Shown here piece by piece: positions 1 through 54,072 of a stretch of DNA of 54,072 nucleotides. The stretch is from Syntrophobacterales bacterium Delta_01 (lineage in GTDB: Bacteria > Desulfobacterota > Syntrophobacteria > Syntrophobacterales > Syntrophobacteraceae). A program made the translations under genes and the position numbers. Positions within the stretch are counted from its first letter, which is position 1. The number at the start of each line of letters is the position of its first letter. The stretch spans positions 1 to 54,072 of the forward strand of contig LUZZ01000012.1 of NCBI GenBank assembly GCA_001603845.1. The letters are read 5' to 3'. Below the pieces are notes generated by a model. It saw nothing but the letters and a program-made list of their open reading frames with translations, had not been told where the DNA came from and made no database searches.

Positions 1-61
1 GTGGGAGAGCGCTACCTTGACGCGGTAGAAGCCGGCGGTTCGAAACCGCCCGTGCCTACCA
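1..61 (+). tRNA. tRNA-Val (anticodon GAC), 5' end cut by window edge
   Basis: Anticodon arm ctacc/ttGACgc/ggtag (12-28). T arm ggcgg/ttcgaaa/ccgcc (34-50). 7-nt acceptor 3' strand, discriminator A and encoded CCA ending at 61. Confidence 0.8.
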
Positions 62-193
62 CTTTGGGAGGGATTGAAAAACTTTCGGCAACCAGCCTAG
101 AAAATCGATATTGCGACAGGCGGCCGGAAATTTGGGCCCGAACCTCGGCGGGACTGCAAGATTATTGTACCTAAAAAAGCTGTTTACATTCCG

Positions 194-230
194 GGCATCT
201 TTCCAGGCGGTGAGGGTGCCTTTTTTGTTT
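194..230 (+). terminator. Rho-independent terminator-like hairpin after tRNA-Val
   Basis: Stem 194-200/214-220 (ggcatct / gggtgcc, with G-U pairs), 13-nt loop, then TTTTTTGTTT (221-230). Confidence 0.45.
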
Positions 231-274
231 ATGCGCCGCCTCCGGGTCGCCGGAAACGCGCACAGGAACTGACG

Positions 275-2212
275 ATGCAAGCAGATCAAATCCGAATTAC
301 CTTCCCCGACGGCCGCGTCGAGACCGTTCCCAGGGGAACCAGCGTACACGATATACTCGAAAAGGCCGGGAACTCGCAGGACCGGTGGATCGCGGCCAAG
401 GTGGACGGCCGCATGGTGGACCTTGCCGGCCAGGTCCGGGAAGACGCCGTAGTGGAAGGCGTCCGGGCGGGGTCCGAAGAGGGCCTGGACATCCTTCGCC
501 ACAGCGCCGCCCACGTCATGGCCCAGGCAGTCAAGAGCATTTTCCCCGAGGCGCGCGTGGCGATCGGCCCGTCGATTGAAAACGGGTTTTACTACGATTT
601 CGACGTGGCGAGGCCCTTCACCCAGGACGACCTCGAAAAGATCGAGGCCAGGATGAGGGAGATCGTCTCCCAGAAGCTCCCCTTCAAGCGTACGGAAGTC
701 CCGCGGGAAGAGGCGATCCGGTTTTTCGAAGGAATGGGGGAAAAGTACAAGGTCGAACTCTTAAACGAGTTCCAGGACCCGACCGTATCCTATTACCAGC
801 AGGGCGATTTTGTGGACCTGTGCCGGGGACCGCACCTTCCCAATACCGGTTTCCTTAAGGCTTTCAAGCTCATAAACGTTGCCGGCGCGTACTGGCGGGG
901 CGATGAAAAAAACCCGATGCTTCAGCGCATCTACGGGACCGCGTTCTTCGACGTCGATTCTCTCAAGAAATACCTCCATTTCCTGGAGGAGGCGCAAAAG
1001 CGCGACCACCGCAGGCTGGGCAAGGAACTCGACCTGTTTTCGTTTTCCGACGAGATCGGGGCCGGCATGGTGGTCTACCATCCCAAGGGGGCGCTCATCC
1101 GCCATATCCTGGAAAGCTTCGAAAAGCGGGAGCACCTTCGCCGGGGCTACAGTATCGTAATCGGGCCGACGCTGCTTAAAACCGAATTATGGAAAAGATC
1201 CGGCCATTTCGACCACTACCGCGAAAATATGTATTTTACCGAGATAGACGAGCAGTCCTACGGCATAAAGCCCATGAACTGCCTGTCGCACATGCTTATC
1301 TATAAATCAAAAATCCGGAGCTACCGCGACTTGCCTCTGCGCCTTTTCGAACTGGGGACGGTGCACCGGCACGAAAAGTCGGGCGTGCTGCACGGGCTTT
1401 TGAGAGTGCGCCAGTTCACTCAGGATGATGCCCACATCCTGTGCATGCCCGAGCAGCTCAACCAGGAGATCAAGAATATTATCGACTTCATCATTGAAGT
1501 CATGGGCATTTTCGGATTTTCGTACGAAATGGAGATCAGCACCCGGCCCGAGAAGTCGATCGGTACCGACGAGGACTGGGAGCGGGCCACGGCGGCCCTC
1601 ATGAGGGCGCTCGAAGAAAAGGGCATCCCTTTTAAGATCTGCGAAGGGGAAGGCGCCTTCTACGGCCCCAAGATCGACGTGAAGCTCAAGGACGCCCTCG
1701 ACCGGCGGTGGCAGTGCGCAACCATCCAGTGCGACTTCACCCTGCCGGAACGCTTCGACCTCACCTACGTGGGGGCGGACGGGGGCAGGCACCGGCCGGT
1801 AATGGTGCACCGGGTGATCCTGGGCGCGATCGAACGGTTCCTGGGCGTTTTGATCGAGCACTACGCGGGGGCGTTCCCCGTCTGGCTGGCGCCGGTGCAG
1901 GCCGTGATCGTGACGGTTACCGACGCGCAGCTCGATTTCGCGCAGGACGTGTGCGGGCAGCTCAAAAACCGGGGCGTGCGGGTCGAGGTGGACATGCGGA
2001 GCGAAAAGCTCGGCTACAAGATACGGGATGCGCAGATGCAGAAGATCCCCTACATGCTGGTTGTGGGGGACAAGGAGGTCGCGGCGGGCGGCATAGCTCC
2101 CCGCAGGCGCGACGGGACTCAACTCAGTCTTATGAGCCCCGCGGAATTTGCCGATATGGTGGAAAAAGAGTGCCTCGAATCCAGCAAGGGGCGAATCGGA
2201 CTTAACATTTAG
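275..2212 (+). CDS. thrS: threonyl-tRNA synthetase
   Basis: 645-aa ORF. N-terminal TGS-like segment, editing-domain [11 protein letters not shown] motif, class II catalytic core and C-terminal anticodon-binding region. Conserved position ahead of infC. Confidence 0.97.
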
Positions 2213-2322
2213 AGGCATGCCGGCGGCAACCGCCATGGGGGCGGCTCCGGCCGCCGCAAACGTTCAAGGCGCGATCAGGACACATAAAACAAGGAGGAAC
2301 TGCCCTGGAGAAACAAGCAAAC

Positions 2323-2814
2323 GTGAATGACAAGATCCGCGCGCCCGAGGTGCGGGTGATCGGAAACGAAGGACAGCAGCTTGGAATTCTGCCCATCAGA
2401 AAGGCGCTGGAATTGGCCGCCCAGGAACAGCTCGATTTGGTGGAAGTGGCCCCGAACGCCGAGCCGCCCGTCTGCAAGATAATGGATTATGGGAAGTTCA
2501 AATACCAGCAGAGCAAGAGAACCCAGGAAGCCCGAAAGAAGCAGACCGTAATCCAGGTGAAGGAAGTCAAGATCCGCCCGAAGACCGACGAACACGACCT
2601 GCAGGTAAAGATGCGCCATATCAAGCGCTTTCTGGCCCAGAAAGACAAGGCCAAGATAACGATACTTTTCCGGGGCCGCGAGATAGCATATTCCGACCAG
2701 GGGATGAAGATTCTGGAGCGGGTCAGGGAGGAACTCAAGGACGAAGTGGTGGTCGAGCAGCAGCCGAAGATGGAAGGCCGCAACATGATCATGATTTTGG
2801 CGCCGAAATCATAA
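2323..2814 (+). CDS. infC: translation initiation factor IF-3 (GTG at 2323; the true start may be the in-frame CTG at 2305)
   Basis: NDKIRAPEVRVIGNEGQQLGI... is a typical IF3 N-domain. Follows thrS and precedes rpmI-rplT. AAGGAGG at 2291-2297. Confidence 0.93.
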   Translation: MNDKIRAPEVRVIGNEGQQLGILPIRKALELAAQEQLDLVEVAPNAEPPVCKIMDYGKFKYQQSKRTQEARKKQTVIQVKEVKIRPKTDEHDLQVKMRHIKRFLAQKDKAKITILFRGREIAYSDQGMKILERVREELKDEVVVEQQPKMEGRNMIMILAPKS

Positions 2815-2841
2815 AAAATCCAGGTTGTCTCCCTTAATGTG

Positions 2842-2870
2842 TTGACTCTTCCCTAAGGCCAAAATAAACT
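2842..2870 (+). promoter_or_regulatory. sigma-70-like promoter ahead of rpmI-rplT
   Basis: TTGACT (2842-2847), 17-nt spacer, TAAACT (2865-2870). Confidence 0.4.
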
Positions 2871-2882
2871 ATATTTTTTGTG

Positions 2883-2922
2883 CCGCAGCGATCTGCGCCA
2901 TGACGCTGGGTTGCGGTTTTTT
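2883..2922 (+). promoter_or_regulatory. terminator-like attenuator hairpin in the rpmI leader
   Basis: 7-bp stem ccgcagc/gttgcgg (2883-2889 / 2910-2916), 20-nt loop, then T6 (2917-2922). Lies 40 nt before the rpmI ATG. Confidence 0.4.
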
Positions 2923-2963
2923 GCCGTCAGCCTTCATTCCTAGTCCACGGAGGATATAGTGTA

Positions 2964-3161
2964 ATGCCTAAGATCAGGTCCAACCGCGCCGCAGCCAAGC
3001 GGTTCAAGAAGACGGGAACGGGCAAGGTAGTCCGCGCCAAGGCGATGAAAAGCCACATCCTGACCAAAAAATCGCCCAAGAGGAAGCGGGCTCTGCGCCG
3101 GGACACGGTGGTCAGCGCGGTCAGCGCGAAGGCCCTCCAGAGGATGCTGCCCTATATATAA
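2964..3161 (+). CDS. rpmI: 50S ribosomal protein L35
   Basis: 65-aa basic ORF starting [21 protein letters not shown]. Conserved infC-rpmI-rplT order. Confidence 0.95.
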
Positions 3162-3285
3162 GGAAGCACCCGGTTTTTAGAGCCCGGGGCCGGGGCGGGC
3201 GCGCTCCCGGCGATGGGTGCCGGCCCGGCCGGGGACCGGCGTTTTTGAACACGACGCCCGAACCCTCCATTTCAAGGAGATTGTG

Positions 3286-3639
3286 ATGCCCAGAGTCAAA
3301 AAGGCAGTTAAATCGCGCGAGAGGCGCAAGAAGATCCTCTCCGCAGCCAAGGGATACCGCGGCGGACGCGGCACGCTGATCCGCACCGCGACGGAAACGG
3401 TCGAACGCGCGCTCAAGTTCGCCTACCGGGACCGCAAGGTCAAAAAACGCGAGTTCCGGAGCCTGTGGATCATGCGCATCAACGCCGCCGCGCGCATGCA
3501 CGACCTCAGCTATTCCAAGTTCATGAACGGGCTCAAGAAAGCCAACATCACGCTTGATCGCAAGGCCCTGGCGCACCTTGCCGCCACCAACCCGGAAGCA
3601 TTCGGCGAACTGGCCAAAATTGCCAAAGAAGCAGCGTAG
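3286..3639 (+). CDS. rplT: 50S ribosomal protein L20
   Basis: Internal ATG at 3286 preceded by [24 protein letters not shown]...GYRGGRG is the L20 N-terminus. 117 aa. Confidence 0.95.
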
Positions 3640-3642
3640 GAC

Positions 3643-4653
3643 ATGAAAGAGGCGGTTGAGAACCTGCTTGAGACGGCTTCGCACGAAGTAGGCGGGTTGG
3701 CGGAGGACCCGAAGGGGCTCGATCAGGCAAGGATTCGTTTTCTTGGCAGGAAGGGGGAGCTGGCCCAGCTCTTCAAGGAACTGGGCAAGGTGCCCGAGCA
3801 GGAACGCCGGGAAGCCGGAAGGCTTTTGAACGAGGCGAAATCCAAGCTGGAGGCCATTTTCTCCGAAGTGGCCGAAAAAGCCCGCCAGGCCGCGGCCGGG
3901 AAACGGGAAGCCATCGATGTGACCGTTCCGGGCAGGTCCCCCCTGGTCGGCCGGCTGCATCCCATCACCCAGATCGCGACCGAGATCACCCGCATTTTCA
4001 ACTGGCTGGGGTTCGAAACGGTCGAAGGCCCCGAAGTGGAACTCGACTACTACAACTTCGAGGCCCTGAACATCCCCAAGGACCACCCCGCGCGGGAAAT
4101 GCAGGATACCTTCTACATCTCGGACGACGTCGTCCTGCGCACGCACACCTCGCCCATCCAGGTCCGGGTTATGGAAAAGCGGCGGCCGCCCATCCGCGTC
4201 ATCGCTCCCGGAAGGACCTACCGCTGCGACTCCGACGTGACCCACACGCCCATGTTCCACCAGGTGGAAGGCCTGATGGTCGGAAAGGGCGTCTCGTTCG
4301 GCGACCTGAAGGGAATCCTCACCACGTTCGTCCAGCAGATGTTCGGTCCCGAGACCGGGCTGCGCTTCCGGCCGAGCTTTTTCCCGTTCACCGAACCGAG
4401 CGCCGAAGTGGACATCCAGTGCGTGATGTGCCGCGGCGCCGGGTGCCGGGTATGTTCGCACACCGGCTGGCTCGAAATCCTGGGATCGGGAATGGTGGAC
4501 CCCGAGGTCTACAAGTACGTGGGCTACGACCCGGAGGAAGTTACCGGCTTCGCCTTCGGAATGGGAATCGAGCGGATCGCCATGCTGAAGCTCGGTATCG
4601 ACGACCTGCGCCTCTTCTTCGAAAACGACCTCCGTTTCCTCAGCCAATTTTGA
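3643..4653 (+). CDS. pheS: phenylalanyl-tRNA synthetase alpha subunit
   Basis: 336 aa. Class II aaRS motifs ([22 protein letters not shown]). Follows rplT. Confidence 0.96.
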
Positions 4654-4806
4654 TGCGGAAAATCCCCCTGCCCTCCCCGGAAACCTCCAGGCGGCACGGG
4701 GAGATGTGGTTATCAGCCGGGTGGATCGCGCCGGGCGAAACCCGACAAATTTTCGTACACCGGGCAAATTCCATCAAACGCCGGTGCGCCGGACACGAGA
4801 CAACTC

Positions 4807-7209
4807 ATGCTCATCAGTCTAAAATGGCTTTCCCAATACGTTGACTGCTCACTTTCGCCCGAACGGCTGGCCGACGGCCTCACCATGGCGGGCCTGGAAG
4901 TGGAATCTCTCTCGCCGCGCTACCCGAGGCTCAAAAACGTGATCGTGGCACGGGTCGATTCGGTGGAACCGCACCCCAACGCCGACCGGCTCAAGCTGTG
5001 TTCCGTTTCCACCGGAAACGCCTCGTACCGGGTGGTGTGCGGCGCGCCCAACGTGCGCGCCGGGATGCTCGTCCCCCTGGCCGTGCCGGGGGCCGAACTG
5101 GAAGGCGGGACCGTCCGTGAAGCGGTCGTACGCGGGCAGCATTCGCAGGGCATGCTGTGTTCGGAAAAAGAGCTGGGGCTGGGCGACGACCACAGCGGCA
5201 TCTGGATCCTGCCCGAAACCACCCCGGTCGGCAAGGCGCTGGACGCGGCGTTCGGAATCGACGACATGCTGATGGAAGTGGCCATCACGCCCAACCGGGG
5301 CGACTGCCTTTCGGTTTTCGGGATCGCCCGCGAAGTGGCCGCTCTGTGCAAAACGCAAACCAGATTTCCGGAAACGTCCCCGGAGGAAGCCGGTCCGGCC
5401 ATCGAATCCCTCACGTCGGTGACCATCGACGACCCCGACGGGTGCCCGCGCTACTCCGCCAGGCTGGTCCGGGGGGTGAAGATCGGCCCGTCTCCGCAAT
5501 GGCTGAAAGACCGGGTGGAATCCGCCGGCGTTCGGTCCATAAACAATATCGTGGACGTCACCAACTTCATCATGCTCGAACTGGGGCAGCCCCTGCACGC
5601 ATTCGATTTCGACCGGCTGCGCGAGCACCGGATCGTGGTCCGGAAATCCGCCCCCGGTGAGCGCTTCACCACCCTGGACGGGGCGGAGCGCGAACTGCCC
5701 CCCGATACCGTCATGATCTGCGACGGGGCCGGGCCGGTGGCCGTAGGCGGCATCATGGGCGGACTCAATTCGGAAATCGAGCCGGACACCACCAACGTCC
5801 TGATTGAAAGCGCCTACTTCCAGCCCCTGTCCATCCGCAGGAGCAGCAAGCGGCTGGGGCTCAAGACCGAGTCCGCTTACCGGTTCGAGCGCGGCACGGA
5901 CCCCGAGGGCGTGCTGCGGGCGCTGGACAGAGCGGCGAAGCTGATGCACGAAGTGGGAGGCGGCGCCATCGCTTCGGGAAGGATCGACGTCTATCCCCGG
6001 CCCGTCACGCCGCCCGTGGTGGCACTGCGGGTCGACGCCGTGAACCGGTTGCTGGGGACCGGCCTCCCTGCCGACGCCATGAAAGAAGTGCTGGAACGGA
6101 TCGACATGCGGGTCGAACCGAACGGCCAGGGCCGTTTCGAAGTGGTCCCGCCCCCGTTTCGCCCCGATATTACGCGGGAAGTGGACCTGGCGGAAGAAAT
6201 CGCGCGCCTCACCGGCTACGACGACATCCCGGTCACCAGCCCCGCGGCGGCCGTGGCGGCCTCGCCGCTCGATCCTCACCAGAGGGCGCGAAGGGAAATG
6301 AAGCGCCGGATGGAAAGCGCCGGCTTTTTCGAGGTGATCAACTACTCGTTCATTTCGGAAGAGGCCCTGAAGAAACTCCGGCTGCCCGAGGACTCGCCGG
6401 GGCTCGACCCGGTGCGGCTCAAAAACCCCCTGAGCGACGAACAGGCCGTGATGCGCACCAGCCTGGTGCCCGGCCTGCTGCAAAACGCCCGCTACAATTT
6501 CGACCGCAGGTGCGAAGGGCTGAAGCTTTTCGAACTCAGCAAGGTCTTCCTCCCCAGGAAAGGGGAGCTGCTGGCCGACGAGCCTTTCCACATCGCCGGG
6601 GTGACAGCCGGCAGGCGCATCCCGCAACTGCTCTACGGGGGCGACCGGCAGGTGGACTATGCCGATGTGAAGGGCGCGGTGGAGTTCATCCTGCAATTTT
6701 TCGGCATCAAGGGCGCTCTCTTCCGGGCGGAGTCCCTTCCGCCGTGGCTCGACCCCTACGAGGCGGCATCCGTTTTCGCCGGCGAAAACCGGCTGGGCGA
6801 ACTGGGCCGGGTGCATTCCGAAGTCGAGGAAGCCTTCGACATCAAACGTCCCGTTTATCTGTTCCGGCTGAACTTCGACAAGCTTTTCGAGCTGCGCGGC
6901 CCGAGCCCCTTCTTCAGCAGTTTGCCGAAATTCCCGGCGGTTGCCCGGGACATCGCCCTGATGGCCGCCGAGACGCTTCCGGTCGAACAGGTGCTCGATT
7001 TTATCGCCTCGTTTAAAGAACCTCTACTGGAATGCATCGAGATATTCGATATATTTAGAAGCGAGCAGATTGGGGCGGGCAAGAAGAGCGTGGGCTACAG
7101 GCTGACGTACCGCGCCGCCGACCGCAGTCTCACCGATGAAGAGGTAAACGCCATCCACGCAAAGCTGGTGGAAAAGGTCGTCCACAAATTCGGGGTTTCA
7201 GTGAGGTAG
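4807..7209 (+). CDS. pheT: phenylalanyl-tRNA synthetase beta subunit
   Basis: 800 aa. N-terminal tRNA-binding domain (VVARVDSVEPHPNADRL), B3/4 and B5 regions, C-terminal FDX-ACB-like domain. Confidence 0.96.
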   Translation: MLISLKWLSQYVDCSLSPERLADGLTMAGLEVESLSPRYPRLKNVIVARVDSVEPHPNADRLKLCSVSTGNASYRVVCGAPNVRAGMLVPLAVPGAELEGGTVREAVVRGQHSQGMLCSEKELGLGDDHSGIWILPETTPVGKALDAAFGIDDMLMEVAITPNRGDCLSVFGIAREVAALCKTQTRFPETSPEEAGPAIESLTSVTIDDPDGCPRYSARLVRGVKIGPSPQWLKDRVESAGVRSINNIVDVTNFIMLELGQPLHAFDFDRLREHRIVVRKSAPGERFTTLDGAERELPPDTVMICDGAGPVAVGGIMGGLNSEIEPDTTNVLIESAYFQPLSIRRSSKRLGLKTESAYRFERGTDPEGVLRALDRAAKLMHEVGGGAIASGRIDVYPRPVTPPVVALRVDAVNRLLGTGLPADAMKEVLERIDMRVEPNGQGRFEVVPPPFRPDITREVDLAEEIARLTGYDDIPVTSPAAAVAASPLDPHQRARREMKRRMESAGFFEVINYSFISEEALKKLRLPEDSPGLDPVRLKNPLSDEQAVMRTSLVPGLLQNARYNFDRRCEGLKLFELSKVFLPRKGELLADEPFHIAGVTAGRRIPQLLYGGDRQVDYADVKGAVEFILQFFGIKGALFRAESLPPWLDPYEAASVFAGENRLGELGRVHSEVEEAFDIKRPVYLFRLNFDKLFELRGPSPFFSSLPKFPAVARDIALMAAETLPVEQVLDFIASFKEPLLECIEIFDIFRSEQIGAGKKSVGYRLTYRAADRSLTDEEVNAIHAKLVEKVVHKFGVSVR

Positions 7210-7218
7210 CCGGACACC

Positions 7219-7614
7219 ATGAAAGAGCAGGACAGCAACAGCAGCAGTTGCAAGCCGAAAGAGCCCCTGCCGGACCGCAAGACTCCGTGCGAGGTCACGT
7301 TTTTCCTGGGAGACCAGACCTTCAGGGGCACGTCCATCCATTTCAGCGACCACGGCATGCTCGTCCAGTGCAAAGACCCCGCCCCGCTCAATGCCAAGGT
7401 CCGGCTGGTGCTCCAGTTTCCGGGCTTCAAGAACACCCTGGAACTGAACGGAGAGGTGGTGTGGACCAATATCCACGGAGCGGGCGACTCCCTGGCCCCC
7501 AAAGGGATGGGCGTCAAGTTTTCGAATATCGAGCGGGACTTGGAACGCCTGATGGCGGAACTGGCCACCCAGTATGAATCGTTCGGCAGCGTCTATTCCT
7601 GCTATTACACGTAA
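7219..7614 (+). CDS. PilZ-domain protein (putative c-di-GMP binding)
   Basis: 131 aa. The pattern ...DRKTPCEVTFF...GTSIHFSDHGMLV...LNGEVVWTN... resembles a PilZ beta-barrel. Starts 10 nt after pheT. Confidence 0.6.
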   Translation: MKEQDSNSSSCKPKEPLPDRKTPCEVTFFLGDQTFRGTSIHFSDHGMLVQCKDPAPLNAKVRLVLQFPGFKNTLELNGEVVWTNIHGAGDSLAPKGMGVKFSNIERDLERLMAELATQYESFGSVYSCYYT

Positions 7615-7848
7615 TCAAACGGCCGGTCCCGTGATTTTGCCCGCCTGAACCGAAAAGCCCGTTTCCCGGATCCCCCGATCCGGGAAAGCTGTTTCAAGGG
7701 GGAAGAAATTCCCGGGCGCGATTTCACCACAGAGGACCCGGAAGGCGCGGAGGATATTCAGAAAGAAACCCGGCCGGAGAGACTGCTTCCATTCCCTGGT
7801 GGAAGGGAATGCAACGCTGTTGACTTCAGGAGCGACGCTCCATGAACG

Positions 7849-7944
7849 CCCCTCCCTCGGCGGGAGGGGGATTTTCGTTCGTTCCGCTATTGGCGAACCT
7901 TAATATTCTTTTGGGCAACAGCCTCAAAGGCCGTGTCCACCCGG
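7849..7944 (+). repeat. structured intergenic repeat, copy A; includes a terminator-like hairpin at 7849-7869 plus a T-rich tail
   Basis: cccctccc-tcggc-gggagggg hairpin followed by gattttcgttcgtt. The 58-nt core differs at 4 positions from the inverted copy at 11666-11762 (manual alignment). Confidence 0.7.
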
Positions 7945-7996
7945 AGGCTTCCGGAGAAAAAGCAATTTTGTCTACTTCACCCCTTGCGAGGCTGTT

Positions 7997-8542
7997 TTGA
8001 AATTTCTTGAACTGGCCCTGATAGCGGCGGCGCTCGGTTGCGACGCATTCGCCGTCGGGATGGGCGTGGGGGCCCGGTCCTGCCGGCCGAGGCAGGTCTT
8101 CAGGCTCTCCTTCCACTTCGGGCTCTTTCAGTTTATGATGCCGCTTCTCGGGTGGTTTCTCGGAAAGAACCTAGTGGGGGTGGCCAGCCGGTGGGGGCCG
8201 TGGATCGCTTGCGGCCTGCTGTTCTTCATCGGCGGAAAGATGGTCCTGGAAAGCCTGCGCCCGCGAACCGGCAGCCACGCGGATTGCCTGGACCCCACGC
8301 GGGGGATGAGCCTCATCGTCCTGTCGGTCGCCACCAGCATCGACGCCCTGGGGGTGGGATTCGGCCTGGGGGTGCTGGGGGCCGGGCTCCTGTTTCCGGC
8401 GGTGTGGATCGGGATTACCGCCGGCGCCATGACCTGGGCGGCGATGAAGCTCGGCAACCGGCTCTCGGAGCGGTTCGGGGTGTGGATGGAACTGGCCGGC
8501 GGCATCATTCTTATGGCGATCGCGGTTAAACTTGTCCTGTAG
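7997..8542 (+). CDS. mntP: manganese efflux pump MntP family (TTG start)
   Basis: 181 aa, polytopic. MKFLELALIAAALGCDAFAVGMG and the second-half repeat SIDALGVGFGLG are typical of MntP/DUF204. Confidence 0.85.
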   Translation: MKFLELALIAAALGCDAFAVGMGVGARSCRPRQVFRLSFHFGLFQFMMPLLGWFLGKNLVGVASRWGPWIACGLLFFIGGKMVLESLRPRTGSHADCLDPTRGMSLIVLSVATSIDALGVGFGLGVLGAGLLFPAVWIGITAGAMTWAAMKLGNRLSERFGVWMELAGGIILMAIAVKLVL

Positions 8543-8558
8543 CGAAACGGATACCATC

Positions 8559-11558
8559 ATGGCAACAAGGCTTGAGACGGCCCTTAAGGACCACCTCTTC
8601 GACCCCGAAGGCGCGGGGCTTTGCAGGCGGGTGCGGGACTACTTCGGCTGGGAAATCGGCGAGGCGCGGGTCATCAACATCCTGACCCTCGACGCGCGGC
8701 TTTCCGACGAAGACCTGGAAGCGGTGCGCACTGAAATTTTCACCAACCCGGTGACGCAGGTATCGAAATACGGGAGCCTGGCAGCCGATTTCGACTGGGC
8801 GGTGTGGGTGGGGTTTCGCCCCGGCGTTCGGGACACGGCGGGAAGCGTCGCCATCGAGGCCCTGTGCGACTTTCTGGGCAGATGCCCCGAACCGGGCGAG
8901 GCGGCCTACACGTCGAAACTCTTCCTGCTGAGGCGCGCCCCTCTCGACCGGGACCGGGTGGAAACCCTCGCGCGCGAGCTTCTGGCCAACGACATCATCC
9001 AGCAGTGGAAAGTTTTTTCGCGCGCCGAGTGGAACGATTCCGAGGGGATCGGCATGGTCGTCCCCAAGGTGCTCCTGGCGCACACGCCTTCCGTGGCCCC
9101 AATTCCCATAGAATCGGACGAACAGCTCGCAGCGCTCAGCGACGAGCGCAACCTGGCGCTCAACCGCAACGACATCCCGGTGATCCGCAGGTATTTCCAA
9201 AGGCCCGAAGTCCTTGCCGCACGCGCCGAAGTGGGCCTTTCCGCCCCCACGGACGTGGAACTGGAAGCGATTTCGCAGGCCAGGAGCGATCACTGCAACC
9301 ACAACACGTTTCGCGGAAAATTTTTCTACCGCGACACGGCGACCGGCGAGTCCAGCACGGCGGACAACCTGTTCAAGACCTGCATCGAAGCCCCCACCCT
9401 CGAAATCCAGCGCCGCAAGGAGTGGGTGGTCTCCGTCCTGTGGGACAACGCGGGGGTGGCGCGCTTCGACGACGATTACAACTACTCGGTTACCGGGGAG
9501 ACCCACAACAGCCCTTCGAACATGGAAGCCTACGGCGGGGCGCTCACCGGGATCGTGGGCATCTACCGCGACATCATGGGCACCGGCAAGGGATCGCGCC
9601 TGGTGGCGGGACTCTACGGGTACTGCGTCGGCCCGCGGGACTACCGGGGGCCGCTGCGCCCGCACCTTCATCCCAGGCGCCTTCTGGACGGAATCGTGGA
9701 GGGCGTCAAGGACGGGGGCAACAAGCACGGCGTTCCCACTCCTTTCGGAAACCTGTTCTTCCATCCGTCCTACCTGGGAAAATGCCTGGTGTTCGTGGCA
9801 TCGCTGGGGATCATGCCGCGCCTGATCAACGGCAAACCGGTCGATTTGAAACAGCCCGGAAACGGGGACCTGATCGTGATGTGCGGCGGCCGAGTGGGAA
9901 AAGACGGGATCCACGGCGTCACCGCATCCAGCGAAAGCTATTCGGAACACACCCCGGCGGGTCACGTGCAGATCGGCGACCCGTATCTGCAGAAAAAGAT
10001 GCACGATTTCCTGCTGGAAGCGCGCGACGAGGAACTCATCACCTTCATTACGGACAACGGCGGCGGCGGGCTTTCCTCCTCGGTGGGCGAATCGGCCCGG
10101 ATGGCCGGCGGGGCCTCCGTCGAAGTGGAAAAGGTGCCGCTCAAGTACGAGGGACTCGACGTCTGGGAAATCTGGATTTCCGAGTCCCAGGAGCGCATGA
10201 CGGTCGCCGTCGAGCCGCAAAGCATCGACAGGTTCATGGAACTTTCCCGGATACACGACGTGGAAAGCACGGTCATCGGGAAATACGAAAATACGGGCAA
10301 GTTGCACCTGACCTACAACGGCCGGACGTGCGCCCATATCGACCTGGACTTTTTTTCCGAGGATTTCCCCCAATGGGAGTTCGATGCCGAATGGACGCCG
10401 CCCGCCCTGCGCGGCCTCACCGAACCGGTGCTGGCCGAACCTTCCGATTACGGGCGCGTGCTGCACTCGCTCCTGGCAACCCCCAACCTGTGCAGCCGCG
10501 AATGGATCCAGCGCCAGTACGACCATGAAGTCCAGGGGGGAAGCGCCGTAAAGTTCATGACCGGAAGGGACCGCGACGTGCCCAACGACGCGGCGGTGAT
10601 CCGGCCGGTCCTGGACAGGCGGGGCGGGATCGCGCTCGCCCAGGCCGTCAACCCCTCTTACTCGCAGATCGACACCTACCACATGGTGGCGGCCACCATC
10701 GACGAGGCCGTGCGGCGGGTGATCGCCGTCGGCGGCAGGTTCGACGAAATCGGCGGGGTGGACAATTTCTGCTGGCCCAACATCCAGTTCGACCCGGTCT
10801 CCAACCCCGACGGCCGCTACAAGGCCGCGCAGCTCGTACGCGCCAACTGGGCGCTTCGCGACATCTGCCTCCAGTACGGCATTCCGCTCCTGTCCGGCAA
10901 GGACAGCATGTACGTGGACGGCCACCTGCCGGGAAAATTCGGCGAGCGGCACAAGGTGAGCGGCCTGCCCGCCATGCAGTTCACGGCCACCGGGATCGTG
11001 CCCGACGTTCGAAAATCGCAGACCATGGAGTCCAAGGCGGCCGGCGACCTGGTATACATCGTGGGGACCACCCGCAACGAGCTCGGAGGATCGGCCTATT
11101 ACGGCCTTTTCGGCTACATCGGCCTGAACGTTCCGGAAGTGAAAACGGAAACGTTCGCGCCGCTTTACCGGGCCGTCGAACAGGCGATATCTTCCGGCCT
11201 GGCGGCGTCGTGCCACGGGCTCTACAGGGGAGGACTCGCGGTGGGGGCCGCCATGACGGCAATCGGCGGCGGGTTGGGCATGAGCCTGGATCTTTCACGG
11301 GCGCCCGTTGACGGGGAGGACCGGGCCGGTGACGACCGGCTGCTTTTCAGCGAATCGTGCGGGCGGTTCTTGATGACCGTCCCCAGAGAGAGCCAATCGG
11401 AGTTCGAAAAGATTTTCAAGTCCCTCCCCTGCCGCCTTGCGGGTGAAGTGACCGAAAAACCCGAGCTGGTGATCACCGGGATATCCGGCAGGGAAATCGT
11501 GCGGGAAGCCGTCGCGTCGCTGCGGAAATCCTGGACGGGGAATGCAAACGAGGCATAG
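8559..11558 (+). CDS. purL: phosphoribosylformylglycinamidine synthase, PurL with N-terminal PurS-like domain
   Basis: 999 aa from ATG 8559. The N-terminus LKDHLFDPEGAGL...VRTEIFTNPVTQ resembles PurS. The remainder is FGAM synthase II (SDHCNHNTF, ETHNSPS, AIR-synthase-like repeats). Confidence 0.92.
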   Translation: MATRLETALKDHLFDPEGAGLCRRVRDYFGWEIGEARVINILTLDARLSDEDLEAVRTEIFTNPVTQVSKYGSLAADFDWAVWVGFRPGVRDTAGSVAIEALCDFLGRCPEPGEAAYTSKLFLLRRAPLDRDRVETLARELLANDIIQQWKVFSRAEWNDSEGIGMVVPKVLLAHTPSVAPIPIESDEQLAALSDERNLALNRNDIPVIRRYFQRPEVLAARAEVGLSAPTDVELEAISQARSDHCNHNTFRGKFFYRDTATGESSTADNLFKTCIEAPTLEIQRRKEWVVSVLWDNAGVARFDDDYNYSVTGETHNSPSNMEAYGGALTGIVGIYRDIMGTGKGSRLVAGLYGYCVGPRDYRGPLRPHLHPRRLLDGIVEGVKDGGNKHGVPTPFGNLFFHPSYLGKCLVFVASLGIMPRLINGKPVDLKQPGNGDLIVMCGGRVGKDGIHGVTASSESYSEHTPAGHVQIGDPYLQKKMHDFLLEARDEELITFITDNGGGGLSSSVGESARMAGGASVEVEKVPLKYEGLDVWEIWISESQERMTVAVEPQSIDRFMELSRIHDVESTVIGKYENTGKLHLTYNGRTCAHIDLDFFSEDFPQWEFDAEWTPPALRGLTEPVLAEPSDYGRVLHSLLATPNLCSREWIQRQYDHEVQGGSAVKFMTGRDRDVPNDAAVIRPVLDRRGGIALAQAVNPSYSQIDTYHMVAATIDEAVRRVIAVGGRFDEIGGVDNFCWPNIQFDPVSNPDGRYKAAQLVRANWALRDICLQYGIPLLSGKDSMYVDGHLPGKFGERHKVSGLPAMQFTATGIVPDVRKSQTMESKAAGDLVYIVGTTRNELGGSAYYGLFGYIGLNVPEVKTETFAPLYRAVEQAISSGLAASCHGLYRGGLAVGAAMTAIGGGLGMSLDLSRAPVDGEDRAGDDRLLFSESCGRFLMTVPRESQSEFEKIFKSLPCRLAGEVTEKPELVITGISGREIVREAVASLRKSWTGNANEA

Positions 11559-11665
11559 CGGTGGAGCGGTCGCTTTAAGAGAGGGATGAGCCCACATCCC
11601 ATAACGCCGCGGTTCAGGGCTTGTCCCCGGTACAGGAAGGCACGGCTTTAGGGCCGCTGCCCAAA

Positions 11666-11762
11666 TCGGGTGGGCATGGCTTTTGGGCCTGCTGCCCAAA
11701 AGGATATTAAGGTTCATCAATAGCGGAACGAACGAAAATCCCCCTCTCTGCGATGGGAGGGG
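11666..11762 (-). repeat. structured intergenic repeat, copy B (inverted relative to copy A)
   Basis: The reverse complement aligns with 7849-7944, including gagggggattttcgttcgttccgctattg...gaaccttaatat.cttttgggca.cag. Confidence 0.7.
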
Positions 11763-11919
11763 TTAGGGGAGGGTGTCGTATTTCCGGGCACTGACGACCC
11801 CCTCCCCCATCCCCTCCCACCAAGGGAGGGGAGTAGTCGTGTGGGGTGGGCACGGTTTTACCGTGCCCACCCCTACATCCAGCTCTTTGTTCTCTGTGGT
11901 GGAATCTCGGGGGTATGCA

Positions 11920-12441
11920 ATGCCAAATCCGGTTGTGGGAATTGTAATGGGAAGCGCATCCGACCTGCAGGTCATGGAGGATGCGTTTCGTGTGTTGGAA
12001 AAATTCGGCGTCGAATTCGAAACCAGGATCCTGTCCGCGCACCGCACGCCCGACGAGGCGGCCGCCTATTTCAAGGATCTTTCGGGCCGGGGAATCAAGG
12101 TGCTGATCGCCGGGGCGGGCTGGGCCGCGCACCTGGCGGGGGCCGCCGCCGCCCACACCCAGGTCCCCGTGATCGGCGTCCCCATCGACTCCTCCCCCCT
12201 TTCGGGCATGGACGCTCTTCTGTCCACGGTGCAGATGCCCCCCGGAATCCCGGTGGCCACCATGTCCATAGGCAAGGGAGGGGCTTATAACGCGGCCGTT
12301 TTCACGGTCCGGATTCTGGCCCTCATGGACCCCGAACTTGCGGGCAAGCTTGCCGCCTTCAAAGACGACATGGCGCGGGACATACTGGGAAGGAAAAATC
12401 GCGAACTGGAAGAATACCTGGCGGGCCGTAAGTCGGGTTGA
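11920..12441 (+). CDS. purE: N5-carboxyaminoimidazole ribonucleotide mutase
   Basis: Internal ATG at 11920. VVGIVMGSASDLQVM...SAHRTP...IAGAGWAAHLAG are canonical PurE motifs. 173 aa. Confidence 0.93.
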   Translation: MPNPVVGIVMGSASDLQVMEDAFRVLEKFGVEFETRILSAHRTPDEAAAYFKDLSGRGIKVLIAGAGWAAHLAGAAAAHTQVPVIGVPIDSSPLSGMDALLSTVQMPPGIPVATMSIGKGGAYNAAVFTVRILALMDPELAGKLAAFKDDMARDILGRKNRELEEYLAGRKSG

Positions 12442-12476
12442 AATCGGGGGCCTGAGCCCCCTGCTTCCGCCCCCGG

Positions 12477-12941
12477 TCAGACAATGGTGTCGTAGACCCC
12501 GTTTTTTTTCTCTTTCGCCTGTTCGAAAGCTCTCCTGACGACCTTTTCAGTCCCCCGAGTCAGCTCGTAGGAGGAAAGTTCCGAAAGGGGGATAAACAGG
12601 CACTCCTCCGCATCCGTTGCCGCGACCGGGTTTCCATCGGCCGGCGCTTCACACAAAAAATCCAGCAGGACGTAATGGTATTCGATCCGGCCGCCATCAT
12701 CGAGGATCACCCGGTCGAGAGCGGCGCACAGGTCCAGCACCTTCACGTCCAGCCCCACCTCTTCCAGGACTTCCCTTCGCACGGCGGTTTCCAGGGTCTC
12801 CCCCAGTTCCACCAGGCCGCCCGGAATGGACCACTTGCCCAGTGCCGGCGAATTGCCCCGCTTGATCAACAGCACCCGGTCGTCTCGAAATATGATCGCC
12901 CCGATCCCCACCATGGGCATTTCTGGATAGCGCCTGTTCAT
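12477..12941 (-). CDS. NUDIX hydrolase
   Basis: 154 aa. NUDIX box GGLVELGETLETAVRREVLEEVG. Confidence 0.85.
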   Translation of the reverse strand: MNRRYPEMPMVGIGAIIFRDDRVLLIKRGNSPALGKWSIPGGLVELGETLETAVRREVLEEVGLDVKVLDLCAALDRVILDDGGRIEYHYVLLDFLCEAPADGNPVAATDAEECLFIPLSELSSYELTRGTEKVVRRAFEQAKEKKNGVYDTIV

Positions 12942-13023
12942 TTCCCGGTCCTGAAGAGTTTATCGCTCGATTTGCAGTGAGATTCCCAGTAAGAGCCCCG
13001 GTTGCACGCCCGGCGGCAAAATT

Positions 13024-13674
13024 TCACGGCTTGCAGAGGCGACAGGGCCTGTAGCCGTCGTTGAGCGCGCTCCACCGGTCGGAAAACTTTACACTGTCGG
13101 CGGCCGAAATTTCGCGCGCCCGGCGGCACCCGGGCCTGTGAAAAACACGGGAACCCGAATTCGCGGAATAATAAGGCTCCGGCTTGACGCGGCACGCCCC
13201 CCACTGCCCCCGGCGCTCCCGGATGGCCTCTCGCTGCGCGGCAAGGAAAGTCGAATAAAATTTGGCGCTTTCGTGGTCCCGGTAGACATGGGCATTGCCC
13301 GATTTTATCAGCTCCAGGTTCACGCACGTGCCGTCCGGAGCGTACACCAGAGCGAGAAGCCGGCCGTAATAGTCACGAATCCTGCGGCCGTAGCGAAGAG
13401 TGACCTTCGTTCCCAGCACCATTTTCGCATTGGCCCGCCGTGCTTTTTGCCCGTAGCACTCGGAGGGTTCCCCGTGATGGCCGATCTCCGGAGCGTCGAT
13501 TCCAGCATAGCGCACCTTTTCTCCCGTTTCCAGGACAATGGTGTCGCCGTCTATGACAAACCGCACCTTCCCCTCGACCGGGGGCCGCCCGCCATGCGGC
13601 CGCCCCCTTCCCCATGCGCCGCCGGCCAGCGCCAGGGACAGCAAACATACGATCACGGCGCGCTTCGCAAACAT
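13024..13674 (-). CDS. secreted thermonuclease (SNase) family protein with C-terminal Cys-rich (Ada-like) zinc module
   Basis: Signal-peptide-like MFAKRAVIVCLLSLALAGGAWG. SNase motif FVIDGDTIVL...VRYAGIDAPE. C-terminal FHRPGC...RPCRLC. Start chosen at 13674 (GGAGTGG upstream). Confidence 0.8.
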   Translation of the reverse strand: MFAKRAVIVCLLSLALAGGAWGRGRPHGGRPPVEGKVRFVIDGDTIVLETGEKVRYAGIDAPEIGHHGEPSECYGQKARRANAKMVLGTKVTLRYGRRIRDYYGRLLALVYAPDGTCVNLELIKSGNAHVYRDHESAKFYSTFLAAQREAIRERRGQWGACRVKPEPYYSANSGSRVFHRPGCRRAREISAADSVKFSDRWSALNDGYRPCRLCKP

Positions 13675-13866
13675 TTCCACTCCTGTGACGGGTATCAGGT
13701 CAGATGGCGGATGGCGGATACGCAAGTACCTATCGTCCAGTATCGGGTAACGGATATCGGATGGCGGACCCAGGCATCCGGTACGGAGTATAGCATCCGG
13801 GATTGAGTTCCGGGGGCGATTCTGGTATTGGTGGACCTTGAAAATAATCCTGCAGGAGCGGAGAAC

Positions 13867-14436
13867 ATGAATTACAAACCTGCCCTGGCGATAATTTTCG
13901 CGTTCGCGATTGCCGGGTGTGCCGGCATGGGCACGTCTTTACGAGTCAACCAGGAAACCGTCAATCCCAAGGAAACAAAAACCGCAAAGGCCAGGCACGG
14001 TTGCATTGAAGAAGAGGAAATGGAACTCAGGAGCCACCTGGCAGGCTTCGAAGGGATAACCTCCATCAAGCAGCAGGATGGTTTGATCATGATCATCCTG
14101 GGCTGCGATTATATCTTCGACAAGGATTCGCCCACCATCAGGCCCGGCGCCTGCGGGTTCAACGCCCTGGCGGAAACGCTGAAAGCATACCCGAGGACCA
14201 GCATCATCGTGGACGCTCACACCGACAGCCTGCACTCCGAGGAAAGGAACCTCACGTTGTCGGAATCCAGGGCGGGAGCGATCAAGTCGGCCCTGGTGGA
14301 GCGGGGAGTCGAAGCCTCCCGGATCAAGGCCCGGGGCTGGGGCGAGTCCAAGCCCGCCGCTTCGAACGCCACCGCCGAGGGTCGCCAGTCCAACCGCCGG
14401 GTGACCATCACCGTGCTTCCCCTCAAGTCTTCGTAG
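13867..14436 (+). CDS. OmpA-family lipoprotein
   Basis: Lipobox ...FAIAGC after MNYKPALAIIFA. C-terminal OmpA-like domain (VDAHTDS...NLTLSESRA...NRRVTI). Confidence 0.85.
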   Translation: MNYKPALAIIFAFAIAGCAGMGTSLRVNQETVNPKETKTAKARHGCIEEEEMELRSHLAGFEGITSIKQQDGLIMIILGCDYIFDKDSPTIRPGACGFNALAETLKAYPRTSIIVDAHTDSLHSEERNLTLSESRAGAIKSALVERGVEASRIKARGWGESKPAASNATAEGRQSNRRVTITVLPLKSS

Positions 14437-14452
14437 CGCCGGCACCGCCGCA

Positions 14453-15931
14453 CTATCGCGGCCCCCCTCCCCTGGCGGTCCATTCATACAGGGCTATCGC
14501 CGTGGCCACCACCGCGTTGAGCGACTCGACCCCCGGGCTCATGGGGATCGAAACGCCCCCCCTGCGAAACCGGTCGGGAAGGCCGGGGCCCTCCACCCCC
14601 GGCAGGAGGCCGAAACTCGGCGGAAACCGGAAAGTCGCAATGCTTTCGCCCTCGCTGGACAGGGGAATGATGGGCAACTCGTCCGGAAGGTCGGCAATGG
14701 AAGGGCCTTCCAGCAGTTCGACCCGGAAGACCATCCCCCCCGATGCCCGGATCGCCTTGGGGTGCCACGGATTGGCGGATTCGGCCAGCAGCACCACGCG
14801 CGAAACGCCGAACGCGGCGGCCGACCGTATCACCGCTCCCACGTTTTCCGGGTCCTGGAAGGGAACGAAAAGGGTGCAGCCTTCGGGCAGCGCCTGCGAG
14901 ACGTCCCAGCGGCGCGGTTCGTCGATTTTTACGAGAAGCAGGGGCGATGCCGTTCCGAACACGTCGAGGGCGTCGAAAAGAGCCGGAGCCAGGTTGTACC
15001 AGAAAAGATGAGGGGGCACGCCGGGAGGCGGCGGGACGCGGTCCCCTCGGCTGATCCAGGCGACGCACTTTCCGGGGAAGGACTCCAGGACCTCGGCAAC
15101 CTGTTTCGGGCCGGAAACCAGCGTCTGGAGCTGCTTTCTGATCCCTCGCGGCGTGAGGAGCTTTTTGAGGTCCTTGAAGGTCTCGTTGATCTCGCTTTCG
15201 ATAGTTTTAGCCAAATTTTTCTCCGCAAGTTCCGCCATGCGCGCCCAGGCCGGGGAGTCGGTCCTTTCGAACACCACCAGCCTGCGTTCGTGCGGCGAGT
15301 CCGGGATGCGGTACGGAAGGTCCGCGGCCAGCCGAAAGCGGCCGGGAAAACGCGAAACCGCATCCTTTATCTCTTCTTCGCAGTGCGGCCCCTTCATGAA
15401 TATCGCCAGACCGCCCGGGGCCAGGGAACCCGAGATGCGTTCGAGCGTCCGGGAAACGGCCTCCACGGCCCTGGTGATCACGCCGTTCACCCGCACCTGC
15501 GAACCGGGACCGACGGCGTGGCCCACGATGCTCACCCGGTCCAGCTTCAGCTCGGAAACCACCGCTTCGAGAAAACTCACCCGCTTGCCCCGGCTTTCGG
15601 CCAGGACGAGTTCCAGGTGCGGGAAAGCGATTTTGAGCGGGATGCCGGGCATTCCGGCCCCCGTACCCAGGTCCATCAGGGGGGAAGGCAGCTCGATCAT
15701 TTTTCCGGGCAAAATCGAGTCGGCGTAGAGCTTGAGCACCATGTTGCGGAAGTTATGAATGCGGGTGAGGTTCAATTCCTGGTTGTGCAGCCTCAGCAAC
15801 TGGTGGTATTTCCAGAGTTCTGCGGCCTGGGCGCTGGAGAGGCGGATACCCGACGATTCGAGTATGCGGGCCAGTTGTCCGGCGTCGGGTTCCATGCGGG
15901 TTGGTTGGGAGGTCTTGCCCCTTCCGGGCAT
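14453..15931 (-). CDS. RsmG (16S rRNA m7G methyltransferase)::SpoU/TrmH-family RNA 2'-O-methyltransferase fusion
   Basis: The N-terminal half (NLTRIHNFRNMVLKLYADSI...DLGTGAGMPGIPLKI) is GidB/RsmG-like. The C-terminal half (FQDPENVGAVIRSAAAFG...GVEGPGLP...SLNAVVATAIALYE) is SpoU-like. Start uncertain (15931, 15895 or 15964). Confidence 0.8.
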   Translation of the reverse strand: MPGRGKTSQPTRMEPDAGQLARILESSGIRLSSAQAAELWKYHQLLRLHNQELNLTRIHNFRNMVLKLYADSILPGKMIELPSPLMDLGTGAGMPGIPLKIAFPHLELVLAESRGKRVSFLEAVVSELKLDRVSIVGHAVGPGSQVRVNGVITRAVEAVSRTLERISGSLAPGGLAIFMKGPHCEEEIKDAVSRFPGRFRLAADLPYRIPDSPHERRLVVFERTDSPAWARMAELAEKNLAKTIESEINETFKDLKKLLTPRGIRKQLQTLVSGPKQVAEVLESFPGKCVAWISRGDRVPPPPGVPPHLFWYNLAPALFDALDVFGTASPLLLVKIDEPRRWDVSQALPEGCTLFVPFQDPENVGAVIRSAAAFGVSRVVLLAESANPWHPKAIRASGGMVFRVELLEGPSIADLPDELPIIPLSSEGESIATFRFPPSFGLLPGVEGPGLPDRFRRGGVSIPMSPGVESLNAVVATAIALYEWTARGGGPR

Positions 15932-15987
15932 ATTTGTTTCTTTCTTTATATGATGAGCACCCACGGCACGAGAATTTTACGGCAACC

Positions 15988-16761
15988 ATGAACGCAGACT
16001 TTTTCTTCCATCCTTCCTGGCCCGTTTTCTACCGGGACAACCACCTGCTGGTCCTTTATAAACCCGCCGGCCTTCTCGTTCAAGCAGACCAAACCGGGGA
16101 GCGCGACCTGCTCGGGCTGGGAAAAGCGTGGCTGAAGGACGTGTACGGGAAACCCGGCCGCGTCTTTTTGGGAATGGTGCACCGGCTGGACAGGCCCGTT
16201 GCCGGGGTGGTGCTTTTCTGCCGCACCTCCAAGGCCGCCGGACGGATGAGCGAACAGTTCCGATCTGGCAGCACCGAAAAATACTACGTTGCCGTACTGG
16301 AAGGAGAACTGGAAGCAAAATCCGGGCGGCTCGTCCATTCCATTCTCAGGCGGGAGGGCCGGTCGAGCCTGGTCGTCCCCGAAGGGACTCCGGGGGCGCA
16401 GCAAGCAAGCCTCGGCTACACCGTGCTGGACTCCGGGCGGGGCCGCTCCCTGGTGCGCATCGCGCTGGAAACCGGCCGCCATCACCAAATACGGGTCCAG
16501 TTCGCACACATCGGGCATCCCGTGGCCGGCGACCTGCGCTACGGGGCCCCCGCTCCGCTGCCTCAAAAACAGATCGCCCTGTTCGCAAAAGAATTGGTGG
16601 CAACCCACCCGGTGCGGGGCGAAAAAATGAGTTTCCAGTCTCCCCTGCCCCGTTCCTGGCCGTGGCCGTCGACGGGTCCCCCCTCCTCTCTCTTTTGGAA
16701 CTGGCGGGACATTGCCGCCGAAATCGAGGGGCTTGTCCCGCAAGCCGAAACCGGGCAATGA
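15988..16761 (+). CDS. RluA-family pseudouridine synthase
   Basis: LLVLYKPAGLLVQ...HRLDRPVAGVVLFCRTSKAA catalytic motif. ATG at 15988. Confidence 0.85.
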   Translation: MNADFFFHPSWPVFYRDNHLLVLYKPAGLLVQADQTGERDLLGLGKAWLKDVYGKPGRVFLGMVHRLDRPVAGVVLFCRTSKAAGRMSEQFRSGSTEKYYVAVLEGELEAKSGRLVHSILRREGRSSLVVPEGTPGAQQASLGYTVLDSGRGRSLVRIALETGRHHQIRVQFAHIGHPVAGDLRYGAPAPLPQKQIALFAKELVATHPVRGEKMSFQSPLPRSWPWPSTGPPSSLFWNWRDIAAEIEGLVPQAETGQ

Positions 16762-16878
16762 GCCGGACCTTTGCCCCGCTCACGACCGGACGGCTCCCTT
16801 CCGGCTGCGGCTAGTGAAAAATCCGTTTCAAACCTGCAACTATTTACCGATTTTCCATAGTGAGATGAGCAAAAACAT

Positions 16879-16907
16879 TCAAATACCTACAATTTGGATG
16901 TATAATC
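16879..16907 (+). promoter_or_regulatory. sigma-70-like promoter ahead of the MgtC-family gene
   Basis: TTCAAA (16879-16884), 17 nt, TATAAT (16902-16907), in an AT-rich gap. Confidence 0.4.
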
Positions 16908-16958
16908 GAGTTACATATTAGAAGCGTGCTCAACTCATGCTGCTACGGGGATTTTCGA

Positions 16959-17666
16959 ATGTTCGATTTCACCGAGTCTTCCATCTGGCTGGGCAAACTG
17001 CTTCTGGCGGCGCTTCTAGGAGGCGCTGTCGGTTTCGAACGTGAAACTCATGGGCAGGCGGCCGGTCTGCGGACCAACCTGCTGGTGACCATGGGTTCAT
17101 GCCTCATGATGATGCTCTCGCTGCACATTCCGGAACTGTTCCAGGGCCTGGACGCCACGTCGAACCTGCGTATCGACCCGGCGCGAATCGCCTCCTACGC
17201 GGTGGCGGGCATGGGCTTCCTGGGCGGCGGCGCAATCCTCAAGGGACGGGGTTCCGTAAGGGGGCTCACCACCGCCGCCAGCCTGTGGCTCAATACGGGC
17301 GTCGGACTGTCCGTCGGGTCCGGGTATTTCATGCCGGCCATCTTCGCCACTCTCATCAGTTTGGTGATCCTCTACAATCTGCGGTTCATGAAAATGATTT
17401 TCGGGCACGAAGTCGCCACCGTCCTGGCTATTGCCTGCCACAGCGATGAAAAACCGTTGCGGCGGATTCGATCCATCCTTTCCAAGTATCCGGACCTGGA
17501 CGTCACCTTCATCAACTACTTTCTGGACATCCCCGGCCACACGGTTCATTACAAGATACGGACCACGTGTAAGAAAAACGCCCCGTTCGGCAAGATCATC
17601 ACCGAACTGCGAACCGAGGTCCCGGGCATACGAGAAATCACGTGGGAAGAAGGCGACGTTCCGTAA
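16959..17666 (+). CDS. MgtC/SapB family membrane protein
   Basis: LLLAALLGGAVGFERETHGQAAGLRTNLLV is the MgtC signature. Hydrophobic N-terminal half and soluble C-terminal domain. Confidence 0.85.
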   Translation: MFDFTESSIWLGKLLLAALLGGAVGFERETHGQAAGLRTNLLVTMGSCLMMMLSLHIPELFQGLDATSNLRIDPARIASYAVAGMGFLGGGAILKGRGSVRGLTTAASLWLNTGVGLSVGSGYFMPAIFATLISLVILYNLRFMKMIFGHEVATVLAIACHSDEKPLRRIRSILSKYPDLDVTFINYFLDIPGHTVHYKIRTTCKKNAPFGKIITELRTEVPGIREITWEEGDVP

Positions 17667-17920
17667 AGCGGCACGGGCCTGCAGGCCGCTTCCCGCCCTC
17701 CTCCCGGCTTTTCGGAACAATTTGGAGTCGCCCGGCATCTGTGATAGTGTGAAGCCTTGCCGGGAACCCCGCGGGAAATTCCTTTCTTCGAACTCGGTTT
17801 CCATCTTACCTGTTCGTGCTGCAAGCTCCCCTTCCCGGCACAGGTCGAGCGCAGTTTTCCGAATCGCCGTTCCCTTTTTCACACGTCCCAGGCAGTATAC
17901 TGACCAAGGAGGAGCACGCA

Positions 17921-19057
17921 ATGATCGATTTTACGTTTACGGATGAGCAGGAAATGTTCAGAAAAGCGTCCCGGGAATTTGCGGAAAACCGCGTGGCGCC
18001 GTTTGTACCGGAAATGGAAAAAACGGGCAAGACCTCGCCCGAGCTGGTTAAGGCCCTGGCCGAAGCGGAAATGATGGCCGTCACCATCCCGGAAGAATAC
18101 GGCGGGCTGGGGCTGGGATTTGTGGCAAGGCTGATCGCCCTGGAGGAGATCAGCCGGATTTCGGTCGCCACGGCGATGATGCTCCAGGTATTTGCGTTGG
18201 GAATCGACCCCATCGTGCGTTTCGGCTCCGAGGCGCAAAAGAAGCGGTACCTGCCCCCGCTGGCCACCGGAGAGCGGCTGGCGTCGGTGGCGGTGACCGA
18301 ACCCACCGGGGGCTCAGACCCGGCCGGCGGGCGGACCACCTACGTAAAGGACGGCGACGGTTATGTCATCTCCGGCCGCAAGTGCTTCATCACCAACTCG
18401 CACGTGGCGGACACCATTACCGTGCTGGCCAAGGACGAGACCAACCCCAAGGCGTTTTCGGCGTTTATCATTCCCAAGGGGACCGAAGGCTTCAAGGCCA
18501 CGCACGAAGAACACAAGGTGGGCATGAAGGGCTGCAACACGGGCGAACTGACCCTGGATAAATGCAGGGTGGGCGCGGAGAGCCTGTTGGGCGAGGAGGG
18601 AAAGGGCCTGAGGGTCACCATGTCCGCCATCGGCGACGTGGGGCGGGGCGGCATGGTGGGCTGCTCCCTGGGGGTGCAGACCGCATGCCTCGAAGCCTCA
18701 ATCAAATTCGCAAACGAGCGTGTCCTGTACGGCAAGCCCATCAGCGCCCTTCAGGGCATCCAGAATAAAGTGGCCGAAATGAAGATCGACCTGGAGGCCG
18801 GACGGCTCCTGGCATACCGCGCGGCGGCCCTGCAGGACCGGGGGGAACGAAGCAGCAACGAATTCGCCGTCGCCAAGTACTTCACGACCGAGGCGGCCCA
18901 GAAAGCGGCCAAAATAGCGGTGGACATCCACGGCGGCTACGGGTGCATGGAAGAATTCGCCGTGAGCCGGTACCTGCGCGACGCTTTTGTCCTGGGACCG
19001 TCGGCCGGCACCAGCGACATCATGAAAGTCATCATCGCCCGGTGGGTTCTGGGCTGA
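17921..19057 (+). CDS. acyl-CoA dehydrogenase
   Basis: 378 aa from ATG 17921 (AAGGAGG at 17906-17912). TEPTGGSDPAGG and DIHGGYG motifs. Confidence 0.92.
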   Translation: MIDFTFTDEQEMFRKASREFAENRVAPFVPEMEKTGKTSPELVKALAEAEMMAVTIPEEYGGLGLGFVARLIALEEISRISVATAMMLQVFALGIDPIVRFGSEAQKKRYLPPLATGERLASVAVTEPTGGSDPAGGRTTYVKDGDGYVISGRKCFITNSHVADTITVLAKDETNPKAFSAFIIPKGTEGFKATHEEHKVGMKGCNTGELTLDKCRVGAESLLGEEGKGLRVTMSAIGDVGRGGMVGCSLGVQTACLEASIKFANERVLYGKPISALQGIQNKVAEMKIDLEAGRLLAYRAAALQDRGERSSNEFAVAKYFTTEAAQKAAKIAVDIHGGYGCMEEFAVSRYLRDAFVLGPSAGTSDIMKVIIARWVLG

Positions 19058-19285
19058 TCCGAACCCGCGGCGGGACCTCCCCCGGTTCCGTCCGAAAGGC
19101 ACGGACCGGGGGGACCGGATAACCCGTACGGTGAAGACGCCGCATTCCCGCCCAGGCTCCCCGCGGGAATGACCATTTTGGGGACCCTGCCCCTATTCGG
19201 CGGGGTCCCGTTTTGTGGGAAGCGCCTCTCGTTTCCGCGCTCCCGGCGCCTCCCTCTCTCGATATCTTCCGCTTCCCCTGCTCCG

Positions 19286-19885
19286 TCAGCGCCCGACGGG
19301 CAGCAGGACCAGGGGCTCTTCCTGCAGCCCCAGAACTTCCTTCACCTTGTCGTCCTGGAAGGCCCCGACCACCACCGTACCCAGATTGAGGGAAACGGCC
19401 TGGAGACACACGTTCTGGGCCGCATGCCCGGCTTCCATGAATGCGTAGCGGAGCCCCCGGCTGCCGTACTTGCCCGTGATTCTTTCAAACACCGCACAGA
19501 TGACCAGGGTGGCCGGGGCGTGCGCGATCATGAGCTGGCCGAGAGCGGCCCCGGCGAGCGAGCGCCGCGGGTCTCCCGCCAGGCATCGGACCAGGAGATG
19601 GCGGGCGGAATCGTACCGGTAGTTTCCCGCCTCCAAGCCCTCCACGTTTCCGGTCGCGAGGTAGACCTCCAGCGGGTAGAGCGCTCCCGCCGAGGGGCAG
19701 GTGCGATACCCGCCGGGGCGGTTGCGGCCCTGGGCCGCCCACAGGAGCTGCGCCGCCTCCTTCAGGACCAGGGGAGCGTCCCTGTAATCCCTTATCGAGC
19801 GGCGGGCGAGCAGCGCGCTTTCGACCGAAACGTGTCCATCGAAAGTAGGCTGCGAAAGTCGGATGGATGCGGATTCTTCGCTCAT
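19286..19885 (-). CDS. SagB/ThcOx-type nitroreductase-family protein
   Basis: RRSIRDY...PSAGALYPLEVY...NYRYD motifs. Start at 19885 preceded by GGAGGGAG. Confidence 0.8.
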   Translation of the reverse strand: MSEESASIRLSQPTFDGHVSVESALLARRSIRDYRDAPLVLKEAAQLLWAAQGRNRPGGYRTCPSAGALYPLEVYLATGNVEGLEAGNYRYDSARHLLVRCLAGDPRRSLAGAALGQLMIAHAPATLVICAVFERITGKYGSRGLRYAFMEAGHAAQNVCLQAVSLNLGTVVVGAFQDDKVKEVLGLQEEPLVLLPVGR

Positions 19886-19952
19886 TTGCTCCCTCCCCGG
19901 ACGAAGGTGCTTATAATGAAAACTCAGGACCATTCACCTTTAAGGTTTAAAA

Positions 19953-21917
19953 ATGAGAAAGCCGCTTTGGGTACCATCGAAACAGTGGAAAAACACGGCC
20001 GAGATCACCCGCTTCATGGACTTCGTCAGCCGGAAATACGGTTTCGAAGCCGATACTTACGCGGACCTCTACCGGTGGTCTGTCGATAATATACCCGACT
20101 TCTGGGCCGCCGTATGGGATTTTGTGGGCATCCGGGCCTCCCGCGGATACGACCGGGTCGTCGATGACCTCGGCAAATTCCCCGGAGCGTCGTGGTTTCC
20201 GGGCGCGAGGCTCAATTTCGCCGAAAACCTTCTCCGGTACCGGGACGACCACCCGGCGTTCATTTTTCGGGGCGAAGACAAAAGATCCGCCGTCATGACC
20301 TACGCCCAGGTCTACGATTCCGTGGCCCGCCTGGCGCAGGCACTCAAAAACGCCGGGGTCGCGCCGGGCGACAGGGTCGCCGCCTACATGCCCAACCTGA
20401 TCGAAACCGTCCTGGCAATGCTTGCCGCAACCTCCATCGGGGCCGTGTGGTCCTCGTGCGGAAGCGAACTGGGCCCCGCCGCCGCGGCCGGCCGCCTGGG
20501 CCAGATCGGCGTGAAAATCCTGTTCGCCGCCGACGGGCAGTTCTACAAGGGGAAAACCATCGACATGCTGCCGAACGTCCAGCAGGCGGCAAAAGAGATC
20601 CCGTCGCTGGAAAAAGTGGTGGTGGTCCCTTACGCGAACCCCGATCCGGATATCTCGGACATCCCGAACGCCGTGCCGTGGGACGATTTCATCGCGGATG
20701 CGCAAACCACTCCCCCGCGGCTCGAACCCGCGCAACTTCCCTTCGACCACCCGGTGTACATCATGTTTTCGTCCGGCACCACCGGCAAGCCCAAGTGCAT
20801 GGTCCAGGGGGCGGGAGTGCTGATCAACCAGCTCAAAGAACTGGTGCTCCATACCGACCTTCGGCGCGAGGACAGGATTTTCTATATAAGTTCGCCCAGT
20901 TGGATGATGTGGAATTGGCTCGTGAGTTCCCTGGCGGTGGGCGCGACCATCGTGCTCTACGACGGAAACCCCAATTACCCGGACTGGAGCGCGCTGTGGA
21001 GACTGGCCCGGGACGAACGGATCAGCATTTTCGGCTGCAGCGCGAGCTACATCAACTATTTAAGAAGCGTGGGAGCGCAGCCGGGAAAGCAGTTCGACCT
21101 ATCGGCCCTCCGGGCGATGTCCCAAACCGGCTCCCCCCTTTCGGTGGAAGGTTTTCAATACGTTTACAGTGAAATCAAGGAGGACATGCATTTCAACTCC
21201 ATCTCGGGGGGAACGGACATAAACGGCTGCTTCGCCATCGGAAGCCCCATCCAGCCGGTCTACGCGGGGGAGCTTCAGGGGCCGGGCCTGGGGATGAAGA
21301 TCGCGGCCCGCGGCGAACGGGGCGAGCACGTGGTCGACCGGCAGGGGGAACTGGTCTGCGAAGCCCCCGCCCCTTCCATGCCCCTCTATTTCTGGAACGA
21401 CCCCGGCGGGGAAAAGTACAGGAACGCCTACTTCGACGTGTACCCCGGTGCCTGGCGGCACGGCGACTGGGTGCTCTTCCACGGCGACACCGGAGGGATC
21501 ACCTTTCTCGGCCGTTCGGATTTTACGCTCAAACCTTCGGGAGTGAGGATCGGGCCGGCGGAAATCTACAACGTGGTGGAAAAGATCGACGGAATCGCGG
21601 ACAGCATGGCGGTGGGGCAAAACGTGGGAGGCGACCAGCGGGTCATCCTGTTTGTGAAGCCGGCGCCGGGCCGCACGCTGACCGAAGACCTCAAAAACAC
21701 CATCCGGTCCGCCCTTCGCCGGGAGGCGTCCCCGCGCCACGTCCCGCAGTTGATCATTGAAGCTCCCGACATCCCTTACACTTTCAACATGAAAAAGGTG
21801 GAAAGCTCCGTGACCAACATCCTGAACGGCAGGCCGATCTCCAACCGGGACGCCCTCATCAACCCGGAAGCGCTTGATTTTTATATCGAAATCGCCCGGG
21901 ACCTCCACGCCGGGTAA
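19953..21917 (+). CDS. acetoacetyl-CoA synthetase (acetoacetate-CoA ligase)
   Basis: 654 aa. The N-terminus LWVPSKQ...ITRFMDFV...YADLYRWSVDNIPDFWAAVWDF is typical of this family. AMP-binding motif MFSSGTTGKPKC. Confidence 0.9.
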   Translation: MRKPLWVPSKQWKNTAEITRFMDFVSRKYGFEADTYADLYRWSVDNIPDFWAAVWDFVGIRASRGYDRVVDDLGKFPGASWFPGARLNFAENLLRYRDDHPAFIFRGEDKRSAVMTYAQVYDSVARLAQALKNAGVAPGDRVAAYMPNLIETVLAMLAATSIGAVWSSCGSELGPAAAAGRLGQIGVKILFAADGQFYKGKTIDMLPNVQQAAKEIPSLEKVVVVPYANPDPDISDIPNAVPWDDFIADAQTTPPRLEPAQLPFDHPVYIMFSSGTTGKPKCMVQGAGVLINQLKELVLHTDLRREDRIFYISSPSWMMWNWLVSSLAVGATIVLYDGNPNYPDWSALWRLARDERISIFGCSASYINYLRSVGAQPGKQFDLSALRAMSQTGSPLSVEGFQYVYSEIKEDMHFNSISGGTDINGCFAIGSPIQPVYAGELQGPGLGMKIAARGERGEHVVDRQGELVCEAPAPSMPLYFWNDPGGEKYRNAYFDVYPGAWRHGDWVLFHGDTGGITFLGRSDFTLKPSGVRIGPAEIYNVVEKIDGIADSMAVGQNVGGDQRVILFVKPAPGRTLTEDLKNTIRSALRREASPRHVPQLIIEAPDIPYTFNMKKVESSVTNILNGRPISNRDALINPEALDFYIEIARDLHAG

Positions 21918-21989
21918 TGTGCCGCGCAAAACGGTGACTTCCTGATTATTTTCTAACGACATGCCAACCACTCGGAGGATGTAGCGGAT

Positions 21990-22568
21990 ATGAACCCCAA
22001 CCGGGAATTTTTGAAACCCAACGACTGTGTTTTGCTGCTCGTGGACATGCAGAAAGTTCTGCTGGACCTCTGTGTCGATTCGCCCCGCGTCGTTCGCAAC
22101 ACCGCCGCCCTGATCGAAGTCGCCAAGGTATTTGCCATCCCCGTTGTGTTTTCGGTTCAGAACGCCGAAAAACTGGGAGGATTTCTGCCCGAACTCACCG
22201 GTCTGCTCGCCGAACCCAACCTGATCCACAAGATGGAATTCAACTGTTTCGAAAACGAAGCCATCGAGCGGGCCGTGCGGGAAACCGGGCGCAAGACCAT
22301 TCTGCTGGCCGGCACCGAAGGGCACGTGTGCATCTTCCACACGGGCGCGGGGGCGCTCGGCCTGGGCTACACGGTCCACGTGGCATCGGACGCCGTAACG
22401 TCCAGGACGGCTCCAAACAGGCAAATCGGCCTCGACCGCCTGGAAAAGGCCGGGGCGGTGATCAGTTCCACGGAAATGATCATCTTCGAACTGCTCCACC
22501 GCGCCGGGACCCCGCAATTCCGGGCCGTCCTGCCCCTTCTCAAAACCTTTGAAAACGCGAACAAATGA
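21990..22568 (+). CDS. isochorismatase-family hydrolase
   Basis: 192 aa. CVLLLVDMQ...LLAGTEGHVCI pattern (catalytic Asp/Lys/Cys arrangement). Confidence 0.8.
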   Translation: MNPNREFLKPNDCVLLLVDMQKVLLDLCVDSPRVVRNTAALIEVAKVFAIPVVFSVQNAEKLGGFLPELTGLLAEPNLIHKMEFNCFENEAIERAVRETGRKTILLAGTEGHVCIFHTGAGALGLGYTVHVASDAVTSRTAPNRQIGLDRLEKAGAVISSTEMIIFELLHRAGTPQFRAVLPLLKTFENANK

Positions 22569-22729
22569 TCCTTCCCGCCGGCGAGTCCCGTCCGGGCCGG
22601 CGCATCTCTCCACCCCGCGGTTCGAACCGCCCGCCGGGCAGGCACCGCCGGGTACGGGGAGAAAGCGCCGCGCATCCCCGAACTAACCACTTGCGCGAAT
22701 CACCCGGATTGGGTAAAGTTATTAGTTAC

Positions 22730-22803
22730 GCCCCCGTAGCTCAGGTGGATAGAGCACAGGATTCCTAATCCTGGTGCCGAGTGTTCGAGTCACTCCGGGG
22801 GCA
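22730..22803 (+). tRNA. tRNA-Arg (anticodon CCT)
   Basis: Acceptor gcccccg/cgggggc. Anticodon arm cagga/ttCCTaa/tcctg. T arm gagtg/ttcgagt/cactc. Discriminator A. No encoded CCA. Confidence 0.9.
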
Positions 22804-22854
22804 TTGGTTTTGCGGGCTGTTGAACCTCGACCTGACGTGAGAAACTGACGGGAG

Positions 22855-22887
22855 GGGGGCCGCTTTCGCCGGCCCCCTTTCTTTATT
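22855..22887 (+). terminator. Rho-independent terminator after tRNA-Arg
   Basis: 8-bp GC stem gggggccg/cggccccc (22855-22862 / 22870-22877), 7-nt loop, then tttctttatt. Confidence 0.65.
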
Positions 22888-23138
22888 CCCGTCCTCGTGC
22901 ATGTTTTCACGCCCGCAAAAGCAGCCGGCTCTCCTCGCCTCCCCCCGTGGAACAGCCACAACAGTGCCCGGAATTCGCATTTTTTGTCTCACCCGACCTG
23001 GATGATTGAATAAAAATGCTCCTTATCCGATTGATGGGGTAGTATTTTTTTGTTATTTTTACAGTCGGCGAATGACTACGAGCCGACCGGGTCTTATAGA
23101 TAAGTACCGTTACCGGTCAATCACGGTGGGTGAGTACG

Positions 23139-23164
23139 GAGACCGCAGGACAGGGGTCTTTTTT
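23139..23164 (+). terminator. terminator-like hairpin in the AT-rich gap (3' end of a possible small transcript)
   Basis: gagacc-N10-ggtctt, running into a 5-6-T tract (the stem's 3' end shares 1-2 of the Ts, through 23164). Confidence 0.4.
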
Positions 23165-23608
23165 GATATTGGAGCAACGATGATAGCATGAACGAGCCGC
23201 ACCATGAGGTACGTCCCGCAACACCGCTATCCTTTTGGTATCACGTAACAGAGTTGGTTGCCGCCTATTAGATTCCCGATTTCCTTATCAAAATCCGTTG
23301 ATCACCGGACCTTGTCAGCCTGGTTACCCCGTCCGCCCTCCGACGTCCGAGAGCGAGCGGCGCTGATGATCCACACATTCGTACGGGATGTCGAAAAGCG
23401 AACGATCGGATTGATATGCAGGAGGCGGCATTCACAACAGTCCTGGTTTCCTCCAGGGCAGAAAGCGTTCCGGGAAAGCGATTACAGGGCAATTTCGCGG
23501 CCAACCTGGCGAATTGCCGAAAAGTTATCTCAACCGGCCGGGACCGCCCACTCCGGAGAGGAAACCGCTTCATTAACAGGGTCAAGAAACATCGAGGAAG
23601 GCTACAGC

Positions 23609-24169
23609 ATGACACCCATCAATCTCAGTAATCAGTACGACAATGATTTCATTCGCATGGTGGAAGAACAGTCCGAGCAAAAGATGAACCGGTGCTACCA
23701 GTGCGGGAACTGCACGGCCGGCTGCCCCATGTCGTTTGCCTACGACATTCCCGTGAATCAGATCATGCGCCTGGTGCAGGCAGGGCAAAAAGATACCGTC
23801 CTGGGGTGCAAATCCATCTGGCTTTGCGCCACGTGCGGGGCCTGCACGACCCGATGCCCCAATAATGTGGACGTTGCCCGCGTGATGGACGTCCTAAGGC
23901 AGATCGCCCGGCGCGAAGGATACGCCGGCGTGAACGGGCTCAAGGAATTCCACGATGCATTCCTGGAATCGATCCAGGCCCACGGGCGGGTTTTCGAACC
24001 GGGGCTGCTGGCAAAATTCGTCGCCAAAACGGGCAAGGGCCTGGCCGACTTCAGTCTTGGCCCGCAAATCTTATCAAAGAGAAAAATCTCGCTCCTGCCC
24101 TCCAACATCCAGGGCAAAGAAGAAATCGCTAAGATCTTCAAGCGATTTGAAAAGGGAGCCGCCGCATGA
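23609..24169 (+). CDS. hdrC: heterodisulfide reductase subunit C
   Basis: ATG 23609 after GAGGAAGG. Two ferredoxin-type motifs, CYQCGNCTAGCP and CATCGACTTRCP. 186 aa. Confidence 0.9.
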   Translation: MTPINLSNQYDNDFIRMVEEQSEQKMNRCYQCGNCTAGCPMSFAYDIPVNQIMRLVQAGQKDTVLGCKSIWLCATCGACTTRCPNNVDVARVMDVLRQIARREGYAGVNGLKEFHDAFLESIQAHGRVFEPGLLAKFVAKTGKGLADFSLGPQILSKRKISLLPSNIQGKEEIAKIFKRFEKGAAA

Positions 24170-25047
24170 GCTACGATTTTGCCTATTACCCGGGTTGTTC
24201 GGGGCATGGGACCTCCAAGGAGTACGACCGGTCCACCCGTGCCGTGTGCGCCGCTTTCGGCCTCAACCTGGTAGATATTCCCGACTGGAGCTGCTGCGGT
24301 TCCAGCCCGGCACATGCCCTGGACTATTCTTTCGCCGCGGCGCTGGCTGCCAGGAACCTGGAGCTGGTCGAAGACATGGGGCTGGGCACGGCAATCACCC
24401 CCTGCCCCAGTTGCCTGACCAACCTCAGGGCGGCCTCTTACCGTATCCAGAGCGAGACTTTCCGCGAAAAAGTCAACAAACTGCTGGACAGACCCTACCA
24501 CGGCTCCGTTCAGTCGCTGTCCGTCCTCCAGGTCCTCGTGGAACAAATCGGTATCGACGCCATCGCCGCCAGGGTCCTCCAGCCCCTCAAGGGGCTCAAG
24601 GTTGCCCCGTATTACGGCTGCATCATGAATCGGCCTCCCGAGATCATGTCCTTCGACGATCCGGAAAACCCCATGGCCATGGACAACATCATGACGGCCC
24701 TGGGGGCCGAGGTGATGCCGTTTCCCCTCAAGGTGGAATGCTGCGGGGCTTCATTCGGCGTAGCGAGGCAGGACATCGTCGCGCGGCTTTCCGGCAAGCT
24801 GCTCGCCTGCGCGAGAGGTCTGGGCGCTCACGCGATGGTGGTGGCCTGCCCCATGTGCCAGATGAACCTGGACTTGCGGCAGGAACAGGTGAACAAGGCG
24901 CTGAACGAAAATTTTCAGATGCCGGTGGTTTACTATACGCAACTCATGGGCCTGGCCCTCGGGTGCCCCGAGGACGATCTGGGACTGGACAAGCTGGCCG
25001 TGGATCCCAGGCCTGTATTATCCAAAGTGTTGACGGTCGCGGGCTGA
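24166..25047 (+). CDS. hdrB: heterodisulfide reductase subunit B
   Basis: Two CCG domains (DWSCCGSSPAH, VECCGASFG). 4-nt overlap with hdrC. Confidence 0.9.
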   Translation: MSYDFAYYPGCSGHGTSKEYDRSTRAVCAAFGLNLVDIPDWSCCGSSPAHALDYSFAAALAARNLELVEDMGLGTAITPCPSCLTNLRAASYRIQSETFREKVNKLLDRPYHGSVQSLSVLQVLVEQIGIDAIAARVLQPLKGLKVAPYYGCIMNRPPEIMSFDDPENPMAMDNIMTALGAEVMPFPLKVECCGASFGVARQDIVARLSGKLLACARGLGAHAMVVACPMCQMNLDLRQEQVNKALNENFQMPVVYYTQLMGLALGCPEDDLGLDKLAVDPRPVLSKVLTVAG

Positions 25048-25087
25048 AAGCGCGGGATATCGCACTGAAAGGGAGTTTTAACGCAAT

Positions 25088-27046
25088 ATGCGAATCGGCG
25101 TTTTCGTCTGCCATTGCGGCAGCAACATAGAAGGTACGGTGGACACGGCGGCCGTGGCCGCGGCGGCTTTGTCTTTTCCCGAAGTGGTCATGGCCACCGA
25201 TACCATGTACGCCTGCTCGAAACCCGGGCAGGATGCCATGGTCCAGGCCATACGGGAGAAAAACCTGAGCGGCCTGGTGGTGGCGTCCTGTTCGCCGCGG
25301 ATGCATGAGAACACTTTCCGGCGCGCGGTGGAAAAAGCGGGGCTCAACCGCTACCTGTTCGAGATGGCCAATATCCGCGAGCATGTTTCGTGGATCGGGA
25401 AGGACCGCGAGGCCAATACGAACAAGGCCATCGAACTGGTGCGCATGGCCGTTGAGAAGCTGCGGCGCGACTCGGCGCTGTTTTCGAAAAAATTCGAGAT
25501 AAACAAAAAGGTGATGGTCATCGGGGGCGGGGTGGCCGGCATCCAGGCGGCGCTCGACTGTGCGGAGGGCGGCCTGGACGTCGTCATGGTGGAGCGGGAA
25601 TCCACCATCGGCGGCAAAATGGCCAAGCTGGACAAGACTTTCCCCACCCTGGACTGTTCGAGCTGCATCCTGGGCCCCAAGATGGTGGACATCGCCCAGC
25701 ATCCCGGGATCGAGCTCCTGGCCTGCTCCGAGGTCACCCAGGTGAGCGGCTATGTGGGCAATTTCCAGGTCGAAGTGCGCCGGAAGGCCACCTACGTGGA
25801 CTGGAACAAGTGTACGGGCTGCGGCGCGTGCATGCAAAAATGCCCGGGCAAGAAGGCGGTGGACCGTTTCAACGAATCGATGGGCCACACGACGGCCATC
25901 AACATCCCGTTTCCGCAGGCCATTCCCAAAAAAGCGGTGATAGACCCGGCCTACTGCCGGCAGTTCACCAGGGGCAAATGCGGGGTGTGCGCGAAGACCT
26001 GCCCCACCGGCGCCATCGACTACAACATGACCGATGAGACGATCACCCGGGACGTCGGCGCCATCATCGTCGCAACGGGTTACGACCTCTTCGACATCAG
26101 CGGATGCGGCGAGTACGGCGCCGGCCGCTATCCGGACGTCATCACCTCGCTCCAGTACGAGCGGCTGCTCTCGGCCGCCGGCCCCACCGGCGGGCACATC
26201 CTGCGCCCCTCGGACGGCACGGAGCCCAAGACCATCGTATTCATCCAGTGCGTGGGGTCCCGGGACAAATCCCTCGGACGTCCCTACTGTTCCGGTTTTT
26301 GCTGCATGTACACCGCCAAGCAGGCGATCCTGACCAAGGACCACATCCCGGATTCCAAGTCCTACGTTTTCTACATGGACATCCGTTCGCCGGGAAAGCT
26401 CTATGACGAGTTCACCCGCCGGGCGCAGGAAGAATACGAAGCCCAGTATATCCGGGGCCGCGTGTCCATGATCTACCCCAGGAACGGCAAGTACGTGGTG
26501 TGCGGGGCGGACACGCTGATGGAGCGGCAGGTCGAAGTCGAGGCGGACCTCGTGGTGCTGGCCGCGGGCGCCGGAGCAGCCTCCGGGGCGTCGGCCCTGG
26601 CGGAAAAATTGCGCATCTCCTACGACCAGTACGGTTTCTTCCTGGAAAGCCACCCCAAGCTCCGCCCCGTGGAAACGAACACGGCGGGGATTTTCCTGGC
26701 GGGGTCCTGCCAGGGCCCCAAGGACATTCCTTCATCGGTCTGCCAGGGGGGAGCGGCCGCAGGCAAGGTGCTGGCCCTGTTCTCGAAGGATTCGCTGGAA
26801 AGCGATCCGCAGATATCGGTGATCAACGCCAAACGGTGCGTGGGTTGCGGCAAATGCGCGCTCACCTGCCCCTTCGGCGCCATCAAGATGATCGACATGA
26901 GGGGCGAGCCGAAGGCGGAGGTCATCGAAACCGTCTGCCAGGGCTGCGGTATCTGCACATCCACGTGCCCGCAGGGGGCCGCGCAACTCTCACACTTTAC
27001 GGATAATCAAATCCTGGCGGAGGTCAATGCATTATGCCGGTGTTAA
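25088..27046 (+). CDS. hdrA: heterodisulfide reductase subunit A (FAD/FeS)
   Basis: 652 aa. IGVFVCHCGSNI N-terminus, FAD motif VIGGGVAGIQAA, and several CxxCxxCxxxC ferredoxin motifs. Confidence 0.92.
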   Translation: MRIGVFVCHCGSNIEGTVDTAAVAAAALSFPEVVMATDTMYACSKPGQDAMVQAIREKNLSGLVVASCSPRMHENTFRRAVEKAGLNRYLFEMANIREHVSWIGKDREANTNKAIELVRMAVEKLRRDSALFSKKFEINKKVMVIGGGVAGIQAALDCAEGGLDVVMVERESTIGGKMAKLDKTFPTLDCSSCILGPKMVDIAQHPGIELLACSEVTQVSGYVGNFQVEVRRKATYVDWNKCTGCGACMQKCPGKKAVDRFNESMGHTTAINIPFPQAIPKKAVIDPAYCRQFTRGKCGVCAKTCPTGAIDYNMTDETITRDVGAIIVATGYDLFDISGCGEYGAGRYPDVITSLQYERLLSAAGPTGGHILRPSDGTEPKTIVFIQCVGSRDKSLGRPYCSGFCCMYTAKQAILTKDHIPDSKSYVFYMDIRSPGKLYDEFTRRAQEEYEAQYIRGRVSMIYPRNGKYVVCGADTLMERQVEVEADLVVLAAGAGAASGASALAEKLRISYDQYGFFLESHPKLRPVETNTAGIFLAGSCQGPKDIPSSVCQGGAAAGKVLALFSKDSLESDPQISVINAKRCVGCGKCALTCPFGAIKMIDMRGEPKAEVIETVCQGCGICTSTCPQGAAQLSHFTDNQILAEVNALCRC

Positions 27047-28509
27047 ACGGCAAAGAGCTTAGGATTGTAGGCTTTCTTTGCAACTGGTGTTCATACGGGG
27101 GGGCCGATACCGCGGGGGTGGGGCGGTTTGCTCAACCTACCGATCTGCGCATCATCCGTGTGCCGTGTTCGGGCAGGATCGATCCCCTTTTTGTGGCTAA
27201 AACCCTTCTGAACGGGGCCGACGGCGTTCTGGTTTCCGGGTGCCATCCCGGGGACTGCCACTATTCTCAGGGCAACTTCTACGCCCGCCGTCGCCTGGAA
27301 GCGCTCAAACAATTTCTGCCGGCACTGGGGATCGACCCGGCCAGGTTCGAATACACCTGGGTCTCGGCCTCCGAAGGACAGCGCTGGCAAAAGGTGGTCA
27401 AAGGCTTCACGGAGCGGATCCACGTCCTGGGGGCGGCCCCGCGCTACGAGCAGATCGAAATGTCGGCCGTGCCGCCCGCTCCCTCGAACGGAACGGGACC
27501 GTCGGCGGCGCTGCCCTCCTTTCCGGAAAGCGGAGAGTACGATCCGTACCTGCAGGAACTGAAAGAGGCCCTCAAAGCCGGTTTGCCGGATCTCGATCTT
27601 ATCATCGGCTGGCAGCAGGGCTACGATCCCCTGCACCATACGCCCCTTTTCATGCACACCCCGGAAGATGTGGATAAACTCGTCTGGGGGCCGCTCAACG
27701 TCCACAATCTTGCGACCTACCTGCCCTCCCTGAAAAACAAAAAAGTGGGGATCGTGGTCAAGGGCTGCGACAGCCGCTCGGTGGTGGAGCTGCTGCAGGA
27801 AAAACTCATCGAGCGCGAAAAGCTCATGATTTTCAGCATGCCGTGCACCGGGGTGGTGGACCTGTCCAAGGTCGGCAGGCTTCTCGAAGCAAAAGGGGCC
27901 AGCCCCGCACGGGCCGAGGCCGCCGCTTTTTCCGGGGGCAACCTGACCGTGACGGTGGACGGCAAAGAATATCTTCTGCCCATGGCCGAGGCCGCCGCCG
28001 ACAAGTGCCTTTCCTGCCGATATCCGAACGCGGTGATCGCCGACCGGCTCATCGGGAAATGCATCGCCCCGGTCGAACCGGCCAACGGGCAGGGTTCCGG
28101 GCTTCCGGTTCCCGACGTTTCGGAACTGATGGAGAAAATGGCTTTCTGGCGCTACCACATGGACCGGTGCATTCGCTGCTACGCCTGCCGCAATGCCTGC
28201 CCGCTGTGCGTGTGCCGCGACCACTGCATCGCCCAGAGCCGCGATCCCCACTGGGTCAGCCAGGAGGATACGGCCACCGAGAAACTGATGTTTCAGGTGA
28301 TCCATGCCCTGCACCTGGCGGGGCGGTGCACCGAATGCGGCGAATGCCAGCGCGCCTGCCCCATGGGCATTCCGCTGCTGGAGCTGAAACGCCACATGAA
28401 CAAGGTAATCCAGGAACTGTTCGAGTACCGGGCTGGAATCGATCCCGAGGCCGTGCCGCCGCTTTTGTCGTTCCAGGCGGAGGAAAAGAACATCGAGGAG
28501 AGGGGTTGA
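27034..28509 (+). CDS. MvhD/FlxD-like domain fused to a 4Fe-4S dicluster (FlxC-like) protein
   Basis: The N-terminal ~140 aa, FLCNWCSYGGADTAG...IRVPCSGRID...SGCHPGDCHY, is the MvhD signature. The C-terminal part has KGCDSRS plus CIRCYACRNACPLC and CTECGECQRACP. Confidence 0.8.
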   Translation: MPVLNGKELRIVGFLCNWCSYGGADTAGVGRFAQPTDLRIIRVPCSGRIDPLFVAKTLLNGADGVLVSGCHPGDCHYSQGNFYARRRLEALKQFLPALGIDPARFEYTWVSASEGQRWQKVVKGFTERIHVLGAAPRYEQIEMSAVPPAPSNGTGPSAALPSFPESGEYDPYLQELKEALKAGLPDLDLIIGWQQGYDPLHHTPLFMHTPEDVDKLVWGPLNVHNLATYLPSLKNKKVGIVVKGCDSRSVVELLQEKLIEREKLMIFSMPCTGVVDLSKVGRLLEAKGASPARAEAAAFSGGNLTVTVDGKEYLLPMAEAAADKCLSCRYPNAVIADRLIGKCIAPVEPANGQGSGLPVPDVSELMEKMAFWRYHMDRCIRCYACRNACPLCVCRDHCIAQSRDPHWVSQEDTATEKLMFQVIHALHLAGRCTECGECQRACPMGIPLLELKRHMNKVIQELFEYRAGIDPEAVPPLLSFQAEEKNIEERG

Positions 28510-28511
28510 TA

Positions 28512-29585
28512 ATGGCACGGGAAAAATTTCTGAAACAAGATCGTCTTGCCGACTGGCTCGCTGCCCTGGGTGAGAAAAACAGGGTGCTGGTTCCGCGGGA
28601 AGAAGGAAATAGCGTGGTTTTCCGGCCGTATGCGGCCGGCGACGCCCTCGTTCTGTCCGTGGACTCCACCGCCTCCCCCAAGGCCGCCCTGTTTCCGGCC
28701 TGCCAGGAGCTGTTTCGTTTCGAACAGGCAAAGGACCCCCAAAACCCCGACCATACGACCATGAAACTGTTCCAGAGCCGCGGGGCGGAGTCTACCCTGG
28801 TGTTCGGGGCCCGGCCGTGCGGAGTGAGGGGATTCACCATCTTCGACCGTGTCTACCAGGGCGAGAAGCACCCGGATCCTTACTACAAGGCGGCGCGGGA
28901 CAATACGCTTTTCGTTACGCTCACCTGCGAACACCCCGATAACACCTGCTTTTGCCACTGGGTGGGGGGAGGCCCCGACGACGGCGCCGGATCGGACGTC
29001 CTGGCGACCCCGGTCGAAGGAGGCTATGTCCTGGAACCCGTCAGCAAGCGGGGAGAGGCCCTGCTCGACAGCCCGCTTCTTGAGGAGGCCGGGGACAAGT
29101 CCAAGGAAGCGGCGGCGGCCAGAAAGCGCGGCCGGGAAAAGTTGGGCGAAGCGCCGGATATCGGCAACGCGGGCGCGAGCCTCCTCGCCGTTTTCGACGA
29201 CATGGGGTTCTGGGAGGACGTTTCGGCCAAGTGCCTCAGTTGCGGCGCCTGCACGTACCTGTGCCCGACCTGCTATTGCTTCACCCTGACCGACGAATCC
29301 GACGGACTGTCCGGGAAAAGACTGCGGTCCTGGGACAACTGCATGTCCTACCAGTTCTGCCTGGAGGCCAGCGGGCACAATCCGCGCCCCACCAAGGCGC
29401 ACCGGCTCAGAAACCGCGTCGGACACAAATTCAGCTACTATCCCGCACTCCACGGCGGACTCATCGCGTGCTGCGGCTGCGGCCGCTGCATCAAGAACTG
29501 TCCGGTCAGCGTCGATATCCGTGAGATCGTGCTCCGGGCCATCGAACACGCCGGCCCGAATATGCAAGAGGTGTCAAATGGCTAA
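28512..29585 (+). CDS. 4Fe-4S dicluster oxidoreductase subunit (FlxB/AsrA-like)
   Basis: 357 aa from ATG 28512. CLSCGACTYLCPTCYC and CCGCGRCIKNCP motifs. Confidence 0.7.
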   Translation: MAREKFLKQDRLADWLAALGEKNRVLVPREEGNSVVFRPYAAGDALVLSVDSTASPKAALFPACQELFRFEQAKDPQNPDHTTMKLFQSRGAESTLVFGARPCGVRGFTIFDRVYQGEKHPDPYYKAARDNTLFVTLTCEHPDNTCFCHWVGGGPDDGAGSDVLATPVEGGYVLEPVSKRGEALLDSPLLEEAGDKSKEAAAARKRGREKLGEAPDIGNAGASLLAVFDDMGFWEDVSAKCLSCGACTYLCPTCYCFTLTDESDGLSGKRLRSWDNCMSYQFCLEASGHNPRPTKAHRLRNRVGHKFSYYPALHGGLIACCGCGRCIKNCPVSVDIREIVLRAIEHAGPNMQEVSNG

Positions 29586-30423
29586 GTCCAAACCCGTTGT
29601 CAACCCCTACCTGCCCGAGGTGGCTACCATCCTGGAAACGATCCAGGAAACGCCCACCATAAAGACTTTCCGGGTACGGTTCGATGACGAAAGCGCCATG
29701 GCCGCATTCAGCTTCATCCCCGGCCAGGTGGGCCAGTTATCCGTTTTCGGGGTGGGAGAGTCCACTTTCGTCATCAATTCGCCTCCCACCCGCATGGAAT
29801 GCCTCCAGTTCAGCGTCATGCGCGCCGGCGAAGTGACCACCCGGCTGCACGGGCTTTCCGCGGGCGACAAGATCGGCGTGCGCGCCCCCCTGGGAAACGG
29901 GTTTCCCTACGAGAGCATGAAAGGCAAAAACATCGTGTTCATAGGAGGCGGAATCGGCATGGCCCCGCTGCGCACGCTGCTCCTGTTCATGCTCGACAAC
30001 CGCTCCGACTACGGCGACATCACCCTGCTCTACGGCGCCCGCACGCCGGCGGACATGGCCTTCAAGGCCGAACTGCCCGAATGGCTTTCCAATGCCGGCA
30101 TGTCCACCACCCTTACCATCGATACCGCGTCGCCCGGCTGGGAACACAAGGTGGGGCTGATTCCGAACGTGCTCAAGGATCTGCACCCCAGCCCGGAAAA
30201 TGCCGTGGCCGTGACCTGCGGACCGCCCATCATGATCAAATTCACCCTGATGGCGCTCCAGGAGATCGGCTTCAAAGACGACCAGATCCTCACCACGCTG
30301 GAAAGACGCATGAAGTGCGGCGTGGGCATCTGCGGGCGGTGCAACATCGGCACCAGCTACGTCTGCGTGGACGGGCCCGTGTACTACAACTCGCAGCTCA
30401 AGGCCCTGCCCGCCGAGCTTTGA
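29578..30423 (+). CDS. FAD/NAD(P)-binding oxidoreductase with C-terminal 2Fe-2S (FlxA/PyrK/AsrB-like)
   Basis: 281 aa. FNR-like fold motifs (FIPGQ, GGGIGMAPL) and C-terminal CGVGICGRC...C. Confidence 0.75.
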   Translation: MAKSKPVVNPYLPEVATILETIQETPTIKTFRVRFDDESAMAAFSFIPGQVGQLSVFGVGESTFVINSPPTRMECLQFSVMRAGEVTTRLHGLSAGDKIGVRAPLGNGFPYESMKGKNIVFIGGGIGMAPLRTLLLFMLDNRSDYGDITLLYGARTPADMAFKAELPEWLSNAGMSTTLTIDTASPGWEHKVGLIPNVLKDLHPSPENAVAVTCGPPIMIKFTLMALQEIGFKDDQILTTLERRMKCGVGICGRCNIGTSYVCVDGPVYYNSQLKALPAEL

Positions 30424-30736
30424 TAAGGACCGGATTTTCCACCCGGGAAGAGAATTTCAGCTTCCCCCGCCTCCCCTCCGGAACCGCGCTGCGGCGTGGG
30501 TGGGGGGGCGCGGGGGGCGGCCTCCACGCTATTGTATACTACGTCAAAACCAATGGAGACGTACGGTGGGCACGGCTTTTCCGTGCCCACCGCCTTTTTC
30601 CCGTTCGCACCCCAAGGCACCCCAAAGAGGTCGTTGTCCAAATCCGCTCGGACAGAATATCACTGGTTCCCAGGCTCCAGTTTGAGAACCGGCAGATAGG
30701 CTGCGATTCAAAGAGATGGAACTTACCATCGGAGTC

Positions 30737-30968
30737 TTCGCCCCGAAGGGGCTCAATAGATCGAGCCCAGGGTCAGCGCCAGCGCCACCCTGGGGAATCA
30801 GACCGTAGAAGGAATTAATGCCCTGAAGGGGCTGCACAATGAATGAACAAACTCTTTCAATGCCCGCTGTGTAACCCCCTTCAGGGTATTTCCAATGGTA
30901 TACGCTGCTTGTTCCCGGGGTGGTGCCGGCGCAACCCCGGGCTATCCTGTGCAGCCCCTTCGGGGCAA
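30737..30968. repeat. head-to-head pair of ~100-bp structured repeat units (arms 30737-30838 and 30868-30968)
   Basis: The reverse complement of the left arm aligns with the right arm: tgtg.a.ccccttcaggg.at ... ttccc.gggtgg.gc.ggcgc..accc.gggct ... g.agccccttcggggc. Confidence 0.7.
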
Positions 30969-31118
30969 CGGACCGGAATCATTTCATCATTTCCCGGCGA
31001 TCCTTCCTGTCTTCCAAGGTCTTTTCACTCCGCACCGGCGGGACGCATCCGCAAACTTGACAGAGCGCGGACATCCAATGTAATTTACTGATCGATCAAT
31101 AAAACACAGGAATCGGCC

Positions 31119-31745
31119 ATGCGGAACAAAAATTTGCGCAGCCGGGATTCTGAAGCGACTCGATGCGCCGCACTGGATGCCGCCCAGCGCCTGTTTGCCG
31201 AAAAAGGCTTCGCCGGGGTCTCCATGCGGGAGATCGCCTCCGTTTCCGGCATCTCGCAATCCCTCATCTATTATCACTTCGGGAACAAGGAAGGCCTGTA
31301 CAGCGCGGTCAAGGAACGGTTGATGCAAGAAGGGCTGCGCTCGGTCCTGCCCCTCCCCCCCGACGGCTCGCCGGACGCTCCCGCACATCCTGCCGTATGC
31401 ATTCGCACCGCGTACAATCTAATCTCGGGCAACGAAGACCTGACGCGGCTGATTGCCTGGTCGCACCTGGAAAGGGAAGAAACTCCGTGGCCCGGAGAAG
31501 AAGAGTTCACCCGCAAAATGGCCGGGCATATTCAGTGTCACCTGGCCGGTATCCAGTCCGGCAAGAATTTCGATCCCCTGGTCTCCACTATAATGATCGA
31601 AGCGCTGATCCTTTTTTGGAGCCAATACAGCCGCTACTACGCCGCCCTTTTCAAGGAGCCTCTGGCAACCATCACCGACCGTTACCTGGACCAGATTGCC
31701 GATTTGTTTTTTTCAGGCATCCACGCTCAAAAGACTGAGGAGTAA
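31119..31745 (+). CDS. TetR/AcrR-family transcriptional regulator
   Basis: N-terminal HTH: ILDAAQRLFAEKGFAGVSMREIASVSGISQSLIYYHFGNKEGLY. Confidence 0.9.
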   Translation: MRNKNLRSRDSEATRCAALDAAQRLFAEKGFAGVSMREIASVSGISQSLIYYHFGNKEGLYSAVKERLMQEGLRSVLPLPPDGSPDAPAHPAVCIRTAYNLISGNEDLTRLIAWSHLEREETPWPGEEEFTRKMAGHIQCHLAGIQSGKNFDPLVSTIMIEALILFWSQYSRYYAALFKEPLATITDRYLDQIADLFFSGIHAQKTEE

Positions 31746-31751
31746 GAGAAT

Positions 31752-33893
31752 ATGTCGTCCCGAGGCTTGCCCCATGGCCCCGCTCCCAACAATGATGAGA
31801 CTTCCGAGGCGACTTCGATTGCCGGGCCGCTTTTTCCGGGCGGGGCCGGCGCCGTTCCGTCCTCTCTGGACGAATGTATCCGGCGGGGTACCGCATGGCT
31901 GCTGGAAAAACAGGAGCCGGGCGGGTTTTGGGCCGGAAGGCTCCAGTCCAACTCCTGCATGGAGGCGGAGTGGCTCCTGGCGATGCACTTCCTGGGGGTA
32001 GGCGGTTCCCCGAGACACGAAAAAGTCGTACGGAGCATTCTCAACGAACAGAGGGAAGACGGCTCCTGGGACGTTTACCACGGGGCCCCGTGCGGGGACA
32101 TCAATACGACCGTGGAGTGTTATGCAGCGCTGCGGGCCTGCGGGCTGGAAAAGGAGAGCGCCGCCCTGCGCCGGGCCGGGACGTGGATTCTGGACAACGG
32201 GGAGCTCGCCGGGATTCGGAACTTCACCAAGTACTGGCTGGCGCTCATAGGCGAGTGGCCCTGGGAGCAGACCCCCGCGCTTCCGCCGGAACAGATTTTC
32301 CTGCCGACGTGGCTCCCGCTGAGCATTTACCGGTTCGCCTCCTGGGCGCGGGGCACGATCGTGCCGCTTTCCATCCTCTCGGCGCGGCGGCCGGTGCGTC
32401 CGCTGCCGGAAGGCCGCAGGCTCGACGAACTGTTCCCCGGCGGGCGTTCGAACTTCGATTTCAAGCTGCCTCTCATGCAGGGGCGGGCATCGTGGGAGAG
32501 GTGTTTTTACCTCATCGACCGCGTTCTTCACCGCTACCGGGACCTGGGCGTCACTCCCGCGCGCGAAACGGCCATCAGAGCCTGCATCGAGTGGATCATC
32601 CGGCGCCAGGAACCGGACGGCACGTGGTGCGGCATCCAGCCCCCCTGGATCTATTCCCTGCTGGCGCTCCATACCGAAGGCTTCGGACTGGACCATCCCG
32701 TCATAAAAAGCAGCCTCGCCGCATTCGACAGCCACTGGTTCTGCGAGCACGACGGCGGCTGCTATCTCCAGGCAAGCGAATCCCCGATCTGGGACACCAT
32801 TCTTTCCCTGCGGGCCCTTCTGGATTGCGGGCTGGACGTCCGGGACCGTCCTTCACTGCAGCAGGCCTTGGAATGGCTCCTGGGAAAGCAGATCCACACC
32901 AGGGGGGACTGGGCGGTGAGGGCCCCCGGCACGAATGGGGGCGGCTGGGCGTTCCAGCACTATAACGGATACTATCCCGACGTTGACGATACCGCGGTCA
33001 TCGTGGCCGTTCTGGCCGGGCTGCGCGCCTCGGCGCCGGACCCCGGAGAAATCGACCGCGCCATCGAATGCGCCGTTGAGTGGATCCTGTCCATGCAATG
33101 CTCCAACGGCGGCTGGGCGGCATTCGACAGGGATAACAACGAAAAATTGGTGACCAAGATACCTTTTTGCGATTTCGGCGAACTGCTCGATCCGCCCAGC
33201 GTGGACGTCACCGCCCATGTCGTCGAAGCCCTGGCCGTGCTGAGCTATGATGCGGCCCACCCCGCGATGGCAAAAGCCCTGGCCTATATCCACGGGGAAC
33301 AGGAATCGGACGGCAGTTGGTTCGGGCGGTGGGGAGTGAACCACATCTACGGCACGGCCGCCGTCCTCCCCGCCCTTCAGGCCACCGGAGAGGACATGAA
33401 AAAACCCTATGTCCGCCGCGCCGCCGAGTGGCTCGCCGGCCGCCAGAACGGCGACGGAGGCTGGGGCGAATCGCCGGCTTCCTACGTGGACAAATCCCTT
33501 CGCGGAGTCGGACCGAGCACGGCCTCCCAGACCGCGTGGGCCGTCATGGCGCTGCTGGCCCTCGGCACGCACGAATTCGACCTCAACATAAGCAAAGGGG
33601 TGGACTACCTGGTGGCGACCCAAAAGAACGGCACCTGGGAGGAACCTTTCTACACGGGCACGGGATTTCCGGGATACGGCACCGGCCAGCGGCTGGAAAA
33701 CGGGGACCGCGGAGGCGCTCAAGGCCTCGAAATGCAGCGCGCCTTCATGCTCAACTACACGCTCTACCGGCACTACTTCCCGCTCATGGCCCTGGGCCGG
33801 GCCGAAAGGCATCTCCAGGCCGGCCGCCAACTCCCGAAGGCGGAACCCGCCCGCAAAACCGGCTCGAAGAGAAAAGGCCGGGCCTCCGCTTGA
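31752..33893 (+). CDS. shc: squalene-hopene cyclase
   Basis: 713 aa. Catalytic DVDDTAV motif and multiple QW repeats (Q..DGSW/GGW). Confidence 0.92.
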   Translation: MSSRGLPHGPAPNNDETSEATSIAGPLFPGGAGAVPSSLDECIRRGTAWLLEKQEPGGFWAGRLQSNSCMEAEWLLAMHFLGVGGSPRHEKVVRSILNEQREDGSWDVYHGAPCGDINTTVECYAALRACGLEKESAALRRAGTWILDNGELAGIRNFTKYWLALIGEWPWEQTPALPPEQIFLPTWLPLSIYRFASWARGTIVPLSILSARRPVRPLPEGRRLDELFPGGRSNFDFKLPLMQGRASWERCFYLIDRVLHRYRDLGVTPARETAIRACIEWIIRRQEPDGTWCGIQPPWIYSLLALHTEGFGLDHPVIKSSLAAFDSHWFCEHDGGCYLQASESPIWDTILSLRALLDCGLDVRDRPSLQQALEWLLGKQIHTRGDWAVRAPGTNGGGWAFQHYNGYYPDVDDTAVIVAVLAGLRASAPDPGEIDRAIECAVEWILSMQCSNGGWAAFDRDNNEKLVTKIPFCDFGELLDPPSVDVTAHVVEALAVLSYDAAHPAMAKALAYIHGEQESDGSWFGRWGVNHIYGTAAVLPALQATGEDMKKPYVRRAAEWLAGRQNGDGGWGESPASYVDKSLRGVGPSTASQTAWAVMALLALGTHEFDLNISKGVDYLVATQKNGTWEEPFYTGTGFPGYGTGQRLENGDRGGAQGLEMQRAFMLNYTLYRHYFPLMALGRAERHLQAGRQLPKAEPARKTGSKRKGRASA

Positions 33894-34351
33894 GCCGTTG
33901 CCGGGGTCCTTTGCTGGCGGGATCTTTACGGGATCTTTCTTATGATATATCGCACACAAACCGAGGGAGCGGCCCGGTTTGGGGCTGTTGTCCAAATCTT
34001 TTGGCCCCGTTGTTCGGCTGGTTCCCAAGCTCCAGGTCGGGCCCCCCACTGACCAGCAGCTCAACAGCAAGACACCGGATTCCCGCCCAAAAGCGCTGCG
34101 GGAATGACGGTTTTAGAGGTTTTCCTCAATTTGTGAGGTCCCACGTTTGGGCAACAGCCCCGATTTGCTGCCCCCTTCCGCCCTGCCCTGCCGGTCTCGG
34201 CAGGGCCTGTTCGGACTACCTGCCGCCTCCGAGCGGACAACCTACCATGCTTTTTATTGATGGATTCGGGAGGATACAGTTCCGGCGACTCCCGGACCAT
34301 CCCAGGCCGGCCTACCGCATTCCGCGGAGCGTCAGCCAATCCCGCCCGGAA

Positions 34352-34657
34352 TCACGAAGGTATGCGGGATTCTATTTTCGCCAGCCTCTCTTCGATGCTC
34401 CGGAGGGAATCGGTCTCCAGTTGCGGACGGGAACTCGTGGCGAACATCGAGTGGTTCGTCCACCAATCCATGCCCATTTCCTTTGCCCTGTCCACCGAGC
34501 AAACCACCAGCCGAATCTGGAGGGTGAGCAATTCCACATCCACGAGCTTGATCTTGATGTCGCCGGCAATGACGATGCCTTTGTCCAATACGCGTTCGAG
34601 CAGGTCAGCGAGGTTCGTGCTCTCGATGGAGTGCCGTGCAGTCCGCTGAACAGCCAT
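34352..34657 (-). CDS. gvpJ: gas vesicle protein GvpJ (GvpA/J family)
   Basis: LADLLERVLDKGIVIAGDIKIKLVDVELLTLQIRLVVCSVDRAKEMGMDWW. Confidence 0.9.
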   Translation of the reverse strand: MAVQRTARHSIESTNLADLLERVLDKGIVIAGDIKIKLVDVELLTLQIRLVVCSVDRAKEMGMDWWTNHSMFATSSRPQLETDSLRSIEERLAKIESRIPS

Positions 34658-34669
34658 GTTGCACCCTCC

Positions 34670-35059
34670 TCAGAGTAGTTTTCCAAGAGGTCCGAGGTCG
34701 AGATTGAGGTCTTCTTCGTCCAGGCCGAATTCCCTTCGGAGCCTGTCGATCTCCCGGGCCTGCATCATAAGGGTCAACCCGACCCTCTCGATTTCAGCGT
34801 CGGAGAGGCTGCCGGCGTCGATGCGCCGTATCGCCTGCCGTTCGAGGAGCTCGTGGAGGAGCTTGACCAGCGTCAGTACGAGCCTTCCAAGGCCGTTTTT
34901 AACGTTTTCCTGATTGAGATTCAGCCTTCCGGGAAGAGCGTCCGGGGTCTCGGTACCATCAGGGCAAAGGCTGCATGGGGAAGCGTCTCCGGCCTGCATT
35001 ATCCTGGCGAAATCTTTCAAATCGGCGGAGTCCACCCTCTCTCTGTCAACCCTGTTCAT
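34670..35059 (-). CDS. gvpK: gas vesicle protein GvpK
   Basis: GLGRLVLTLVKLLHELLERQAIRRIDAGSLSDAEIERVG...FGLDEEDLNLDLGPLGKLL closely follows the GvpK pattern. Confidence 0.92.
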   Translation of the reverse strand: MNRVDRERVDSADLKDFARIMQAGDASPCSLCPDGTETPDALPGRLNLNQENVKNGLGRLVLTLVKLLHELLERQAIRRIDAGSLSDAEIERVGLTLMMQAREIDRLRREFGLDEEDLNLDLGPLGKLL

Positions 35060-35270
35060 CGGCAGGCTCCATTCCCGATCCGGAGGAATCGATCATTCCC
35101 CTGGCAGTCTCGACGGAGGAGAGCACGACCTGCAGCCCCAGGTAAAGGAGATCGATGTCCGCCACCGAGATCCTGACTTCTCCGATCAGCACGGCCCCCT
35201 TATTGAGGATGCGGTCAAGCACTTCACAGAGCGTAACCTGTTCCGCGTCGACCGAAGAAAACTCCCTCAT
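35046..35270 (-). CDS. GvpS/GvpM-like gas vesicle protein (GvpA/J family)
   Basis: 74 aa from ATG 35270. VTLCEVLDRILNKGAVLIGEVRISVADIDLLYLGLQVVLSSVETAR. 14-nt overlap with gvpK. Confidence 0.85.
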   Translation of the reverse strand: MREFSSVDAEQVTLCEVLDRILNKGAVLIGEVRISVADIDLLYLGLQVVLSSVETARGMIDSSGSGMEPADEQG

Positions 35271-35317
35271 TGTCTCTTCCCCTTTCCGAAAAACCCGCCC
35301 TGTTTCGTCGCGGGCAC

Positions 35318-37249
35318 TCACTTGACGGCCTCGGCCGATGTCCCGTAAAGGGCGTTTCCAAGGCTGCGAAGCGGCCGAAGCCCGTAAAGCCTCCCCTGGC
35401 GATACACAATCACCTGCTCCTTGTCGCAAAAAGACCTTCCGAACTTTTCCCGGATCAGCATTTCACCGCGGTTCAGGACCGAGCATACGGAGCAGTCGTT
35501 CCGCGATGCGGCCATATTCAGGAACAAAAGGGGAAGATGAATTCCCATCTTCGAGCAGGCACGGACCAGGTCGGCGGTCTCCTGGAAGGCCATCTCCGTG
35601 AGGATGGCCACGGCCACCAGGGCAGAGCGGCCGGGATCGGCCAGGATCGATTTCATGTGCTTGAGTTCCTGCGATATCTTCACGAGCCGCCGGGAGATTC
35701 CGGGCAGGCGGAACACCGCCCTGTACTTCAGGAACAGTCCAAAAAAGACTTTGAGCCACTGGTCGATGAGTTCAGGGAGTTCGAGCAGCCTGATGAGGTG
35801 GCCGGTTGGAGCGGAATCGATGACGACGATGTCGTATTTCCCCTCCGCCAAAGCTCCCATGACCCCGGTGAGCGCGATGACCTCATCGGTGCCGGGCGGT
35901 GAGAGGTCGAAAATCCTATCCATCACCTCGTGGTCGAAAGCCAGTTCGAAGTCGGGCAAAGCCGATTTAAGGAATCGCTCGCAGTCCGTTCTGTATTGCA
36001 TCTTCAGGGAGTCGAACTCCGCCCGGGCGTCGATTTCCACTGCGGTGAGCCGAGGAGATACCCGTACAGGGAGAGGTCCCACCTCGATTCCCAGGCAGGC
36101 CGACAGAGAATGGGCGGGATCGACGGAAACGAGGAAGACTTTCCTGGCGCCTTGGTCCTCCGCCAGGTGCAGGGCCGTTGCGCATGCGAGCGTGGTCTTG
36201 CCCGTTCCGCCCTTTCCGGCAAAAAGCAAGAGTTCCTTTGCATGCAGCGCGGTCCTTACCCCTTCCACGTGAACCGGCGCTTCATGGCAGGTACCGCAGG
36301 AGATCGGCGTCACCCTGGAAATTTTCGTCACCCCCGTCCAGAACGAGTAAAGGTTTTCCCCGCCGGGGGCCTCGGGCGCATGGAAGGGCATTCCCCAAAG
36401 GACACACCCGGAAAAAGCGTCCGAACTTGCAATTGCGTTGAGGTTTTCACTCTGCAGGGCGTAAATGTTCGAACACAGCGGGCAGGAGCCCGGAGACCGG
36501 AGCTTGTTGACCACGATATCGGCAACCGGCGCTCCCAAGCCGTGGAGACGCTCCACCAATGCCGTCGTCTCGCTGATGCTCAATTCCTCGGCGAGCATGA
36601 CCGGCACGAAACACGAACGAACCGGGTCCCGGAGCAGGGTGTGTACCCGGTTGACCCTCTCGGACAGTTCCATGAGGAACCGGTCAAGCTCGTCCGGGCG
36701 GTAGGAACCGCTGAATGCCCTTTTCATGTAACGGTGTTTGGCCAGGAGCGCATCCAATGCCTTAAGCCACCCGCGGAGCAAATCGGGCATTTCCAGGAGC
36801 CGTATCGTGTGCCCGGTCGGCGCGGTATCCACGATGATGCGGTCATGGCCGGAATCGTCCACCCACCGGGAGATTTCGAGTAGCGCCGTGAGTTCATCCA
36901 TGCCCGGAAGGGAAAGGTCCAGGAAGCCGTTGATGTCTTCTTCGTCCAGGAACGTGCCGCGCAACGCAATCTCCCGGAGTTTGCGGCTGTGCTCGGCCTG
37001 GAATGCCGCCAGGCATTTTCGTGCATCCAGCTCCATGATCTCCAGGTTGGCGGGAAGATGGGCGTCGGCGAGGCTGTCGGTCAACGAGTGAGCGGGATCG
37101 GTGGAAAGGAGCAGGAAGGATTTCCCCGGAGAACCCACCGCCGAATGAAGGGCCGTCGCCGCGGCACAGGTGGTCTTCCCGACTCCGCCCTTCCCCCCGA
37201 AAAGCAACAGGCGCAGACCGGAATCCTGCAGAAAGGAGGGCTCGGTCAC
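35318..37249 (-). CDS. fused tandem ArsA/Get3(TRC40)-family P-loop ATPase (pseudo-dimer) embedded in the gvp operon
   Basis: Two modules, each with GKGG(V/T)GKTT, DPAHS, D(T/S)APTGH.IRLL and a downstream CxxC (CPLC, CSVC). The GTG start overlaps the gvpG stop (GTGA). Confidence 0.85.
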   Translation of the reverse strand: MTEPSFLQDSGLRLLLFGGKGGVGKTTCAAATALHSAVGSPGKSFLLLSTDPAHSLTDSLADAHLPANLEIMELDARKCLAAFQAEHSRKLREIALRGTFLDEEDINGFLDLSLPGMDELTALLEISRWVDDSGHDRIIVDTAPTGHTIRLLEMPDLLRGWLKALDALLAKHRYMKRAFSGSYRPDELDRFLMELSERVNRVHTLLRDPVRSCFVPVMLAEELSISETTALVERLHGLGAPVADIVVNKLRSPGSCPLCSNIYALQSENLNAIASSDAFSGCVLWGMPFHAPEAPGGENLYSFWTGVTKISRVTPISCGTCHEAPVHVEGVRTALHAKELLLFAGKGGTGKTTLACATALHLAEDQGARKVFLVSVDPAHSLSACLGIEVGPLPVRVSPRLTAVEIDARAEFDSLKMQYRTDCERFLKSALPDFELAFDHEVMDRIFDLSPPGTDEVIALTGVMGALAEGKYDIVVIDSAPTGHLIRLLELPELIDQWLKVFFGLFLKYRAVFRLPGISRRLVKISQELKHMKSILADPGRSALVAVAILTEMAFQETADLVRACSKMGIHLPLLFLNMAASRNDCSVCSVLNRGEMLIREKFGRSFCDKEQVIVYRQGRLYGLRPLRSLGNALYGTSAEAVK

Positions 37250-37506
37250 TCCCGTTCCCCCTCATCGCGGGCACGGACCGGCCGTCCTTCTATTTCGTCC
37301 AGGCGATCGAGAAGGTCTTTTTCCAGGATATCGAATTGATCGCTCGTGATTTTCTCCGTCTCCAGCATCATGTAAAGCTCACTGAGCCGCGCGATGATAT
37401 TTTCGGTTTCGGATGCCAATTCCTGGCGGGCGGCGTTGTGCAGTTCGCGGAAAATCCAAAGGATGCTTGAGACCGGAAAAAGCAGGACGTCATCGACGAT
37501 AAACAT
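37246..37506 (-). CDS. gvpG: gas vesicle protein GvpG
   Basis: 86 aa from ATG 37506. MFIVDDVLLFPVSSILWIFRELHNAA...LSELYMMLETEKITSDQFDILEKDLLDRL matches the GvpG pattern. Confidence 0.85.
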   Translation of the reverse strand: MFIVDDVLLFPVSSILWIFRELHNAARQELASETENIIARLSELYMMLETEKITSDQFDILEKDLLDRLDEIEGRPVRARDEGERE

Positions 37507-38320
37507 TCCGTGTTCCCCCTCGGTTCGGCAGGCCTTTCCGGGACGCCGTCGCGAGCGGCGGCGGACGGAAGTCTCGTTTTCCCCCGGCACGGGGGCTGAG
37601 CCGGATATCGACAAAGTTGTGGGGCGCCCAGGGGCCGTTGTAGTCGAACGCAAAGCTGTTATCGAAAAGCTTTGCCGCGTCGAACACGCGCTGCTCGAAC
37701 TCCGGCAGTTTCCCTCGCTCTACCAGGCAGGCCACGTTCATCACTTCGCGCTCGTTTCTCGGGCTGTTCCGTTTGGTTTCGGCGCAACACGCCGCGAGCA
37801 CAGTCTCGACGTTATCGGCGTGGACCTCCCGGTCTGCAGTGAGGATTCGCTCAAAAACACGCCCGATTTCGATCTTGTCCGCCCTGGTCGGTTCGCTCCG
37901 GCTGCCGAAAAAGCGGTCGCGCACGGCACGCAGCTCGGAATGGGTAAGAACGAAGTACTCGAAAATGTCCGGCACGTCCCACGTTACACGGAGCCCCATT
38001 TCCACCTTGTCCGCAACGCGCTGCAGTTGCTCGCAAAAGGCGGTCCGGTTGCGCGAGAGGATTTTTTGAACCGCCGCGGGGCCGTCCGCAACGATGCCGA
38101 AGCTCATGGGCAAGGGCGTGGATTCAGCCATGAGTTTGCCGAGGACTTCCTGGTGGGCCGCCAGGTTGCGGCGTTCGGGGCGGATTTCCATCTCCGATAC
38201 GTCGCTGACCACGGCCGCGATCACGCCGTCGGAGATCGTATAGACACTGCCGCCGCCGATGCCGAACGGGCCGTAGGTCCGCTCACCGGCACTTATGACG
38301 GCATAAAGATATCTTCCCAT
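37490..38320 (-). CDS. GvpF/GvpL-family gas vesicle protein (paralogue 1)
   Basis: GRYLYAVISAGE...GVIAAVVSDV...RRNLAAHQEVL...FDYNGPWAPHNF. The start is 38320 or 38344. Overlaps the gvpG start by 17 nt. Confidence 0.88.
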   Translation of the reverse strand: MGRYLYAVISAGERTYGPFGIGGGSVYTISDGVIAAVVSDVSEMEIRPERRNLAAHQEVLGKLMAESTPLPMSFGIVADGPAAVQKILSRNRTAFCEQLQRVADKVEMGLRVTWDVPDIFEYFVLTHSELRAVRDRFFGSRSEPTRADKIEIGRVFERILTADREVHADNVETVLAACCAETKRNSPRNEREVMNVACLVERGKLPEFEQRVFDAAKLFDNSFAFDYNGPWAPHNFVDIRLSPRAGGKRDFRPPPLATASRKGLPNRGGTRNVYRR

Positions 38321-38375
38321 GCTTCCTGTCTTTCTTCCCGCCATGTCTACAGCATCCTTTCAGCAGGCCCGGGCG

Positions 38376-38576
38376 CTACGGCTGGTCGGAGGTCCCCTTG
38401 TCGGCAGGAGGGGCCTCAAGCCTTTGATACAAGTGAAGGGATTTCAGTTTGCCCTGCTCCATCCTGATCTCCAGGAGCCTGCCGCATACGTAGCACTTTG
38501 CCTGCCCTTCGTAATCGGCATACACCTCTTCATCGAGTTCCAGCTTGTGGCCACACGAAAGACAGTTGATCTTCAT
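38376..38576 (-). CDS. zinc-ribbon miniprotein (unknown function)
   Basis: 66 aa with two CxxC pairs (CLSCG ... CYVCG). The ATG overlaps the stop of the upstream ORF (ATGA). Confidence 0.6.
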   Translation of the reverse strand: MKINCLSCGHKLELDEEVYADYEGQAKCYVCGRLLEIRMEQGKLKSLHLYQRLEAPPADKGTSDQP

Positions 38577-38815
38577 CTCCGGTTCTCCTTGCTCCTATGC
38601 TTGCCTTCCGCCCTGTTGCCGCCGCCGAGGTGCCGGGACCACAGGCGCGCGAGCCACGCCCGCCGCATCTGCCTTACTGAAAGGGCTGCATTCTCGAAAA
38701 AGATGCGTCCCTTATCGATTTGCACCAGCGGCAGCCCCGTGGACGGGAAACAGGCATGCAAGCCCTTGATGTTTCGGCCGGTACGGATGTGAGCGGAACT
38801 TTTGAGAGTGAGCAT
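38573..38815 (-). CDS. hypothetical 80-aa protein
   Basis: ATG 38815 preceded by GGGGGAAGG. GC-rich third codon positions. Basic C-terminus. No recognisable family. Confidence 0.45.
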   Translation of the reverse strand: MLTLKSSAHIRTGRNIKGLHACFPSTGLPLVQIDKGRIFFENAALSVRQMRRAWLARLWSRHLGGGNRAEGKHRSKENRR

Positions 38816-38916
38816 GGTCCTTCCCCCGGTGCAAAAAGTATAAAAGACGCGGGAGGCGAGTGATATTTCCCCGGCCCGCGAACATCGGCGCGGATCGGAT
38901 TGTCTATTGAAATTCC

Positions 38917-39243
38917 TCAATATTTGAGCCTGAAGCCCGCCGTCTCGTTTTGGGCCGGCCGGGTTCCGGACTCTCCGGCCTGCGGGACGAAGGGGTTCAC
39001 GCTCCTATCTTCCCTAACAACTTCCAGAATGGCCGCCATTTCGATTTCAATGTCCAGGAGGCGAGCGTCTATGTTCTTTACCCGGCTCATTGCGCTTTCC
39101 CTTTCTTTCGTGCGCCGGAACTTTTCCATTTCGAGGGAACACAGCCTCATGAACGCTTTGTATGGGAGGATCGCCTCTTGTGGCCTCCCCGAGTGGGAGC
39201 GAATGTCTTGCAGGCCTTTTACGGGCCTTACAGGAATGGGCAT
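38917..39243 (-). CDS. hypothetical 108-aa protein directly downstream of gvpN
   Basis: AAGGAGGAAG sits between the gvpN stop (39257) and ATG 39243. Charged helical core LEMEKFRRTKERESAMSRVKNIDARLLDIEIEMAAI. Confidence 0.6.
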   Translation of the reverse strand: MPIPVRPVKGLQDIRSHSGRPQEAILPYKAFMRLCSLEMEKFRRTKERESAMSRVKNIDARLLDIEIEMAAILEVVREDRSVNPFVPQAGESGTRPAQNETAGFRLKY

Positions 39244-39256
39244 GTTCTTCCTCCTT

Positions 39257-40306
39257 CTATTGCTTTTGCGCCGCCGCCTGTGGATGCCTCGCGCCCCCTC
39301 CGGGACGCTGCCCGCAAACCTTCTCGATGATTTCATCGACCTTTTGCAGCATGATGGACTGACCGTCGCGCGTAACCTTGGCGGTATCCGTGGTGAGAAC
39401 GTCGCGGCAAACCCACCGGAACACGGGATTGTCCGCCTGCGCCCTGTCGCCGCGGAGTGCAAGGACCCTGGCGACCACGATACAGGCCCGGATGGTGGGA
39501 CGGTGGTTGTTTACGCCCAGGGAGCGCAACTCTCTCACGATGTCCACGATGGTTGCGGCATCCGTTCGCGGGATGTTCGATTTGGCCGTCACAATCTGGA
39601 TTTCGGTCTCGCGATCGTAATGCTCCAGGTTGATGGTGATGAGCCTGTCCAAGAGGGCGTCCTGTGTCTTGTGCACCCCGGCGTACTCTTCCGGGTTGGA
39701 GGTAAAGATCGCCGTGAAGTCGGGATGAACCTCGAGATATCCCTCCCCTGATCTTCGCAGTTTCGGCAAGTTCAGGATGCGTTCCGAGAGCACGCTGAGA
39801 AAAGCGTTGTTTGCCTCGGGCCTCGAACGGTTGAACTCGTCGTAGATCAGCGTATCGCCGTTCTGGCAGGCCATGGTGAGCCGGTTGTCCACCCAGAAGC
39901 TCTTCATCTCCTCTTCCGTTTTCAAAACAGAGTGGATGAAATTGTCTATCAATTTCGACTTGCGGTAGCCGGCATCGCGCCCCACAAGATCGGAGCTTCC
40001 AAACTCATCGTCGCCGTGAATGAGGGTGACCGGCCGGCCGAGCTGGGCTGCGACGTGGAATGCCAGCGTGGTCTTCCCCGTTCCCGCGGGGCCCGAAAAA
40101 TGGACCGGGTAGCCCGCCGCGATGTAGGCCAGCGCACGCTCCGTCACGTGTTGCACGTACGGGGTGGAGACGAAGCCTTCGCCGGCCTCCGGCAGGATGA
40201 TGTCTCCTTCGGGCTGAACTCTTATCGTTTCGGCGGACAGGACTCTGAGGTTTTCTTTTTGCATCTTCCCATTGCTCCATTCGCGCGATTCGGGTTGCGT
40301 TTCCAT
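39257..40306 (-). CDS. gvpN: gas vesicle protein GvpN (MoxR-like AAA+ ATPase)
   Basis: 349 aa from ATG 40306. Walker A HFSGPAGTGKTT, Walker B LIYDEFNR. GvpN-typical length and context. Confidence 0.92.
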   Translation of the reverse strand: METQPESREWSNGKMQKENLRVLSAETIRVQPEGDIILPEAGEGFVSTPYVQHVTERALAYIAAGYPVHFSGPAGTGKTTLAFHVAAQLGRPVTLIHGDDEFGSSDLVGRDAGYRKSKLIDNFIHSVLKTEEEMKSFWVDNRLTMACQNGDTLIYDEFNRSRPEANNAFLSVLSERILNLPKLRRSGEGYLEVHPDFTAIFTSNPEEYAGVHKTQDALLDRLITINLEHYDRETEIQIVTAKSNIPRTDAATIVDIVRELRSLGVNNHRPTIRACIVVARVLALRGDRAQADNPVFRWVCRDVLTTDTAKVTRDGQSIMLQKVDEIIEKVCGQRPGGGARHPQAAAQKQ

Positions 40307-40644
40307 TACAAAGGCACCCATCCACGGCCCCGGCAGCGCAGGCATGCCATGGCGGAAGCCGAGCGGTCGTCGCCGCTCCCCCCACATTCCGGGCATCTCC
40401 GGACAGGACCGGCGGGCGCGGGCACAAACCCCTTGCCCCCGCAAACGGTGCAGGTGAGGGTCTTGACGGCCCCGGTGCCCCTGCAGTGGGCACACCGCAC
40501 GGAACCTTCCCGTACGGAGACGACCTTCCTTCCCCCGCAAACGCAGCAGGTGGATCGCCAGGACATGATGCCGAAGGGGTCCCTCCCGCTGCCGCCGCAG
40601 AAGGAGCACGAAACTCGAACGGTTCCTGTGCGCTCGTCCGCCAT
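40306..40644 (-). CDS. stand-alone DnaJ-CR-type zinc-finger protein (6 x CxxCxGxG)
   Basis: CSFCGGSG, CCVCGGRK, CAHCRGTG, CTVCGGKG, CPECGGSG and CLRCRGRG within 112 aa. The TAA stop overlaps the gvpN ATG (TAATG). Confidence 0.8.
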   Translation of the reverse strand: MADERTGTVRVSCSFCGGSGRDPFGIMSWRSTCCVCGGRKVVSVREGSVRCAHCRGTGAVKTLTCTVCGGKGFVPAPAGPVRRCPECGGSGDDRSASAMACLRCRGRGWVPL

Positions 40645-40691
40645 TCCATCCCCCCGTGGCCGTTGCCCGCTCGGATCGCCTTCGTGCCTGC

Positions 40692-41714
40692 TCAGTGAGA
40701 AAGCTTACCCTTTTTGGAGGGCTTCTTTTCCTCCCTGGCCTGGCTTTGTTCGGACGGAACAATCGCCTGGACGGGTTCCTGCACGGCCTGAGGTTCTACC
40801 TTTTGTTCAGCTTGGGGCTCCCCCTTCTGTTCAACTTGAGGCTCGACCTTTTGCTCAACTTGAGGTTCCACCTTCTGCTCGGCCTTACGCTCCGCATCAA
40901 ACCCTGCCTGCCACTCCGATTCCCGGCGATTTTGCTCCGTATCGGCCATCTCCCGTGGTTCGGCTTTTTGCAGGGGCAAAGAGCTGGGAGGCGTCGTACC
41001 CAACCACGCCCGGCGGGCGCCCGCAACTTCCGAGGCGAATTCCTGCCGCATGTCGGTCACCACTTTTTTCATTCCGGTTACAAAGGCCGCGCGGTCCGTC
41101 CTGGCTTTTTCGATCATGCTCCCGTAAGCCAGGCGCTGGTCCGCAAGTTCCCCGTGACAGCGGGTCTTCATTGCCGAAACGGCACCTTTTATGCCGGAGA
41201 TGAAGTTCAGGCGGCTTCTTCGGGAGCTTTTCGCCATTTGGGCGTTAGTATTCCTGACGTCTTTACGCATCCCGGCGACATTGGCTTTCAGATCGGAAAG
41301 AAACGCCAGCCGGTTTGCCCGGTCGCTTTTCGCCCCCTTTTGAAGCGAACGGCGAAAACCCGCCTGCATGCCCGATACCTCGGCCTTGAGGCCGGATACA
41401 AAAGCCGCTCTCTCCCGTTTGGTTTCCATGGACATTCTTGCGTGCGCGTCACGGATGGATGCAAGCTCCCCCCGAGACTCGGCCTTCAGCAGGGACACCG
41501 CGGTACCGATGCCGGCCAGAAACGCCAGCCGGTCGTTCCTGGTTGGCTTCGCCATCCGGGTATGAGCATTGTGAAACTCCTTCGCCATCGCCGCTACCGC
41601 CTCTCTGCGCTCCTTGGCGGAGCGGACGATATCATTCGAAAGTTCCCGGCGCGCTCCCCGCAAGCCGTTGATTTCACTGCGCAGGCGGGCCATGTCGTCT
41701 GTCAACATCCCCAT
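40692..41714 (-). CDS. GvpC-like repeat protein (putative outer-surface gas vesicle protein)
   Basis: 340 aa immediately after gvpA. Five R..R(L/A)(A/N)F(L/V/I).G(I/L/M)K..V..M units spaced 40/33/33/40 aa. Acidic/Pro-rich repetitive tail. Confidence 0.65.
   Translation of the reverse strand: MGMLTDDMARLRSEINGLRGARRELSNDIVRSAKERREAVAAMAKEFHNAHTRMAKPTRNDRLAFLAGIGTAVSLLKAESRGELASIRDAHARMSMETKRERAAFVSGLKAEVSGMQAGFRRSLQKGAKSDRANRLAFLSDLKANVAGMRKDVRNTNAQMAKSSRRSRLNFISGIKGAVSAMKTRCHGELADQRLAYGSMIEKARTDRAAFVTGMKKVVTDMRQEFASEVAGARRAWLGTTPPSSLPLQKAEPREMADTEQNRRESEWQAGFDAERKAEQKVEPQVEQKVEPQVEQKGEPQAEQKVEPQAVQEPVQAIVPSEQSQAREEKKPSKKGKLSH
40788..40883 (-). repeat. 4 x 24-nt imperfect in-frame tandem repeat encoding (K/A)(V/G)EPQ(V/A)EQ units
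   Basis: Units at 40788-40811, 40812-40835, 40836-40859 and 40860-40883. Confidence 0.85.
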
Positions 41715-41762
41715 CGTCTTCCTCCTTAGGGTTTGCCATCCGAGACCTCGGCTTCGGGTTCC

Positions 41763-41802
41763 CCGACGGGCAAGGGCTGCCGGGGCAGCCCTTGCTCGTC
41801 GG
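41763..41802 (-). promoter_or_regulatory. long GC-rich stem-loop between gvpA and the GvpC-like gene (attenuator/RNA-stabiliser candidate)
   Basis: ccgacg.gcaagggctgcc / ggcagcccttgc.cgtcgg, ~18 bp with one mismatch and a 4-nt loop. No U-tract. Confidence 0.55.
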
Positions 41803-41826
41803 CCGGGAACCCTTTGCAGGTCATAC

Positions 41827-42045
41827 TTAGGCTGGTGCAGCGGCGCTGGCCGTCAGACCAATGGCTTCAGCGTACTTCAAGTAGGTTTCGACCGAGGCGA
41901 TCACGACGCGGGCCTCAATGGACAGGAGTTCGATCCCGACCAAAGAAACCTTCGCCCAGGCATCGATCACGATGCCCTTGTCCAAAATGCGATCCACCAC
42001 TTCCGCCAGACTCGATGAATCTGTGGATTTCTGAACTTTTGCCAT
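41827..42045 (-). CDS. gvpA: major gas vesicle structural protein GvpA
   Basis: 72 aa. [55 protein letters not shown] is near-canonical GvpA. AAGGAGG lies 8 nt before the ATG. Confidence 0.97.
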
Positions 42046-42129
42046 GAATAAGACCTCCTTTGAAATTTTCAGATTCCATCAGCGCACTGATACCCTACAG
42101 CCTGTGGGCATGCCCACTGATTCGCCTTT

Positions 42130-42146
42130 AGCCAGAGACATGCCAA
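42130..42146 (-). promoter_or_regulatory. sigma-54 (-24/-12) promoter candidate for gvpA
   Basis: Minus-strand TTGGCATGTCTCTGGCT versus consensus YTGGCACG-N4-TTGCW, with GG and GC correctly spaced. About 85-100 nt upstream of the gvpA ATG. A sigma-54 activator is encoded in the locus. Confidence 0.6.
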
Positions 42147-42301
42147 GTTCAAAGGAAAGGTCAAGCCCTTGTAAGATACTTAAATTACAGGAAAACATAT
42201 CGGAGCCCCCCCATGAAGCCCCCCCCTTCGGTAAGGGCTGCCATGGACAAGGTTCCATATACTAGGGAAAAAAAACCCCTTTGCCCCTGCCGGGCGGACC
42301 C

Positions 42302-42685
42302 TCAGGCGCCATTGAGGGTTTCCATGATCCCCAGCACCTCGTCATTTTGAAAAGGTTTACTCATAAAGCCGCTGATCAGGCCGGATTCGAGGGCTTTCTG
42401 CACGCTCGCATCGTCTTTGTAAAAGTACCCCGAAATCATTACGATGCACGTTCCGGGGTGCAACAGGCGAATCTGTTTTGCCAGATCGAGCCCTTCCATA
42501 TCCGGCAGCTTGGCATCCAGGAAGACGAGGGGGAAACCGCTCGACACCATCAAATCAAGGGCCTCCCGGGCCGTGAGGGCAACCAGTGCATCGAAGCCCT
42601 TTTTCGTCAGTACATGATGCAGCACCCAGCACATGTCCGGCTCATCATCCACTATGAGAGACGTCGTCTTTCCGGGACTCATCAT
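42302..42685 (-). CDS. stand-alone response-regulator receiver (CheY-like)
   Basis: 127 aa. LIVDDEPDM...VFLDAKLPDMEGL...VMISGY...KPF receiver motifs. No output domain. Confidence 0.88.
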   Translation of the reverse strand: MMSPGKTTSLIVDDEPDMCWVLHHVLTKKGFDALVALTAREALDLMVSSGFPLVFLDAKLPDMEGLDLAKQIRLLHPGTCIVMISGYFYKDDASVQKALESGLISGFMSKPFQNDEVLGIMETLNGA

Positions 42686-42696
42686 CCATTACCTTT

Positions 42697-44175
42697 TCAA
42701 AACGCCGGGAGCGTAACGGTAAAGGTGCTCCCCCTGCCTTCCGTACTCTCTACCTCGATGGAGCCGAAATGGTGCCTCACGATCGAATAACAAATCGAGA
42801 GCCCCAGCCCGCTTCCCTTGCCTACCGGCGAAGTCGTGTAGAAGGGATCGAATATCTTGTCGATGTCCGCTTTGTGGATGCCGGTTCCCGTGTCCGCAAT
42901 GCGCACCACCGCTTCGTTTCCCTTTTTTTCCACGGAGATGTTCAGGCGTCCCCCGTCCGGCATGGAGTTGATCGCGTTCAAAAAGAGGTTCATGAACACC
43001 TGCTGCAGGAGGCTCTCGACGCCCGGGATCATCACGGGTTCCCGCAAAGCGCTGCAGCCCACCTCGATTTTCTGTATCTTGGCCTGGGTGGCGACCAGCG
43101 TGCGGGTTTCTTCCACCAAAGAGCACAAGTCTATCAAGGCGACGTTGGTCCTCGCCGACGGGTGTGCGAACCTCAGGAGGTTTTCGATGATGACCGAGGC
43201 CCTCTGGATCCCGGCGTGGATCTTATGCGCGCACTCTTTCCGAAACTCGGGAGTAATGTTTTCTTCCATGAGGAACTGGGCGCCCGAAGAGCAGATGGCG
43301 AGAGGATTTCGGATTTCGTGCGCTATGCCTCCGGCCATCACCCCCAGTGCCGCCAGCTTCTGCGACTGCAACAGTTGCATCTCCAGTTTGCGGCGCTCGG
43401 TGAGGTCCCTTCCCACCATGACAAGTCCCACCGACTGCGACGGCCCTTCCTTCAAAGGGGAAAGGACCCAATAGACGGGGATGAGGTCTCCCGTCTTTGT
43501 CAGCAGGTCCCATTCGGCCATGACGGAATTCTGCCGCGTGTTCATTTCGGCCAGGACCGACCTGACTTCCTGGTGACGGTCTTCGGTGCAGTATTCGACG
43601 AAATACTTCCCTTTGGTCTCATCGAAGGCATAGCCCGAGATACACTCGGCGGCCCTGTTCCATGAGAGTATCCTGCCCTCGGTGTCCGTGGAGATGATGA
43701 TGTCGTTGGCGCACTCGACCACGCTCGCAAGGTGCCGCTCCAGGCGGCGAACGTCCTCGCTCAGGCGGATCTGTTCCGTTACGTCCTCCATCAGGAGCAT
43801 GGCGCTCTCTACGGCCCCCTCCCACGAGAAAGGAAGGATGATGTAATAGTAGACTCGCATCGGCAGGGCGGGCGCCCTATAGGTCAAACGTTCCCCCGAT
43901 GTCGGGCGGTTTTCCCTGAAGACCTGCCGAATGCGCCGCCCTATGTCCATGCGTTCGAGAATGGTGGCCGGAAATACCCGCTCCAGGGGATGACCGACCG
44001 TATCGGACTTCGAGCGCTTGCTTTTCTCTAAAAAATTCCTGTTCGCGCTGACGATGCGCATCTCCCGGTCGATCAGCAGGACGGAACTCGGAATCGCGTC
44101 GAGAAGCATCGTGTAGAGCTTTTCGTGCCTTTCAAGGGAATCCCGGCTTGAGATTTCCCAACGATCAGTGTTCAT
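42697..44175 (-). CDS. PAS-domain sensor histidine kinase
   Basis: Two PAS-like segments (IVSANRNFL..., ILSWNRAAECISGY). H-box GIAHEIRNPL. HATPase N/G boxes (NLFLNAINSM, DTGTGI, GSGLGLSI). Confidence 0.9.
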   Translation of the reverse strand: MNTDRWEISSRDSLERHEKLYTMLLDAIPSSVLLIDREMRIVSANRNFLEKSKRSKSDTVGHPLERVFPATILERMDIGRRIRQVFRENRPTSGERLTYRAPALPMRVYYYIILPFSWEGAVESAMLLMEDVTEQIRLSEDVRRLERHLASVVECANDIIISTDTEGRILSWNRAAECISGYAFDETKGKYFVEYCTEDRHQEVRSVLAEMNTRQNSVMAEWDLLTKTGDLIPVYWVLSPLKEGPSQSVGLVMVGRDLTERRKLEMQLLQSQKLAALGVMAGGIAHEIRNPLAICSSGAQFLMEENITPEFRKECAHKIHAGIQRASVIIENLLRFAHPSARTNVALIDLCSLVEETRTLVATQAKIQKIEVGCSALREPVMIPGVESLLQQVFMNLFLNAINSMPDGGRLNISVEKKGNEAVVRIADTGTGIHKADIDKIFDPFYTTSPVGKGSGLGLSICYSIVRHHFGSIEVESTEGRGSTFTVTLPAF

Positions 44176-44989
44176 CTTTTCTCCACCACGAGGAAGAACC
44201 GCACGCCGGCCCCCTCTTTGCCACGCGCTGCGCGATGGCGGCCGGGTCCTGCGGTTCCTCCGGGAGAACGAAGTTGTAGGGAGCCCACGGTCCGCTCAGG
44301 AGAAGCCCCGCGGAATCCCGGGCATCGAGGACATGAAATCTCCTGCGGAATTCCCCCACGGATTCTGCCGGAATCAGGAAGTGGAGCGAGATCAGGGAAG
44401 GGGGGAGAGCGAAGCGCCCTCCGCGGGTATTTCCGTCTTCTATGTGCAACTTGGCGAAAAGTCCGTCAAAAGCCTTCCGGACCCTTTCGACTGCTGCCGC
44501 TTGCGCTTCGGAGATTCTTTCTTTTTGAGAGTAGTACGCTCTTCTGGCTGCAAGGTAGCTGCGGCCGGATTCGCCGGAATGCGGGTCTTGCGCGCCGGGC
44601 GGCAAAACAGGCACGTCCCGGGATATGCATTCCCCGGAGGACGGCAGGATGCGTATTCCCATCTCCACGCGGCCTTCCAGTTCTTTCAGAAGAGCCCGGT
44701 AACGGCTGCCGTGCTCCCGGAGATGCCGGACAAGCGCGCGTTCTTCATCCAGCGCGCAGCCGTAGCGGACCGGGACTACCGTCAAGTCACGGTGCAGAAA
44801 GGCGATCACCCTTTCATAGGCAAGGACTCGAGATTGATCCGGGACGAGGTCCGGAAGGCTGATGCGGGAGACCGCCGCGCTCAGGCCGTCGGCCGTTACG
44901 AACAGGACGGGCTGCGCGTTGACACCGGCAAGGGAACAGGGCTTGCCGTCCCTGCGGCCCTGCAGGATGCAATAGAGCAGGAAGCTCAA
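44165..44989 (-). CDS. GvpF/GvpL-family gas vesicle protein (paralogue 2)
   Basis: MSFLLYCILQG...LSAAVSRISLPDL...VLAYERVI...LLSGPWAPYNF. Overlaps the kinase start by 11 nt. Confidence 0.85.
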   Translation of the reverse strand: MSFLLYCILQGRRDGKPCSLAGVNAQPVLFVTADGLSAAVSRISLPDLVPDQSRVLAYERVIAFLHRDLTVVPVRYGCALDEERALVRHLREHGSRYRALLKELEGRVEMGIRILPSSGECISRDVPVLPPGAQDPHSGESGRSYLAARRAYYSQKERISEAQAAAVERVRKAFDGLFAKLHIEDGNTRGGRFALPPSLISLHFLIPAESVGEFRRRFHVLDARDSAGLLLSGPWAPYNFVLPEEPQDPAAIAQRVAKRGPACGSSSWWRKDEH

Positions 44990-45004
44990 AGGAACGCCTC
45001 CCTT

Positions 45005-45808
45005 CTACAGGGACGGGCAAAAGCTGTAGGGGGGCCACGGCCCGGAGAACTCCAGGACCAGCCCCTGGGCTGCAAAGCGCTCATTCGCCAGGGCGATCCG
45101 CGTCCGGAAATCCCGCACGGCATCCCGCGGAACCAGAAAGGTCCAGTTCAGGATCATCTCCTTTCCCCCTCCTACGGCCTCGCGAGAAAGCACCTTGCGC
45201 TCGCGCATTTCCTCTGCAATGCGGGCCAGCTCCCCCGCCAAAATTTCACACCTTTCCCGCACCAGGCAATGCAGCTCATGAGCCCCTTTCTTGCGGATTT
45301 GCCGTTCCTGCAAATACCGGGTGCCGGGCGAGGCCGAAAGGCGCTCCGATTGCGACGAGAGCAGACCTCCGGTATACTCTTCTTCGGCCCGGGACCTGTT
45401 TAGGAGCCCCTTGACCGACCATTCTTCCTTATCCGCTACCCTGTCCAGGAAATGCCCGATTGTCCCGCAGTGCTCTTCCATTCGTCCCCAAAGGCTTTGG
45501 CGGGAGCCAAAAATGGTGCCGAGCCTTACCGGCAGTACGGGAGAGCGGCGCATAACCCGCTCGATAACCTCCTCATGCCGATAGGCGCGCAATCCCACCC
45601 ACGCGAGGTCCATCATTTTCTCTTCGGAGGAATACCCGCCACATTCCTCCCGCGGCAGCGAACTCGCCACGGCGGCGATATCCCCCCGGGTCAGCACGAA
45701 AAGAGAGCTTTTGCCGTCCACTCCATTCCCCTCAACGGCTGAAATCAGGGCCGAACGGGCGAAACAAAACAAGTAGATCGCTTCCGGATCCGGGTCCATC
45801 CGTATCAC
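45005..45808 (-). CDS. GvpF/GvpL-family gas vesicle protein (paralogue 3)
   Basis: AIYLFCFAR...DIAAVASSLP...RAYRHEEVIERVM...EFSGPWPPYSF. The start is GTG 45808 or ATG 45799. Confidence 0.85.
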   Translation of the reverse strand: MIRMDPDPEAIYLFCFARSALISAVEGNGVDGKSSLFVLTRGDIAAVASSLPREECGGYSSEEKMMDLAWVGLRAYRHEEVIERVMRRSPVLPVRLGTIFGSRQSLWGRMEEHCGTIGHFLDRVADKEEWSVKGLLNRSRAEEEYTGGLLSSQSERLSASPGTRYLQERQIRKKGAHELHCLVRERCEILAGELARIAEEMRERKVLSREAVGGGKEMILNWTFLVPRDAVRDFRTRIALANERFAAQGLVLEFSGPWPPYSFCPSL

Positions 45809-45823
45809 GCCTCCATCCCGATT

Positions 45824-45871
45824 CCCGAGCAGCGCTCCATGCCCCGGCCGGGCCGCGGGGCGCTGCTCGGG
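45824..45871 (-). promoter_or_regulatory. 12-bp-stem GC hairpin between the Cdc48-like gene and gvpF/L
   Basis: cccgagcagcgc (45824-45835) / gcgctgctcggg (45860-45871), 24-nt loop. No U-tract. Confidence 0.5.
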
Positions 45872-45890
45872 CGGTGTCCTTCCGGACCTT

Positions 45891-48029
45891 CTATGGCTTG
45901 TTGACTTCCTGCAGTGCGGCTTCGATATCTTCTGCCTCGATGAGCACGTGGACTTCGGCAGCGGGATTTTCCCGGAGGGCCTGGATGACGCGTCTGATGG
46001 CCCTGAGGCCGGCCAGGCTGCAAACCGACTCGATTTCTGCGCCGCTGAACCCCTCGGTCTTCAATGAGAGTTCCCGCGCGCTGATGCCGCCCGCAAGGGG
46101 TTTTTTGCGAAAATGTACGCTGAAAATCTTCTCCCGGTCTTCCCGGTTCGGAAGCGGGATTTCAATGATTTCGTCGAACCGGCCCGGCCTTGTGATCGCC
46201 GGATCGAGCATATCCGACCGATTCGTCGCACCGAGCACCAGGACTCCTTTCAACTCCTCGATGCCGTCGAGTTCGGTGAGGAACTGGCTGAGCACGCGTT
46301 CGGCCACATGGGAGTCTGAAGCGCCGCCGGCGCGCAAAGGAACCAGGGCATCGATTTCATCGAAAAAGAGGATGCAGGGCGATGCCTGCCTGGCCTTCCG
46401 GAACACCTCCCGCACTCCCCTTTCCGACTCCCCCACGTATTGTGACAGAAGAGCGGGGCCTTTGACCGCGATGAAGTTCACGTTGCTTTCGTTGGCTATC
46501 GCCTTGGCCAACAGGGTCTTGCCGCACCCCGGCGGGCCGAAAAGCAGAATGCCCTTGGGCGGTTTGATTCCGCCCTGCTCGAAGACCGCGGGGAACTGCA
46601 GGGGCCACTCGACGGCTTCGATCAGGCGGTCTTTGACCTCCGAGAGCCCGCCCACGTCCTCCCAGCTCAGGTCGGGCACTTCGACGAACACCTCGCGGAT
46701 GGCCGACGCCTCGACGTCTCGAAGCGCGGAGACAAAATCCCCCATGTGCACCTCGAGCTTTACGATCTGCTCGTAGGGGACGCTGGCCAGGGAAAAATCG
46801 ATGTCCGGCATGATGCGCCGCAGGGAACTCATGGCCGCTTCCCGGCAAAGCGACTCCAGGTCGGCGCCGACAAAACCGTGGGTAATCTCGGCGAGGTGTG
46901 CCAGGTCCACGTCCGGAGTCAACGGCATGCCGCGGCTGTGGATCTCCAGGATTTCAAGCCTCCCGTTCCGGTCGGGGATCGGAATGGCGATCTCCCTGTC
47001 GAACCGCCCGGGACGGCGCAGGGCCGGATCGAGAAGATGGGGGAGGTTGGTGGCCGCGATGACGATGAGGTTCTGGCGCCGGGTGAGTCCGTCCATGAGG
47101 GCCAGGAGCTGCGCCACCACCCGCTTTTCCACGTCCCCGATCACCCGCTCCCGCTTGGGGGCGATGGCGTCGATCTCGTCGAGGAAAATGATGCTGGGAC
47201 CCTTGCGGGCGGCTTCTTCGAAAATCTTTCGCAGGTGCGCTTCGCTCTCCCCGTAGAACTTGTGTATGATCTCGGGGCCGCCCACGGAAAAGAAATTCGC
47301 GTCGGTTTCATTGGCGATGGCCCGCGCGATGAGGGTCTTGCCGCATCCGGGAGGCCCGTGGAGCAGGACTCCTCTGGGCGCATCGATCCCCAACCGCTCG
47401 AACACCTCCGGATAGCGCAGCGGCAGTTCGATCATCTCCCGTATCCGGTGGAGCTGCGGCTTGAGCCCCCCGATATCCTCGTAGGACACCGTACCCGTGG
47501 CCCTTTCTTCCTGCGCTTTTCCAACCATGAGCACGGTGTTGGGAACGATCATAACGGGGCCCTTCGGGGTCGTGCTCTCCACCTTGAAATTGGCGGAACG
47601 GCTGCCGAACAGCGTGGCCCGGATGCGGTCTCCTTCAACAGCCGGCAGCCCGTCCAGCAGGCTGCCGATATACGCCAGGTCGCGATCCGCCGGCATGATG
47701 TCCGTCGGTGCGAGGATGACGCGTTCGGCGTGACGGCAGGCGATCCTGCTCACGGAAACGACCTCGTTGATTCCGGCCCCCGAGTTTTCCCTGGTCAGCC
47801 CGTCCAACTGCACCCACGACCGGCCTCTAATTTCCTTATAGGCCGGCATTGCCTTGCAGACGGTCTTCCGCTTTCCGGCGACTTCCACGATGTCGCCGAT
47901 CTCCGCCCCCAGCCTCTTCAGGTCTTCCGGGTCCATGCGCGCATAGGCGCGCCCGACGTCCTTGGGGAGGGCTTCGGTGACCTTCAGCTTGAGTTCCGTT
48001 TTTCTTGAGCCGTTCATAAGCACCACCAT
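45891..48029 (-). CDS. Cdc48/VAT-type double-ring AAA+ ATPase
   Basis: 712 aa. Cdc48-like N-domain (LKVTEALPKDVGRAYARMDPEDLKRLG...GDIVEV). Two AAA modules, each with GPPGCGKTL Walker A and a DEID Walker B. Confidence 0.92.
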   Translation of the reverse strand: MVVLMNGSRKTELKLKVTEALPKDVGRAYARMDPEDLKRLGAEIGDIVEVAGKRKTVCKAMPAYKEIRGRSWVQLDGLTRENSGAGINEVVSVSRIACRHAERVILAPTDIMPADRDLAYIGSLLDGLPAVEGDRIRATLFGSRSANFKVESTTPKGPVMIVPNTVLMVGKAQEERATGTVSYEDIGGLKPQLHRIREMIELPLRYPEVFERLGIDAPRGVLLHGPPGCGKTLIARAIANETDANFFSVGGPEIIHKFYGESEAHLRKIFEEAARKGPSIIFLDEIDAIAPKRERVIGDVEKRVVAQLLALMDGLTRRQNLIVIAATNLPHLLDPALRRPGRFDREIAIPIPDRNGRLEILEIHSRGMPLTPDVDLAHLAEITHGFVGADLESLCREAAMSSLRRIMPDIDFSLASVPYEQIVKLEVHMGDFVSALRDVEASAIREVFVEVPDLSWEDVGGLSEVKDRLIEAVEWPLQFPAVFEQGGIKPPKGILLFGPPGCGKTLLAKAIANESNVNFIAVKGPALLSQYVGESERGVREVFRKARQASPCILFFDEIDALVPLRAGGASDSHVAERVLSQFLTELDGIEELKGVLVLGATNRSDMLDPAITRPGRFDEIIEIPLPNREDREKIFSVHFRKKPLAGGISARELSLKTEGFSGAEIESVCSLAGLRAIRRVIQALRENPAAEVHVLIEAEDIEAALQEVNKP

Positions 48030-48035
48030 CCGCGT

Positions 48036-48572
48036 TCAGTGTTTCCCGCATTTGATTTCCACGATCCCGTGCTTGCAGGAGACCGAAATCTGGTCTTTTC
48101 GAAACGTGCCCGGAAGGAGTATCTCCTTGCGGTATTTCTTGTTTCCCCTCTGGGCCGAGAGAGTCAGAACATCGTCCACGAGGTCCAGTTGAACGTCTTC
48201 GGCCTCGATTCCGGGCATCTCCGCGACGATCAGCACGTGGTCCTCCTCTTCGAAAACATCCACCAGCGGTTCCCGGATCTCACGGACCACGGACTTGCCC
48301 GTCGCTTTGTCCTTGCCGATATTGCCGAAGGGCCGGACTTCGACTTCCTCCCCGCCAAGACCCACCTTGACGGAAAACCCGAAAATTCCCTTCCCCTCCT
48401 TCTTGCCGCCCTCCCATTGAAACTCGCCGCTCTTGGAGAGCTGCTCTCCTTTTTCAGCCAGATCGCTCAGCCTTTCCACAAGGTCGCTCAAGCCCCTGAA
48501 GATCCCTTCAATGCCTCCGCCGGCTTCTTCACCCTTTTTCGTACGTTTACCTTTCGTCATCTGTGTCTCCAC
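48036..48572 (-). CDS. Hsp20/alpha-crystallin family protein (GvpH-like position)
   Basis: 178 aa. C-terminal ACD: VDVFEEEDHVLIVAEMPGIEAEDVQLDLVDDVLTLSA...GIVEI. Confidence 0.85.
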   Translation of the reverse strand: METQMTKGKRTKKGEEAGGGIEGIFRGLSDLVERLSDLAEKGEQLSKSGEFQWEGGKKEGKGIFGFSVKVGLGGEEVEVRPFGNIGKDKATGKSVVREIREPLVDVFEEEDHVLIVAEMPGIEAEDVQLDLVDDVLTLSAQRGNKKYRKEILLPGTFRKDQISVSCKHGIVEIKCGKH

Positions 48573-49962
48573 CCGATTGGATTCCGTAGTGTTTTACTTT
48601 CGAAAAGATCGTCTTGTAGTCCACCTTGAGTATTCGGGCAGCCCTGGCCTTGTTCCCTCCGGTATGCTTCAACACCTCCCGGATGACCTCCCGCTCCAGG
48701 GCTTCCGTTCCCTGGCGTACCAACTCCTTCAAAGGCACCTCTTTCCATGCCGCCCGGAACTTATTTTGCGCAGGTTTCGGCACGGGCGGCTCCGCATCGG
48801 CAATGTCGAGATGCCCTTCGTTGATGAGGCGGTCGGCGACGAGGACGGCACGACGGATAACGGAGCGCAGTTGCCTCACGTTTCCGGGCCAGTTGTGCGC
48901 AACCAGCTTCTGGACGGCGCCCTCCGAGAACCCCTCCACCTTCTTGTGCAGTTCCCGGTTCGTTTTATCCAGGAAGAGCTTGGCAAGGTACGGGATGTCC
49001 TCCCTGCGCTCACGCAGGGGAGGAATGTTCAGCGTGAACTCGTTCAAGCGGAAGAAGAGGTCGAGTCGGAATGCTCCCGTCTTGGCCAGTTCCAGCAAGT
49101 CCCTGTTGGAGGCCGCAAGAAGGCGGACATCCACGGCAATGGGCTCCCGGGCGCCGACGGGGCTGGCTTTCTTTTCCTGGATCGCGCGAAGCAGCTTGGC
49201 CTGGGAACCCAGGGGCATGTTTGAAATCTCGTCCAGGAACAGGGTCCCGCCTCGCGCCACCTCGAATTTACCCGGCTTTCGGGCTACCGCTCCCGTAAAA
49301 GCCCCCCTTTCGTGGCCGAACAGCTCGCTTTCCAGAAGCGTTTCCGGTATCGACCCGCAATCGACCGGGACAAAAGGCCCGGTCCGCGGACTGGCCAGGT
49401 GGATGGCGCGGGCAACGAGCTCCTTTCCCGACCCCGTCTCTCCGTGAATGACCACGCTGAAATCGGAGCGCGCCACCAGATTGACATCGGAAATGAGGCG
49501 AGCGACCACGTCGCTGTGTCCCATGGTTTGCCGCAGGTGCGAGGCGTCCTGCTCATGGGCCGAAAGATGCTTTATCGTCTGTTTCAGCCTGCGCTCCGCC
49601 AACGCCCTGCGCACGACCCGGACGACTTCGTAGTGGTTGAACGGTTTGGCCAGGTAGTCGTGGGCCCCGGCCCTCATTGCCTCCACCGCCCCGGGGACGT
49701 CGGCATACCCGGTGATCATGATGACCGGAAGCTCAGGATGTTTTTCCTTGAGACTCCGCATTACCTGCATCCCGTCCATGCCCGGCATCTTGAAATCCAG
49801 AAGGAGGACGTCGGGTTCCTTGGATGTGATCGAATCGAGCGCCGCCGCCCCATGGTTGACCGTCTCGACTTCAAAACTCTCCTCCCTCATGAGACGGGCA
49901 AGTATCGAACAGTGGGCTTCCTCATCGTCGGCTACCAGGATCCTGGCTTCAAACTCACTCAT
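48547..49962 (-). CDS. sigma-54-dependent response regulator (REC-AAA+-Fis HTH, NtrC family)
   Basis: REC (ILVADDEE...LLLDFKMPGMDG). AAA+ with GETGSGKE and the ESELFGHERGAFTGA (GAFTGA) motif. C-terminal HTH GGNKARAARILKVDYKT. Confidence 0.93.
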   Translation of the reverse strand: MSEFEARILVADDEEAHCSILARLMREESFEVETVNHGAAALDSITSKEPDVLLLDFKMPGMDGMQVMRSLKEKHPELPVIMITGYADVPGAVEAMRAGAHDYLAKPFNHYEVVRVVRRALAERRLKQTIKHLSAHEQDASHLRQTMGHSDVVARLISDVNLVARSDFSVVIHGETGSGKELVARAIHLASPRTGPFVPVDCGSIPETLLESELFGHERGAFTGAVARKPGKFEVARGGTLFLDEISNMPLGSQAKLLRAIQEKKASPVGAREPIAVDVRLLAASNRDLLELAKTGAFRLDLFFRLNEFTLNIPPLRERREDIPYLAKLFLDKTNRELHKKVEGFSEGAVQKLVAHNWPGNVRQLRSVIRRAVLVADRLINEGHLDIADAEPPVPKPAQNKFRAAWKEVPLKELVRQGTEALEREVIREVLKHTGGNKARAARILKVDYKTIFSKVKHYGIQSGGDTDDER

Positions 49963-50613
49963 CTATTCCGTTCCTTTGCCGCCCGGAGCATCCAGTGCGG
50001 GCATCGTGACCCGAATGTCTTCGTCAAGAAGACCTTGGAGCGAGTGAAGCATACCCAGGAAAAGAATGCCCGTTTCACCACCGCGAAGAGTGGCGTTGAT
50101 CCGGGCGGCGATAAAACGGTCCCGCCTTTTGAGCAGCGTTTCAGCCTCGCCTGTCCCGAGGGTCCCGGCCTTGGAAACCGGGCGGCGTCCGGGCGGCGAA
50201 AGGCTCTGACGAATATTTTCATATTCTTCCCTGAGCAATTCGCTCGACTCGGTCCCCATGAGGATCGCGCCTTTTTCAATCAACCGCACCAGCAGGCGGT
50301 GATTCCGGCTCCCTTTCCCGGCGAGTTCTTCTACGATTTCGCGCTCCCGTCCACACACCGGAAGCCCGTCCTGGTAGAGACGGACTTTATCGAACGAAAG
50401 CCCGGATCGCTCGACAACCCGCTCGATTTCACTCCACCTTTGATCGATCGCCCTCAACTTCTGCCTCCACGCCTTGGCGCCCAGCCTGCTCGCCGTTGCA
50501 CGCTGCACGGCCTCGCTGAGATTTCCCATATCTTCCAGGGTGTGGATGATGGGGATATGAATGAGCCTCCTCGCGCCTGCCGCGCCATCCCTTTCCTCTC
50601 TTTTTTCCTCCAT
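49963..50613 (-). CDS. hypothetical protein with weak TraB/PrgY/Tiki-superfamily-like motifs; first ORF of the locus
   Basis: 216 aa. The stop abuts the activator ATG (49962/49963). Motifs IHIPIIHT ... RRDRFIAARI ... ILFLGMLH. Confidence 0.55.
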   Translation of the reverse strand: MEEKREERDGAAGARRLIHIPIIHTLEDMGNLSEAVQRATASRLGAKAWRQKLRAIDQRWSEIERVVERSGLSFDKVRLYQDGLPVCGREREIVEELAGKGSRNHRLLVRLIEKGAILMGTESSELLREEYENIRQSLSPPGRRPVSKAGTLGTGEAETLLKRRDRFIAARINATLRGGETGILFLGMLHSLQGLLDEDIRVTMPALDAPGGKGTE

Positions 50614-52383
50614 AACGGCCTGTCCGTAAAATGTTCCATTCCTCTCCGGTTCGGGAGCACAGTTCAGTCCCCAAAGGCTGCAGCATTTCTTCCGCGCAAC
50701 TTCAGAAAGAACTCCTGCCGGTCCGGAAAGTATGGATCAAAATGGATATTTATATGGAAGACATTCCATATTTTTCTTTTCACATGTGCGATAAAACTTC
50801 TTGCCCCTCCGAGTAACTGCCGACATTTCGACAGCCAGTCAAGTATACATAACCGCACTGAGGACATGTCGCAACTGGTAAAAATGATTGAACCTACCGA
50901 CTTCTGCGCAACATTCTCAATGAAGAGATTACAATAATAGGTTTTCACACTCGATCCACGCGTTCTACTCGACTCCGGAGACGAAATGATGAAGACTTTG
51001 GAGGGAACCGAGAGGACTATTCGATATAACCATTCGTTATTACTGCAACTTATTCCTAAATAAATCATCCCGAAATTGTTGTGATGATGGAAGCCGCCAA
51101 GGAGTAGTCAGGTGAGTTACTCTACAGATGGTCCAGGTGTTCTTGAAGATTTAACCGATTTGTCACCTTTCTGTCATATTTTTACCATGAATGTCTTTGA
51201 GTAACCCTTAATAGATCACCTGGCCTCCGCTAATATCAATCAAATGGGAACTTTGCTGCCCCAAACGGAGGACAGCGCCTCCGGATAACACGTTGTTTTG
51301 TTATTGAGAAAAATCGGACAAGGGATTGGGGGATGAAAAAGGGCCTGGTGCCATTATTTGCCTTCTTTATGTTTTGGGGCTTTCAGCGGTTGCCGACGCC
51401 TATTTCGACAAGGTCGGTACCGAGAGCCGTGACGGCAATAATGACGGCATAGGACCGGGCGCGGTTTGTCGGTAACCCTCAATGCGGGCCAGCCCTGAAT
51501 CAGCGACCGACCTAAAACGGGGGAGTCAATTATGGAGACCACGCAGGAGGAATCAGGGAGTAAATCCACGCCGGGAATTCGGCTTACGGCACCCGAAGTC
51601 GGCACAAACGAGTTGCCCGCCCCCAAAACGGAGACCCGGCCTCGTCACTGACCCCGTCACCAATGGCCGGAGCCGATAATCCCAATCAGTTCTTCGTGTT
51701 TTCTTTCGACGAAACCGACCTTCCGGGCTTCGTCCCCCAGCAGTTCAAGTCTTGCTGCCAGTGGGGAGGCTGGGGCCCCCACTGAACCGAGTGATCCGTT
51801 TTCAAAAGCTTTGCCCATATAGTTTTTCTTAGGAGGGGCCGAAGGATCGACCCCTCTTATTTTTCAAGGTCGGCTGAGCATGCCGAGCCCGTTGAATTCG
51901 GTTGCCTGAGCCTTCGGGCGCCCCGCTCTTCGCCGGAGAGCCGTCCGATCATCCGCATGGCTGTCTCGCGTTCGCAGGTCCCTGCCACTTGAAGAAATAC
52001 TGCATGTGCTCACGAAAAGGAGGCTATCAGGGGCGTTGACTAACCATCTTTCAGGCAGGAGTCTTGCCGAAATTTCCACTCGGAGTGCTCATTTCCCCTA
52101 CTGTAGATACCCTCCGGCCGAGCCCAATGTTGTTGGCTTTAGGCTCCTCCCCCTTTGATGGGGGAGGCCGGGTGGGGGTGAAAAACTGAGCGATATCAAC
52201 TTCCTGCCCCTCACACCAATGGAGGGGAGTTCATGGAGCGTCGTCCCTAAAGTCAACAGCATTGCCGGCCGAGCCGGGGTATCTGACCTGTCCGCGGTTC
52301 GCGGTATCATGAGCGAAGTTCGGAGGGTTCTTCAACCACCCCACGATGAGTTTGGCTTTATCTCAAAAAGGTCTGGAGTTCCG

Positions 52384-53259
52384 TCACTTCGTGCCGGGCA
52401 TGGGCACAATGTCAACCTCGGGTCGGACGACAGGCGCATTAGTGTGATGACCATCGCCAAACCGATCTTCTGCTTGCGACACCTGTTTTCCGAGCATTTC
52501 CTGCCCTGGGCTGGGCGGTAATCGACTCAATAATGTCCTTGCGCTTTCAATGTGCTGGGTCGCCAGATCCTTGCGGCCGACGGTGTACTCCGAGCCAGCC
52601 CAACTCAACTCTGTCCATATGTTTGTCGAGGTTTTTGTATAAAGGTCGTACCCAGGATATTTTGAGAAGACGTTTAAGGCTTTCTGATATTCAACACGGC
52701 CAGACTCAGGTTGGCCCTGAATAAAGCGCAGAGTGGCCGTCGAACGCAACGCCGATATTTCGGTGTTGAAATCTTTGGCAGTCTGGTTCGAGTACTCGAA
52801 GAATTCGCCTGCAGCCGCCGTATCATACGCATTCTGGAGAGCCAGGCCAATCGCATAATATTCAATGGCCGACACCGAATCACTCGGCAACTTCTTGGCT
52901 AATTCCGCTGCCTGCCTAGCCAACAGCGTATTTTCCTGATTGATGTATCCGCTCACGAGGCCCATTACGGCCGGGTCGTCTGCGTACCTTCTCTGGATAT
53001 CCACATTCTCCTTGGGCAGCGACGCCAACCTTTGGAGGAGACCCCTAAGTTCTTGTCGCAGAGACTGAACGTCCTGGACTGCGGTTCGCCGGTAGGAAAC
53101 ATACGTGGTACCAAAAGAGAACAATAGCGCCACCGCAGCCAGTATCGTCGATACGTTCCTGTACCAAGGCTTGCTCTGTCCGGCGATGGAGACCTGCATA
53201 GCATCGATCTCCCCTTTCATCTGATTCACTTTTTGCTCCAGTTCCTCTATCGTATCCAT
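52384..53259 (-). CDS. hypothetical membrane-anchored protein (coiled-coil N-terminus, one TM helix, helical-repeat C-domain)
   Basis: 291-aa ORF in the AT-richer terminal region. TM candidate NVSTILAAVALLFSFGTTYVSY. No recognisable family. Confidence 0.5.
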   Translation of the reverse strand: MDTIEELEQKVNQMKGEIDAMQVSIAGQSKPWYRNVSTILAAVALLFSFGTTYVSYRRTAVQDVQSLRQELRGLLQRLASLPKENVDIQRRYADDPAVMGLVSGYINQENTLLARQAAELAKKLPSDSVSAIEYYAIGLALQNAYDTAAAGEFFEYSNQTAKDFNTEISALRSTATLRFIQGQPESGRVEYQKALNVFSKYPGYDLYTKTSTNIWTELSWAGSEYTVGRKDLATQHIESARTLLSRLPPSPGQEMLGKQVSQAEDRFGDGHHTNAPVVRPEVDIVPMPGTK

Positions 53260-53826
53260 ATCCGCTCCTCTGAATTGAAAAACTCATTGACAAAGGTCAG
53301 TAGAAACCAACACCGGTTAGACCCAATGAAAGAACCACGCTCGCAGAGTCAGGCGCCCTTCAGTTCGGCGGATGGACTAATGTCTAGCGCAACAACCTAA
53401 ATTGGAATTCTGGAGAGTATCTTTTTGCAGTTTGAAGATCTCCTGGAGATGTCCATTGCACCAGCTTTCCCTCAATCTTACTATTATTTCATCATCGCTA
53501 ACCACGGCATGGATATTCGATCGGCATTGGTAGAGCAGTGCAGTTTAAAACAGTATAGAGTAGATCTCCGGCAAGTCAAGTTAAATACAGATTGCGAAAT
53601 GAACCCGATTGCCGCATCTTCGAGCAGGCAGTGTCCAACGTGATTAGATTCTGAGTTAAAAATGAAGGGGTCAAAAAGATTTGATAATCTAAAAGCCCCG
53701 CCCTCTCAAATGCTTCCGGTAACGCAGGCGATACTAAAATTGACGTGTTGCTTAAGGGCTGGAGATATGATCAGTATGGACCGGTACGAATATGTCCGGG
53801 GGGGGGCGAGGGCCAATACTGTTGAC

Positions 53827-54014
53827 TTAGGGCTTGTTCGTAAATAAAACCTTTGGGCTCGCATCCGGCTTTTGGCCTGCTTTTGCCGCTCCTCAACCGC
53901 AAAATCCTCGACGTAGCCCCAGGCTACGCCTGCGGTTTTGCTCAATCGTCGCGACCAAATCAGTCTCAAAATCCGGCGCGATCCCGAAAAGGCTTATTTA
54001 CGGACAAGCCCTTA
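53827..54014. repeat. ~188-bp long imperfect palindrome with ~21-bp terminal inverted repeats (MITE/REP-like)
   Basis: Left end ttagggcttgttcgtaaataa (53827-53847). Right end ttatttacggacaagccctta (53994-54014). The arms align along most of their length around a central gtagcc-ccag-gctac hairpin. Confidence 0.55.
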
Positions 54015-54072
54015 GCCCGCATTATTCATGAGGTTTTGGGCCGGTGAGCCGAAATCCAAGTATAGACGGTAT

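Follow-up and report, generated by a model that had tools for sequence, protein, structure and literature searches.

Gas-vesicle (gvp) genes in an uncultured anaerobic Syntrophobacteraceae bacterium from soil or peat raise the question of whether they form a functional locus, whether the unfamiliar genes among them belong to it, and whether its layout is new. The locus occupies positions 34352-50613 (~16 kb) on the minus strand of the window, by which we mean the whole 54,072-nt stretch of DNA analysed, and it is complete and intact. Family calls were judged by curated Pfam/NCBIfam cut-offs, above which scored GvpA and two more GvpA-family proteins, three GvpF/L proteins, GvpG, GvpK and GvpN, together with an NtrC-type sigma-54 activator, a PAS histidine kinase, a lone receiver, an Hsp20 and a CDC48-type AAA+ protein. 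An earlier sequence-only reading had proposed a complete single-strand locus of this size with two modules, and in this it was right: the genes are encoded on the minus strand, exactly or very nearly where it placed them, including gvpA and the three GvpF/L paralogues, the core ORFs tested by profile search passed the curated thresholds, and regulatory/chaperone genes are indeed followed by structural genes. Spacing between the genes is short or overlapping, with several start/stop overlaps, except for the gaps flanking gvpA (256 nt on its upstream side, 112 nt on its downstream side). The large plus-strand antisense ORFs across the locus gave no family matches. The hdr/flx and hopanoid neighbours proposed earlier are also present, as HdrA-like and MvhD/FlpD-like genes and a squalene-hopene cyclase (31752-33893) in the flanks; rpoN was not found within the 54-kb window.

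The locus is very probably a functional, chromosomal gas-vesicle biogenesis locus of the "Serratia/Desulfomonile" type, which would be transcribed as two successive units running in the same direction. Dozens of species from many phyla keep this gene order although their proteins are only 35-84% identical, and this conservation indicates purifying selection on the whole unit.

The upstream module

The regulators and chaperones are encoded in the following order:

49963-50613, minus strand: orf216, conserved protein of ~200 aa (216 aa here), first gene of the upstream module, remotely TraB/PrgY/GumN-like
48547-49962, minus strand: gvrA-like NtrC-family sigma-54 activator, REC + AAA+ sigma54 domain + HTH_8 (Response_reg 107.6 bits, Sigma54_activat 207.6, HTH_8 36.6)
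48036-48572, minus strand: Hsp20/alpha-crystallin protein, gvpH position (HSP20 26.1 bits, cut-off 20.8)
45891-48029, minus strand: CDC48-type double-ring AAA+ ATPase, gvpZ position (TIGR01243 880 bits, cut-off 802.65)
45005-45808, minus strand: GvpF/L paralogue, gvpF2 position (PF06386 169.9 bits, cut-off 23.6)
44165-44989, minus strand: GvpF/L paralogue, gvpF3 position (PF06386 141.8 bits, cut-off 23.6)
42697-44175, minus strand: gvrB-like cytoplasmic histidine kinase, PAS-PAS-HisKA-HATPase
42302-42685, minus strand: gvrC-like single-domain response regulator (Response_reg 71.3 bits)

Domain matches bore out the components assigned earlier to this half, namely a REC-sigma54 activator, Hsp20, a Cdc48-type AAA+, two gvpF/L genes, a PAS kinase and a stand-alone REC. 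The product of orf216 gave no Pfam/NCBIfam match above threshold; its family comprises 857 representative clusters, with weak TraB_PrgY_gumN matches in 25 of 63 members (best E 1.3e-4) and any other family matched by at most 3 of the 63. In at least 27 species loci the gene immediately precedes gvrA, and a homologue with 42% identity adjoins Hsp20 in the plasmid gvp cluster of Methylocella tundrae. The gvrA-like translation contains the GAFTGA motif and is 56-73% identical to its counterparts in the related loci L001-L010. Against the GvpH model the Hsp20 protein scored 16.6 bits, under the cut-off of 22; its homologue in L009 (59% identical) bears a precomputed PF05455 GvpH match. The CDC48-type gene, equated with gvpZ by position alone, is found in 48 of the 49 loci having gvrA upstream of gvpA, and its product (CDC48_N, CDC48_2 and two AAA domains) shows 60% identity to the AAA ATPase of the Methylocella cluster and 49% to that of the Nostoc cluster. 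The gvrB-like kinase carries the H-box AHEIRNPL and has no hydrophobic segment (maximum KD19 1.31), and profile search of the gvrC-like receiver revealed no output domain. No convincing sigma-70 promoter match was found on the minus strand upstream of 50613.

gvpA, its predicted promoter element and the hairpin that follows

Downstream of gvrC lie the structural genes and two associated elements:

42130-42145, minus strand: sigma-54 type -24/-12 promoter element, TGGCATGTCTCTGGCT, 100 nt upstream of the gvpA ATG
41827-42045, minus strand: gvpA, major shell protein, 72 aa (PF00741 61.4 bits, cut-off 25)
41756-41812, minus strand: long GC-rich hairpin directly after gvpA, 19-nt arms 95% complementary
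40692-41714, minus strand: GvpC-like protein of 340 aa, with repeats at 33-40-aa spacing and, at the C-terminus, four 8-aa repeats (EQKVEPQV-like)
40306-40644, minus strand: znf112, DnaJ-type cysteine-rich zinc-finger protein, 112 aa, six CxxCxGxG motifs
39257-40306, minus strand: gvpN, AAA+ (AAA_5) ATPase (TIGR02640 350.5 bits, cut-off 266.8)
38917-39243, minus strand: orf108, 108-aa protein, conserved in the gvpV position directly after gvpN
38573-38815, minus strand: orf80, conserved small ORF, 80 aa, C-terminal ~62 residues conserved
38376-38576, minus strand: zn66, C4 zinc-ribbon protein, 66 aa (Zn_ribbon_4 20.7 bits, under the cut-off of 30.3)
37490-38344, minus strand: GvpF/L paralogue, gvpF1 position (PF06386 218.3 bits, cut-off 23.6)
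37246-37506, minus strand: gvpG, N-terminal hydrophobic helix (PF05120 49.9 bits, cut-off 30.6)
35318-37249, minus strand: get3-like, tandem (pseudo-dimeric) Get3/TRC40/ArsA-family ATPase, 643 aa (TIGR00345 GET3_arsA_TRC40 345.6 bits, cut-off 135)
35046-35270, minus strand: GvpA-family minor protein, gvpA2/gvpS/gvpM position (PF00741 58.5 bits, cut-off 25)
34670-35059, minus strand: gvpK (PF05121 111.1 bits, cut-off 25)
34352-34657, minus strand: GvpA-family minor protein, gvpA3/gvpJ position (PF00741 62.3 bits; best haloarchaeal sub-model GvpJ)

The predicted sigma-54 promoter, of the form TGGCAT-N5-TGGCT, is the sole exact TGGCAYN5TKGCW match in the window and sits in the only long intergenic gap, 5' of gvpA. 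Of 75 related loci, 44 have a comparable -24/-12 element (10 or more of 12), usually placed 85-100 nt 5' of gvpA; when the upstream regions were shuffled, only 1 of 75 reached that score. Because the interval between gvrC and gvpA contains a T-run only and no canonical terminator, read-through from one to the other is possible.

The gvpA product aligns over 69 residues to the cryo-EM-solved GvpA of Anabaena flos-aquae (8gbs, E 1.6e-31), and the identical 72-aa protein is recorded in 620 blocks of public assemblies. The hairpin has a predicted energy of -58.2 kcal/mol (z -4.1), and the 100 nt 3' of gvpA fold with z < -2 in 47 of 52 species loci compared to 2 of 42 internal controls; it is predicted to be an mRNA 3'-end stabiliser or a partial terminator.

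From the GvpC-like gene to zn66

The earlier label of GvpC-like stands as regards position and repeat architecture, on which it rests (pattern matching placed anchors at residues 62, 102, 168 and 208, and one at ~135 was picked out by eye); profile search found no family match, GvpC models included, nor was there significant similarity to Nostoc GvpC. The gene is detectable at the same position in 28 of 70 related loci. An apparent ~430-nt gap before gvpN is filled by znf112, which the sequence-only reading had left out of its gene list and which public gene calls mostly miss, the stretch being empty in those of L001-L005 and L007-L010. Its product scored above the cut-offs for DnaJ_CXXCXGXG (34.3 bits, cut-off 32.7) and Anti-TRAP (35.5 bits, cut-off 32). 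Directly upstream of gvpN it is present, stop-free and at 57-75% identity, in 47 of 80 species loci, and of the 57 loci with a match, 49 retain all six motifs. The identification of gvpN itself was sound, its start being corrected to 40306 (TAATG overlap with the znf112 stop) or 40264.

Profile searches of orf108 gave no family match, and its AF2 model, one long helix (residues 28-82, pLDDT 67), found no fold match in the PDB. The gene follows gvpN in 68 of 70 loci and its product is 40% identical over 73 residues to that of the gene after gvpN in Methylocella; its equivalence to gvpV is by position alone. No family was matched by orf80 either, which was detected in 44 of 70 loci and for which L003 and L004 have gene calls of 70-72 aa. 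The zn66 gene maps to the gvpN-gvpF interval in 52 of 70 loci and to the gvpA-gvpN interval in a further 5.

Could such a cluster be cryptic or repurposed, as proposed for Streptomyces, giving no buoyant vesicles in a soil/peat anaerobe or serving a role other than flotation? The genomes most closely related are MAGs recovered from bog, fen, peat and soil, not open water, some bacteria with gvp clusters make no vesicles (Tashiro et al.), and the majority of clusters tried by Hurt et al. failed in E. coli. We consider this unlikely, however, as the locus has gvpN, a third GvpF/L gene at the gvpF2 position, gvrA, gvrB and gvrC, all of them Serratia-essential classes missing in Streptomyces, along with a gene that is gvpV by position alone, and its GvpA is canonical and extremely conserved. 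Moreover, buoyancy may well be of use in the steep vertical redox gradients of waterlogged peat, and strict anaerobes such as Desulfobacterium vacuolatum are reported as vesicle formers.

A Get3-like ATPase between gvpG and gvpA2

In the distal part of what we read as a functional gas-vesicle locus, the earlier calls of gvpG, gvpK, gvpJ and a gvpS-like gene held against PF05120, PF05121 and PF00741. The gvpF1-position product matches the PDB GvpF 6l5d (E 2.9e-14), and that of gvpG has its maximum KD19 (1.93) at residue 1. Of 57 species loci, 41 have the get3-like gene in the gvpG-gvpA2 interval. The best solved relatives of its product are Chlamydomonas ARSA1 (5zme), whose tandem pseudo-dimer arrangement it resembles, and archaeal Get3 (3zq6 and 3ug6). 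Similarity to Get3/TRC40 ATPases is full-length and includes the helical subdomain, with P-loop, switch I and switch II present. The CxxC of archaeal Get3 coordinates zinc, and CPLC at residues 256-259 aligns with it; among 120 family members both P-loops, both switch motifs and both CxxC motifs are invariant or nearly so, and all 120 retain the two ATPase sites and the two CxxC motifs. Unlike Get3/TRC40, the gene sits inside a gas-vesicle operon, and the locus encodes no classical C-terminally anchored client and no evident Get1/2-type receptor.

It is highly improbable that this gene encodes an arsenite-pump ATPase and that it and the other unplaced genes are unrelated passengers, as the public annotation of relatives as "arsenite-transporting ATPase" and its absence from 16 of the 57 loci might suggest, because the protein fails the ArsA equivalog model TIGR04291 (166 vs a cut-off of 650 bits) and passes the GET3/TRC40 subfamily model, the window holds no arsB, acr3, arsR or arsD, the gvpG-gvpA2 position is fixed in the 41 loci across phyla with a start overlapping the gvpG stop by 4 nt, the Get3-type CxxC is invariant in both halves, Get3 proteins align full-length whereas ArsA structures align over the nucleotide-binding core only, and orf216, orf108, zn66 and znf112 are positionally conserved too. 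The inserted genes that the earlier reading could not place are in fact conserved members, with positions kept across many phyla.

Comparison with known systems

The implied novelty of the layout was not upheld. A gvrA-type regulator/chaperone module lies upstream of gvpA in 49 of the 80 species-representative genomes with the closest GvpN, and the same order, found in dozens of species-level genomes, was described by Tashiro et al. 2016 (PMC4982088), according to whom beta-, gamma- and delta-proteobacteria share this gvp composition and the strict anaerobe Desulfomonile tiedjei, like Psychromonas ingrahamii, has its gvrA operon ahead of the other. This is not an unusual layout, and the locus is a fresh example of an already described system.

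Serratia sp. ATCC 39006 has the order gvrA-gvpH-Z-F2-F3-gvrB-gvrC / gvpA1-C-N-V-F1-G-W-A2-K-X-A3-Y (PMC9501494 Table 1; PMC4982088). There, gvpA1 transcription requires GvrA, GvrB and GvrC individually, a sigma-54 site precedes gvpA1, and the native host can do without gvpH and gvpZ (PMC4982088). The Serratia-like order suggested earlier matches the published one inside each module, and the two loci share their size (~16 kb here, 16.6 kb in Serratia), two modules, three GvpA-family and three GvpF/L genes, an NtrC-type activator as well as a kinase and a lone receiver, the placing of an Hsp20 in the gvpH slot, and a sigma-54 element 5' of gvpA. On the other hand, equivalents of GvpW (GvpL-like), GvpX (GvpJ-like) and GvpY are absent here, the first two since no more than three GvpF/L and three GvpA-family genes are present; the two modules stand in reverse order, the gvrA unit leading; the Get3-like tandem ATPase fills the gvpG-gvpA2 slot; znf112, orf80, zn66 and orf216 are extra; and no quorum-sensing input is evident.

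By published statement, Desulfomonile tiedjei DCB-1 and Psychromonas ingrahamii 37 likewise have the gvrA operon before the gvpA operon (Tashiro et al. 2016, Fig. 1), and D. tiedjei is, like the host here, a strictly anaerobic delta-proteobacterium. Two Desulfomonile MAG loci (L069, L072) read gvrA-hsp20-cdc48-F-F-HK-REC-gvpA-C-like-N-orf109-zn66-F-G-A2-K-A3, two shorter ones (L063, L065) match the parts of that order they cover, and all four carry znf112 upstream of gvpN; those reaching the relevant position differ from the present locus in having no Get3-like ATPase and no 80-aa ORF.

The gvp cluster of Nostoc sphaeroides plasmid p4 ends with genes for an ArsA-family ATPase of two domains (634 aa, 31% identity to its counterpart in the window) and a 613-aa AAA ATPase (49% identity), and two-domain ArsA homologues were associated with gvp operons and hsp20 in 2010 (Castillo and Saier; PMC2963123). 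Cyanobacterial (Nostoc/Anabaena) clusters differ in having no sigma-54/two-component module, an A-A-C-N-J-K-F-... order, and bona fide GvpC and GvpW, and in lacking znf112, orf216 and orf108.

Proposed working of the locus

The putative first unit, orf216-gvrA-hsp20-cdc48-gvpF-gvpF-gvrB-gvrC, would provide a control circuit of the two-component/sigma-54 kind, a pair of nucleation-type GvpF/L proteins and a set of general chaperones. GvrB, the cytoplasmic PAS kinase, would sense an intracellular cue and control phosphorylation of the GvrA receiver domain, with the lone receiver GvrC as a possible partner or phosphate sink, and activated GvrA would act on sigma-54 RNA polymerase at the promoter preceding gvpA. 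The second unit, presumably gvpA-gvpC-like-znf112-gvpN-orf108-orf80-zn66-gvpF-gvpG-get3-like-gvpA2-gvpK-gvpA3, would yield shell protein in excess, aided by the strong hairpin directly 3' of gvpA, as well as the outer repeat protein, the GvpN ATPase and a GvpF/G/J/K/S-type assembly set. The Hsp20, the CDC48-type unfoldase, the zinc-bridged Get3-like ATPase and the DnaJ-type zinc-finger protein would most likely serve as holdases or in quality control for the very hydrophobic GvpA-family proteins and GvpG. One study (PMC12848028) reports proteotoxic stress upon heterologous gas-vesicle expression, which fits the occurrence of clusters bearing their own chaperones.

Gene content of the gas-vesicle locus

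All ORFs on the minus strand between 34.0 and 51.1 kb were translated and scanned against Pfam and NCBIfam, which gave the following gene set for the interval 34352-50613.

Genes of the gas-vesicle locus, in 5' to 3' order; assignments come from the Pfam/NCBIfam scan unless another basis is stated.
49963-50613 (-), orf216, without family match
48547-49962 (-), REC-sigma54-HTH_8 activator (gvrA)
48036-48572 (-), Hsp20
45891-48029 (-), CDC48-type double AAA+ protein (TIGR01243, 880 bits)
45005-45808 (-), GvpF/L
44165-44989 (-), GvpF/L
42697-44175 (-), PAS-PAS-HisKA-HATPase kinase (gvrB)
42302-42685 (-), lone receiver (gvrC)
41827-42045 (-), GvpA, shell protein of ~70 aa (PF00741, 61.4 bits, cut-off 25)
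40692-41714 (-), GvpC-like repeat protein of 340 aa, from position and repeats
40306-40644 (-), znf112, zinc-finger protein of 112 aa (PF00684, 34.3 bits, cut-off 32.7)
between znf112 and orf108 (-), GvpN (TIGR02640, 350 bits)
38917-39243 (-), orf108, protein of 108 aa directly after gvpN
38573-38815 (-), orf80, conserved small ORF of 80 aa
38376-38576 (-), 66-aa zinc ribbon, between orf80 and the third gvpF/L
37490-38344 (-), third GvpF/L
37246-37506 (-), GvpG
35318-37249 (-), tandem ArsA/Get3-family ATPase of 643 aa (TIGR00345, 345.6 bits, cut-off 135)
35046-35270 (-), GvpA-family protein (gvpA2)
34670-35059 (-), GvpK
34352-34657 (-), second GvpA-family protein (gvpA3)

The sequence-only reading had proposed a complete gas-vesicle locus on the minus strand, a proposal that depends on the core ORFs passing family HMM thresholds. 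GvpF/L, GvpG, GvpK, GvpN and the two GvpA-related minor proteins (J, M/S) all scored above Pfam or NCBIfam cut-offs, as did GvpA, which also aligned with the solved Anabaena GvpA (8gbs; E = 1.6e-31); as every core family thus exceeded its curated cut-off, the proposal is borne out. The protein at the gvpC position was judged against the description of GvpC as an outer protein with 33-residue repeats: its repeats are spaced 33-40 residues apart and followed by C-terminal 8-residue repeats, it matched no GvpC model, and BLASTP against Nostoc GvpC returned E = 0.079.

Within the locus, the plus strand also has ORFs of 357-541 aa; these were rejected as genes because they had no family match and lie antisense to well-supported genes in sequence of 60% GC. 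Two further ORFs (42079-42258 and 45805-46023) were considered spurious, being without counterpart in ten long public contigs that encode an identical GvpA. An Rfam scan of 33-54 kb gave no match.

The layout is published and widespread

The locus had been likened to that of Serratia, whose published order is gvpA1-C-N-V-F1-G-W-A2-K-X-A3-Y / gvrA-gvpH-Z-F2-F3-gvrB-gvrC (PMC9501494 Table 1; PMC4982088), and our comparison was made on this gene order. The likeness holds for the regulators: gvrA (an NtrC-family sigma-54 activator), the gvrB kinase and the gvrC lone receiver lie inside the cluster in the published order. By position, Hsp20, the CDC48 AAA+ protein and two GvpF/L proteins would correspond to gvpH, gvpZ, gvpF2 and gvpF3. 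The likeness breaks down at the order of the modules, which is inverted in the window, and at GvpW, GvpX and GvpY, which the window locus lacks. The same inversion has been published for Desulfomonile tiedjei DCB-1 and Psychromonas ingrahamii 37 (Tashiro et al. 2016, PMC4982088). GvpW and GvpX are the fourth GvpF/L-like and fourth GvpA/J-like genes of Serratia, respectively (PMC11267810), and since both are non-essential there, their absence makes the locus less identical to the Serratia set but leaves it within the broader type. Unlike Serratia, the window locus also carries the Get3-like ATPase, an association published in 2010, and four small or unnamed genes that are conserved across phyla.

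The layout can therefore not be regarded as novel: Tashiro et al. (2016) described its composition as common to beta-, gamma- and delta-proteobacteria (PMC4982088), and Castillo and Saier (2010) found two-domain ArsA homologues of ~637 aa along with hsp20 in gvp operons (PMC2963123) of cyanobacteria, Chlorobi/Bacteroidetes, one delta-proteobacterium and one acidobacterium, proposing that the ArsA homologue energises a biogenesis step. Both the layout and the ArsA-type "extra" gene are thus known from the literature; neither is characterised functionally in this form.

Public assemblies contain a 72-aa GvpA identical to that of the window in 620 blocks, and the ten long contigs that carry it showed the same synteny in 10/10 cases. 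A GvpN-profile scan across one genome per GTDB species confirmed at least 481 relatives among 599 listed stretches, and the window proteins were mapped by tblastn onto the best 80 of these. The 80 loci come from Syntrophobacteraceae, Syntrophaceae, Desulfomonile, Geobacter, Acidobacteriota, Verrucomicrobiota, Planctomycetota, Anaerolineales, Methylomirabilia, Nitrospinia, Treponemataceae and several other groups. Among them, 49 had gvrA upstream of gvpA on the same strand, accompanied by Hsp20 (49/49), the CDC48 AAA+ gene (48/49) and two gvpF/L genes (45/49), with the kinase and receiver in between in 31. The genes that the sequence-only reading had taken for inserts it could not place in any described gvp set proved to be no inserts, being positionally conserved across phyla within these best 80: 41 of 57 loci have the Get3-like ATPase between gvpG and gvpA2, 68 of 70 have orf108 directly after gvpN, and at least 27 have orf216 immediately before gvrA; the zinc ribbon occurs in 52/70 and the 80-aa ORF in 44/70. 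Judged from these genomes, this exact architecture is the usual one among uncultured anaerobic members of many phyla, and the locus is a complete gas-vesicle cluster of a known, very widespread type, not a new variant.

Several variations were seen among related loci. In seven loci of Acidobacteriota MAGs (L037, L042, L045, L064, L076, L085 and L087) the kinase and receiver were not detected between gvpF and gvpA, and a kinase homologue was usually found on the opposite strand, upstream of orf216; five of the seven (L037, L042, L045, L064 and L085) have a 66-aa zinc-ribbon gene between gvpA and gvpN. A second Hsp20 gene follows the CDC48 gene in loci from Methylomirabilia, Gemmatimonas, Poribacteria and an unclassified bacterium (L028, L035, L036 and L086), with an extra receiver gene there in all of these but L086. 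Within Syntrophobacteraceae, the Get3-like ATPase is present in L014, L017, L018 and L020 and missing from L011-L013, L015 and L016, so the gene has been gained or lost within the family. GvpA stays 100% identical even where the other gvp proteins of a contig share just 35-80% identity with those of the window, a sign of extreme purifying selection or gene exchange.

A zinc-finger gene upstream of gvpN

The genes named in the sequence-only reading are real, and one was left out. In the apparent gap of ~430 nt between the repeat protein and gvpN, another frame encodes the 112-aa znf112, whose TAA stop overlaps an ATG that is a possible gvpN start. The protein scores above the Pfam cut-offs for DnaJ_CXXCXGXG (PF00684) and Anti-TRAP, and six CxxCxGxG motifs can be recognised by eye; having no J-domain, it is not a DnaJ itself. 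Directly upstream of gvpN, 47 of the 80 species-representative loci have a homologue with 57-75% identity and no stop codons, and of the 57 loci with a znf112 match, 49 retain all six motifs, whereas public gene calls leave the stretch blank in nine of the ten long contigs (L001-L005 and L007-L010). We take znf112 to be a real, conserved and largely unannotated member of the gvp cluster. A literature search found no paper tying a DnaJ-type zinc finger to gas vesicles.

The ArsA-type ATPase resembles Get3

The start of the 643-aa ATPase gene overlaps the gvpG stop by 4 nt. The protein matches the family model TIGR00345 (GET3/TRC40/ArsA). Its reading as an arsenite-pump ATPase (ArsA), brought in as part of an arsenic-resistance insert, was rejected, as the score against the ArsA equivalog model TIGR04291 was 166 for a cut-off of 650 and there are no ars genes (arsB, acr3, arsD or arsR) in the window. 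True ArsA structures aligned to the protein over the nucleotide-binding core only, and its best solved relatives were Chlamydomonas ARSA1, a tandem Get3-type factor, and archaeal Get3. Each half contains a P-loop, switch I, switch II and a CxxC, motifs that vary little or not at all among 120 relatives, and the CPLC of the N-terminal half aligns with the CxxC of archaeal Get3. In Get3 the CxxC binds zinc at the dimer interface. These features place the ATPase in the Get3/TRC40 family, which is marked by a deviant Walker A P-loop, both switches, a helical client-binding subdomain and a CxxC zinc site, with client and zinc binding as predicted properties.

No protein of the locus has a C-terminal anchor, and the most hydrophobic segments among them are the GvpG N-terminus and the cores of the GvpA-family proteins, which would be plausible clients of the Get3-like ATPase. 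A literature search found no paper tying Get3 to gas vesicles.

Other accessory genes

The orf216 family (~200 aa, 857 representative clusters) recurs in gvp clusters. Weak matches to TraB/PrgY/GumN were obtained for 25 of 63 family members (best E = 1.3e-4) and no other family recurred, so orf216 is probably a remote member of this hydrolase-like superfamily; the window protein itself had no PF01963 match, PDB sequences gave no match in a profile search, and the AF2 single-sequence model was unusable (pLDDT 38). One family member lies in the plasmid gvp cluster of Methylocella tundrae (L093, 17670-18227). Parts of the set are seen in cultured organisms too: the Methylocella cluster shares with the window locus a sigma-54 regulator, one GvpF/L, the kinase and receiver, gvpA, the post-gvpN gene and Hsp20, together with the orf216 homologue (42% identity) and the AAA+ protein (60%), and a Nostoc plasmid cluster has an ArsA-family ATPase and then an AAA ATPase at its end.

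For orf108, the AF2 model is one long helix that had no Foldseek match in the PDB, and a word-indexed protein search yielded close relatives only. Its gene matches Serratia gvpV in its position after gvpN; in Serratia, gvpV is required to grow bicones into cylinders (PMC4982088).

Regulatory elements around gvpA

The 256 nt before gvpA are the only long intergenic gap of the locus. They contain TGGCATGTCTCTGGCT (42130-42145, minus strand), located 100 nt ahead of the gvpA ATG and spaced GG-N10-GC like a sigma-54 promoter; TGGCAYN5TKGCW has no other exact match in the 54-kb window. Among 75 related loci, 44 have an equivalent element that scores 10/12 or better, in most cases 85-100 nt upstream of gvpA, compared to 1 of 75 shuffled controls. 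We assign it as a predicted sigma-54 promoter, like the sigma-54 site that precedes Serratia gvpA1 (Tashiro et al. 2016, PMC4982088). The translations show the GAFTGA motif in GvrA and an intact H-box in the kinase; as a search for membrane segments in the kinase found none, it probably senses a cytoplasmic cue via its PAS domains. Sigma-70 and terminator consensus scans gave numbers of matches at chance level, and none was a convincing promoter for the upstream unit (orf216 to gvrC).

Immediately after gvpA, a hairpin at 41756-41812 (minus strand) folds with -58 kcal/mol (z = -4.1) and matches no Rfam family. Unusually stable folding at this position was found for 47 of 52 species loci and for 2 of 42 controls, which fits a device that would raise the ratio of gvpA to accessory-gene transcript.

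Genomic context and host

The locus is flanked by genes for ThrRS, PheT, PurL, an acyl-CoA dehydrogenase, HdrA-like and MvhD/FlpD-like proteins and a squalene-hopene cyclase, the last convergent with the gvp cluster and bounding its 3' side; the HdrA-like, MvhD/FlpD-like and cyclase genes had been recognised correctly from the sequence. So had the anaerobe-like background, since ThrRS, 83-92% identical to Syntrophobacteraceae MAG proteins and 81% to that of Syntrophobacter sp. SbD2, and the closest GvpN among the listed matches, from Syntrophobacteraceae MAGs of bogs, peat and Danish soils, both point to this family. This family comprises anaerobes of peat and wet soils that are syntrophic or reduce sulfate; our literature search found no reports of gas vesicles in it. 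GvpA excepted, no window protein exceeds 84% identity to its counterparts in the other loci compared, so the locus represents a distinct lineage.

Upstream of the locus (50614-54072) the GC content falls to 0.51-0.53. ORFs 50664-51068, 51354-51626 and 52384-53259 are without family match there, and the two that were run by tblastn (the first and third) are without counterpart in related loci; the region may be variable or an island border. No integrase or transposase was seen adjoining the gvp cluster, and the sole tRNA of the window, tRNA-Arg (CCT) at 22730-22803 on the plus strand, lies far from it.

Discussion

The locus is a well-resolved example of the Serratia/Desulfomonile type from Syntrophobacteraceae, and the comparison identifies the Get3-like ATPase, znf112, orf216 and the small ORFs as conserved components of this type. 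No new kind of system emerges from it; the hypothesis of a chaperone kit is the one part that may gain in interest if tested. Tentatively, and with more doubt than confidence, we suggest that gvp clusters of anaerobes and soil bacteria might use a four-part proteostasis kit of their own, made up of Hsp20, the CDC48-type unfoldase, the zinc-bridged tandem Get3-type ATPase and the DnaJ-type zinc-finger protein, which would hold the very hydrophobic GvpA-family and GvpG subunits and deliver them to the growing shell. If so, a bacterial Get3 homologue would act on a non-membrane organelle, and the helper genes might let recalcitrant gas-vesicle clusters express in heterologous hosts, where proteotoxic stress limits assembly.

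Among the by-products, the conserved but largely unannotated zinc-finger gene, the reading of "ArsA" as Get3-type, and the promoter and hairpin conserved on either side of gvpA are the most useful. The conserved accessory genes serve mainly as a parts list for those who engineer gas vesicles into acoustic reporters. For the organisms themselves, the locus is further evidence that regulation of buoyancy may be common in waterlogged anoxic soils.

What the first reader, a model, noticed from the sequence alone, without database searches (positions are those of the whole stretch)
35318..37249. Fused tandem Get3/ArsA-type ATPase with Get3-like CxxC motifs as an integral member of the gvp structural operon
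The 643-aa ORF consists of two tandem P-loop modules. Half 1 reads LLLFGGKGGVGKTT...STDPAHS...DTAPTGHTIRLL and half 2 reads LLLFAGKGGTGKTT...SVDPAHS...DSAPTGHLIRLL. Each half has a CxxC about 110 aa after the signature (VVNKLRSPGSCPLC..., LNMAASRNDCSVC...). This is the same position and context as the zinc-binding CxxC at the Get3 dimer interface (yeast ...NQLL...CKRC...). I could not align the metalloid-binding cysteines of plasmid ArsA by eye, and there is no arsR/B/C/D in the window. The GTG start overlaps the gvpG stop (GTGA, 37246-37249), and a gvpS-like gene follows 47 nt later, so the gene is translationally coupled inside the structural operon. From memory, it sits roughly where Serratia has gvpW. 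Get3 shields and delivers very hydrophobic segments and can act as a holdase, and GvpA-family proteins are extremely hydrophobic. Hypothesis: a pseudo-dimeric Get3-like chaperone or targeting ATPase for GvpA/J/S subunits. I know of no described gvp accessory of this family.
Basis: partly seen in the sequence, partly recalled or inferred. Interest (0 to 1): 0.8.

Follow-up and report, generated by a model that had tools for sequence, protein, structure and literature searches.

The report
Get3-like tandem ATPase in gas-vesicle operon
A two-domain ATPase of the Get3/ArsA family sits in the middle of a gas-vesicle operon and probably helps handle the very hydrophobic shell proteins rather than pumping arsenite, but the operon link (2010) and this protein class (2019) were both already published, and its function has never been tested.

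Summary
ORF 35318-37249(-) encodes a 643-aa protein with two ArsA/Get3 ATPase modules. Its GTG start overlaps the gvpG stop, and a GvpA-family gene follows 47 nt later.

- **Not an arsenite pump.** It scores 166 against the 650-bit ArsA cutoff, has Gly at the ArsA C113/C422 positions, and the window has no ars genes.
- **Get3-like CxxC.** Both CxxC motifs align with the archaeal Get3 CxxC and are invariant in 120/120 close homologues. Across 125 diverse representatives they are kept together (87) or lost together (30), which fits one shared four-cysteine site.
- **gvp linkage.** All 27 related genome loci carry gvp genes, and 8 of 10 distant representatives (down to 31% identity) sit in an F-G-(O)-ATPase-GvpA-like-K context.

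The novelty claim fails. Castillo & Saier (2010) described two-domain ArsA homologues in gvp operons of four phyla. Farkas et al. (2019) described bacterial tandem Get3 homologues with CxxC and did not know their function. I found no paper that joins the two or tests the function.

A chaperone or delivery role for hydrophobic Gvp proteins is the best reading, but it is inferred. The protein cannot be universally required, because gas vesicles form without it in other systems. Verdict: a new member of a known, uncharacterised kind; moderate interest.

The parts
35318..37249 (-). Tandem Get3/ArsA-family ATPase gene (643 aa, GTG start)
   Evidence: ORF and translation. Pfam ArsA_ATPase x2, E=1e-104. 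NCBIfam TIGR00345 345 bits; ArsA equivalog fails, 166 vs 650. AF2 pLDDT 82.9, pTM 0.82.
37246..37249 (-). GTGA overlap of the ATPase start codon with the gvpG stop codon
   Evidence: Sequence read directly. The same 4-nt overlap appears in distant loci L029 and L030.
37256..37263 (-). Shine-Dalgarno-like GAGGGGGA inside the 3' end of gvpG, 6 nt before the GTG
   Evidence: Sequence. Its function is inferred.
37172..37195 (-). P-loop 1, GKGGVGKT (res 19-26)
   Evidence: Translation. G19, K20, G21, G22, G24, K25 and T26 are invariant in 73 homologues.
37085..37105 (-). Switch I of half 1, STDPAHS (res 49-55)
   Evidence: S49, D51, P52, A53 and S55 are invariant.
36806..36829 (-). Switch II / family signature of half 1, DTAPTGHT (res 141-148)
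   Evidence: D141, T142, A143, P144, G146 and H147 are invariant.
36473..36484 (-). CxxC-1 (C256-P-L-C259) at the N-terminus of helix 257-275
   Evidence: Codons TGC CCG CTG TGT read. 120/120 conserved. Aligns with CEFC of 3zq6 and CDFC of 3ug6.
36245..36337 (-). Inter-domain linker (about res 305-335), low pLDDT, with a non-conserved CxxC (C318/C321)
   Evidence: pLDDT blocks of 57-71. Columns 318 and 321 are variable.
36194..36217 (-). P-loop 2, GKGGTGKT (res 345-352)
   Evidence: G345, K346, G347, G348, G350, K351 and T352 are invariant.
36107..36127 (-). Switch I of half 2, SVDPAHS (res 375-381), followed by invariant C385
35795..35818 (-). Switch II of half 2, DSAPTGHL (res 478-485), followed by a conserved hydrophobic helix (WLKVFFGLFLKY)
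35483..35494 (-). CxxC-2 (C586-S-V-C589) at the N-terminus of helix 587-606
   Evidence: Codons TGC TCC GTA TGC read. 120/120 conserved. Aligns with the archaeal Get3 CxxC and with CxxC-1.
37246..37506 (-). gvpG (86 aa), immediately upstream and overlapping
   Evidence: Pfam GvpG 49.9 bits. A GvpG hit lies directly upstream in 22 of 26 testable loci.
35046..35270 (-). GvpA-family gene in the gvpS position (74 aa), 47 nt downstream
   Evidence: Pfam Gas_vesicle 58.5 bits. Found directly downstream in 19 of 21 testable loci.
34670..35059 (-). gvpK
   Evidence: Pfam GvpK 111 bits.
34352..34657 (-). GvpA-family gene in the gvpJ position (101 aa); last gene of the operon
   Evidence: Pfam Gas_vesicle 62.3 bits.
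37490..38344 (-). gvpF/L
   Evidence: Pfam GvpL_GvpF 218 bits.
39257..40306 (-). gvpN (AAA+); the likely start is ATG 40306, not the TTG at 40762 listed by the ORF finder
   Evidence: Pfam AAA_5. Start position reasoned (homologue is 337 aa).
41827..42045 (-). gvpA (72 aa), the major shell protein
   Evidence: Pfam Gas_vesicle 61.4 bits. 97-100% identical to GvpA in most related loci, lowest about 91%.

Best explanation
The gene encodes a dedicated gas-vesicle accessory ATPase of the Get3/ArsA (SIMIBI) family. It is one polypeptide whose two ATPase halves fold into a Get3-like pseudo-dimer. Both nucleotide sites look intact, and the two CxxC motifs, one per half, most likely form one shared Zn(Cys)4 hinge, as in the Get3 homodimer.

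It is co-transcribed and probably co-translated with gvpG and the GvpA-family gene in the gvpS position.

The most likely mechanism is inferred, not shown. In the ATP-bound closed state, the helical subdomains shield an exposed hydrophobic segment of a gas-vesicle protein. Candidate clients are the gas-facing alpha1-beta1-beta2 region of the GvpS/J/A proteins or the hydrophobic N-terminal helix of GvpG. ATP hydrolysis would then release the client at the nascent or growing vesicle. In this picture it is one of several chaperone-type modules in the cluster (Hsp20, Cdc48-type AAA+, a DnaJ-type zinc finger, GvpN).

It is not an arsenite-pump subunit.

- Shown: family, architecture, motif conservation, operon membership, and conserved synteny across phyla.
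- Inferred: zinc binding, client identity, and the direction of action.

The confidence of 0.45 refers to the chaperone/delivery mechanism. Confidence that this is a gvp-dedicated Get3/ArsA-family ATPase and not an arsenite pump is about 0.95.
For: **Family and architecture**
- Family assignment and ArsA exclusion.
- Both CxxC motifs align with the archaeal Get3 CxxC.
- ArsA C113 and C422 are replaced by Gly in P-G-(M/T)-D-E, and C172 has no counterpart.
- The AF2 model has pTM 0.82. It matches closed tandem ArsA 9nbo/9nbw at TM 0.68-0.78, and single halves match Get3, including client-bound 4xwo and 4xtr, at TMt up to 0.82.

**CxxC behaviour**
- Invariant in 120/120 close homologues.
- Among 125 full-length 50%-identity cluster representatives: 87 have both motifs, 30 have neither, and only 8 have one. 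Fisher p = 3e-20, not corrected for phylogeny.
- Double loss appears in several separate tree positions. This is what one joint site predicts.

**Operon linkage**
- 27/27 genome loci from many phyla carry gvp genes around the gene.
- 8 of 10 sampled distant representatives (31-57% identity) lie next to GvpG, and seven of those show a wider F-G-(O)-ATPase-GvpA-like-K context.
- The same start/stop overlap with gvpG is seen at 41% identity.

**Chaperone context**
- This window carries Hsp20, Cdc48-AAA and a DnaJ-type zinc finger.
- Distant ATPase-containing clusters carry J-domain-GvpF/L fusions and an Hsp70.

**Literature**
- Get3 CxxC/Zn hinge and holdase role: PMC10248533, PMC6593721.
- GvpA-family proteins are hydrophobic, aggregation-prone and thought to need chaperoning: PMC11445434.
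- Castillo & Saier proposed an energising role in gas-vesicle biogenesis.
Against: - There is no experimental or structural evidence for any client. No complex modelling was possible.
- A simple hydrophobicity and methionine count of the post-switch-II region does not separate this protein from E. coli ArsA or archaeal Get3. The 'groove' is therefore untested.
- The region equivalent to the TRC40 insert is shorter than in archaeal Get3: 61 and 54 residues against 68-70, with ArsA at 47.
- The CxxC is dispensable in about a quarter of the family, including gvp-linked members P0146 and P0152.
- Gas vesicles form without any such ATPase elsewhere. From established knowledge, the B. megaterium, Serratia and Halobacterium clusters lack it.
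- A. flos-aquae gvpA plus gvpNJKFGWV suffices in mammalian cells (PMC10344784). The ten listed Anabaena 7120 gvp genes give (irregular) vesicles in E. coli (PMC7204071).
- GvpF and GvpG are already proposed as the GvpA chaperones.
- Two sampled tandem relatives, P0261 (Thermostichus) and P0240, are not gvp-linked. The fold itself is not gas-vesicle specific.
Confidence: 0.45

Rival explanations
1. It is an ATP-driven assembly switch or scaffold rather than a hydrophobic-client chaperone. Nucleotide-dependent closing of the pseudo-dimer would recruit, order or release soluble assembly factors (GvpF/L, GvpG, GvpK, GvpN). Alternatively it would nucleate or position vesicles, as other SIMIBI ATPases (MinD/ParA-type) do for other structures.
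For: - It belongs to the SIMIBI class and has two intact nucleotide sites.
- It has weaker hits to the ParA, CbiA and MinD families.
- Strongly conserved charged and aromatic motifs follow switch II in both halves (WLxALDxLLAKHRYM and WLKVFFGLFLKY). These look more specific than a generic greasy groove.
- Tight coupling to gvpG suggests a protein partner.
- Castillo & Saier proposed only that it 'energises a biogenic step'.
Against: - Its closest sequence and fold relatives are Get3 and ArsA, not ParA or MinD.
- I identified no amphipathic membrane-targeting helix or DNA-binding feature.
- The cluster context is rich in chaperones.
Confidence: 0.22
2. It is a general Get3-type factor for tail-anchored or other membrane proteins of the cell, and it merely travels with the gvp cluster.
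For: - Farkas et al. considered a tail-anchored-protein role for tandem bacterial Get3 homologues. They noted that genomes carrying them have more predicted tail-anchored proteins.
- Two tandem relatives are not gvp-linked.
Against: - The gene keeps the same slot between gvpG (or gvpO) and a GvpA-family gene down to 31% identity, across bacterial phyla and a probable archaeon.
- Start and stop codons overlap on both sides in several loci. This is hard to reconcile with a housekeeping role.
- No Get1/2-like receptor gene is evident.
Confidence: 0.08
3. It is a redox- or stress-switched, ATP-independent holdase. Oxidation of the four cysteines would release zinc and convert the protein into a general chaperone, as described for yeast Get3 and TRC40.
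For: - The two invariant CxxC motifs are kept or lost together.
- Further conserved cysteines are present: C28, C356, C385 and C565.
- The literature describes a redox switch in Get3 (titles and abstracts listed).
Against: - Most hosts appear to be anaerobes (Syntrophales, Geobacter, Anaerolineae, spirochaetes).
- Both ATP sites are strictly conserved.
- Cysteine-less members remain gvp-linked.
Confidence: 0.07
4. It is a genuine arsenite/antimonite-stimulated ArsA pump subunit, as most database annotations say.
For: - Source annotations read 'arsenite-transporting ATPase'.
- The top Foldseek hits are ArsA structures.
- The DTAPTGHT signature is shared with ArsA.
Against: - It fails the ArsA equivalog model: 166 bits against a cutoff of 650.
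- C113, C172 and C422 are absent.
- There are no arsB/acr3/arsD/arsR/arsC genes in the window or in the Pfam-annotated loci around homologues.
- Castillo & Saier reached the same conclusion.
Confidence: 0.02

Closest known systems
Two-domain ArsA homologues encoded in gvp operons (Castillo & Saier 2010, phylogenetic clusters 4 and 6; e.g. Geobacter uraniireducens Rf4, Pelodictyon luteolum, Polaribacter irgensii, Anabaena/Nostoc)
   Same: - About 640 aa with two ArsA domains.
- Embedded among gvpN/F/L/G/J/K and hsp20.
- No ars genes or arsR nearby, and the ArsA metalloid cysteines are missing.
- Function unknown, with a proposed role in energising biogenesis.
- This window shows all of these features.
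   Different: - This is a new sequence, at most 60% identical to anything in the databases searched.
- That paper made no connection to Get3, the CxxC or chaperoning.
- I did not place this protein in their tree.
Bacterial tandem Get3 homologues with CxxC and TRC40 insert in both domains (Farkas, De Laurentiis & Schwappach 2019)
   Same: - Two domains in tandem, each with a CxxC.
- Found in Proteobacteria, while the cyanobacterial versions lack the CxxC. This matches the keep-both-or-lose-both pattern seen here.
- Function stated to be unknown.
   Different: - That review did not notice the gas-vesicle gene context.
- It discussed tail-anchored protein targeting or general chaperoning instead.
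- Here the insert-equivalent regions are shorter than in archaeal Get3.
Archaeal Get3/TRC40 (M. thermautotrophicus 3zq6, M. jannaschii 3ug6) and yeast Get3
   Same: - Best single-domain sequence matches, E about 1e-36 for half 1.
- P-loop, switch I, switch II and the C-terminal region holding the Get3 A-loop all align, and so do the CxxC motifs.
- Structural TMt up to 0.82.
   Different: - Those proteins are single-domain homodimers (or a tetramer) that deliver tail-anchored proteins to a lipid membrane through Get1/2-type receptors.
- Here the two halves are fused, no receptor is known, and the target organelle has a protein shell without lipid.
E. coli R773 / Leptospirillum ferriphilum ArsA (arsenite pump ATPase)
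   Same: Fused pseudo-dimer architecture, two nucleotide sites and the DTAPTGHT signature. These give the best whole-chain structural match (TMq 0.68-0.70 to closed 9nbo/9nbw).
   Different: - Only 22-23% identity.
- No metalloid-binding cysteines, and no ArsB/Acr3/ArsD partner.
- It has the Get3-type CxxC, which ArsA lacks.
Chlamydomonas reinhardtii ArsA1 (5zme), a fused Get3 for chloroplast tail-anchored proteins
   Same: It is the best PDB sequence hit (E = 3e-45) and a tandem Get3-like protein acting as a targeting factor rather than a pump.
   Different: - It is eukaryotic.
- HMMER's local alignments to 5zme end before the CxxC positions of either half.
- Structural superposition is poorer (rmsd 16 A, open form).

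Membership tests
ArsA arsenical pump-driving ATPase | Scores above the curated equivalog threshold (NCBIfam TIGR04291 / NF041417) | tested here: not met
   TIGR04291 scores 166 bits against a cutoff of 650. NF041417 scores 232 against 800.
ArsA arsenical pump-driving ATPase | Metalloid-binding cysteines (E. coli C113, C172, C422) | tested here: not met
   In the HMMER alignment to 1f48, C422 aligns with Gly of SPPGTDE, C113 has no Cys counterpart, and the C172 region aligns with RAVFRLPG. Half 1 has the equivalent LPGMDE.
ArsA arsenical pump-driving ATPase | Genomic association with arsB/acr3, arsD, arsR or arsC | tested here: not met
   No ars gene among the ~45 window ORFs scanned with Pfam, nor in the Pfam-annotated loci around homologues.
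ArsA arsenical pump-driving ATPase | Two homologous ATPase halves in one chain with the DTAPTGHT signature | tested here: met
   This feature is shared with other family members and is not diagnostic.
Get3/TRC40/ArsA superfamily (TIGR00345) | Deviant Walker A GKGGVGKT, switch I (S/T)DPAHS with the catalytic Asp, switch II DTAPTGH | tested here: met
   Present in both halves and invariant across 73 homologues. TIGR00345 scores 345 bits against a cutoff of 135.
Get3/TRC40 (tail-anchored protein targeting factor) | CxxC at the dimer interface that coordinates one Zn per dimer | tested here: inconclusive
   - By sequence this is met. Both CxxC motifs align with the CxxC of 3zq6 and 3ug6. They are invariant in 120/120 homologues and are kept or lost together.
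- Zinc binding and Cys geometry could not be tested, because no model coordinates are returned.
Get3/TRC40 (tail-anchored protein targeting factor) | Hydrophobic, often Met-rich client groove with a TRC40 insert (helix 8 lid) | tested here: inconclusive
   - Amphipathic helices with conserved hydrophobic positions are present.
- Composition does not separate this protein from ArsA.
- The region is 54-61 residues, against 68-70 in archaeal Get3 and 47 in ArsA.
- Farkas et al. score this class as insert-containing.
Get3/TRC40 (tail-anchored protein targeting factor) | A-loop for adenine recognition near the C-terminus of each domain | tested here: inconclusive
   - Half 1 (GMPFHAPEAPGGENL; family consensus VPLYPxEVRG, with E293 invariant) aligns with VPLLKKEAKGIETL of 3zq6.
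- Half 2 (RQGRLYGLRPL) aligns with the same region.
- That this stretch is the A-loop rests on my own knowledge of Get3, not on a tool annotation.
Get3/TRC40 (tail-anchored protein targeting factor) | Works with membrane receptors (Get1/2, WRB/CAML) and pre-targeting factors (Get4/5), and binds C-terminal transmembrane segments | not testable with these tools
   No homologues of these partners were seen in the cluster (Pfam). Client binding needs experiments.
gvp-operon two-domain ArsA homologues (Castillo & Saier 2010) | About 600-690 aa, two domains, encoded inside a gvp cluster with gvpN/F/L/G/J/K (often hsp20) and no ars genes | tested here: met
   (this window). (27/27 loci). (distant representatives).
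Bacterial tandem Get3 homologues with CxxC (Farkas et al. 2019) | Two Get3-like domains in tandem, each carrying a CxxC | tested here: met
   Definition taken.

The most novel reading that the evidence does not exclude
This would be a bacterial and archaeal GET-like delivery pathway that targets a lipid-free protein organelle instead of a membrane. The fused, Zn-hinged Get3-like ATPase would capture the gas-facing hydrophobic hairpin of GvpS/J/A-type shell proteins as they leave the ribosome. It would then hand them to the nascent vesicle. The adjacent, translationally coupled GvpG, with a hydrophobic N-terminal helix followed by a predicted coiled-coil-like tail, would act as the vesicle-bound receptor, analogous to Get1. 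That would extend the Get3 client and target repertoire beyond tail-anchored membrane proteins. It might also explain why many gvp clusters fail in heterologous hosts.
Probability: 0.25. Interest if true: 0.75.

Novelty: new member of a known kind. Interest (0 to 1): 0.38.

Why it matters
How extremely hydrophobic GvpA-family proteins are kept soluble and inserted into a growing gas vesicle is an open problem. It also limits the engineering of acoustic reporter genes: in PMC10344784 only 5 of 15 tested constructs gave detectable vesicles in E. coli.

A widespread, syntenically fixed Get3-like ATPase in one large class of gvp clusters is a concrete and easily testable candidate for that step. 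Databases almost always label it 'arsenite-transporting ATPase', and at least one genome paper counted it as an arsenic gene.

The gas-vesicle literature and the Get3 literature each describe one side of this protein, and I found no paper that connects them. However, the existence of the gene class, its gvp linkage and its CxxC/tandem architecture are all published, so the finding itself is not a discovery.

Tried and rejected
1. **Zn-site geometry and groove.** I tried to measure these on the AF2 model, but the tool returns no coordinates and none appear in /data. Not testable here.
2. **Composition of the client-binding region.** I compared hydrophobic fraction, Met count and aromatic count of the post-switch-II region with archaeal Get3, CrArsA1 and EcArsA. 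The measures do not discriminate, so I dropped them as evidence.
3. **Third CxxC in the linker (C318/C321).** I considered it as part of a metal site. It is not conserved, so I rejected it.
4. **Arsenic function.** Rejected on model thresholds, the missing cysteines and the gene context.
5. **Experimental literature.** I searched for experimental work on gvp-linked ArsA/Get3 proteins. No paper holds both 'gas vesicle' and 'Get3'. I found only bioinformatic mentions.
6. **Foldseek as a discriminator.** The full-chain top hits are ArsA simply because those PDB entries are also tandem chains. I did not treat this as evidence of ArsA function.
7. **Universality of the gvp linkage.** I asked whether every tandem relative is gvp-linked. 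It is not: P0261 (Thermostichus) and P0240 are not.
8. **Scans not run.** I did not run a metagenome-contig scan or a second homologue search. The 27 genome loci plus 10 sampled representatives already answered the context question.


Full report
**1. The observation**

ORF 35318-37249 on the minus strand is the first-start-to-stop ORF of 643 aa. The sequence shows the GTG start sharing GTGA (37246-37249) with the TGA stop of the upstream gene. A GAGGGGGA run lies 6 nt upstream. The next same-strand ATG is at 35270, 47 nt after the stop.

Pfam finds two ArsA_ATPase domains (E = 1e-104). It identifies the neighbours as follows:
- GvpG (37246-37506)
- a GvpA-family protein (35046-35270)
- GvpK (34670-35059)
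- a second GvpA-family protein (34352-34657)
- GvpF/L (37490-38344)
- GvpN (AAA_5)
- GvpA (41827-42045)

Further upstream on the same strand lie a response regulator, a PAS histidine kinase, two more GvpF/L genes, a Cdc48-type double AAA+ ATPase, an Hsp20 and a sigma-54 response regulator.

The two halves are 34% identical, and the two CxxC motifs align with each other.

**2. Which family**

NCBIfam places the protein in the broad TRC40/GET3/ArsA subfamily (TIGR00345, 345 bits, cutoff 135). It fails the ArsA equivalog (166 vs 650) and the haloarchaeal ArsA model (232 vs 800).

Against PDB sequences, the best matches are Chlamydomonas ArsA1 (a fused Get3-type targeting factor), the archaeal Get3/TRC40 proteins 3zq6 and 3ug6, and then bacterial ArsA and eukaryotic Get3.

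In the printed alignments, C256-P-L-C259 lies on CEFC of 3zq6 and CDFC of 3ug6. C586-S-V-C589 lies on the same motifs.

Against E. coli ArsA (1f48), the position of C422 is Gly in SPPGTDE. C113 and C172 have no cysteine counterpart. Pfam scans of about 45 window ORFs, including 37 of the 40 picked by GC3, found no ars gene.

The protein is therefore not a member of the arsenite-pump family. By sequence it carries the Get3-type signature.

**3. Structure**

An AF2 model built on 73 homologues is confident (mean pLDDT 82.9, pTM 0.82). It shows two Rossmann-like cores, each with long helical insertions after switch I and switch II. The CxxC motifs sit at the N-termini of helices 257-275 and 587-606.

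Foldseek's best whole-chain matches are the closed ATP/arsenite form of L. ferriphilum ArsA (TMq 0.68-0.70), followed by CrArsA1 and E. coli ArsA. Each half matches Get3 structures, including client-bound ones, at TMt 0.72-0.82.

This supports a closed pseudo-dimer. It cannot separate 'ArsA-like' from 'Get3-like', because they share one fold. Coordinates are not returned, so the Zn(Cys)4 geometry and the groove surface could not be measured. A crude composition comparison of the client-binding region was uninformative.

**4. Conservation of the cysteines**

In 120 homologues of 52-60% identity, both CxxC motifs are invariant. The linker CxxC (318/321) is not conserved.

In a scan of 1.84 billion 50%-identity cluster representatives, 671 proteins match at E <= 1e-30, and the top 150 are mostly 600-700 aa tandem proteins.

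Of 125 full-length representatives, 87 have both CxxC motifs, 30 have neither and only 8 have one (Fisher p = 3e-20, not corrected for phylogeny). On a neighbour-joining tree the double losses form one large clade plus several scattered events.

Joint retention and joint loss is what a single site built from both halves predicts. It also shows that the site is dispensable in part of the family. This agrees with the literature statement that some functional Get3 proteins lack the CxxC.

**5. Genomic context elsewhere**

A scan of one genome per GTDB species returned 27 loci. They come from Syntrophales/Syntrophobacterales, Geobacter, Treponemataceae, Rectinemataceae, Anaerolinea, Victivallales, Verrucomicrobiae, Acidobacteria and others.

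tblastn with this window's Gvp proteins found gvp genes in all 27 loci. GvpG lies directly upstream in 22 of 26 testable loci, and the GvpS-position gene lies directly downstream in 19 of 21. The order is usually Cdc48 - F/L - F/L - (HK-RR) - A(A) - repeat protein - N - Zn-ribbon - F/L - G - ATPase - S - K - J.

That scan is biased toward close relatives, so I also sampled representatives across the family:

| Representative | Identity | CxxC | Context |
|---|---|---|---|
| P0014 | 57% | both | gvp cluster |
| P0146 | 41% | none | gvp cluster |
| P0152 | 41% | none | gvp cluster |
| P0160 | 40% | both | gvp cluster |
| P0186 | 40% | both | gvp cluster |
| P0218 | 38% | both | GvpG upstream (3-kb contig) |
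| P0278 | 35% | both | gvp cluster; probably archaeal, Arch_fla_DE nearby |
| P0248 | 31% | both | gvp cluster |
| P0261 (Thermostichus) | 36% | none | not gvp-linked |
| P0240 | 38% | both | not gvp-linked |

The eight gvp-linked representatives all lie next to GvpG, and seven of them show a wider F-G-(O)-ATPase-GvpA-like-K context. None of the sampled loci has ars genes. In L029 and L030 the ATPase start overlaps the gvpG stop, as it does here.

The refutation condition 'no enrichment near gvp, or linked to ars' is clearly not met.

**6. What is already published**

- Castillo & Saier 2010 (PMC2963123) reported that ArsA homologues of about 637 aa with two domains are encoded in gvp operons. 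They named Polaribacter, Pelodictyon, Geobacter uraniireducens, Anabaena/Nostoc and an acidobacterium. These genes have hsp20 nearby and no ars genes or arsR, and the proteins lack the ArsA cysteines. The authors proposed that the ATPase energises a biogenic step distinct from GvpN.
- A 2017 cyanobacterial pan-genome study put ArsA in the same co-evolving cluster as eight gvp genes.
- The Nodularia genome paper lists gvp genes nsp15380-15470 and, under arsenic genes, 'ArsA nsp15480', which is the adjacent locus tag.
- Independently, Farkas et al. 2019 (PMC6593721) described tandem Get3 homologues in Cyanobacteria, Myxococcales and other Proteobacteria, with a TRC40 insert in both domains. Except in cyanobacteria, these also carry the CxxC. 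The authors called this 'unique in all domains of life' and said the function was unclear. They made no mention of gas vesicles.
- No paper in the library contains both 'gas vesicle' and 'Get3'. I found no experimental study.

The step of joining the two literatures appears to be unpublished.

**7. Mechanism**

Shown:
- A Get3-type fused ATPase with two intact catalytic sites.
- Four co-varying cysteines.
- Fixed position and translational coupling inside a gvp operon.
- Spread together with that operon across phyla.

Inferred: it binds an exposed hydrophobic element of a Gvp protein in its ATP-closed state and releases it at the vesicle.

Supporting context:
- GvpA-family proteins are hydrophobic and aggregation-prone, and are believed to need escorting from the ribosome.
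- The clusters carrying this ATPase repeatedly recruit chaperone modules. This window has Hsp20, a Cdc48-type AAA+ and a DnaJ-type CxxCxGxG protein. Distant clusters have J-domain-GvpF/L fusions and an Hsp70.
- From established knowledge of the B. megaterium order (N-F-G-L-S-K-J) and the Serratia order (N-V-F1-G-W-A2-K), the ATPase occupies the variable slot between gvpG and the gvpS-type gene. I did not verify the Serratia order with the tools, because one search gives only the gene list.

Against:
- Vesicles form without such an ATPase in many systems, including A. flos-aquae gvpA + gvpNJKFGWV in human cells and the ten Anabaena 7120 gvp genes in E. coli.
- GvpF and GvpG are already the favoured GvpA chaperones.
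- Cysteine-less members exist in gvp clusters.

I put about 0.45 on the chaperone/delivery model. I put about 0.22 on a nucleotide-switch or scaffold role, and small weights on a housekeeping tail-anchored-protein factor, a redox holdase and a real ArsA.

**8. Verdict**

It is a new, roughly 55-60%-identity member of a gene class whose gvp linkage (2010) and tandem-CxxC architecture (2019) are both in the literature. Its function remains untested. Interest is moderate. The value lies in a sharpened, testable hypothesis and in flagging a systematic mis-annotation, not in discovery of a new kind of system.

Noticed in passing
window 40309-40644 (-): A 112-aa ORF is made almost entirely of CxxCxGxG repeats. 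It hits Pfam DnaJ_CXXCXGXG (34.3 bits, cutoff 32.7) and Anti-TRAP (35.5 bits, cutoff 32). Its stop overlaps the likely gvpN start. A protein with weak or faint hits to the same Pfam families sits downstream of gvpN in the distant cluster L036. It looks like a DnaJ-type zinc-finger chaperone module inside the gvp operon.
   Followed up: partly
window 39257-40762 (-): The 501-aa 'gvpN' ORF from the mechanical ORF list is over-extended. Homologues are about 337 aa, and an ATG at 40306 (METQPES..., 349 aa) directly abuts the zinc-finger ORF.
   Followed up: partly
window 38376-38576 (-): A 66-aa zinc-ribbon protein (two CxxC pairs; weak Pfam Zn_ribbon_4) lies between gvpN and gvpF/L. It is conserved in 22 of 27 related loci and duplicated in L009, L024 and L027. 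It occupies the slot where Serratia has gvpV.
   Followed up: partly
window 38920-39243 (-): A 108-aa ORF with no Pfam hit lies just downstream of gvpN. Loci L028, L029 and L036 have no-Pfam genes of 107-123 aa in the same slot. It may be an unnamed gvp accessory.
   Followed up: no
window 40692-41714 (-): A 340-aa low-complexity, repeat-like protein lies directly after gvpA and has no Pfam family. tblastn finds 30-45% identical segments after gvpA in 15 related loci. It is possibly a GvpC-like outer-shell protein.
   Followed up: no
window 42302-44175 (-) and 48547-49962 (-): A PAS histidine kinase and a single-domain response regulator are embedded between the gvpF/L pair and gvpA. A sigma-54 response-regulator activator lies upstream of hsp20. 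An HK-RR pair occupies the same slot in L028.
   Followed up: no
window 45891-48572 (-): A Cdc48-type double AAA+ ATPase (712 aa, with CDC48_N and CDC48_2) and an Hsp20 head the cluster. Cdc48 co-occurs with the ATPase in 9 of the 27 loci and in distant loci L029 and L030.
   Followed up: partly
window 36287-36298 (-), residues 318-321: A third CxxC (CGTC) lies in the inter-domain linker. It is specific to this sequence and not conserved in 120 homologues.
   Followed up: yes
L032 5584-6579; L037 4595-5638 and 10673-12427: Distant ATPase-containing gvp clusters encode GvpF/L proteins that also hit the DnaJ J-domain family, and L037 carries an Hsp70. gvp clusters seem to recruit general chaperone modules repeatedly.
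   Followed up: no
L022 1706-5939 versus 6977-11437; L023 634-4084 versus 7034-11923: - L022 has two inverted copies of the Zn-ribbon-F/L-G-ATPase-S-K-J block. One copy is broken into frameshifted fragments.
- L023 has two part-clusters: N-F/L-G-S-K-J without the ATPase, and A-N-F/L-ATPase without G.
   Followed up: no
L033 1310-3376 (P0261, Thermostichus/Synechococcus OS-type); L035 4056-5981 (P0240): These tandem ArsA/Get3-like relatives (36-38% identity) are not next to gvp genes. Their neighbours are DNA ligase and ClpX in one case, and a thioredoxin-like protein and MoxR in the other. The fold also has non-vesicle roles.
   Followed up: partly
Literature: PMC3610870 (Nodularia spumigena CCY9414): The gvp genes are nsp15380-15470. 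The adjacent locus tag nsp15480 is listed as one of three 'ArsA' arsenic-resistance genes. This is probably the gvp-linked homologue, mis-assigned by name.
   Followed up: partly
window 31119-33893 (+) and 23258-30423 (+): Just downstream of the gvp operon, on the opposite strand and converging on it, are a TetR regulator and a squalene-hopene cyclase. Further along are HdrA/MvhD/FlpD-type and CCG-domain redox genes, consistent with an anaerobic host. The closest locus is from a Syntrophobacteraceae MAG, with GvpA 100% identical.
   Followed up: no

Follow-up and report, generated by a model that had tools for sequence, protein, structure and literature searches.

The stretch of DNA analysed here, referred to as the window, comprises 54,072 nt of contig LUZZ01000012.1 from Syntrophobacterales bacterium Delta_01, and it contains a gas-vesicle (gvp) gene cluster; all of the genes and features described below lie on the reverse strand. 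The first gene of the structural operon is gvpA (41827..42045; PF00741 and NF006874), followed by a gene for a GvpC-like repeat protein of 340 aa (40692..41714) and then by a small zinc-finger gene (40306..40644), which was recognised from its open reading frame, its Pfam matches, its homologues and their conservation. This gene encodes 112 aa, its ATG comes 47 nt after the stop of the GvpC-like gene, and its TAA stop occupies 40306-40308. A purine-rich candidate for a Shine-Dalgarno-like element, GGGGGGATGGA (40645..40655), can be read immediately 5' of the ATG. The ORF downstream encodes the AAA+ ATPase GvpN, with 350 bits to TIGR02640 against a cut-off of 267, and when taken from its conserved start at Met15 (ATG 40264-40262) gvpN runs over 39257..40264. 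After gvpN comes a conserved gene of 108 aa (38917..39243), possibly GvpV-like by position, which has tblastn matches in nearly all loci; its relatives in Methylocella and Spartinivicinus, which have a similar C-terminal end, also come after gvpN. A further gene of 66 aa (38376..38576) encodes a CxxC...CxxC zinc ribbon, its match to Pfam Zn_ribbon_4 being below the cut-off; it is found in 59 of 62 loci and in Acidobacteria adjoins the zinc-finger gene. The clusters also encode an Hsp20-like GvpH, a CDC48-like AAA+ protein and an ArsA/Get3-like ATPase. In Serratia, Ser39006_001280 is unannotated (PMC10344784).

The zinc-finger protein has a mass of 11.6 kDa and a pI of 9.3, and 13 of its 112 residues are cysteines. 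A regular expression search identified six CxxCxGx[G/K] units, five of which are strict CxxCxGxG motifs. Repeat 1 (CSFCGGSG, aa 13-20, 40585..40608) is followed by a family signature, DPFGIMSW, and is predicted to share a zinc with repeat 2 (CCVCGGRK, aa 33-40, 40525..40548), where the final residue is K in the window protein as opposed to G in most homologues. Repeat 3 (CAHCRGTG, aa 51-58, 40471..40494) and repeat 4 (CTVCGGKG, aa 65-72, 40429..40452) have 10 residues between their CxxC pairs; repeat 5 (CPECGGSG, aa 84-91, 40372..40395) precedes a conserved GDDxSAxAM motif, and repeat 6 (CLRCRGRG, aa 101-108, 40321..40344) completes the series. Two Pfam models are matched just above their gathering cut-offs, DnaJ_CXXCXGXG (PF00684) at 34.3 bits against 32.7, with relatives of the protein scoring 41-64 bits, and Anti-TRAP (PF15777) at 35.5 bits against 32, the best-matching stretch of the latter being aa 83-111. 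The NCBIfam equivalog for anti-TRAP, RtpA (NF058604), matches best over aa 49-75 and fails at 35.9 against a cut-off of 65, and the BSD2_CRD model (PF25436) gave no Pfam match to the window protein at E <= 0.01. Neither a J domain (PF00226) nor a DnaJ C-terminal domain was found in the protein with Pfam, and the full-length bacterial DnaJ model TIGR02349 fails by a wide distance (26.8 against 377). None of the Gvp family models in Pfam and NCBIfam match it, and a full-text literature search found no prior description of the protein. The first-pass annotation had described a stand-alone six-repeat zinc finger of the DnaJ cysteine-rich (CR) type, devoid of a J domain and a C-terminal domain and not listed among known Gvp proteins, and on each of these points the motif search, the model scores and the literature agree with it.

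The ORF is a genuine gene, and purifying selection acts on it. A word-indexed search returned 221 homologues, and the best 120 of these reach E < 1e-35 and are 58-76% identical over approximately the full length. Across 38 aligned sequences none of the 12 CxxC cysteines varies, nor do most of the motif glycines, and beyond the cysteines the motifs DPFGIMSW, AVKTxTC and GDDxSAxAM are conserved. Uncorrected pN/pS is 0.27-0.41, with pS at 0.47-0.70 and synonymous sites near saturation, and GC3 is maximal, at 0.78, in the zinc-finger frame. The suspicion that there is no gene here, the frame being open by chance in GC-rich DNA or forming a piece of a longer gvpN (39257-40762), is almost certainly mistaken: the region is indeed GC-rich with many overlapping open frames, and the protein collection does not hold the exact window product, but it is refuted by the existence of hundreds of homologues that run the full length and share invariant motif residues, by purifying selection on the frame, by GvpN homologues that begin at the equivalent of Met15, and by the Desulfobacca acetoxidans homologue (WP_013706738), which has been called and annotated. 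The absence of the window's product from the collection is in keeping with an earlier remark that such ORFs are often unannotated; most homologues, however, have been called and carry a label, usually "hypothetical" or "DnaJ-class molecular chaperone".

The boundary between the zinc-finger gene and gvpN was examined in the same way. The base at 40306 is common to the TAA stop (40308-40306) and to an ATG in the gvpN frame (40306-40304), giving a TAATG overlap (40304..40308), from which it had been proposed that the two genes are translationally coupled. The shared base exists, but coupling is doubtful: the alternative gvpN start at ATG 40306 is not conserved, each of the 29 closest homologues of GvpN begins at the position corresponding to Met15 in the window, and the spacing between the two genes in relatives is usually 40-130 nt, with few loci overlapping (in Desulfobacca acetoxidans it is 65 nt). 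A start at Met15 leaves a spacer of 41 nt in the window. The overlap is therefore probably incidental, and coupling as a conserved trait is ruled out by the spacers of relatives. The first-pass annotation was correct to dismiss an N-terminal extension of gvpN, as the homologues of GvpN begin well downstream of 40762 and many relatives have the upstream gvpN frame closed.

The zinc-finger gene is a conserved, co-oriented member of gvp clusters across lineages. Relatives belonging to the same close subfamily are encoded in 192 species genomes, of which 80, from about 8 phyla, were examined. In 71 of the 77 testable loci gvpN is directly downstream, within 700 nt; gvpA is upstream in 71/72, and in 63/72 the zinc-finger gene is immediately preceded by the GvpC-like gene. 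A sister subfamily comprises 762 protein clusters at 90% identity, and its metagenome loci, scanned with a narrower alignment (A3), have gvpN within 1.5 kb downstream in every testable case (56/56) and gvpA upstream in 30 of 32 loci. Small six-repeat members of this distant subfamily follow suit, with all seven of those sampled lying in gvp clusters. Conservation beside gvpN, which had been put forward as the test of the original proposal, is thus present in both subfamilies. Promoter- and terminator-like sites between 38300 and 42400 are no commoner than in shuffled sequence, and as none above chance separate gvpA, the GvpC-like gene, the zinc-finger gene and gvpN, these four are probably co-transcribed.

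The limits of the family are also apparent. Amongst longer family members a Pfam search for domain fusions revealed nothing beyond additional CR repeats, and one candidate, P0235 (451 aa, 16 repeats), was rejected; it lies beside an ECF sigma factor and is part of another family. Carriers are mostly uncultured bacteria and mainly anaerobes, including Thermodesulfobacteriota, anammox Planctomycetota and Omnitrophota; Marinobacter gelidimuriae (L042), an isolate that is aerobic, has a family member too. In the plasmid collection, searched by BLAST with the low-complexity filter on, 26 gvpN-bearing plasmids have no zinc-finger homologue, amongst them plasmids of Halobacterium, Methylocella and Nostoc, whose gvp clusters serve as models, and the gene was likewise absent from two plasmid gvp loci scanned with an HMM. 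The two closest plasmid clusters, those of Methylocella and Spartinivicinus, have a GvpC-like gene and then gvpN with nothing between. Gas vesicles can in general do without the gene, which is not part of the essential gvp core. Furthermore, sequence clusters of GvpN (at least 7994) far outnumber those of the zinc finger (roughly 1000-1600), and therefore only a minority of gvp clusters carry it.

The fold of the protein was approached by modelling. AF2 gave a model of the full protein with pLDDT 92 and pTM 0.81, and the family profile aligns with the CR structure of DnaJ (1exk_A) at E = 4.4e-6, positions 13-77 to residues 12-77, such that repeats 1-4 match the whole 1EXK domain in the same order. 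Superposition of the full model on 1EXK fails, with an rmsd of about 14 A. When residues 1-48 were modelled alone they formed a closed hairpin of repeats 1 and 2, with paired strands at 8-12 and 41-45, which superposes on anti-TRAP at 1.5-1.7 A; for two-repeat units overall the superposition is 0.5-1.7 A. This hairpin implies that neighbouring repeats pair, rather than adopting the nested 1+4 and 2+3 arrangement of DnaJ, which is disfavoured by the fragment model. Foldseek matches were limited to BSD2, anti-TRAP and the DnaJ CR domain and are non-significant (E of at least 0.065) because the fold is small. BSD2 (6ekb, 6ekc) was the top match for both models at E = 0.065-0.25, and for the 48 aa fragment the Foldseek probability was 0.96-0.99 with a query-normalised TM of 0.56-0.61. 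The models suggest three tandem zinc ribbons similar to those of anti-TRAP and BSD2, made up of repeats 1+2, 3+4 and 5+6, in which the 12 invariant cysteines probably hold three zinc ions. The topology implied by the first-pass annotation, that of a DnaJ CR domain with two repeats added, is probably wrong.

A number of known systems bear comparison with this protein. Like the DnaJ CR domain (PF00684, 1EXK) it is built from the CxxCxGxG repeat of a zinc-stabilised protein-binding module; DnaJ, however, has four repeats in nested pairs, where six are present here and the predicted pairing is between neighbours. Type I Hsp40/DnaJ proteins also have a J domain, a G/F region and C-terminal domains, all of which are lacking from the window protein, which is found instead in gvp clusters. 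Stand-alone CR-type zinc fingers act elsewhere as holdases or assembly factors, an example being plant BSD2, which assists Rubisco. BSD2 (6EKB, 6EKC) is likewise a small stand-alone CxxCxGxG protein, and it serves a single large homo-oligomeric assembly; it differs in having four repeats and two zincs, in being eukaryotic and located in the plastid, and in its client, RbcL8. In anti-TRAP (RtpA) of Bacillus a neighbouring pair of CxxCxGxG motifs holds one zinc, as is predicted here from the models, and anti-TRAP acts purely through binding another protein. It is, however, a protein of 53 aa with two repeats and one zinc that assembles into trimers and dodecamers and controls tryptophan genes, whereas the window protein has three two-repeat units in a single chain and is encoded in a gvp operon. 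Amongst Gvp proteins, GvpF/L, GvpH/Hsp20, GvpN and GvpV have been proposed to help with the hydrophobic GvpA-family proteins (PMC9501494, PMC4982088), and these are encoded in the same clusters as the zinc finger but have no sequence relationship to it.

The presence of the zinc-finger gene beside gvpN in the gvp clusters of hundreds of bacteria makes it very likely that it encodes an unnamed assembly helper. We favour, at about even chances, the more specific reading that it is a zinc-stabilised protein-binding accessory factor which works with GvpN, GvpC or GvpA, preferably as a holdase or adaptor; this draws on homology, the AF2 models and genomic context. Adjacency of the genes fits a chaperone, a regulator or a structural component alike. 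As a holdase or adaptor the protein would be a small, basic, rigid and disulfide-free scaffold with three zincs, on which DPFGIMSW, AVKTxTC and GDDxSAxAM might form a protein-binding surface, and it would bind another protein as do the DnaJ CR domain, BSD2 and anti-TRAP. Its clients may be aggregation-prone GvpA-family subunits, the GvpC-like protein or both, and during shell extension it could present bound subunits to the GvpN AAA+ ATPase, or dock that ATPase. In favour of this reading are the natural fusions with a GvpC-like N-terminus described below, the zinc finger of haloarchaeal GvpC at the same operon position, the other chaperone-like proteins of these clusters, including J-domain fusions of GvpF in the sister subfamily, and the proteotoxicity of GvpA where assembly factors are missing (PMC12848028).

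A bolder version of this reading begins from the sister subfamily, whose clusters encode fusions of GvpF with a J domain in which the HPD motif is intact; a search for a J domain within 10 kb, covering the window and 85 close-subfamily loci, found none. It is possible, though on balance unlikely, that in many gvp clusters of uncultured bacteria and some archaea the parts of a dismantled DnaJ, the CR zinc finger and the J-domain-GvpF, jointly recruit DnaK. The zinc finger would be the client-holding part, the J domain of the sister lineage is joined to GvpF, which binds GvpA, and DnaK, the housekeeping Hsp70, would bring GvpA-family subunits to the shell as it grows.

It would seem unlikely that the protein has a minor structural or anchoring role, as a separate counterpart to the C-terminal zinc-finger domain found in haloarchaeal GvpC; it would then sit beside the GvpC-like protein on the vesicle surface and might serve there as a docking site for GvpN. 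The position of the gene between the GvpC-like gene and gvpN in most close-subfamily loci speaks for this, natural fusions of a GvpC-like N-terminus to the zinc finger exist (P0020, P0122), and in haloarchaea the coding sequence of a zinc finger similarly follows the GvpC repeats and precedes gvpN in a gvpA-gvpC-gvpN operon, the C-terminal part of GvpC that contains it binding GvpN and GvpO (PMC9372576, PMC9501494). The C-terminus of Halobacterium GvpC, CRVCGEYYQAITEPHLQTH, is however a single C2H2-like site (CxxC-x12-HxxxH) fused to GvpC, where the window protein is separate and its motif unrelated; homology is ruled out by the C2H2-like motif and the likeness is one of positional and functional analogy only. 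Furthermore, in several sister-subfamily clusters the zinc-finger gene is duplicated or lies apart from the upstream proteins.

Quite unlikely, in our estimation, is that the protein resembles anti-TRAP in function and is no folding aid at all, acting as an inhibitor or timer that blocks GvpN or a regulator (GvrA, B or C) and so tunes the timing or rate of vesicle growth. The above-threshold Anti-TRAP score and the close superposition of two-repeat units on anti-TRAP speak for this, as does an extra N-terminal domain in the distant members P0179 and P0244, which in P0179 is matched faintly by the Pfam family for RNA polymerase III Rpc34 (E = 0.0047), though this match is far below any cut-off. 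The RtpA equivalog fails, the protein has six repeats to the two of anti-TRAP, and the gene is located in the structural operon and not in the gvrA-gvrC regulatory operon.

More improbable again is a redox or thiol switch, in which the protein would be a zinc-releasing sensor or a thiol-disulfide oxidoreductase that couples vesicles to oxygen or redox state. The very high cysteine content and the largely anaerobic hosts could be accounted for in this way, and in vitro the DnaJ CR domain, like some CR proteins of plants, shows activity as a disulfide isomerase. The strict geometry of the CxxCxGxG units and their invariant glycines indicate structural zinc sites, however, the cluster has no thioredoxin-like partner, and the family member in aerobic M. 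gelidimuriae does not fit.

Gas vesicles are buoyancy organelles that have also been engineered as acoustic reporter genes, and GvpN is an ATPase needed for vesicle enlargement. Most natural gvp clusters fail in E. coli and the assembly pathway is poorly understood (PMC10344784, PMC12848028). If the zinc finger and the J-domain-GvpF did recruit DnaK together, gas-vesicle biogenesis would be Hsp70-assisted, and the module could be the missing piece where clusters fail in E. coli. The zinc finger would be among the few bacterial stand-alone CR-type zinc fingers with a defined cellular context, and the tandem three-zinc architecture predicted for it is not seen in solved structures. With the CR zinc fingers included, gvp clusters contain a chaperone-like toolkit that also has J-domain-GvpF, Hsp20, a CDC48-like ATPase and ArsA/Get3, and cultivable carriers of the gene are Desulfobacca acetoxidans, with its cluster at about 1,987,744-2,008,091 of CP002629, and Marinobacter gelidimuriae, on scaffold NZ_KB889840. 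This unnamed but widespread family, encoded in 192 species genomes and numbering over 1000 sequence clusters, is a new candidate partner of GvpN.

The zinc-finger gene is an ATG-to-TAA ORF of 112 codons on the minus strand (40306-40644), and that it is both real and a member of the gvp cluster is close to certain. A word-indexed search recovered 221 homologues, the best 120 of which match over near full length with 58-76% identity (E <= 2e-35), and when 38 homologues are aligned every one of the 12 CxxC cysteines is invariant, as are most motif glycines. The same alignment contains three conserved non-cysteine motifs, DPFGIMSW C-terminal to repeat 1, AVKT(F/L)TC between repeats 3 and 4 and GDDxSAxAM C-terminal to repeat 5. 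Among seven orthologues pS is near saturation at 0.47-0.70 against a pN of 0.16-0.24, and GC3 peaks in the zinc-finger frame compared with the other frames. An overlapping 214-aa ORF and plus-strand ORFs at this position are by-products of high GC. The reading of the region as a 501-aa "extended gvpN", which the first-pass annotation had set aside as off-frame text, was rightly dropped: all 29 of the closest GvpN homologues begin M-x-x-E-N-L..., aligned to Met15 of the window's GvpN, and many relatives have no open gvpN frame immediately upstream. The exact 112-aa product is missing from a 15-billion-protein collection whereas GvpN from the same contig is present, and the ORF was apparently left uncalled here, though homologues elsewhere have been called.

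The 11.6 kDa product (pI 9.3, 13 cysteines) has six CxxCxGx[G/K] units starting at residues 13, 33, 51, 65, 84 and 101, with unit 2 ending in K where most homologues have G. It scores above cut-off with both Pfam DnaJ_CXXCXGXG (34.3 bits, cut-off 32.7) and Pfam Anti-TRAP (35.5 bits, cut-off 32), and neither a J domain nor a DnaJ C-terminal domain is found in it with Pfam and NCBIfam models, in keeping with the original proposal of a stand-alone six-repeat zinc finger. By motif and Pfam score it is a CR-type zinc finger, and it is very likely to bind zinc. It is not a DnaJ, since it lacks the J and C-terminal domains and its predicted zinc topology differs; nor is it an anti-TRAP, as it misses the NCBIfam equivalog cut-off and has three units instead of one; nor, with no BSD2_CRD match, is it demonstrably a BSD2.

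In a profile alignment, repeats 1-4 of the family cover the whole DnaJ CR domain 1EXK in the same order (E = 4e-6). An AlphaFold2 model built from the 38-sequence alignment (pLDDT 92, pTM 0.81) has four beta-strands, at residues 8-12, 41-45, 81-83 and 109-111, placed on either side of repeats 1-2 and 5-6. When the full model was compared with the PDB using Foldseek only CR-type zinc fingers were matched, with non-significant E-values; the best was BSD2 (6ekb, E = 0.25), anti-TRAP superposed on one unit at 0.5-1.6 A, and there was no global superposition on the DnaJ CR domain (rmsd about 14 A). The zinc pairing was tested by modelling residues 1-48 alone. This fragment keeps strands 8-12 and 41-45, which in the model can have only each other as partners, with a pLDDT of 88 over the repeat blocks, and it matches BSD2 (probability 0.96-0.99, TM 0.56-0.61) and anti-TRAP (1.5-1.7 A over 36-37 residues). 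From the retained strand pair and these matches we predict three consecutive zinc ribbons, each of two neighbouring repeats. The three zinc ions of the earlier DnaJ-like reading would fit this model, but the nested 1+4 and 2+3 arrangement of DnaJ would not.

The first-pass annotation proposed a search for small CxxCxGxG ORFs beside gvpN in other genomes, and such genes are widespread there. A one-genome-per-species scan identified 192 genomes with a relative, 80 of which were retrieved; most of these are Thermodesulfobacteriota (Syntrophobacteraceae, Desulfomonile, Syntrophaceae and Desulfobaccales, including the isolate Desulfobacca acetoxidans), with further carriers in Acidobacteriota, Planctomycetota (including Brocadiaceae), Chloroflexota, Calditrichota, Nitrospinia, Ca. 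Hatepunaea and Gammaproteobacteria (including the isolate Marinobacter gelidimuriae). In these 80 close loci gvpN lies within 700 nt downstream in 71 of 77 testable cases, gvpA lies upstream in 71/72 and a GvpC-like gene directly upstream in 63/72; where gvpN is not adjacent the carriers are mostly Acidobacteria, with the order zinc-finger gene, zinc-ribbon gene, gvpN. About 20 of the 80 have a second six-repeat paralogue further downstream (for example L017:5401-5793, L042:11916-12407, L044:7170-7553 and L061:9512-10123, with ~16 others), which has an N-terminal helix and DPKY replacing DPFG and sits between the post-gvpN gene and the zinc-ribbon gene; the window has no such paralogue.

Searched in full with HMMER, a set of 1.84 billion representative proteins yielded 1619, 379 and 25 clusters at 50% identity (E <= 1e-3, 1e-10 and 1e-30 respectively), the majority being of 100-170 aa with six repeats. 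A sister subfamily comprises 762 clusters at 90% identity; its members are 40-59% identical to each other, and among the few sources that have a name are a Hydrothermarchaeales archaeon, Dehalococcoidia and Omnitrophota. All seven small members sampled lie in gvp clusters with gvpN adjoining or one gene off, and among 80 metagenome loci gvpN is within 1.5 kb downstream in 56/56 testable cases and gvpA upstream in 30/32. A 451-aa, 16-repeat match beside an ECF sigma factor was rejected as a different family. Among distant members, three six-repeat genes occur together with two gvpN-like genes at one locus (L087), and two proteins (P0179 and P0244) have an extra ~80-aa N-terminal domain before the CR repeats; in P0179 this domain hits the Pfam family Rpc34 (RNA polymerase III) faintly, with E = 0.0047.

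No zinc-finger homologue was found on any of 26 gvpN-bearing plasmids, from Halobacterium and other haloarchaea, Methylocella, Methylosinus, Spartinivicinus, Nostoc and Octadecabacter. In Methylocella and Spartinivicinus gvpN comes directly after a GvpC-like or small gene, and an HMM scan of all ORFs in these clusters found no homologue. GvpN itself forms 7994 or more clusters at 90% identity, so that only a minority of gvp clusters, by a very rough estimate between a tenth and a fifth, carry the zinc finger.

The window cluster is of typical proteobacterial type and runs on the minus strand in the order sigma-54 activator, Hsp20-like, CDC48-like double AAA+, two GvpF/L paralogues, PAS histidine kinase and response regulator (this block including 45891-48029, 48036-48572, 48547-49962, 42697-44175 and 42302-42685), then gvpA, a GvpC-like gene, the zinc-finger gene, gvpN, a 108-aa gene, a zinc-ribbon gene, gvpF/L, gvpG, an ArsA-like ATPase, gvpK and a GvpA/J-type gene. 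The 340-aa GvpC-like protein (40692-41714, minus strand) matches no Pfam family and has internal repeats of ~35 aa (R..R.AF..G.K..V..M); its C-terminal tail carries tandem EQKVEPQV units. The 643-aa tandem-domain ArsA/Get3-like ATPase (35318-37249, minus strand) has counterparts in 24 of 52 related loci, an association with gvp genes already noted in 2010 (PMC2963123). The 66-aa zinc-ribbon ORF (38376-38576, minus strand; CxxC...CxxC, Pfam Zn_ribbon_4 below cut-off) is kept in 59 of 62 related clusters, which would make its product their second unnamed zinc protein.

The zinc-finger TAA and an ATG in frame with the downstream gvpN (TIGR02640, 350 bits) have base 40306 in common (TAATG), and the public GvpN call (39257-40306, minus strand, 349 aa) starts at this ATG. 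The conserved start is Met15 (ATG 40264-40262), 41 nt past the zinc-finger stop and with GGAG 10 nt 5' of it, and residues 1-14 of the public call are probably untranslated. The two genes are typically 40-130 nt apart in relatives (65 nt in Desulfobacca acetoxidans) and overlap in few loci only. The overlap noted in the first-pass annotation is real, yet it is probably not the functional junction, and coupling does not hold as a conserved property. Co-transcription from gvpA through the genes after gvpN is likely, because no promoter- or terminator-like sites above chance occur between them.

Several clues bear on function. GvpN, an AAA+ ATPase required for bicone enlargement (PMC9501494, PMC4982088), is the constant neighbour of the zinc-finger gene in two deeply diverged subfamilies. 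Two independent metagenome homologues (P0020 and P0122) have GvpC-like residues, from 1 to 23-47, fused to the six-repeat zinc finger; these fusions probably arose by deletions between adjacent genes and hint that the two proteins act together. In Halobacterium the GvpC C-terminus has a C2H2-like zinc finger, a parallel in position and function only as it is unrelated to the CxxCxGxG protein, and this C-terminal part is bound by GvpN and GvpO (PMC9372576). Sister-subfamily clusters contain one GvpF/L paralogue that has a J domain at its C-terminal end (38-39 bits with Pfam DnaJ), with HPD intact in 5/5 (L088:3551-4612, L092:4864-5919, L096:14999-16003, L097:13559-14575 and L098:15447-16484) and tblastn matches in six further loci; neither the window nor any of 85 close loci showed a J domain. 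GvpF is reported to bind GvpA (PMC9501494), and the J-domain fusions suggest recruitment of Hsp70 to GvpF-GvpA. The clusters also hold chaperone-type genes (Hsp20-like, CDC48-like and ArsA/Get3-like), and the hydrophobic GvpA is proteotoxic if assembly factors have not come first (PMC12848028). Taken together these observations favour a zinc-stabilised protein-binding helper that would act at the GvpC/GvpN/GvpA step, and we give about even chances to a holdase or adaptor working with GvpN. The zinc finger may instead serve as a structural anchor, act as an inhibitor in the manner of anti-TRAP or have a redox function.

As the first-pass annotation anticipated, the protein falls outside the known Gvp proteins: no Pfam or NCBIfam Gvp model covers it, and a search of the openly accessible full-text literature found no paper describing either a zinc finger of CR type or a J domain within gvp clusters. 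The comparison of the Desulfomonile tiedjei cluster by Tashiro et al. (2016) makes no mention of the zinc-finger gene, and homologues carry the public names "hypothetical protein", "CR-type domain-containing protein", "YuiA family protein" and "DnaJ-class molecular chaperone". They constitute a family of six-repeat, stand-alone CR proteins, probably with three zincs each, specific to gas-vesicle clusters.
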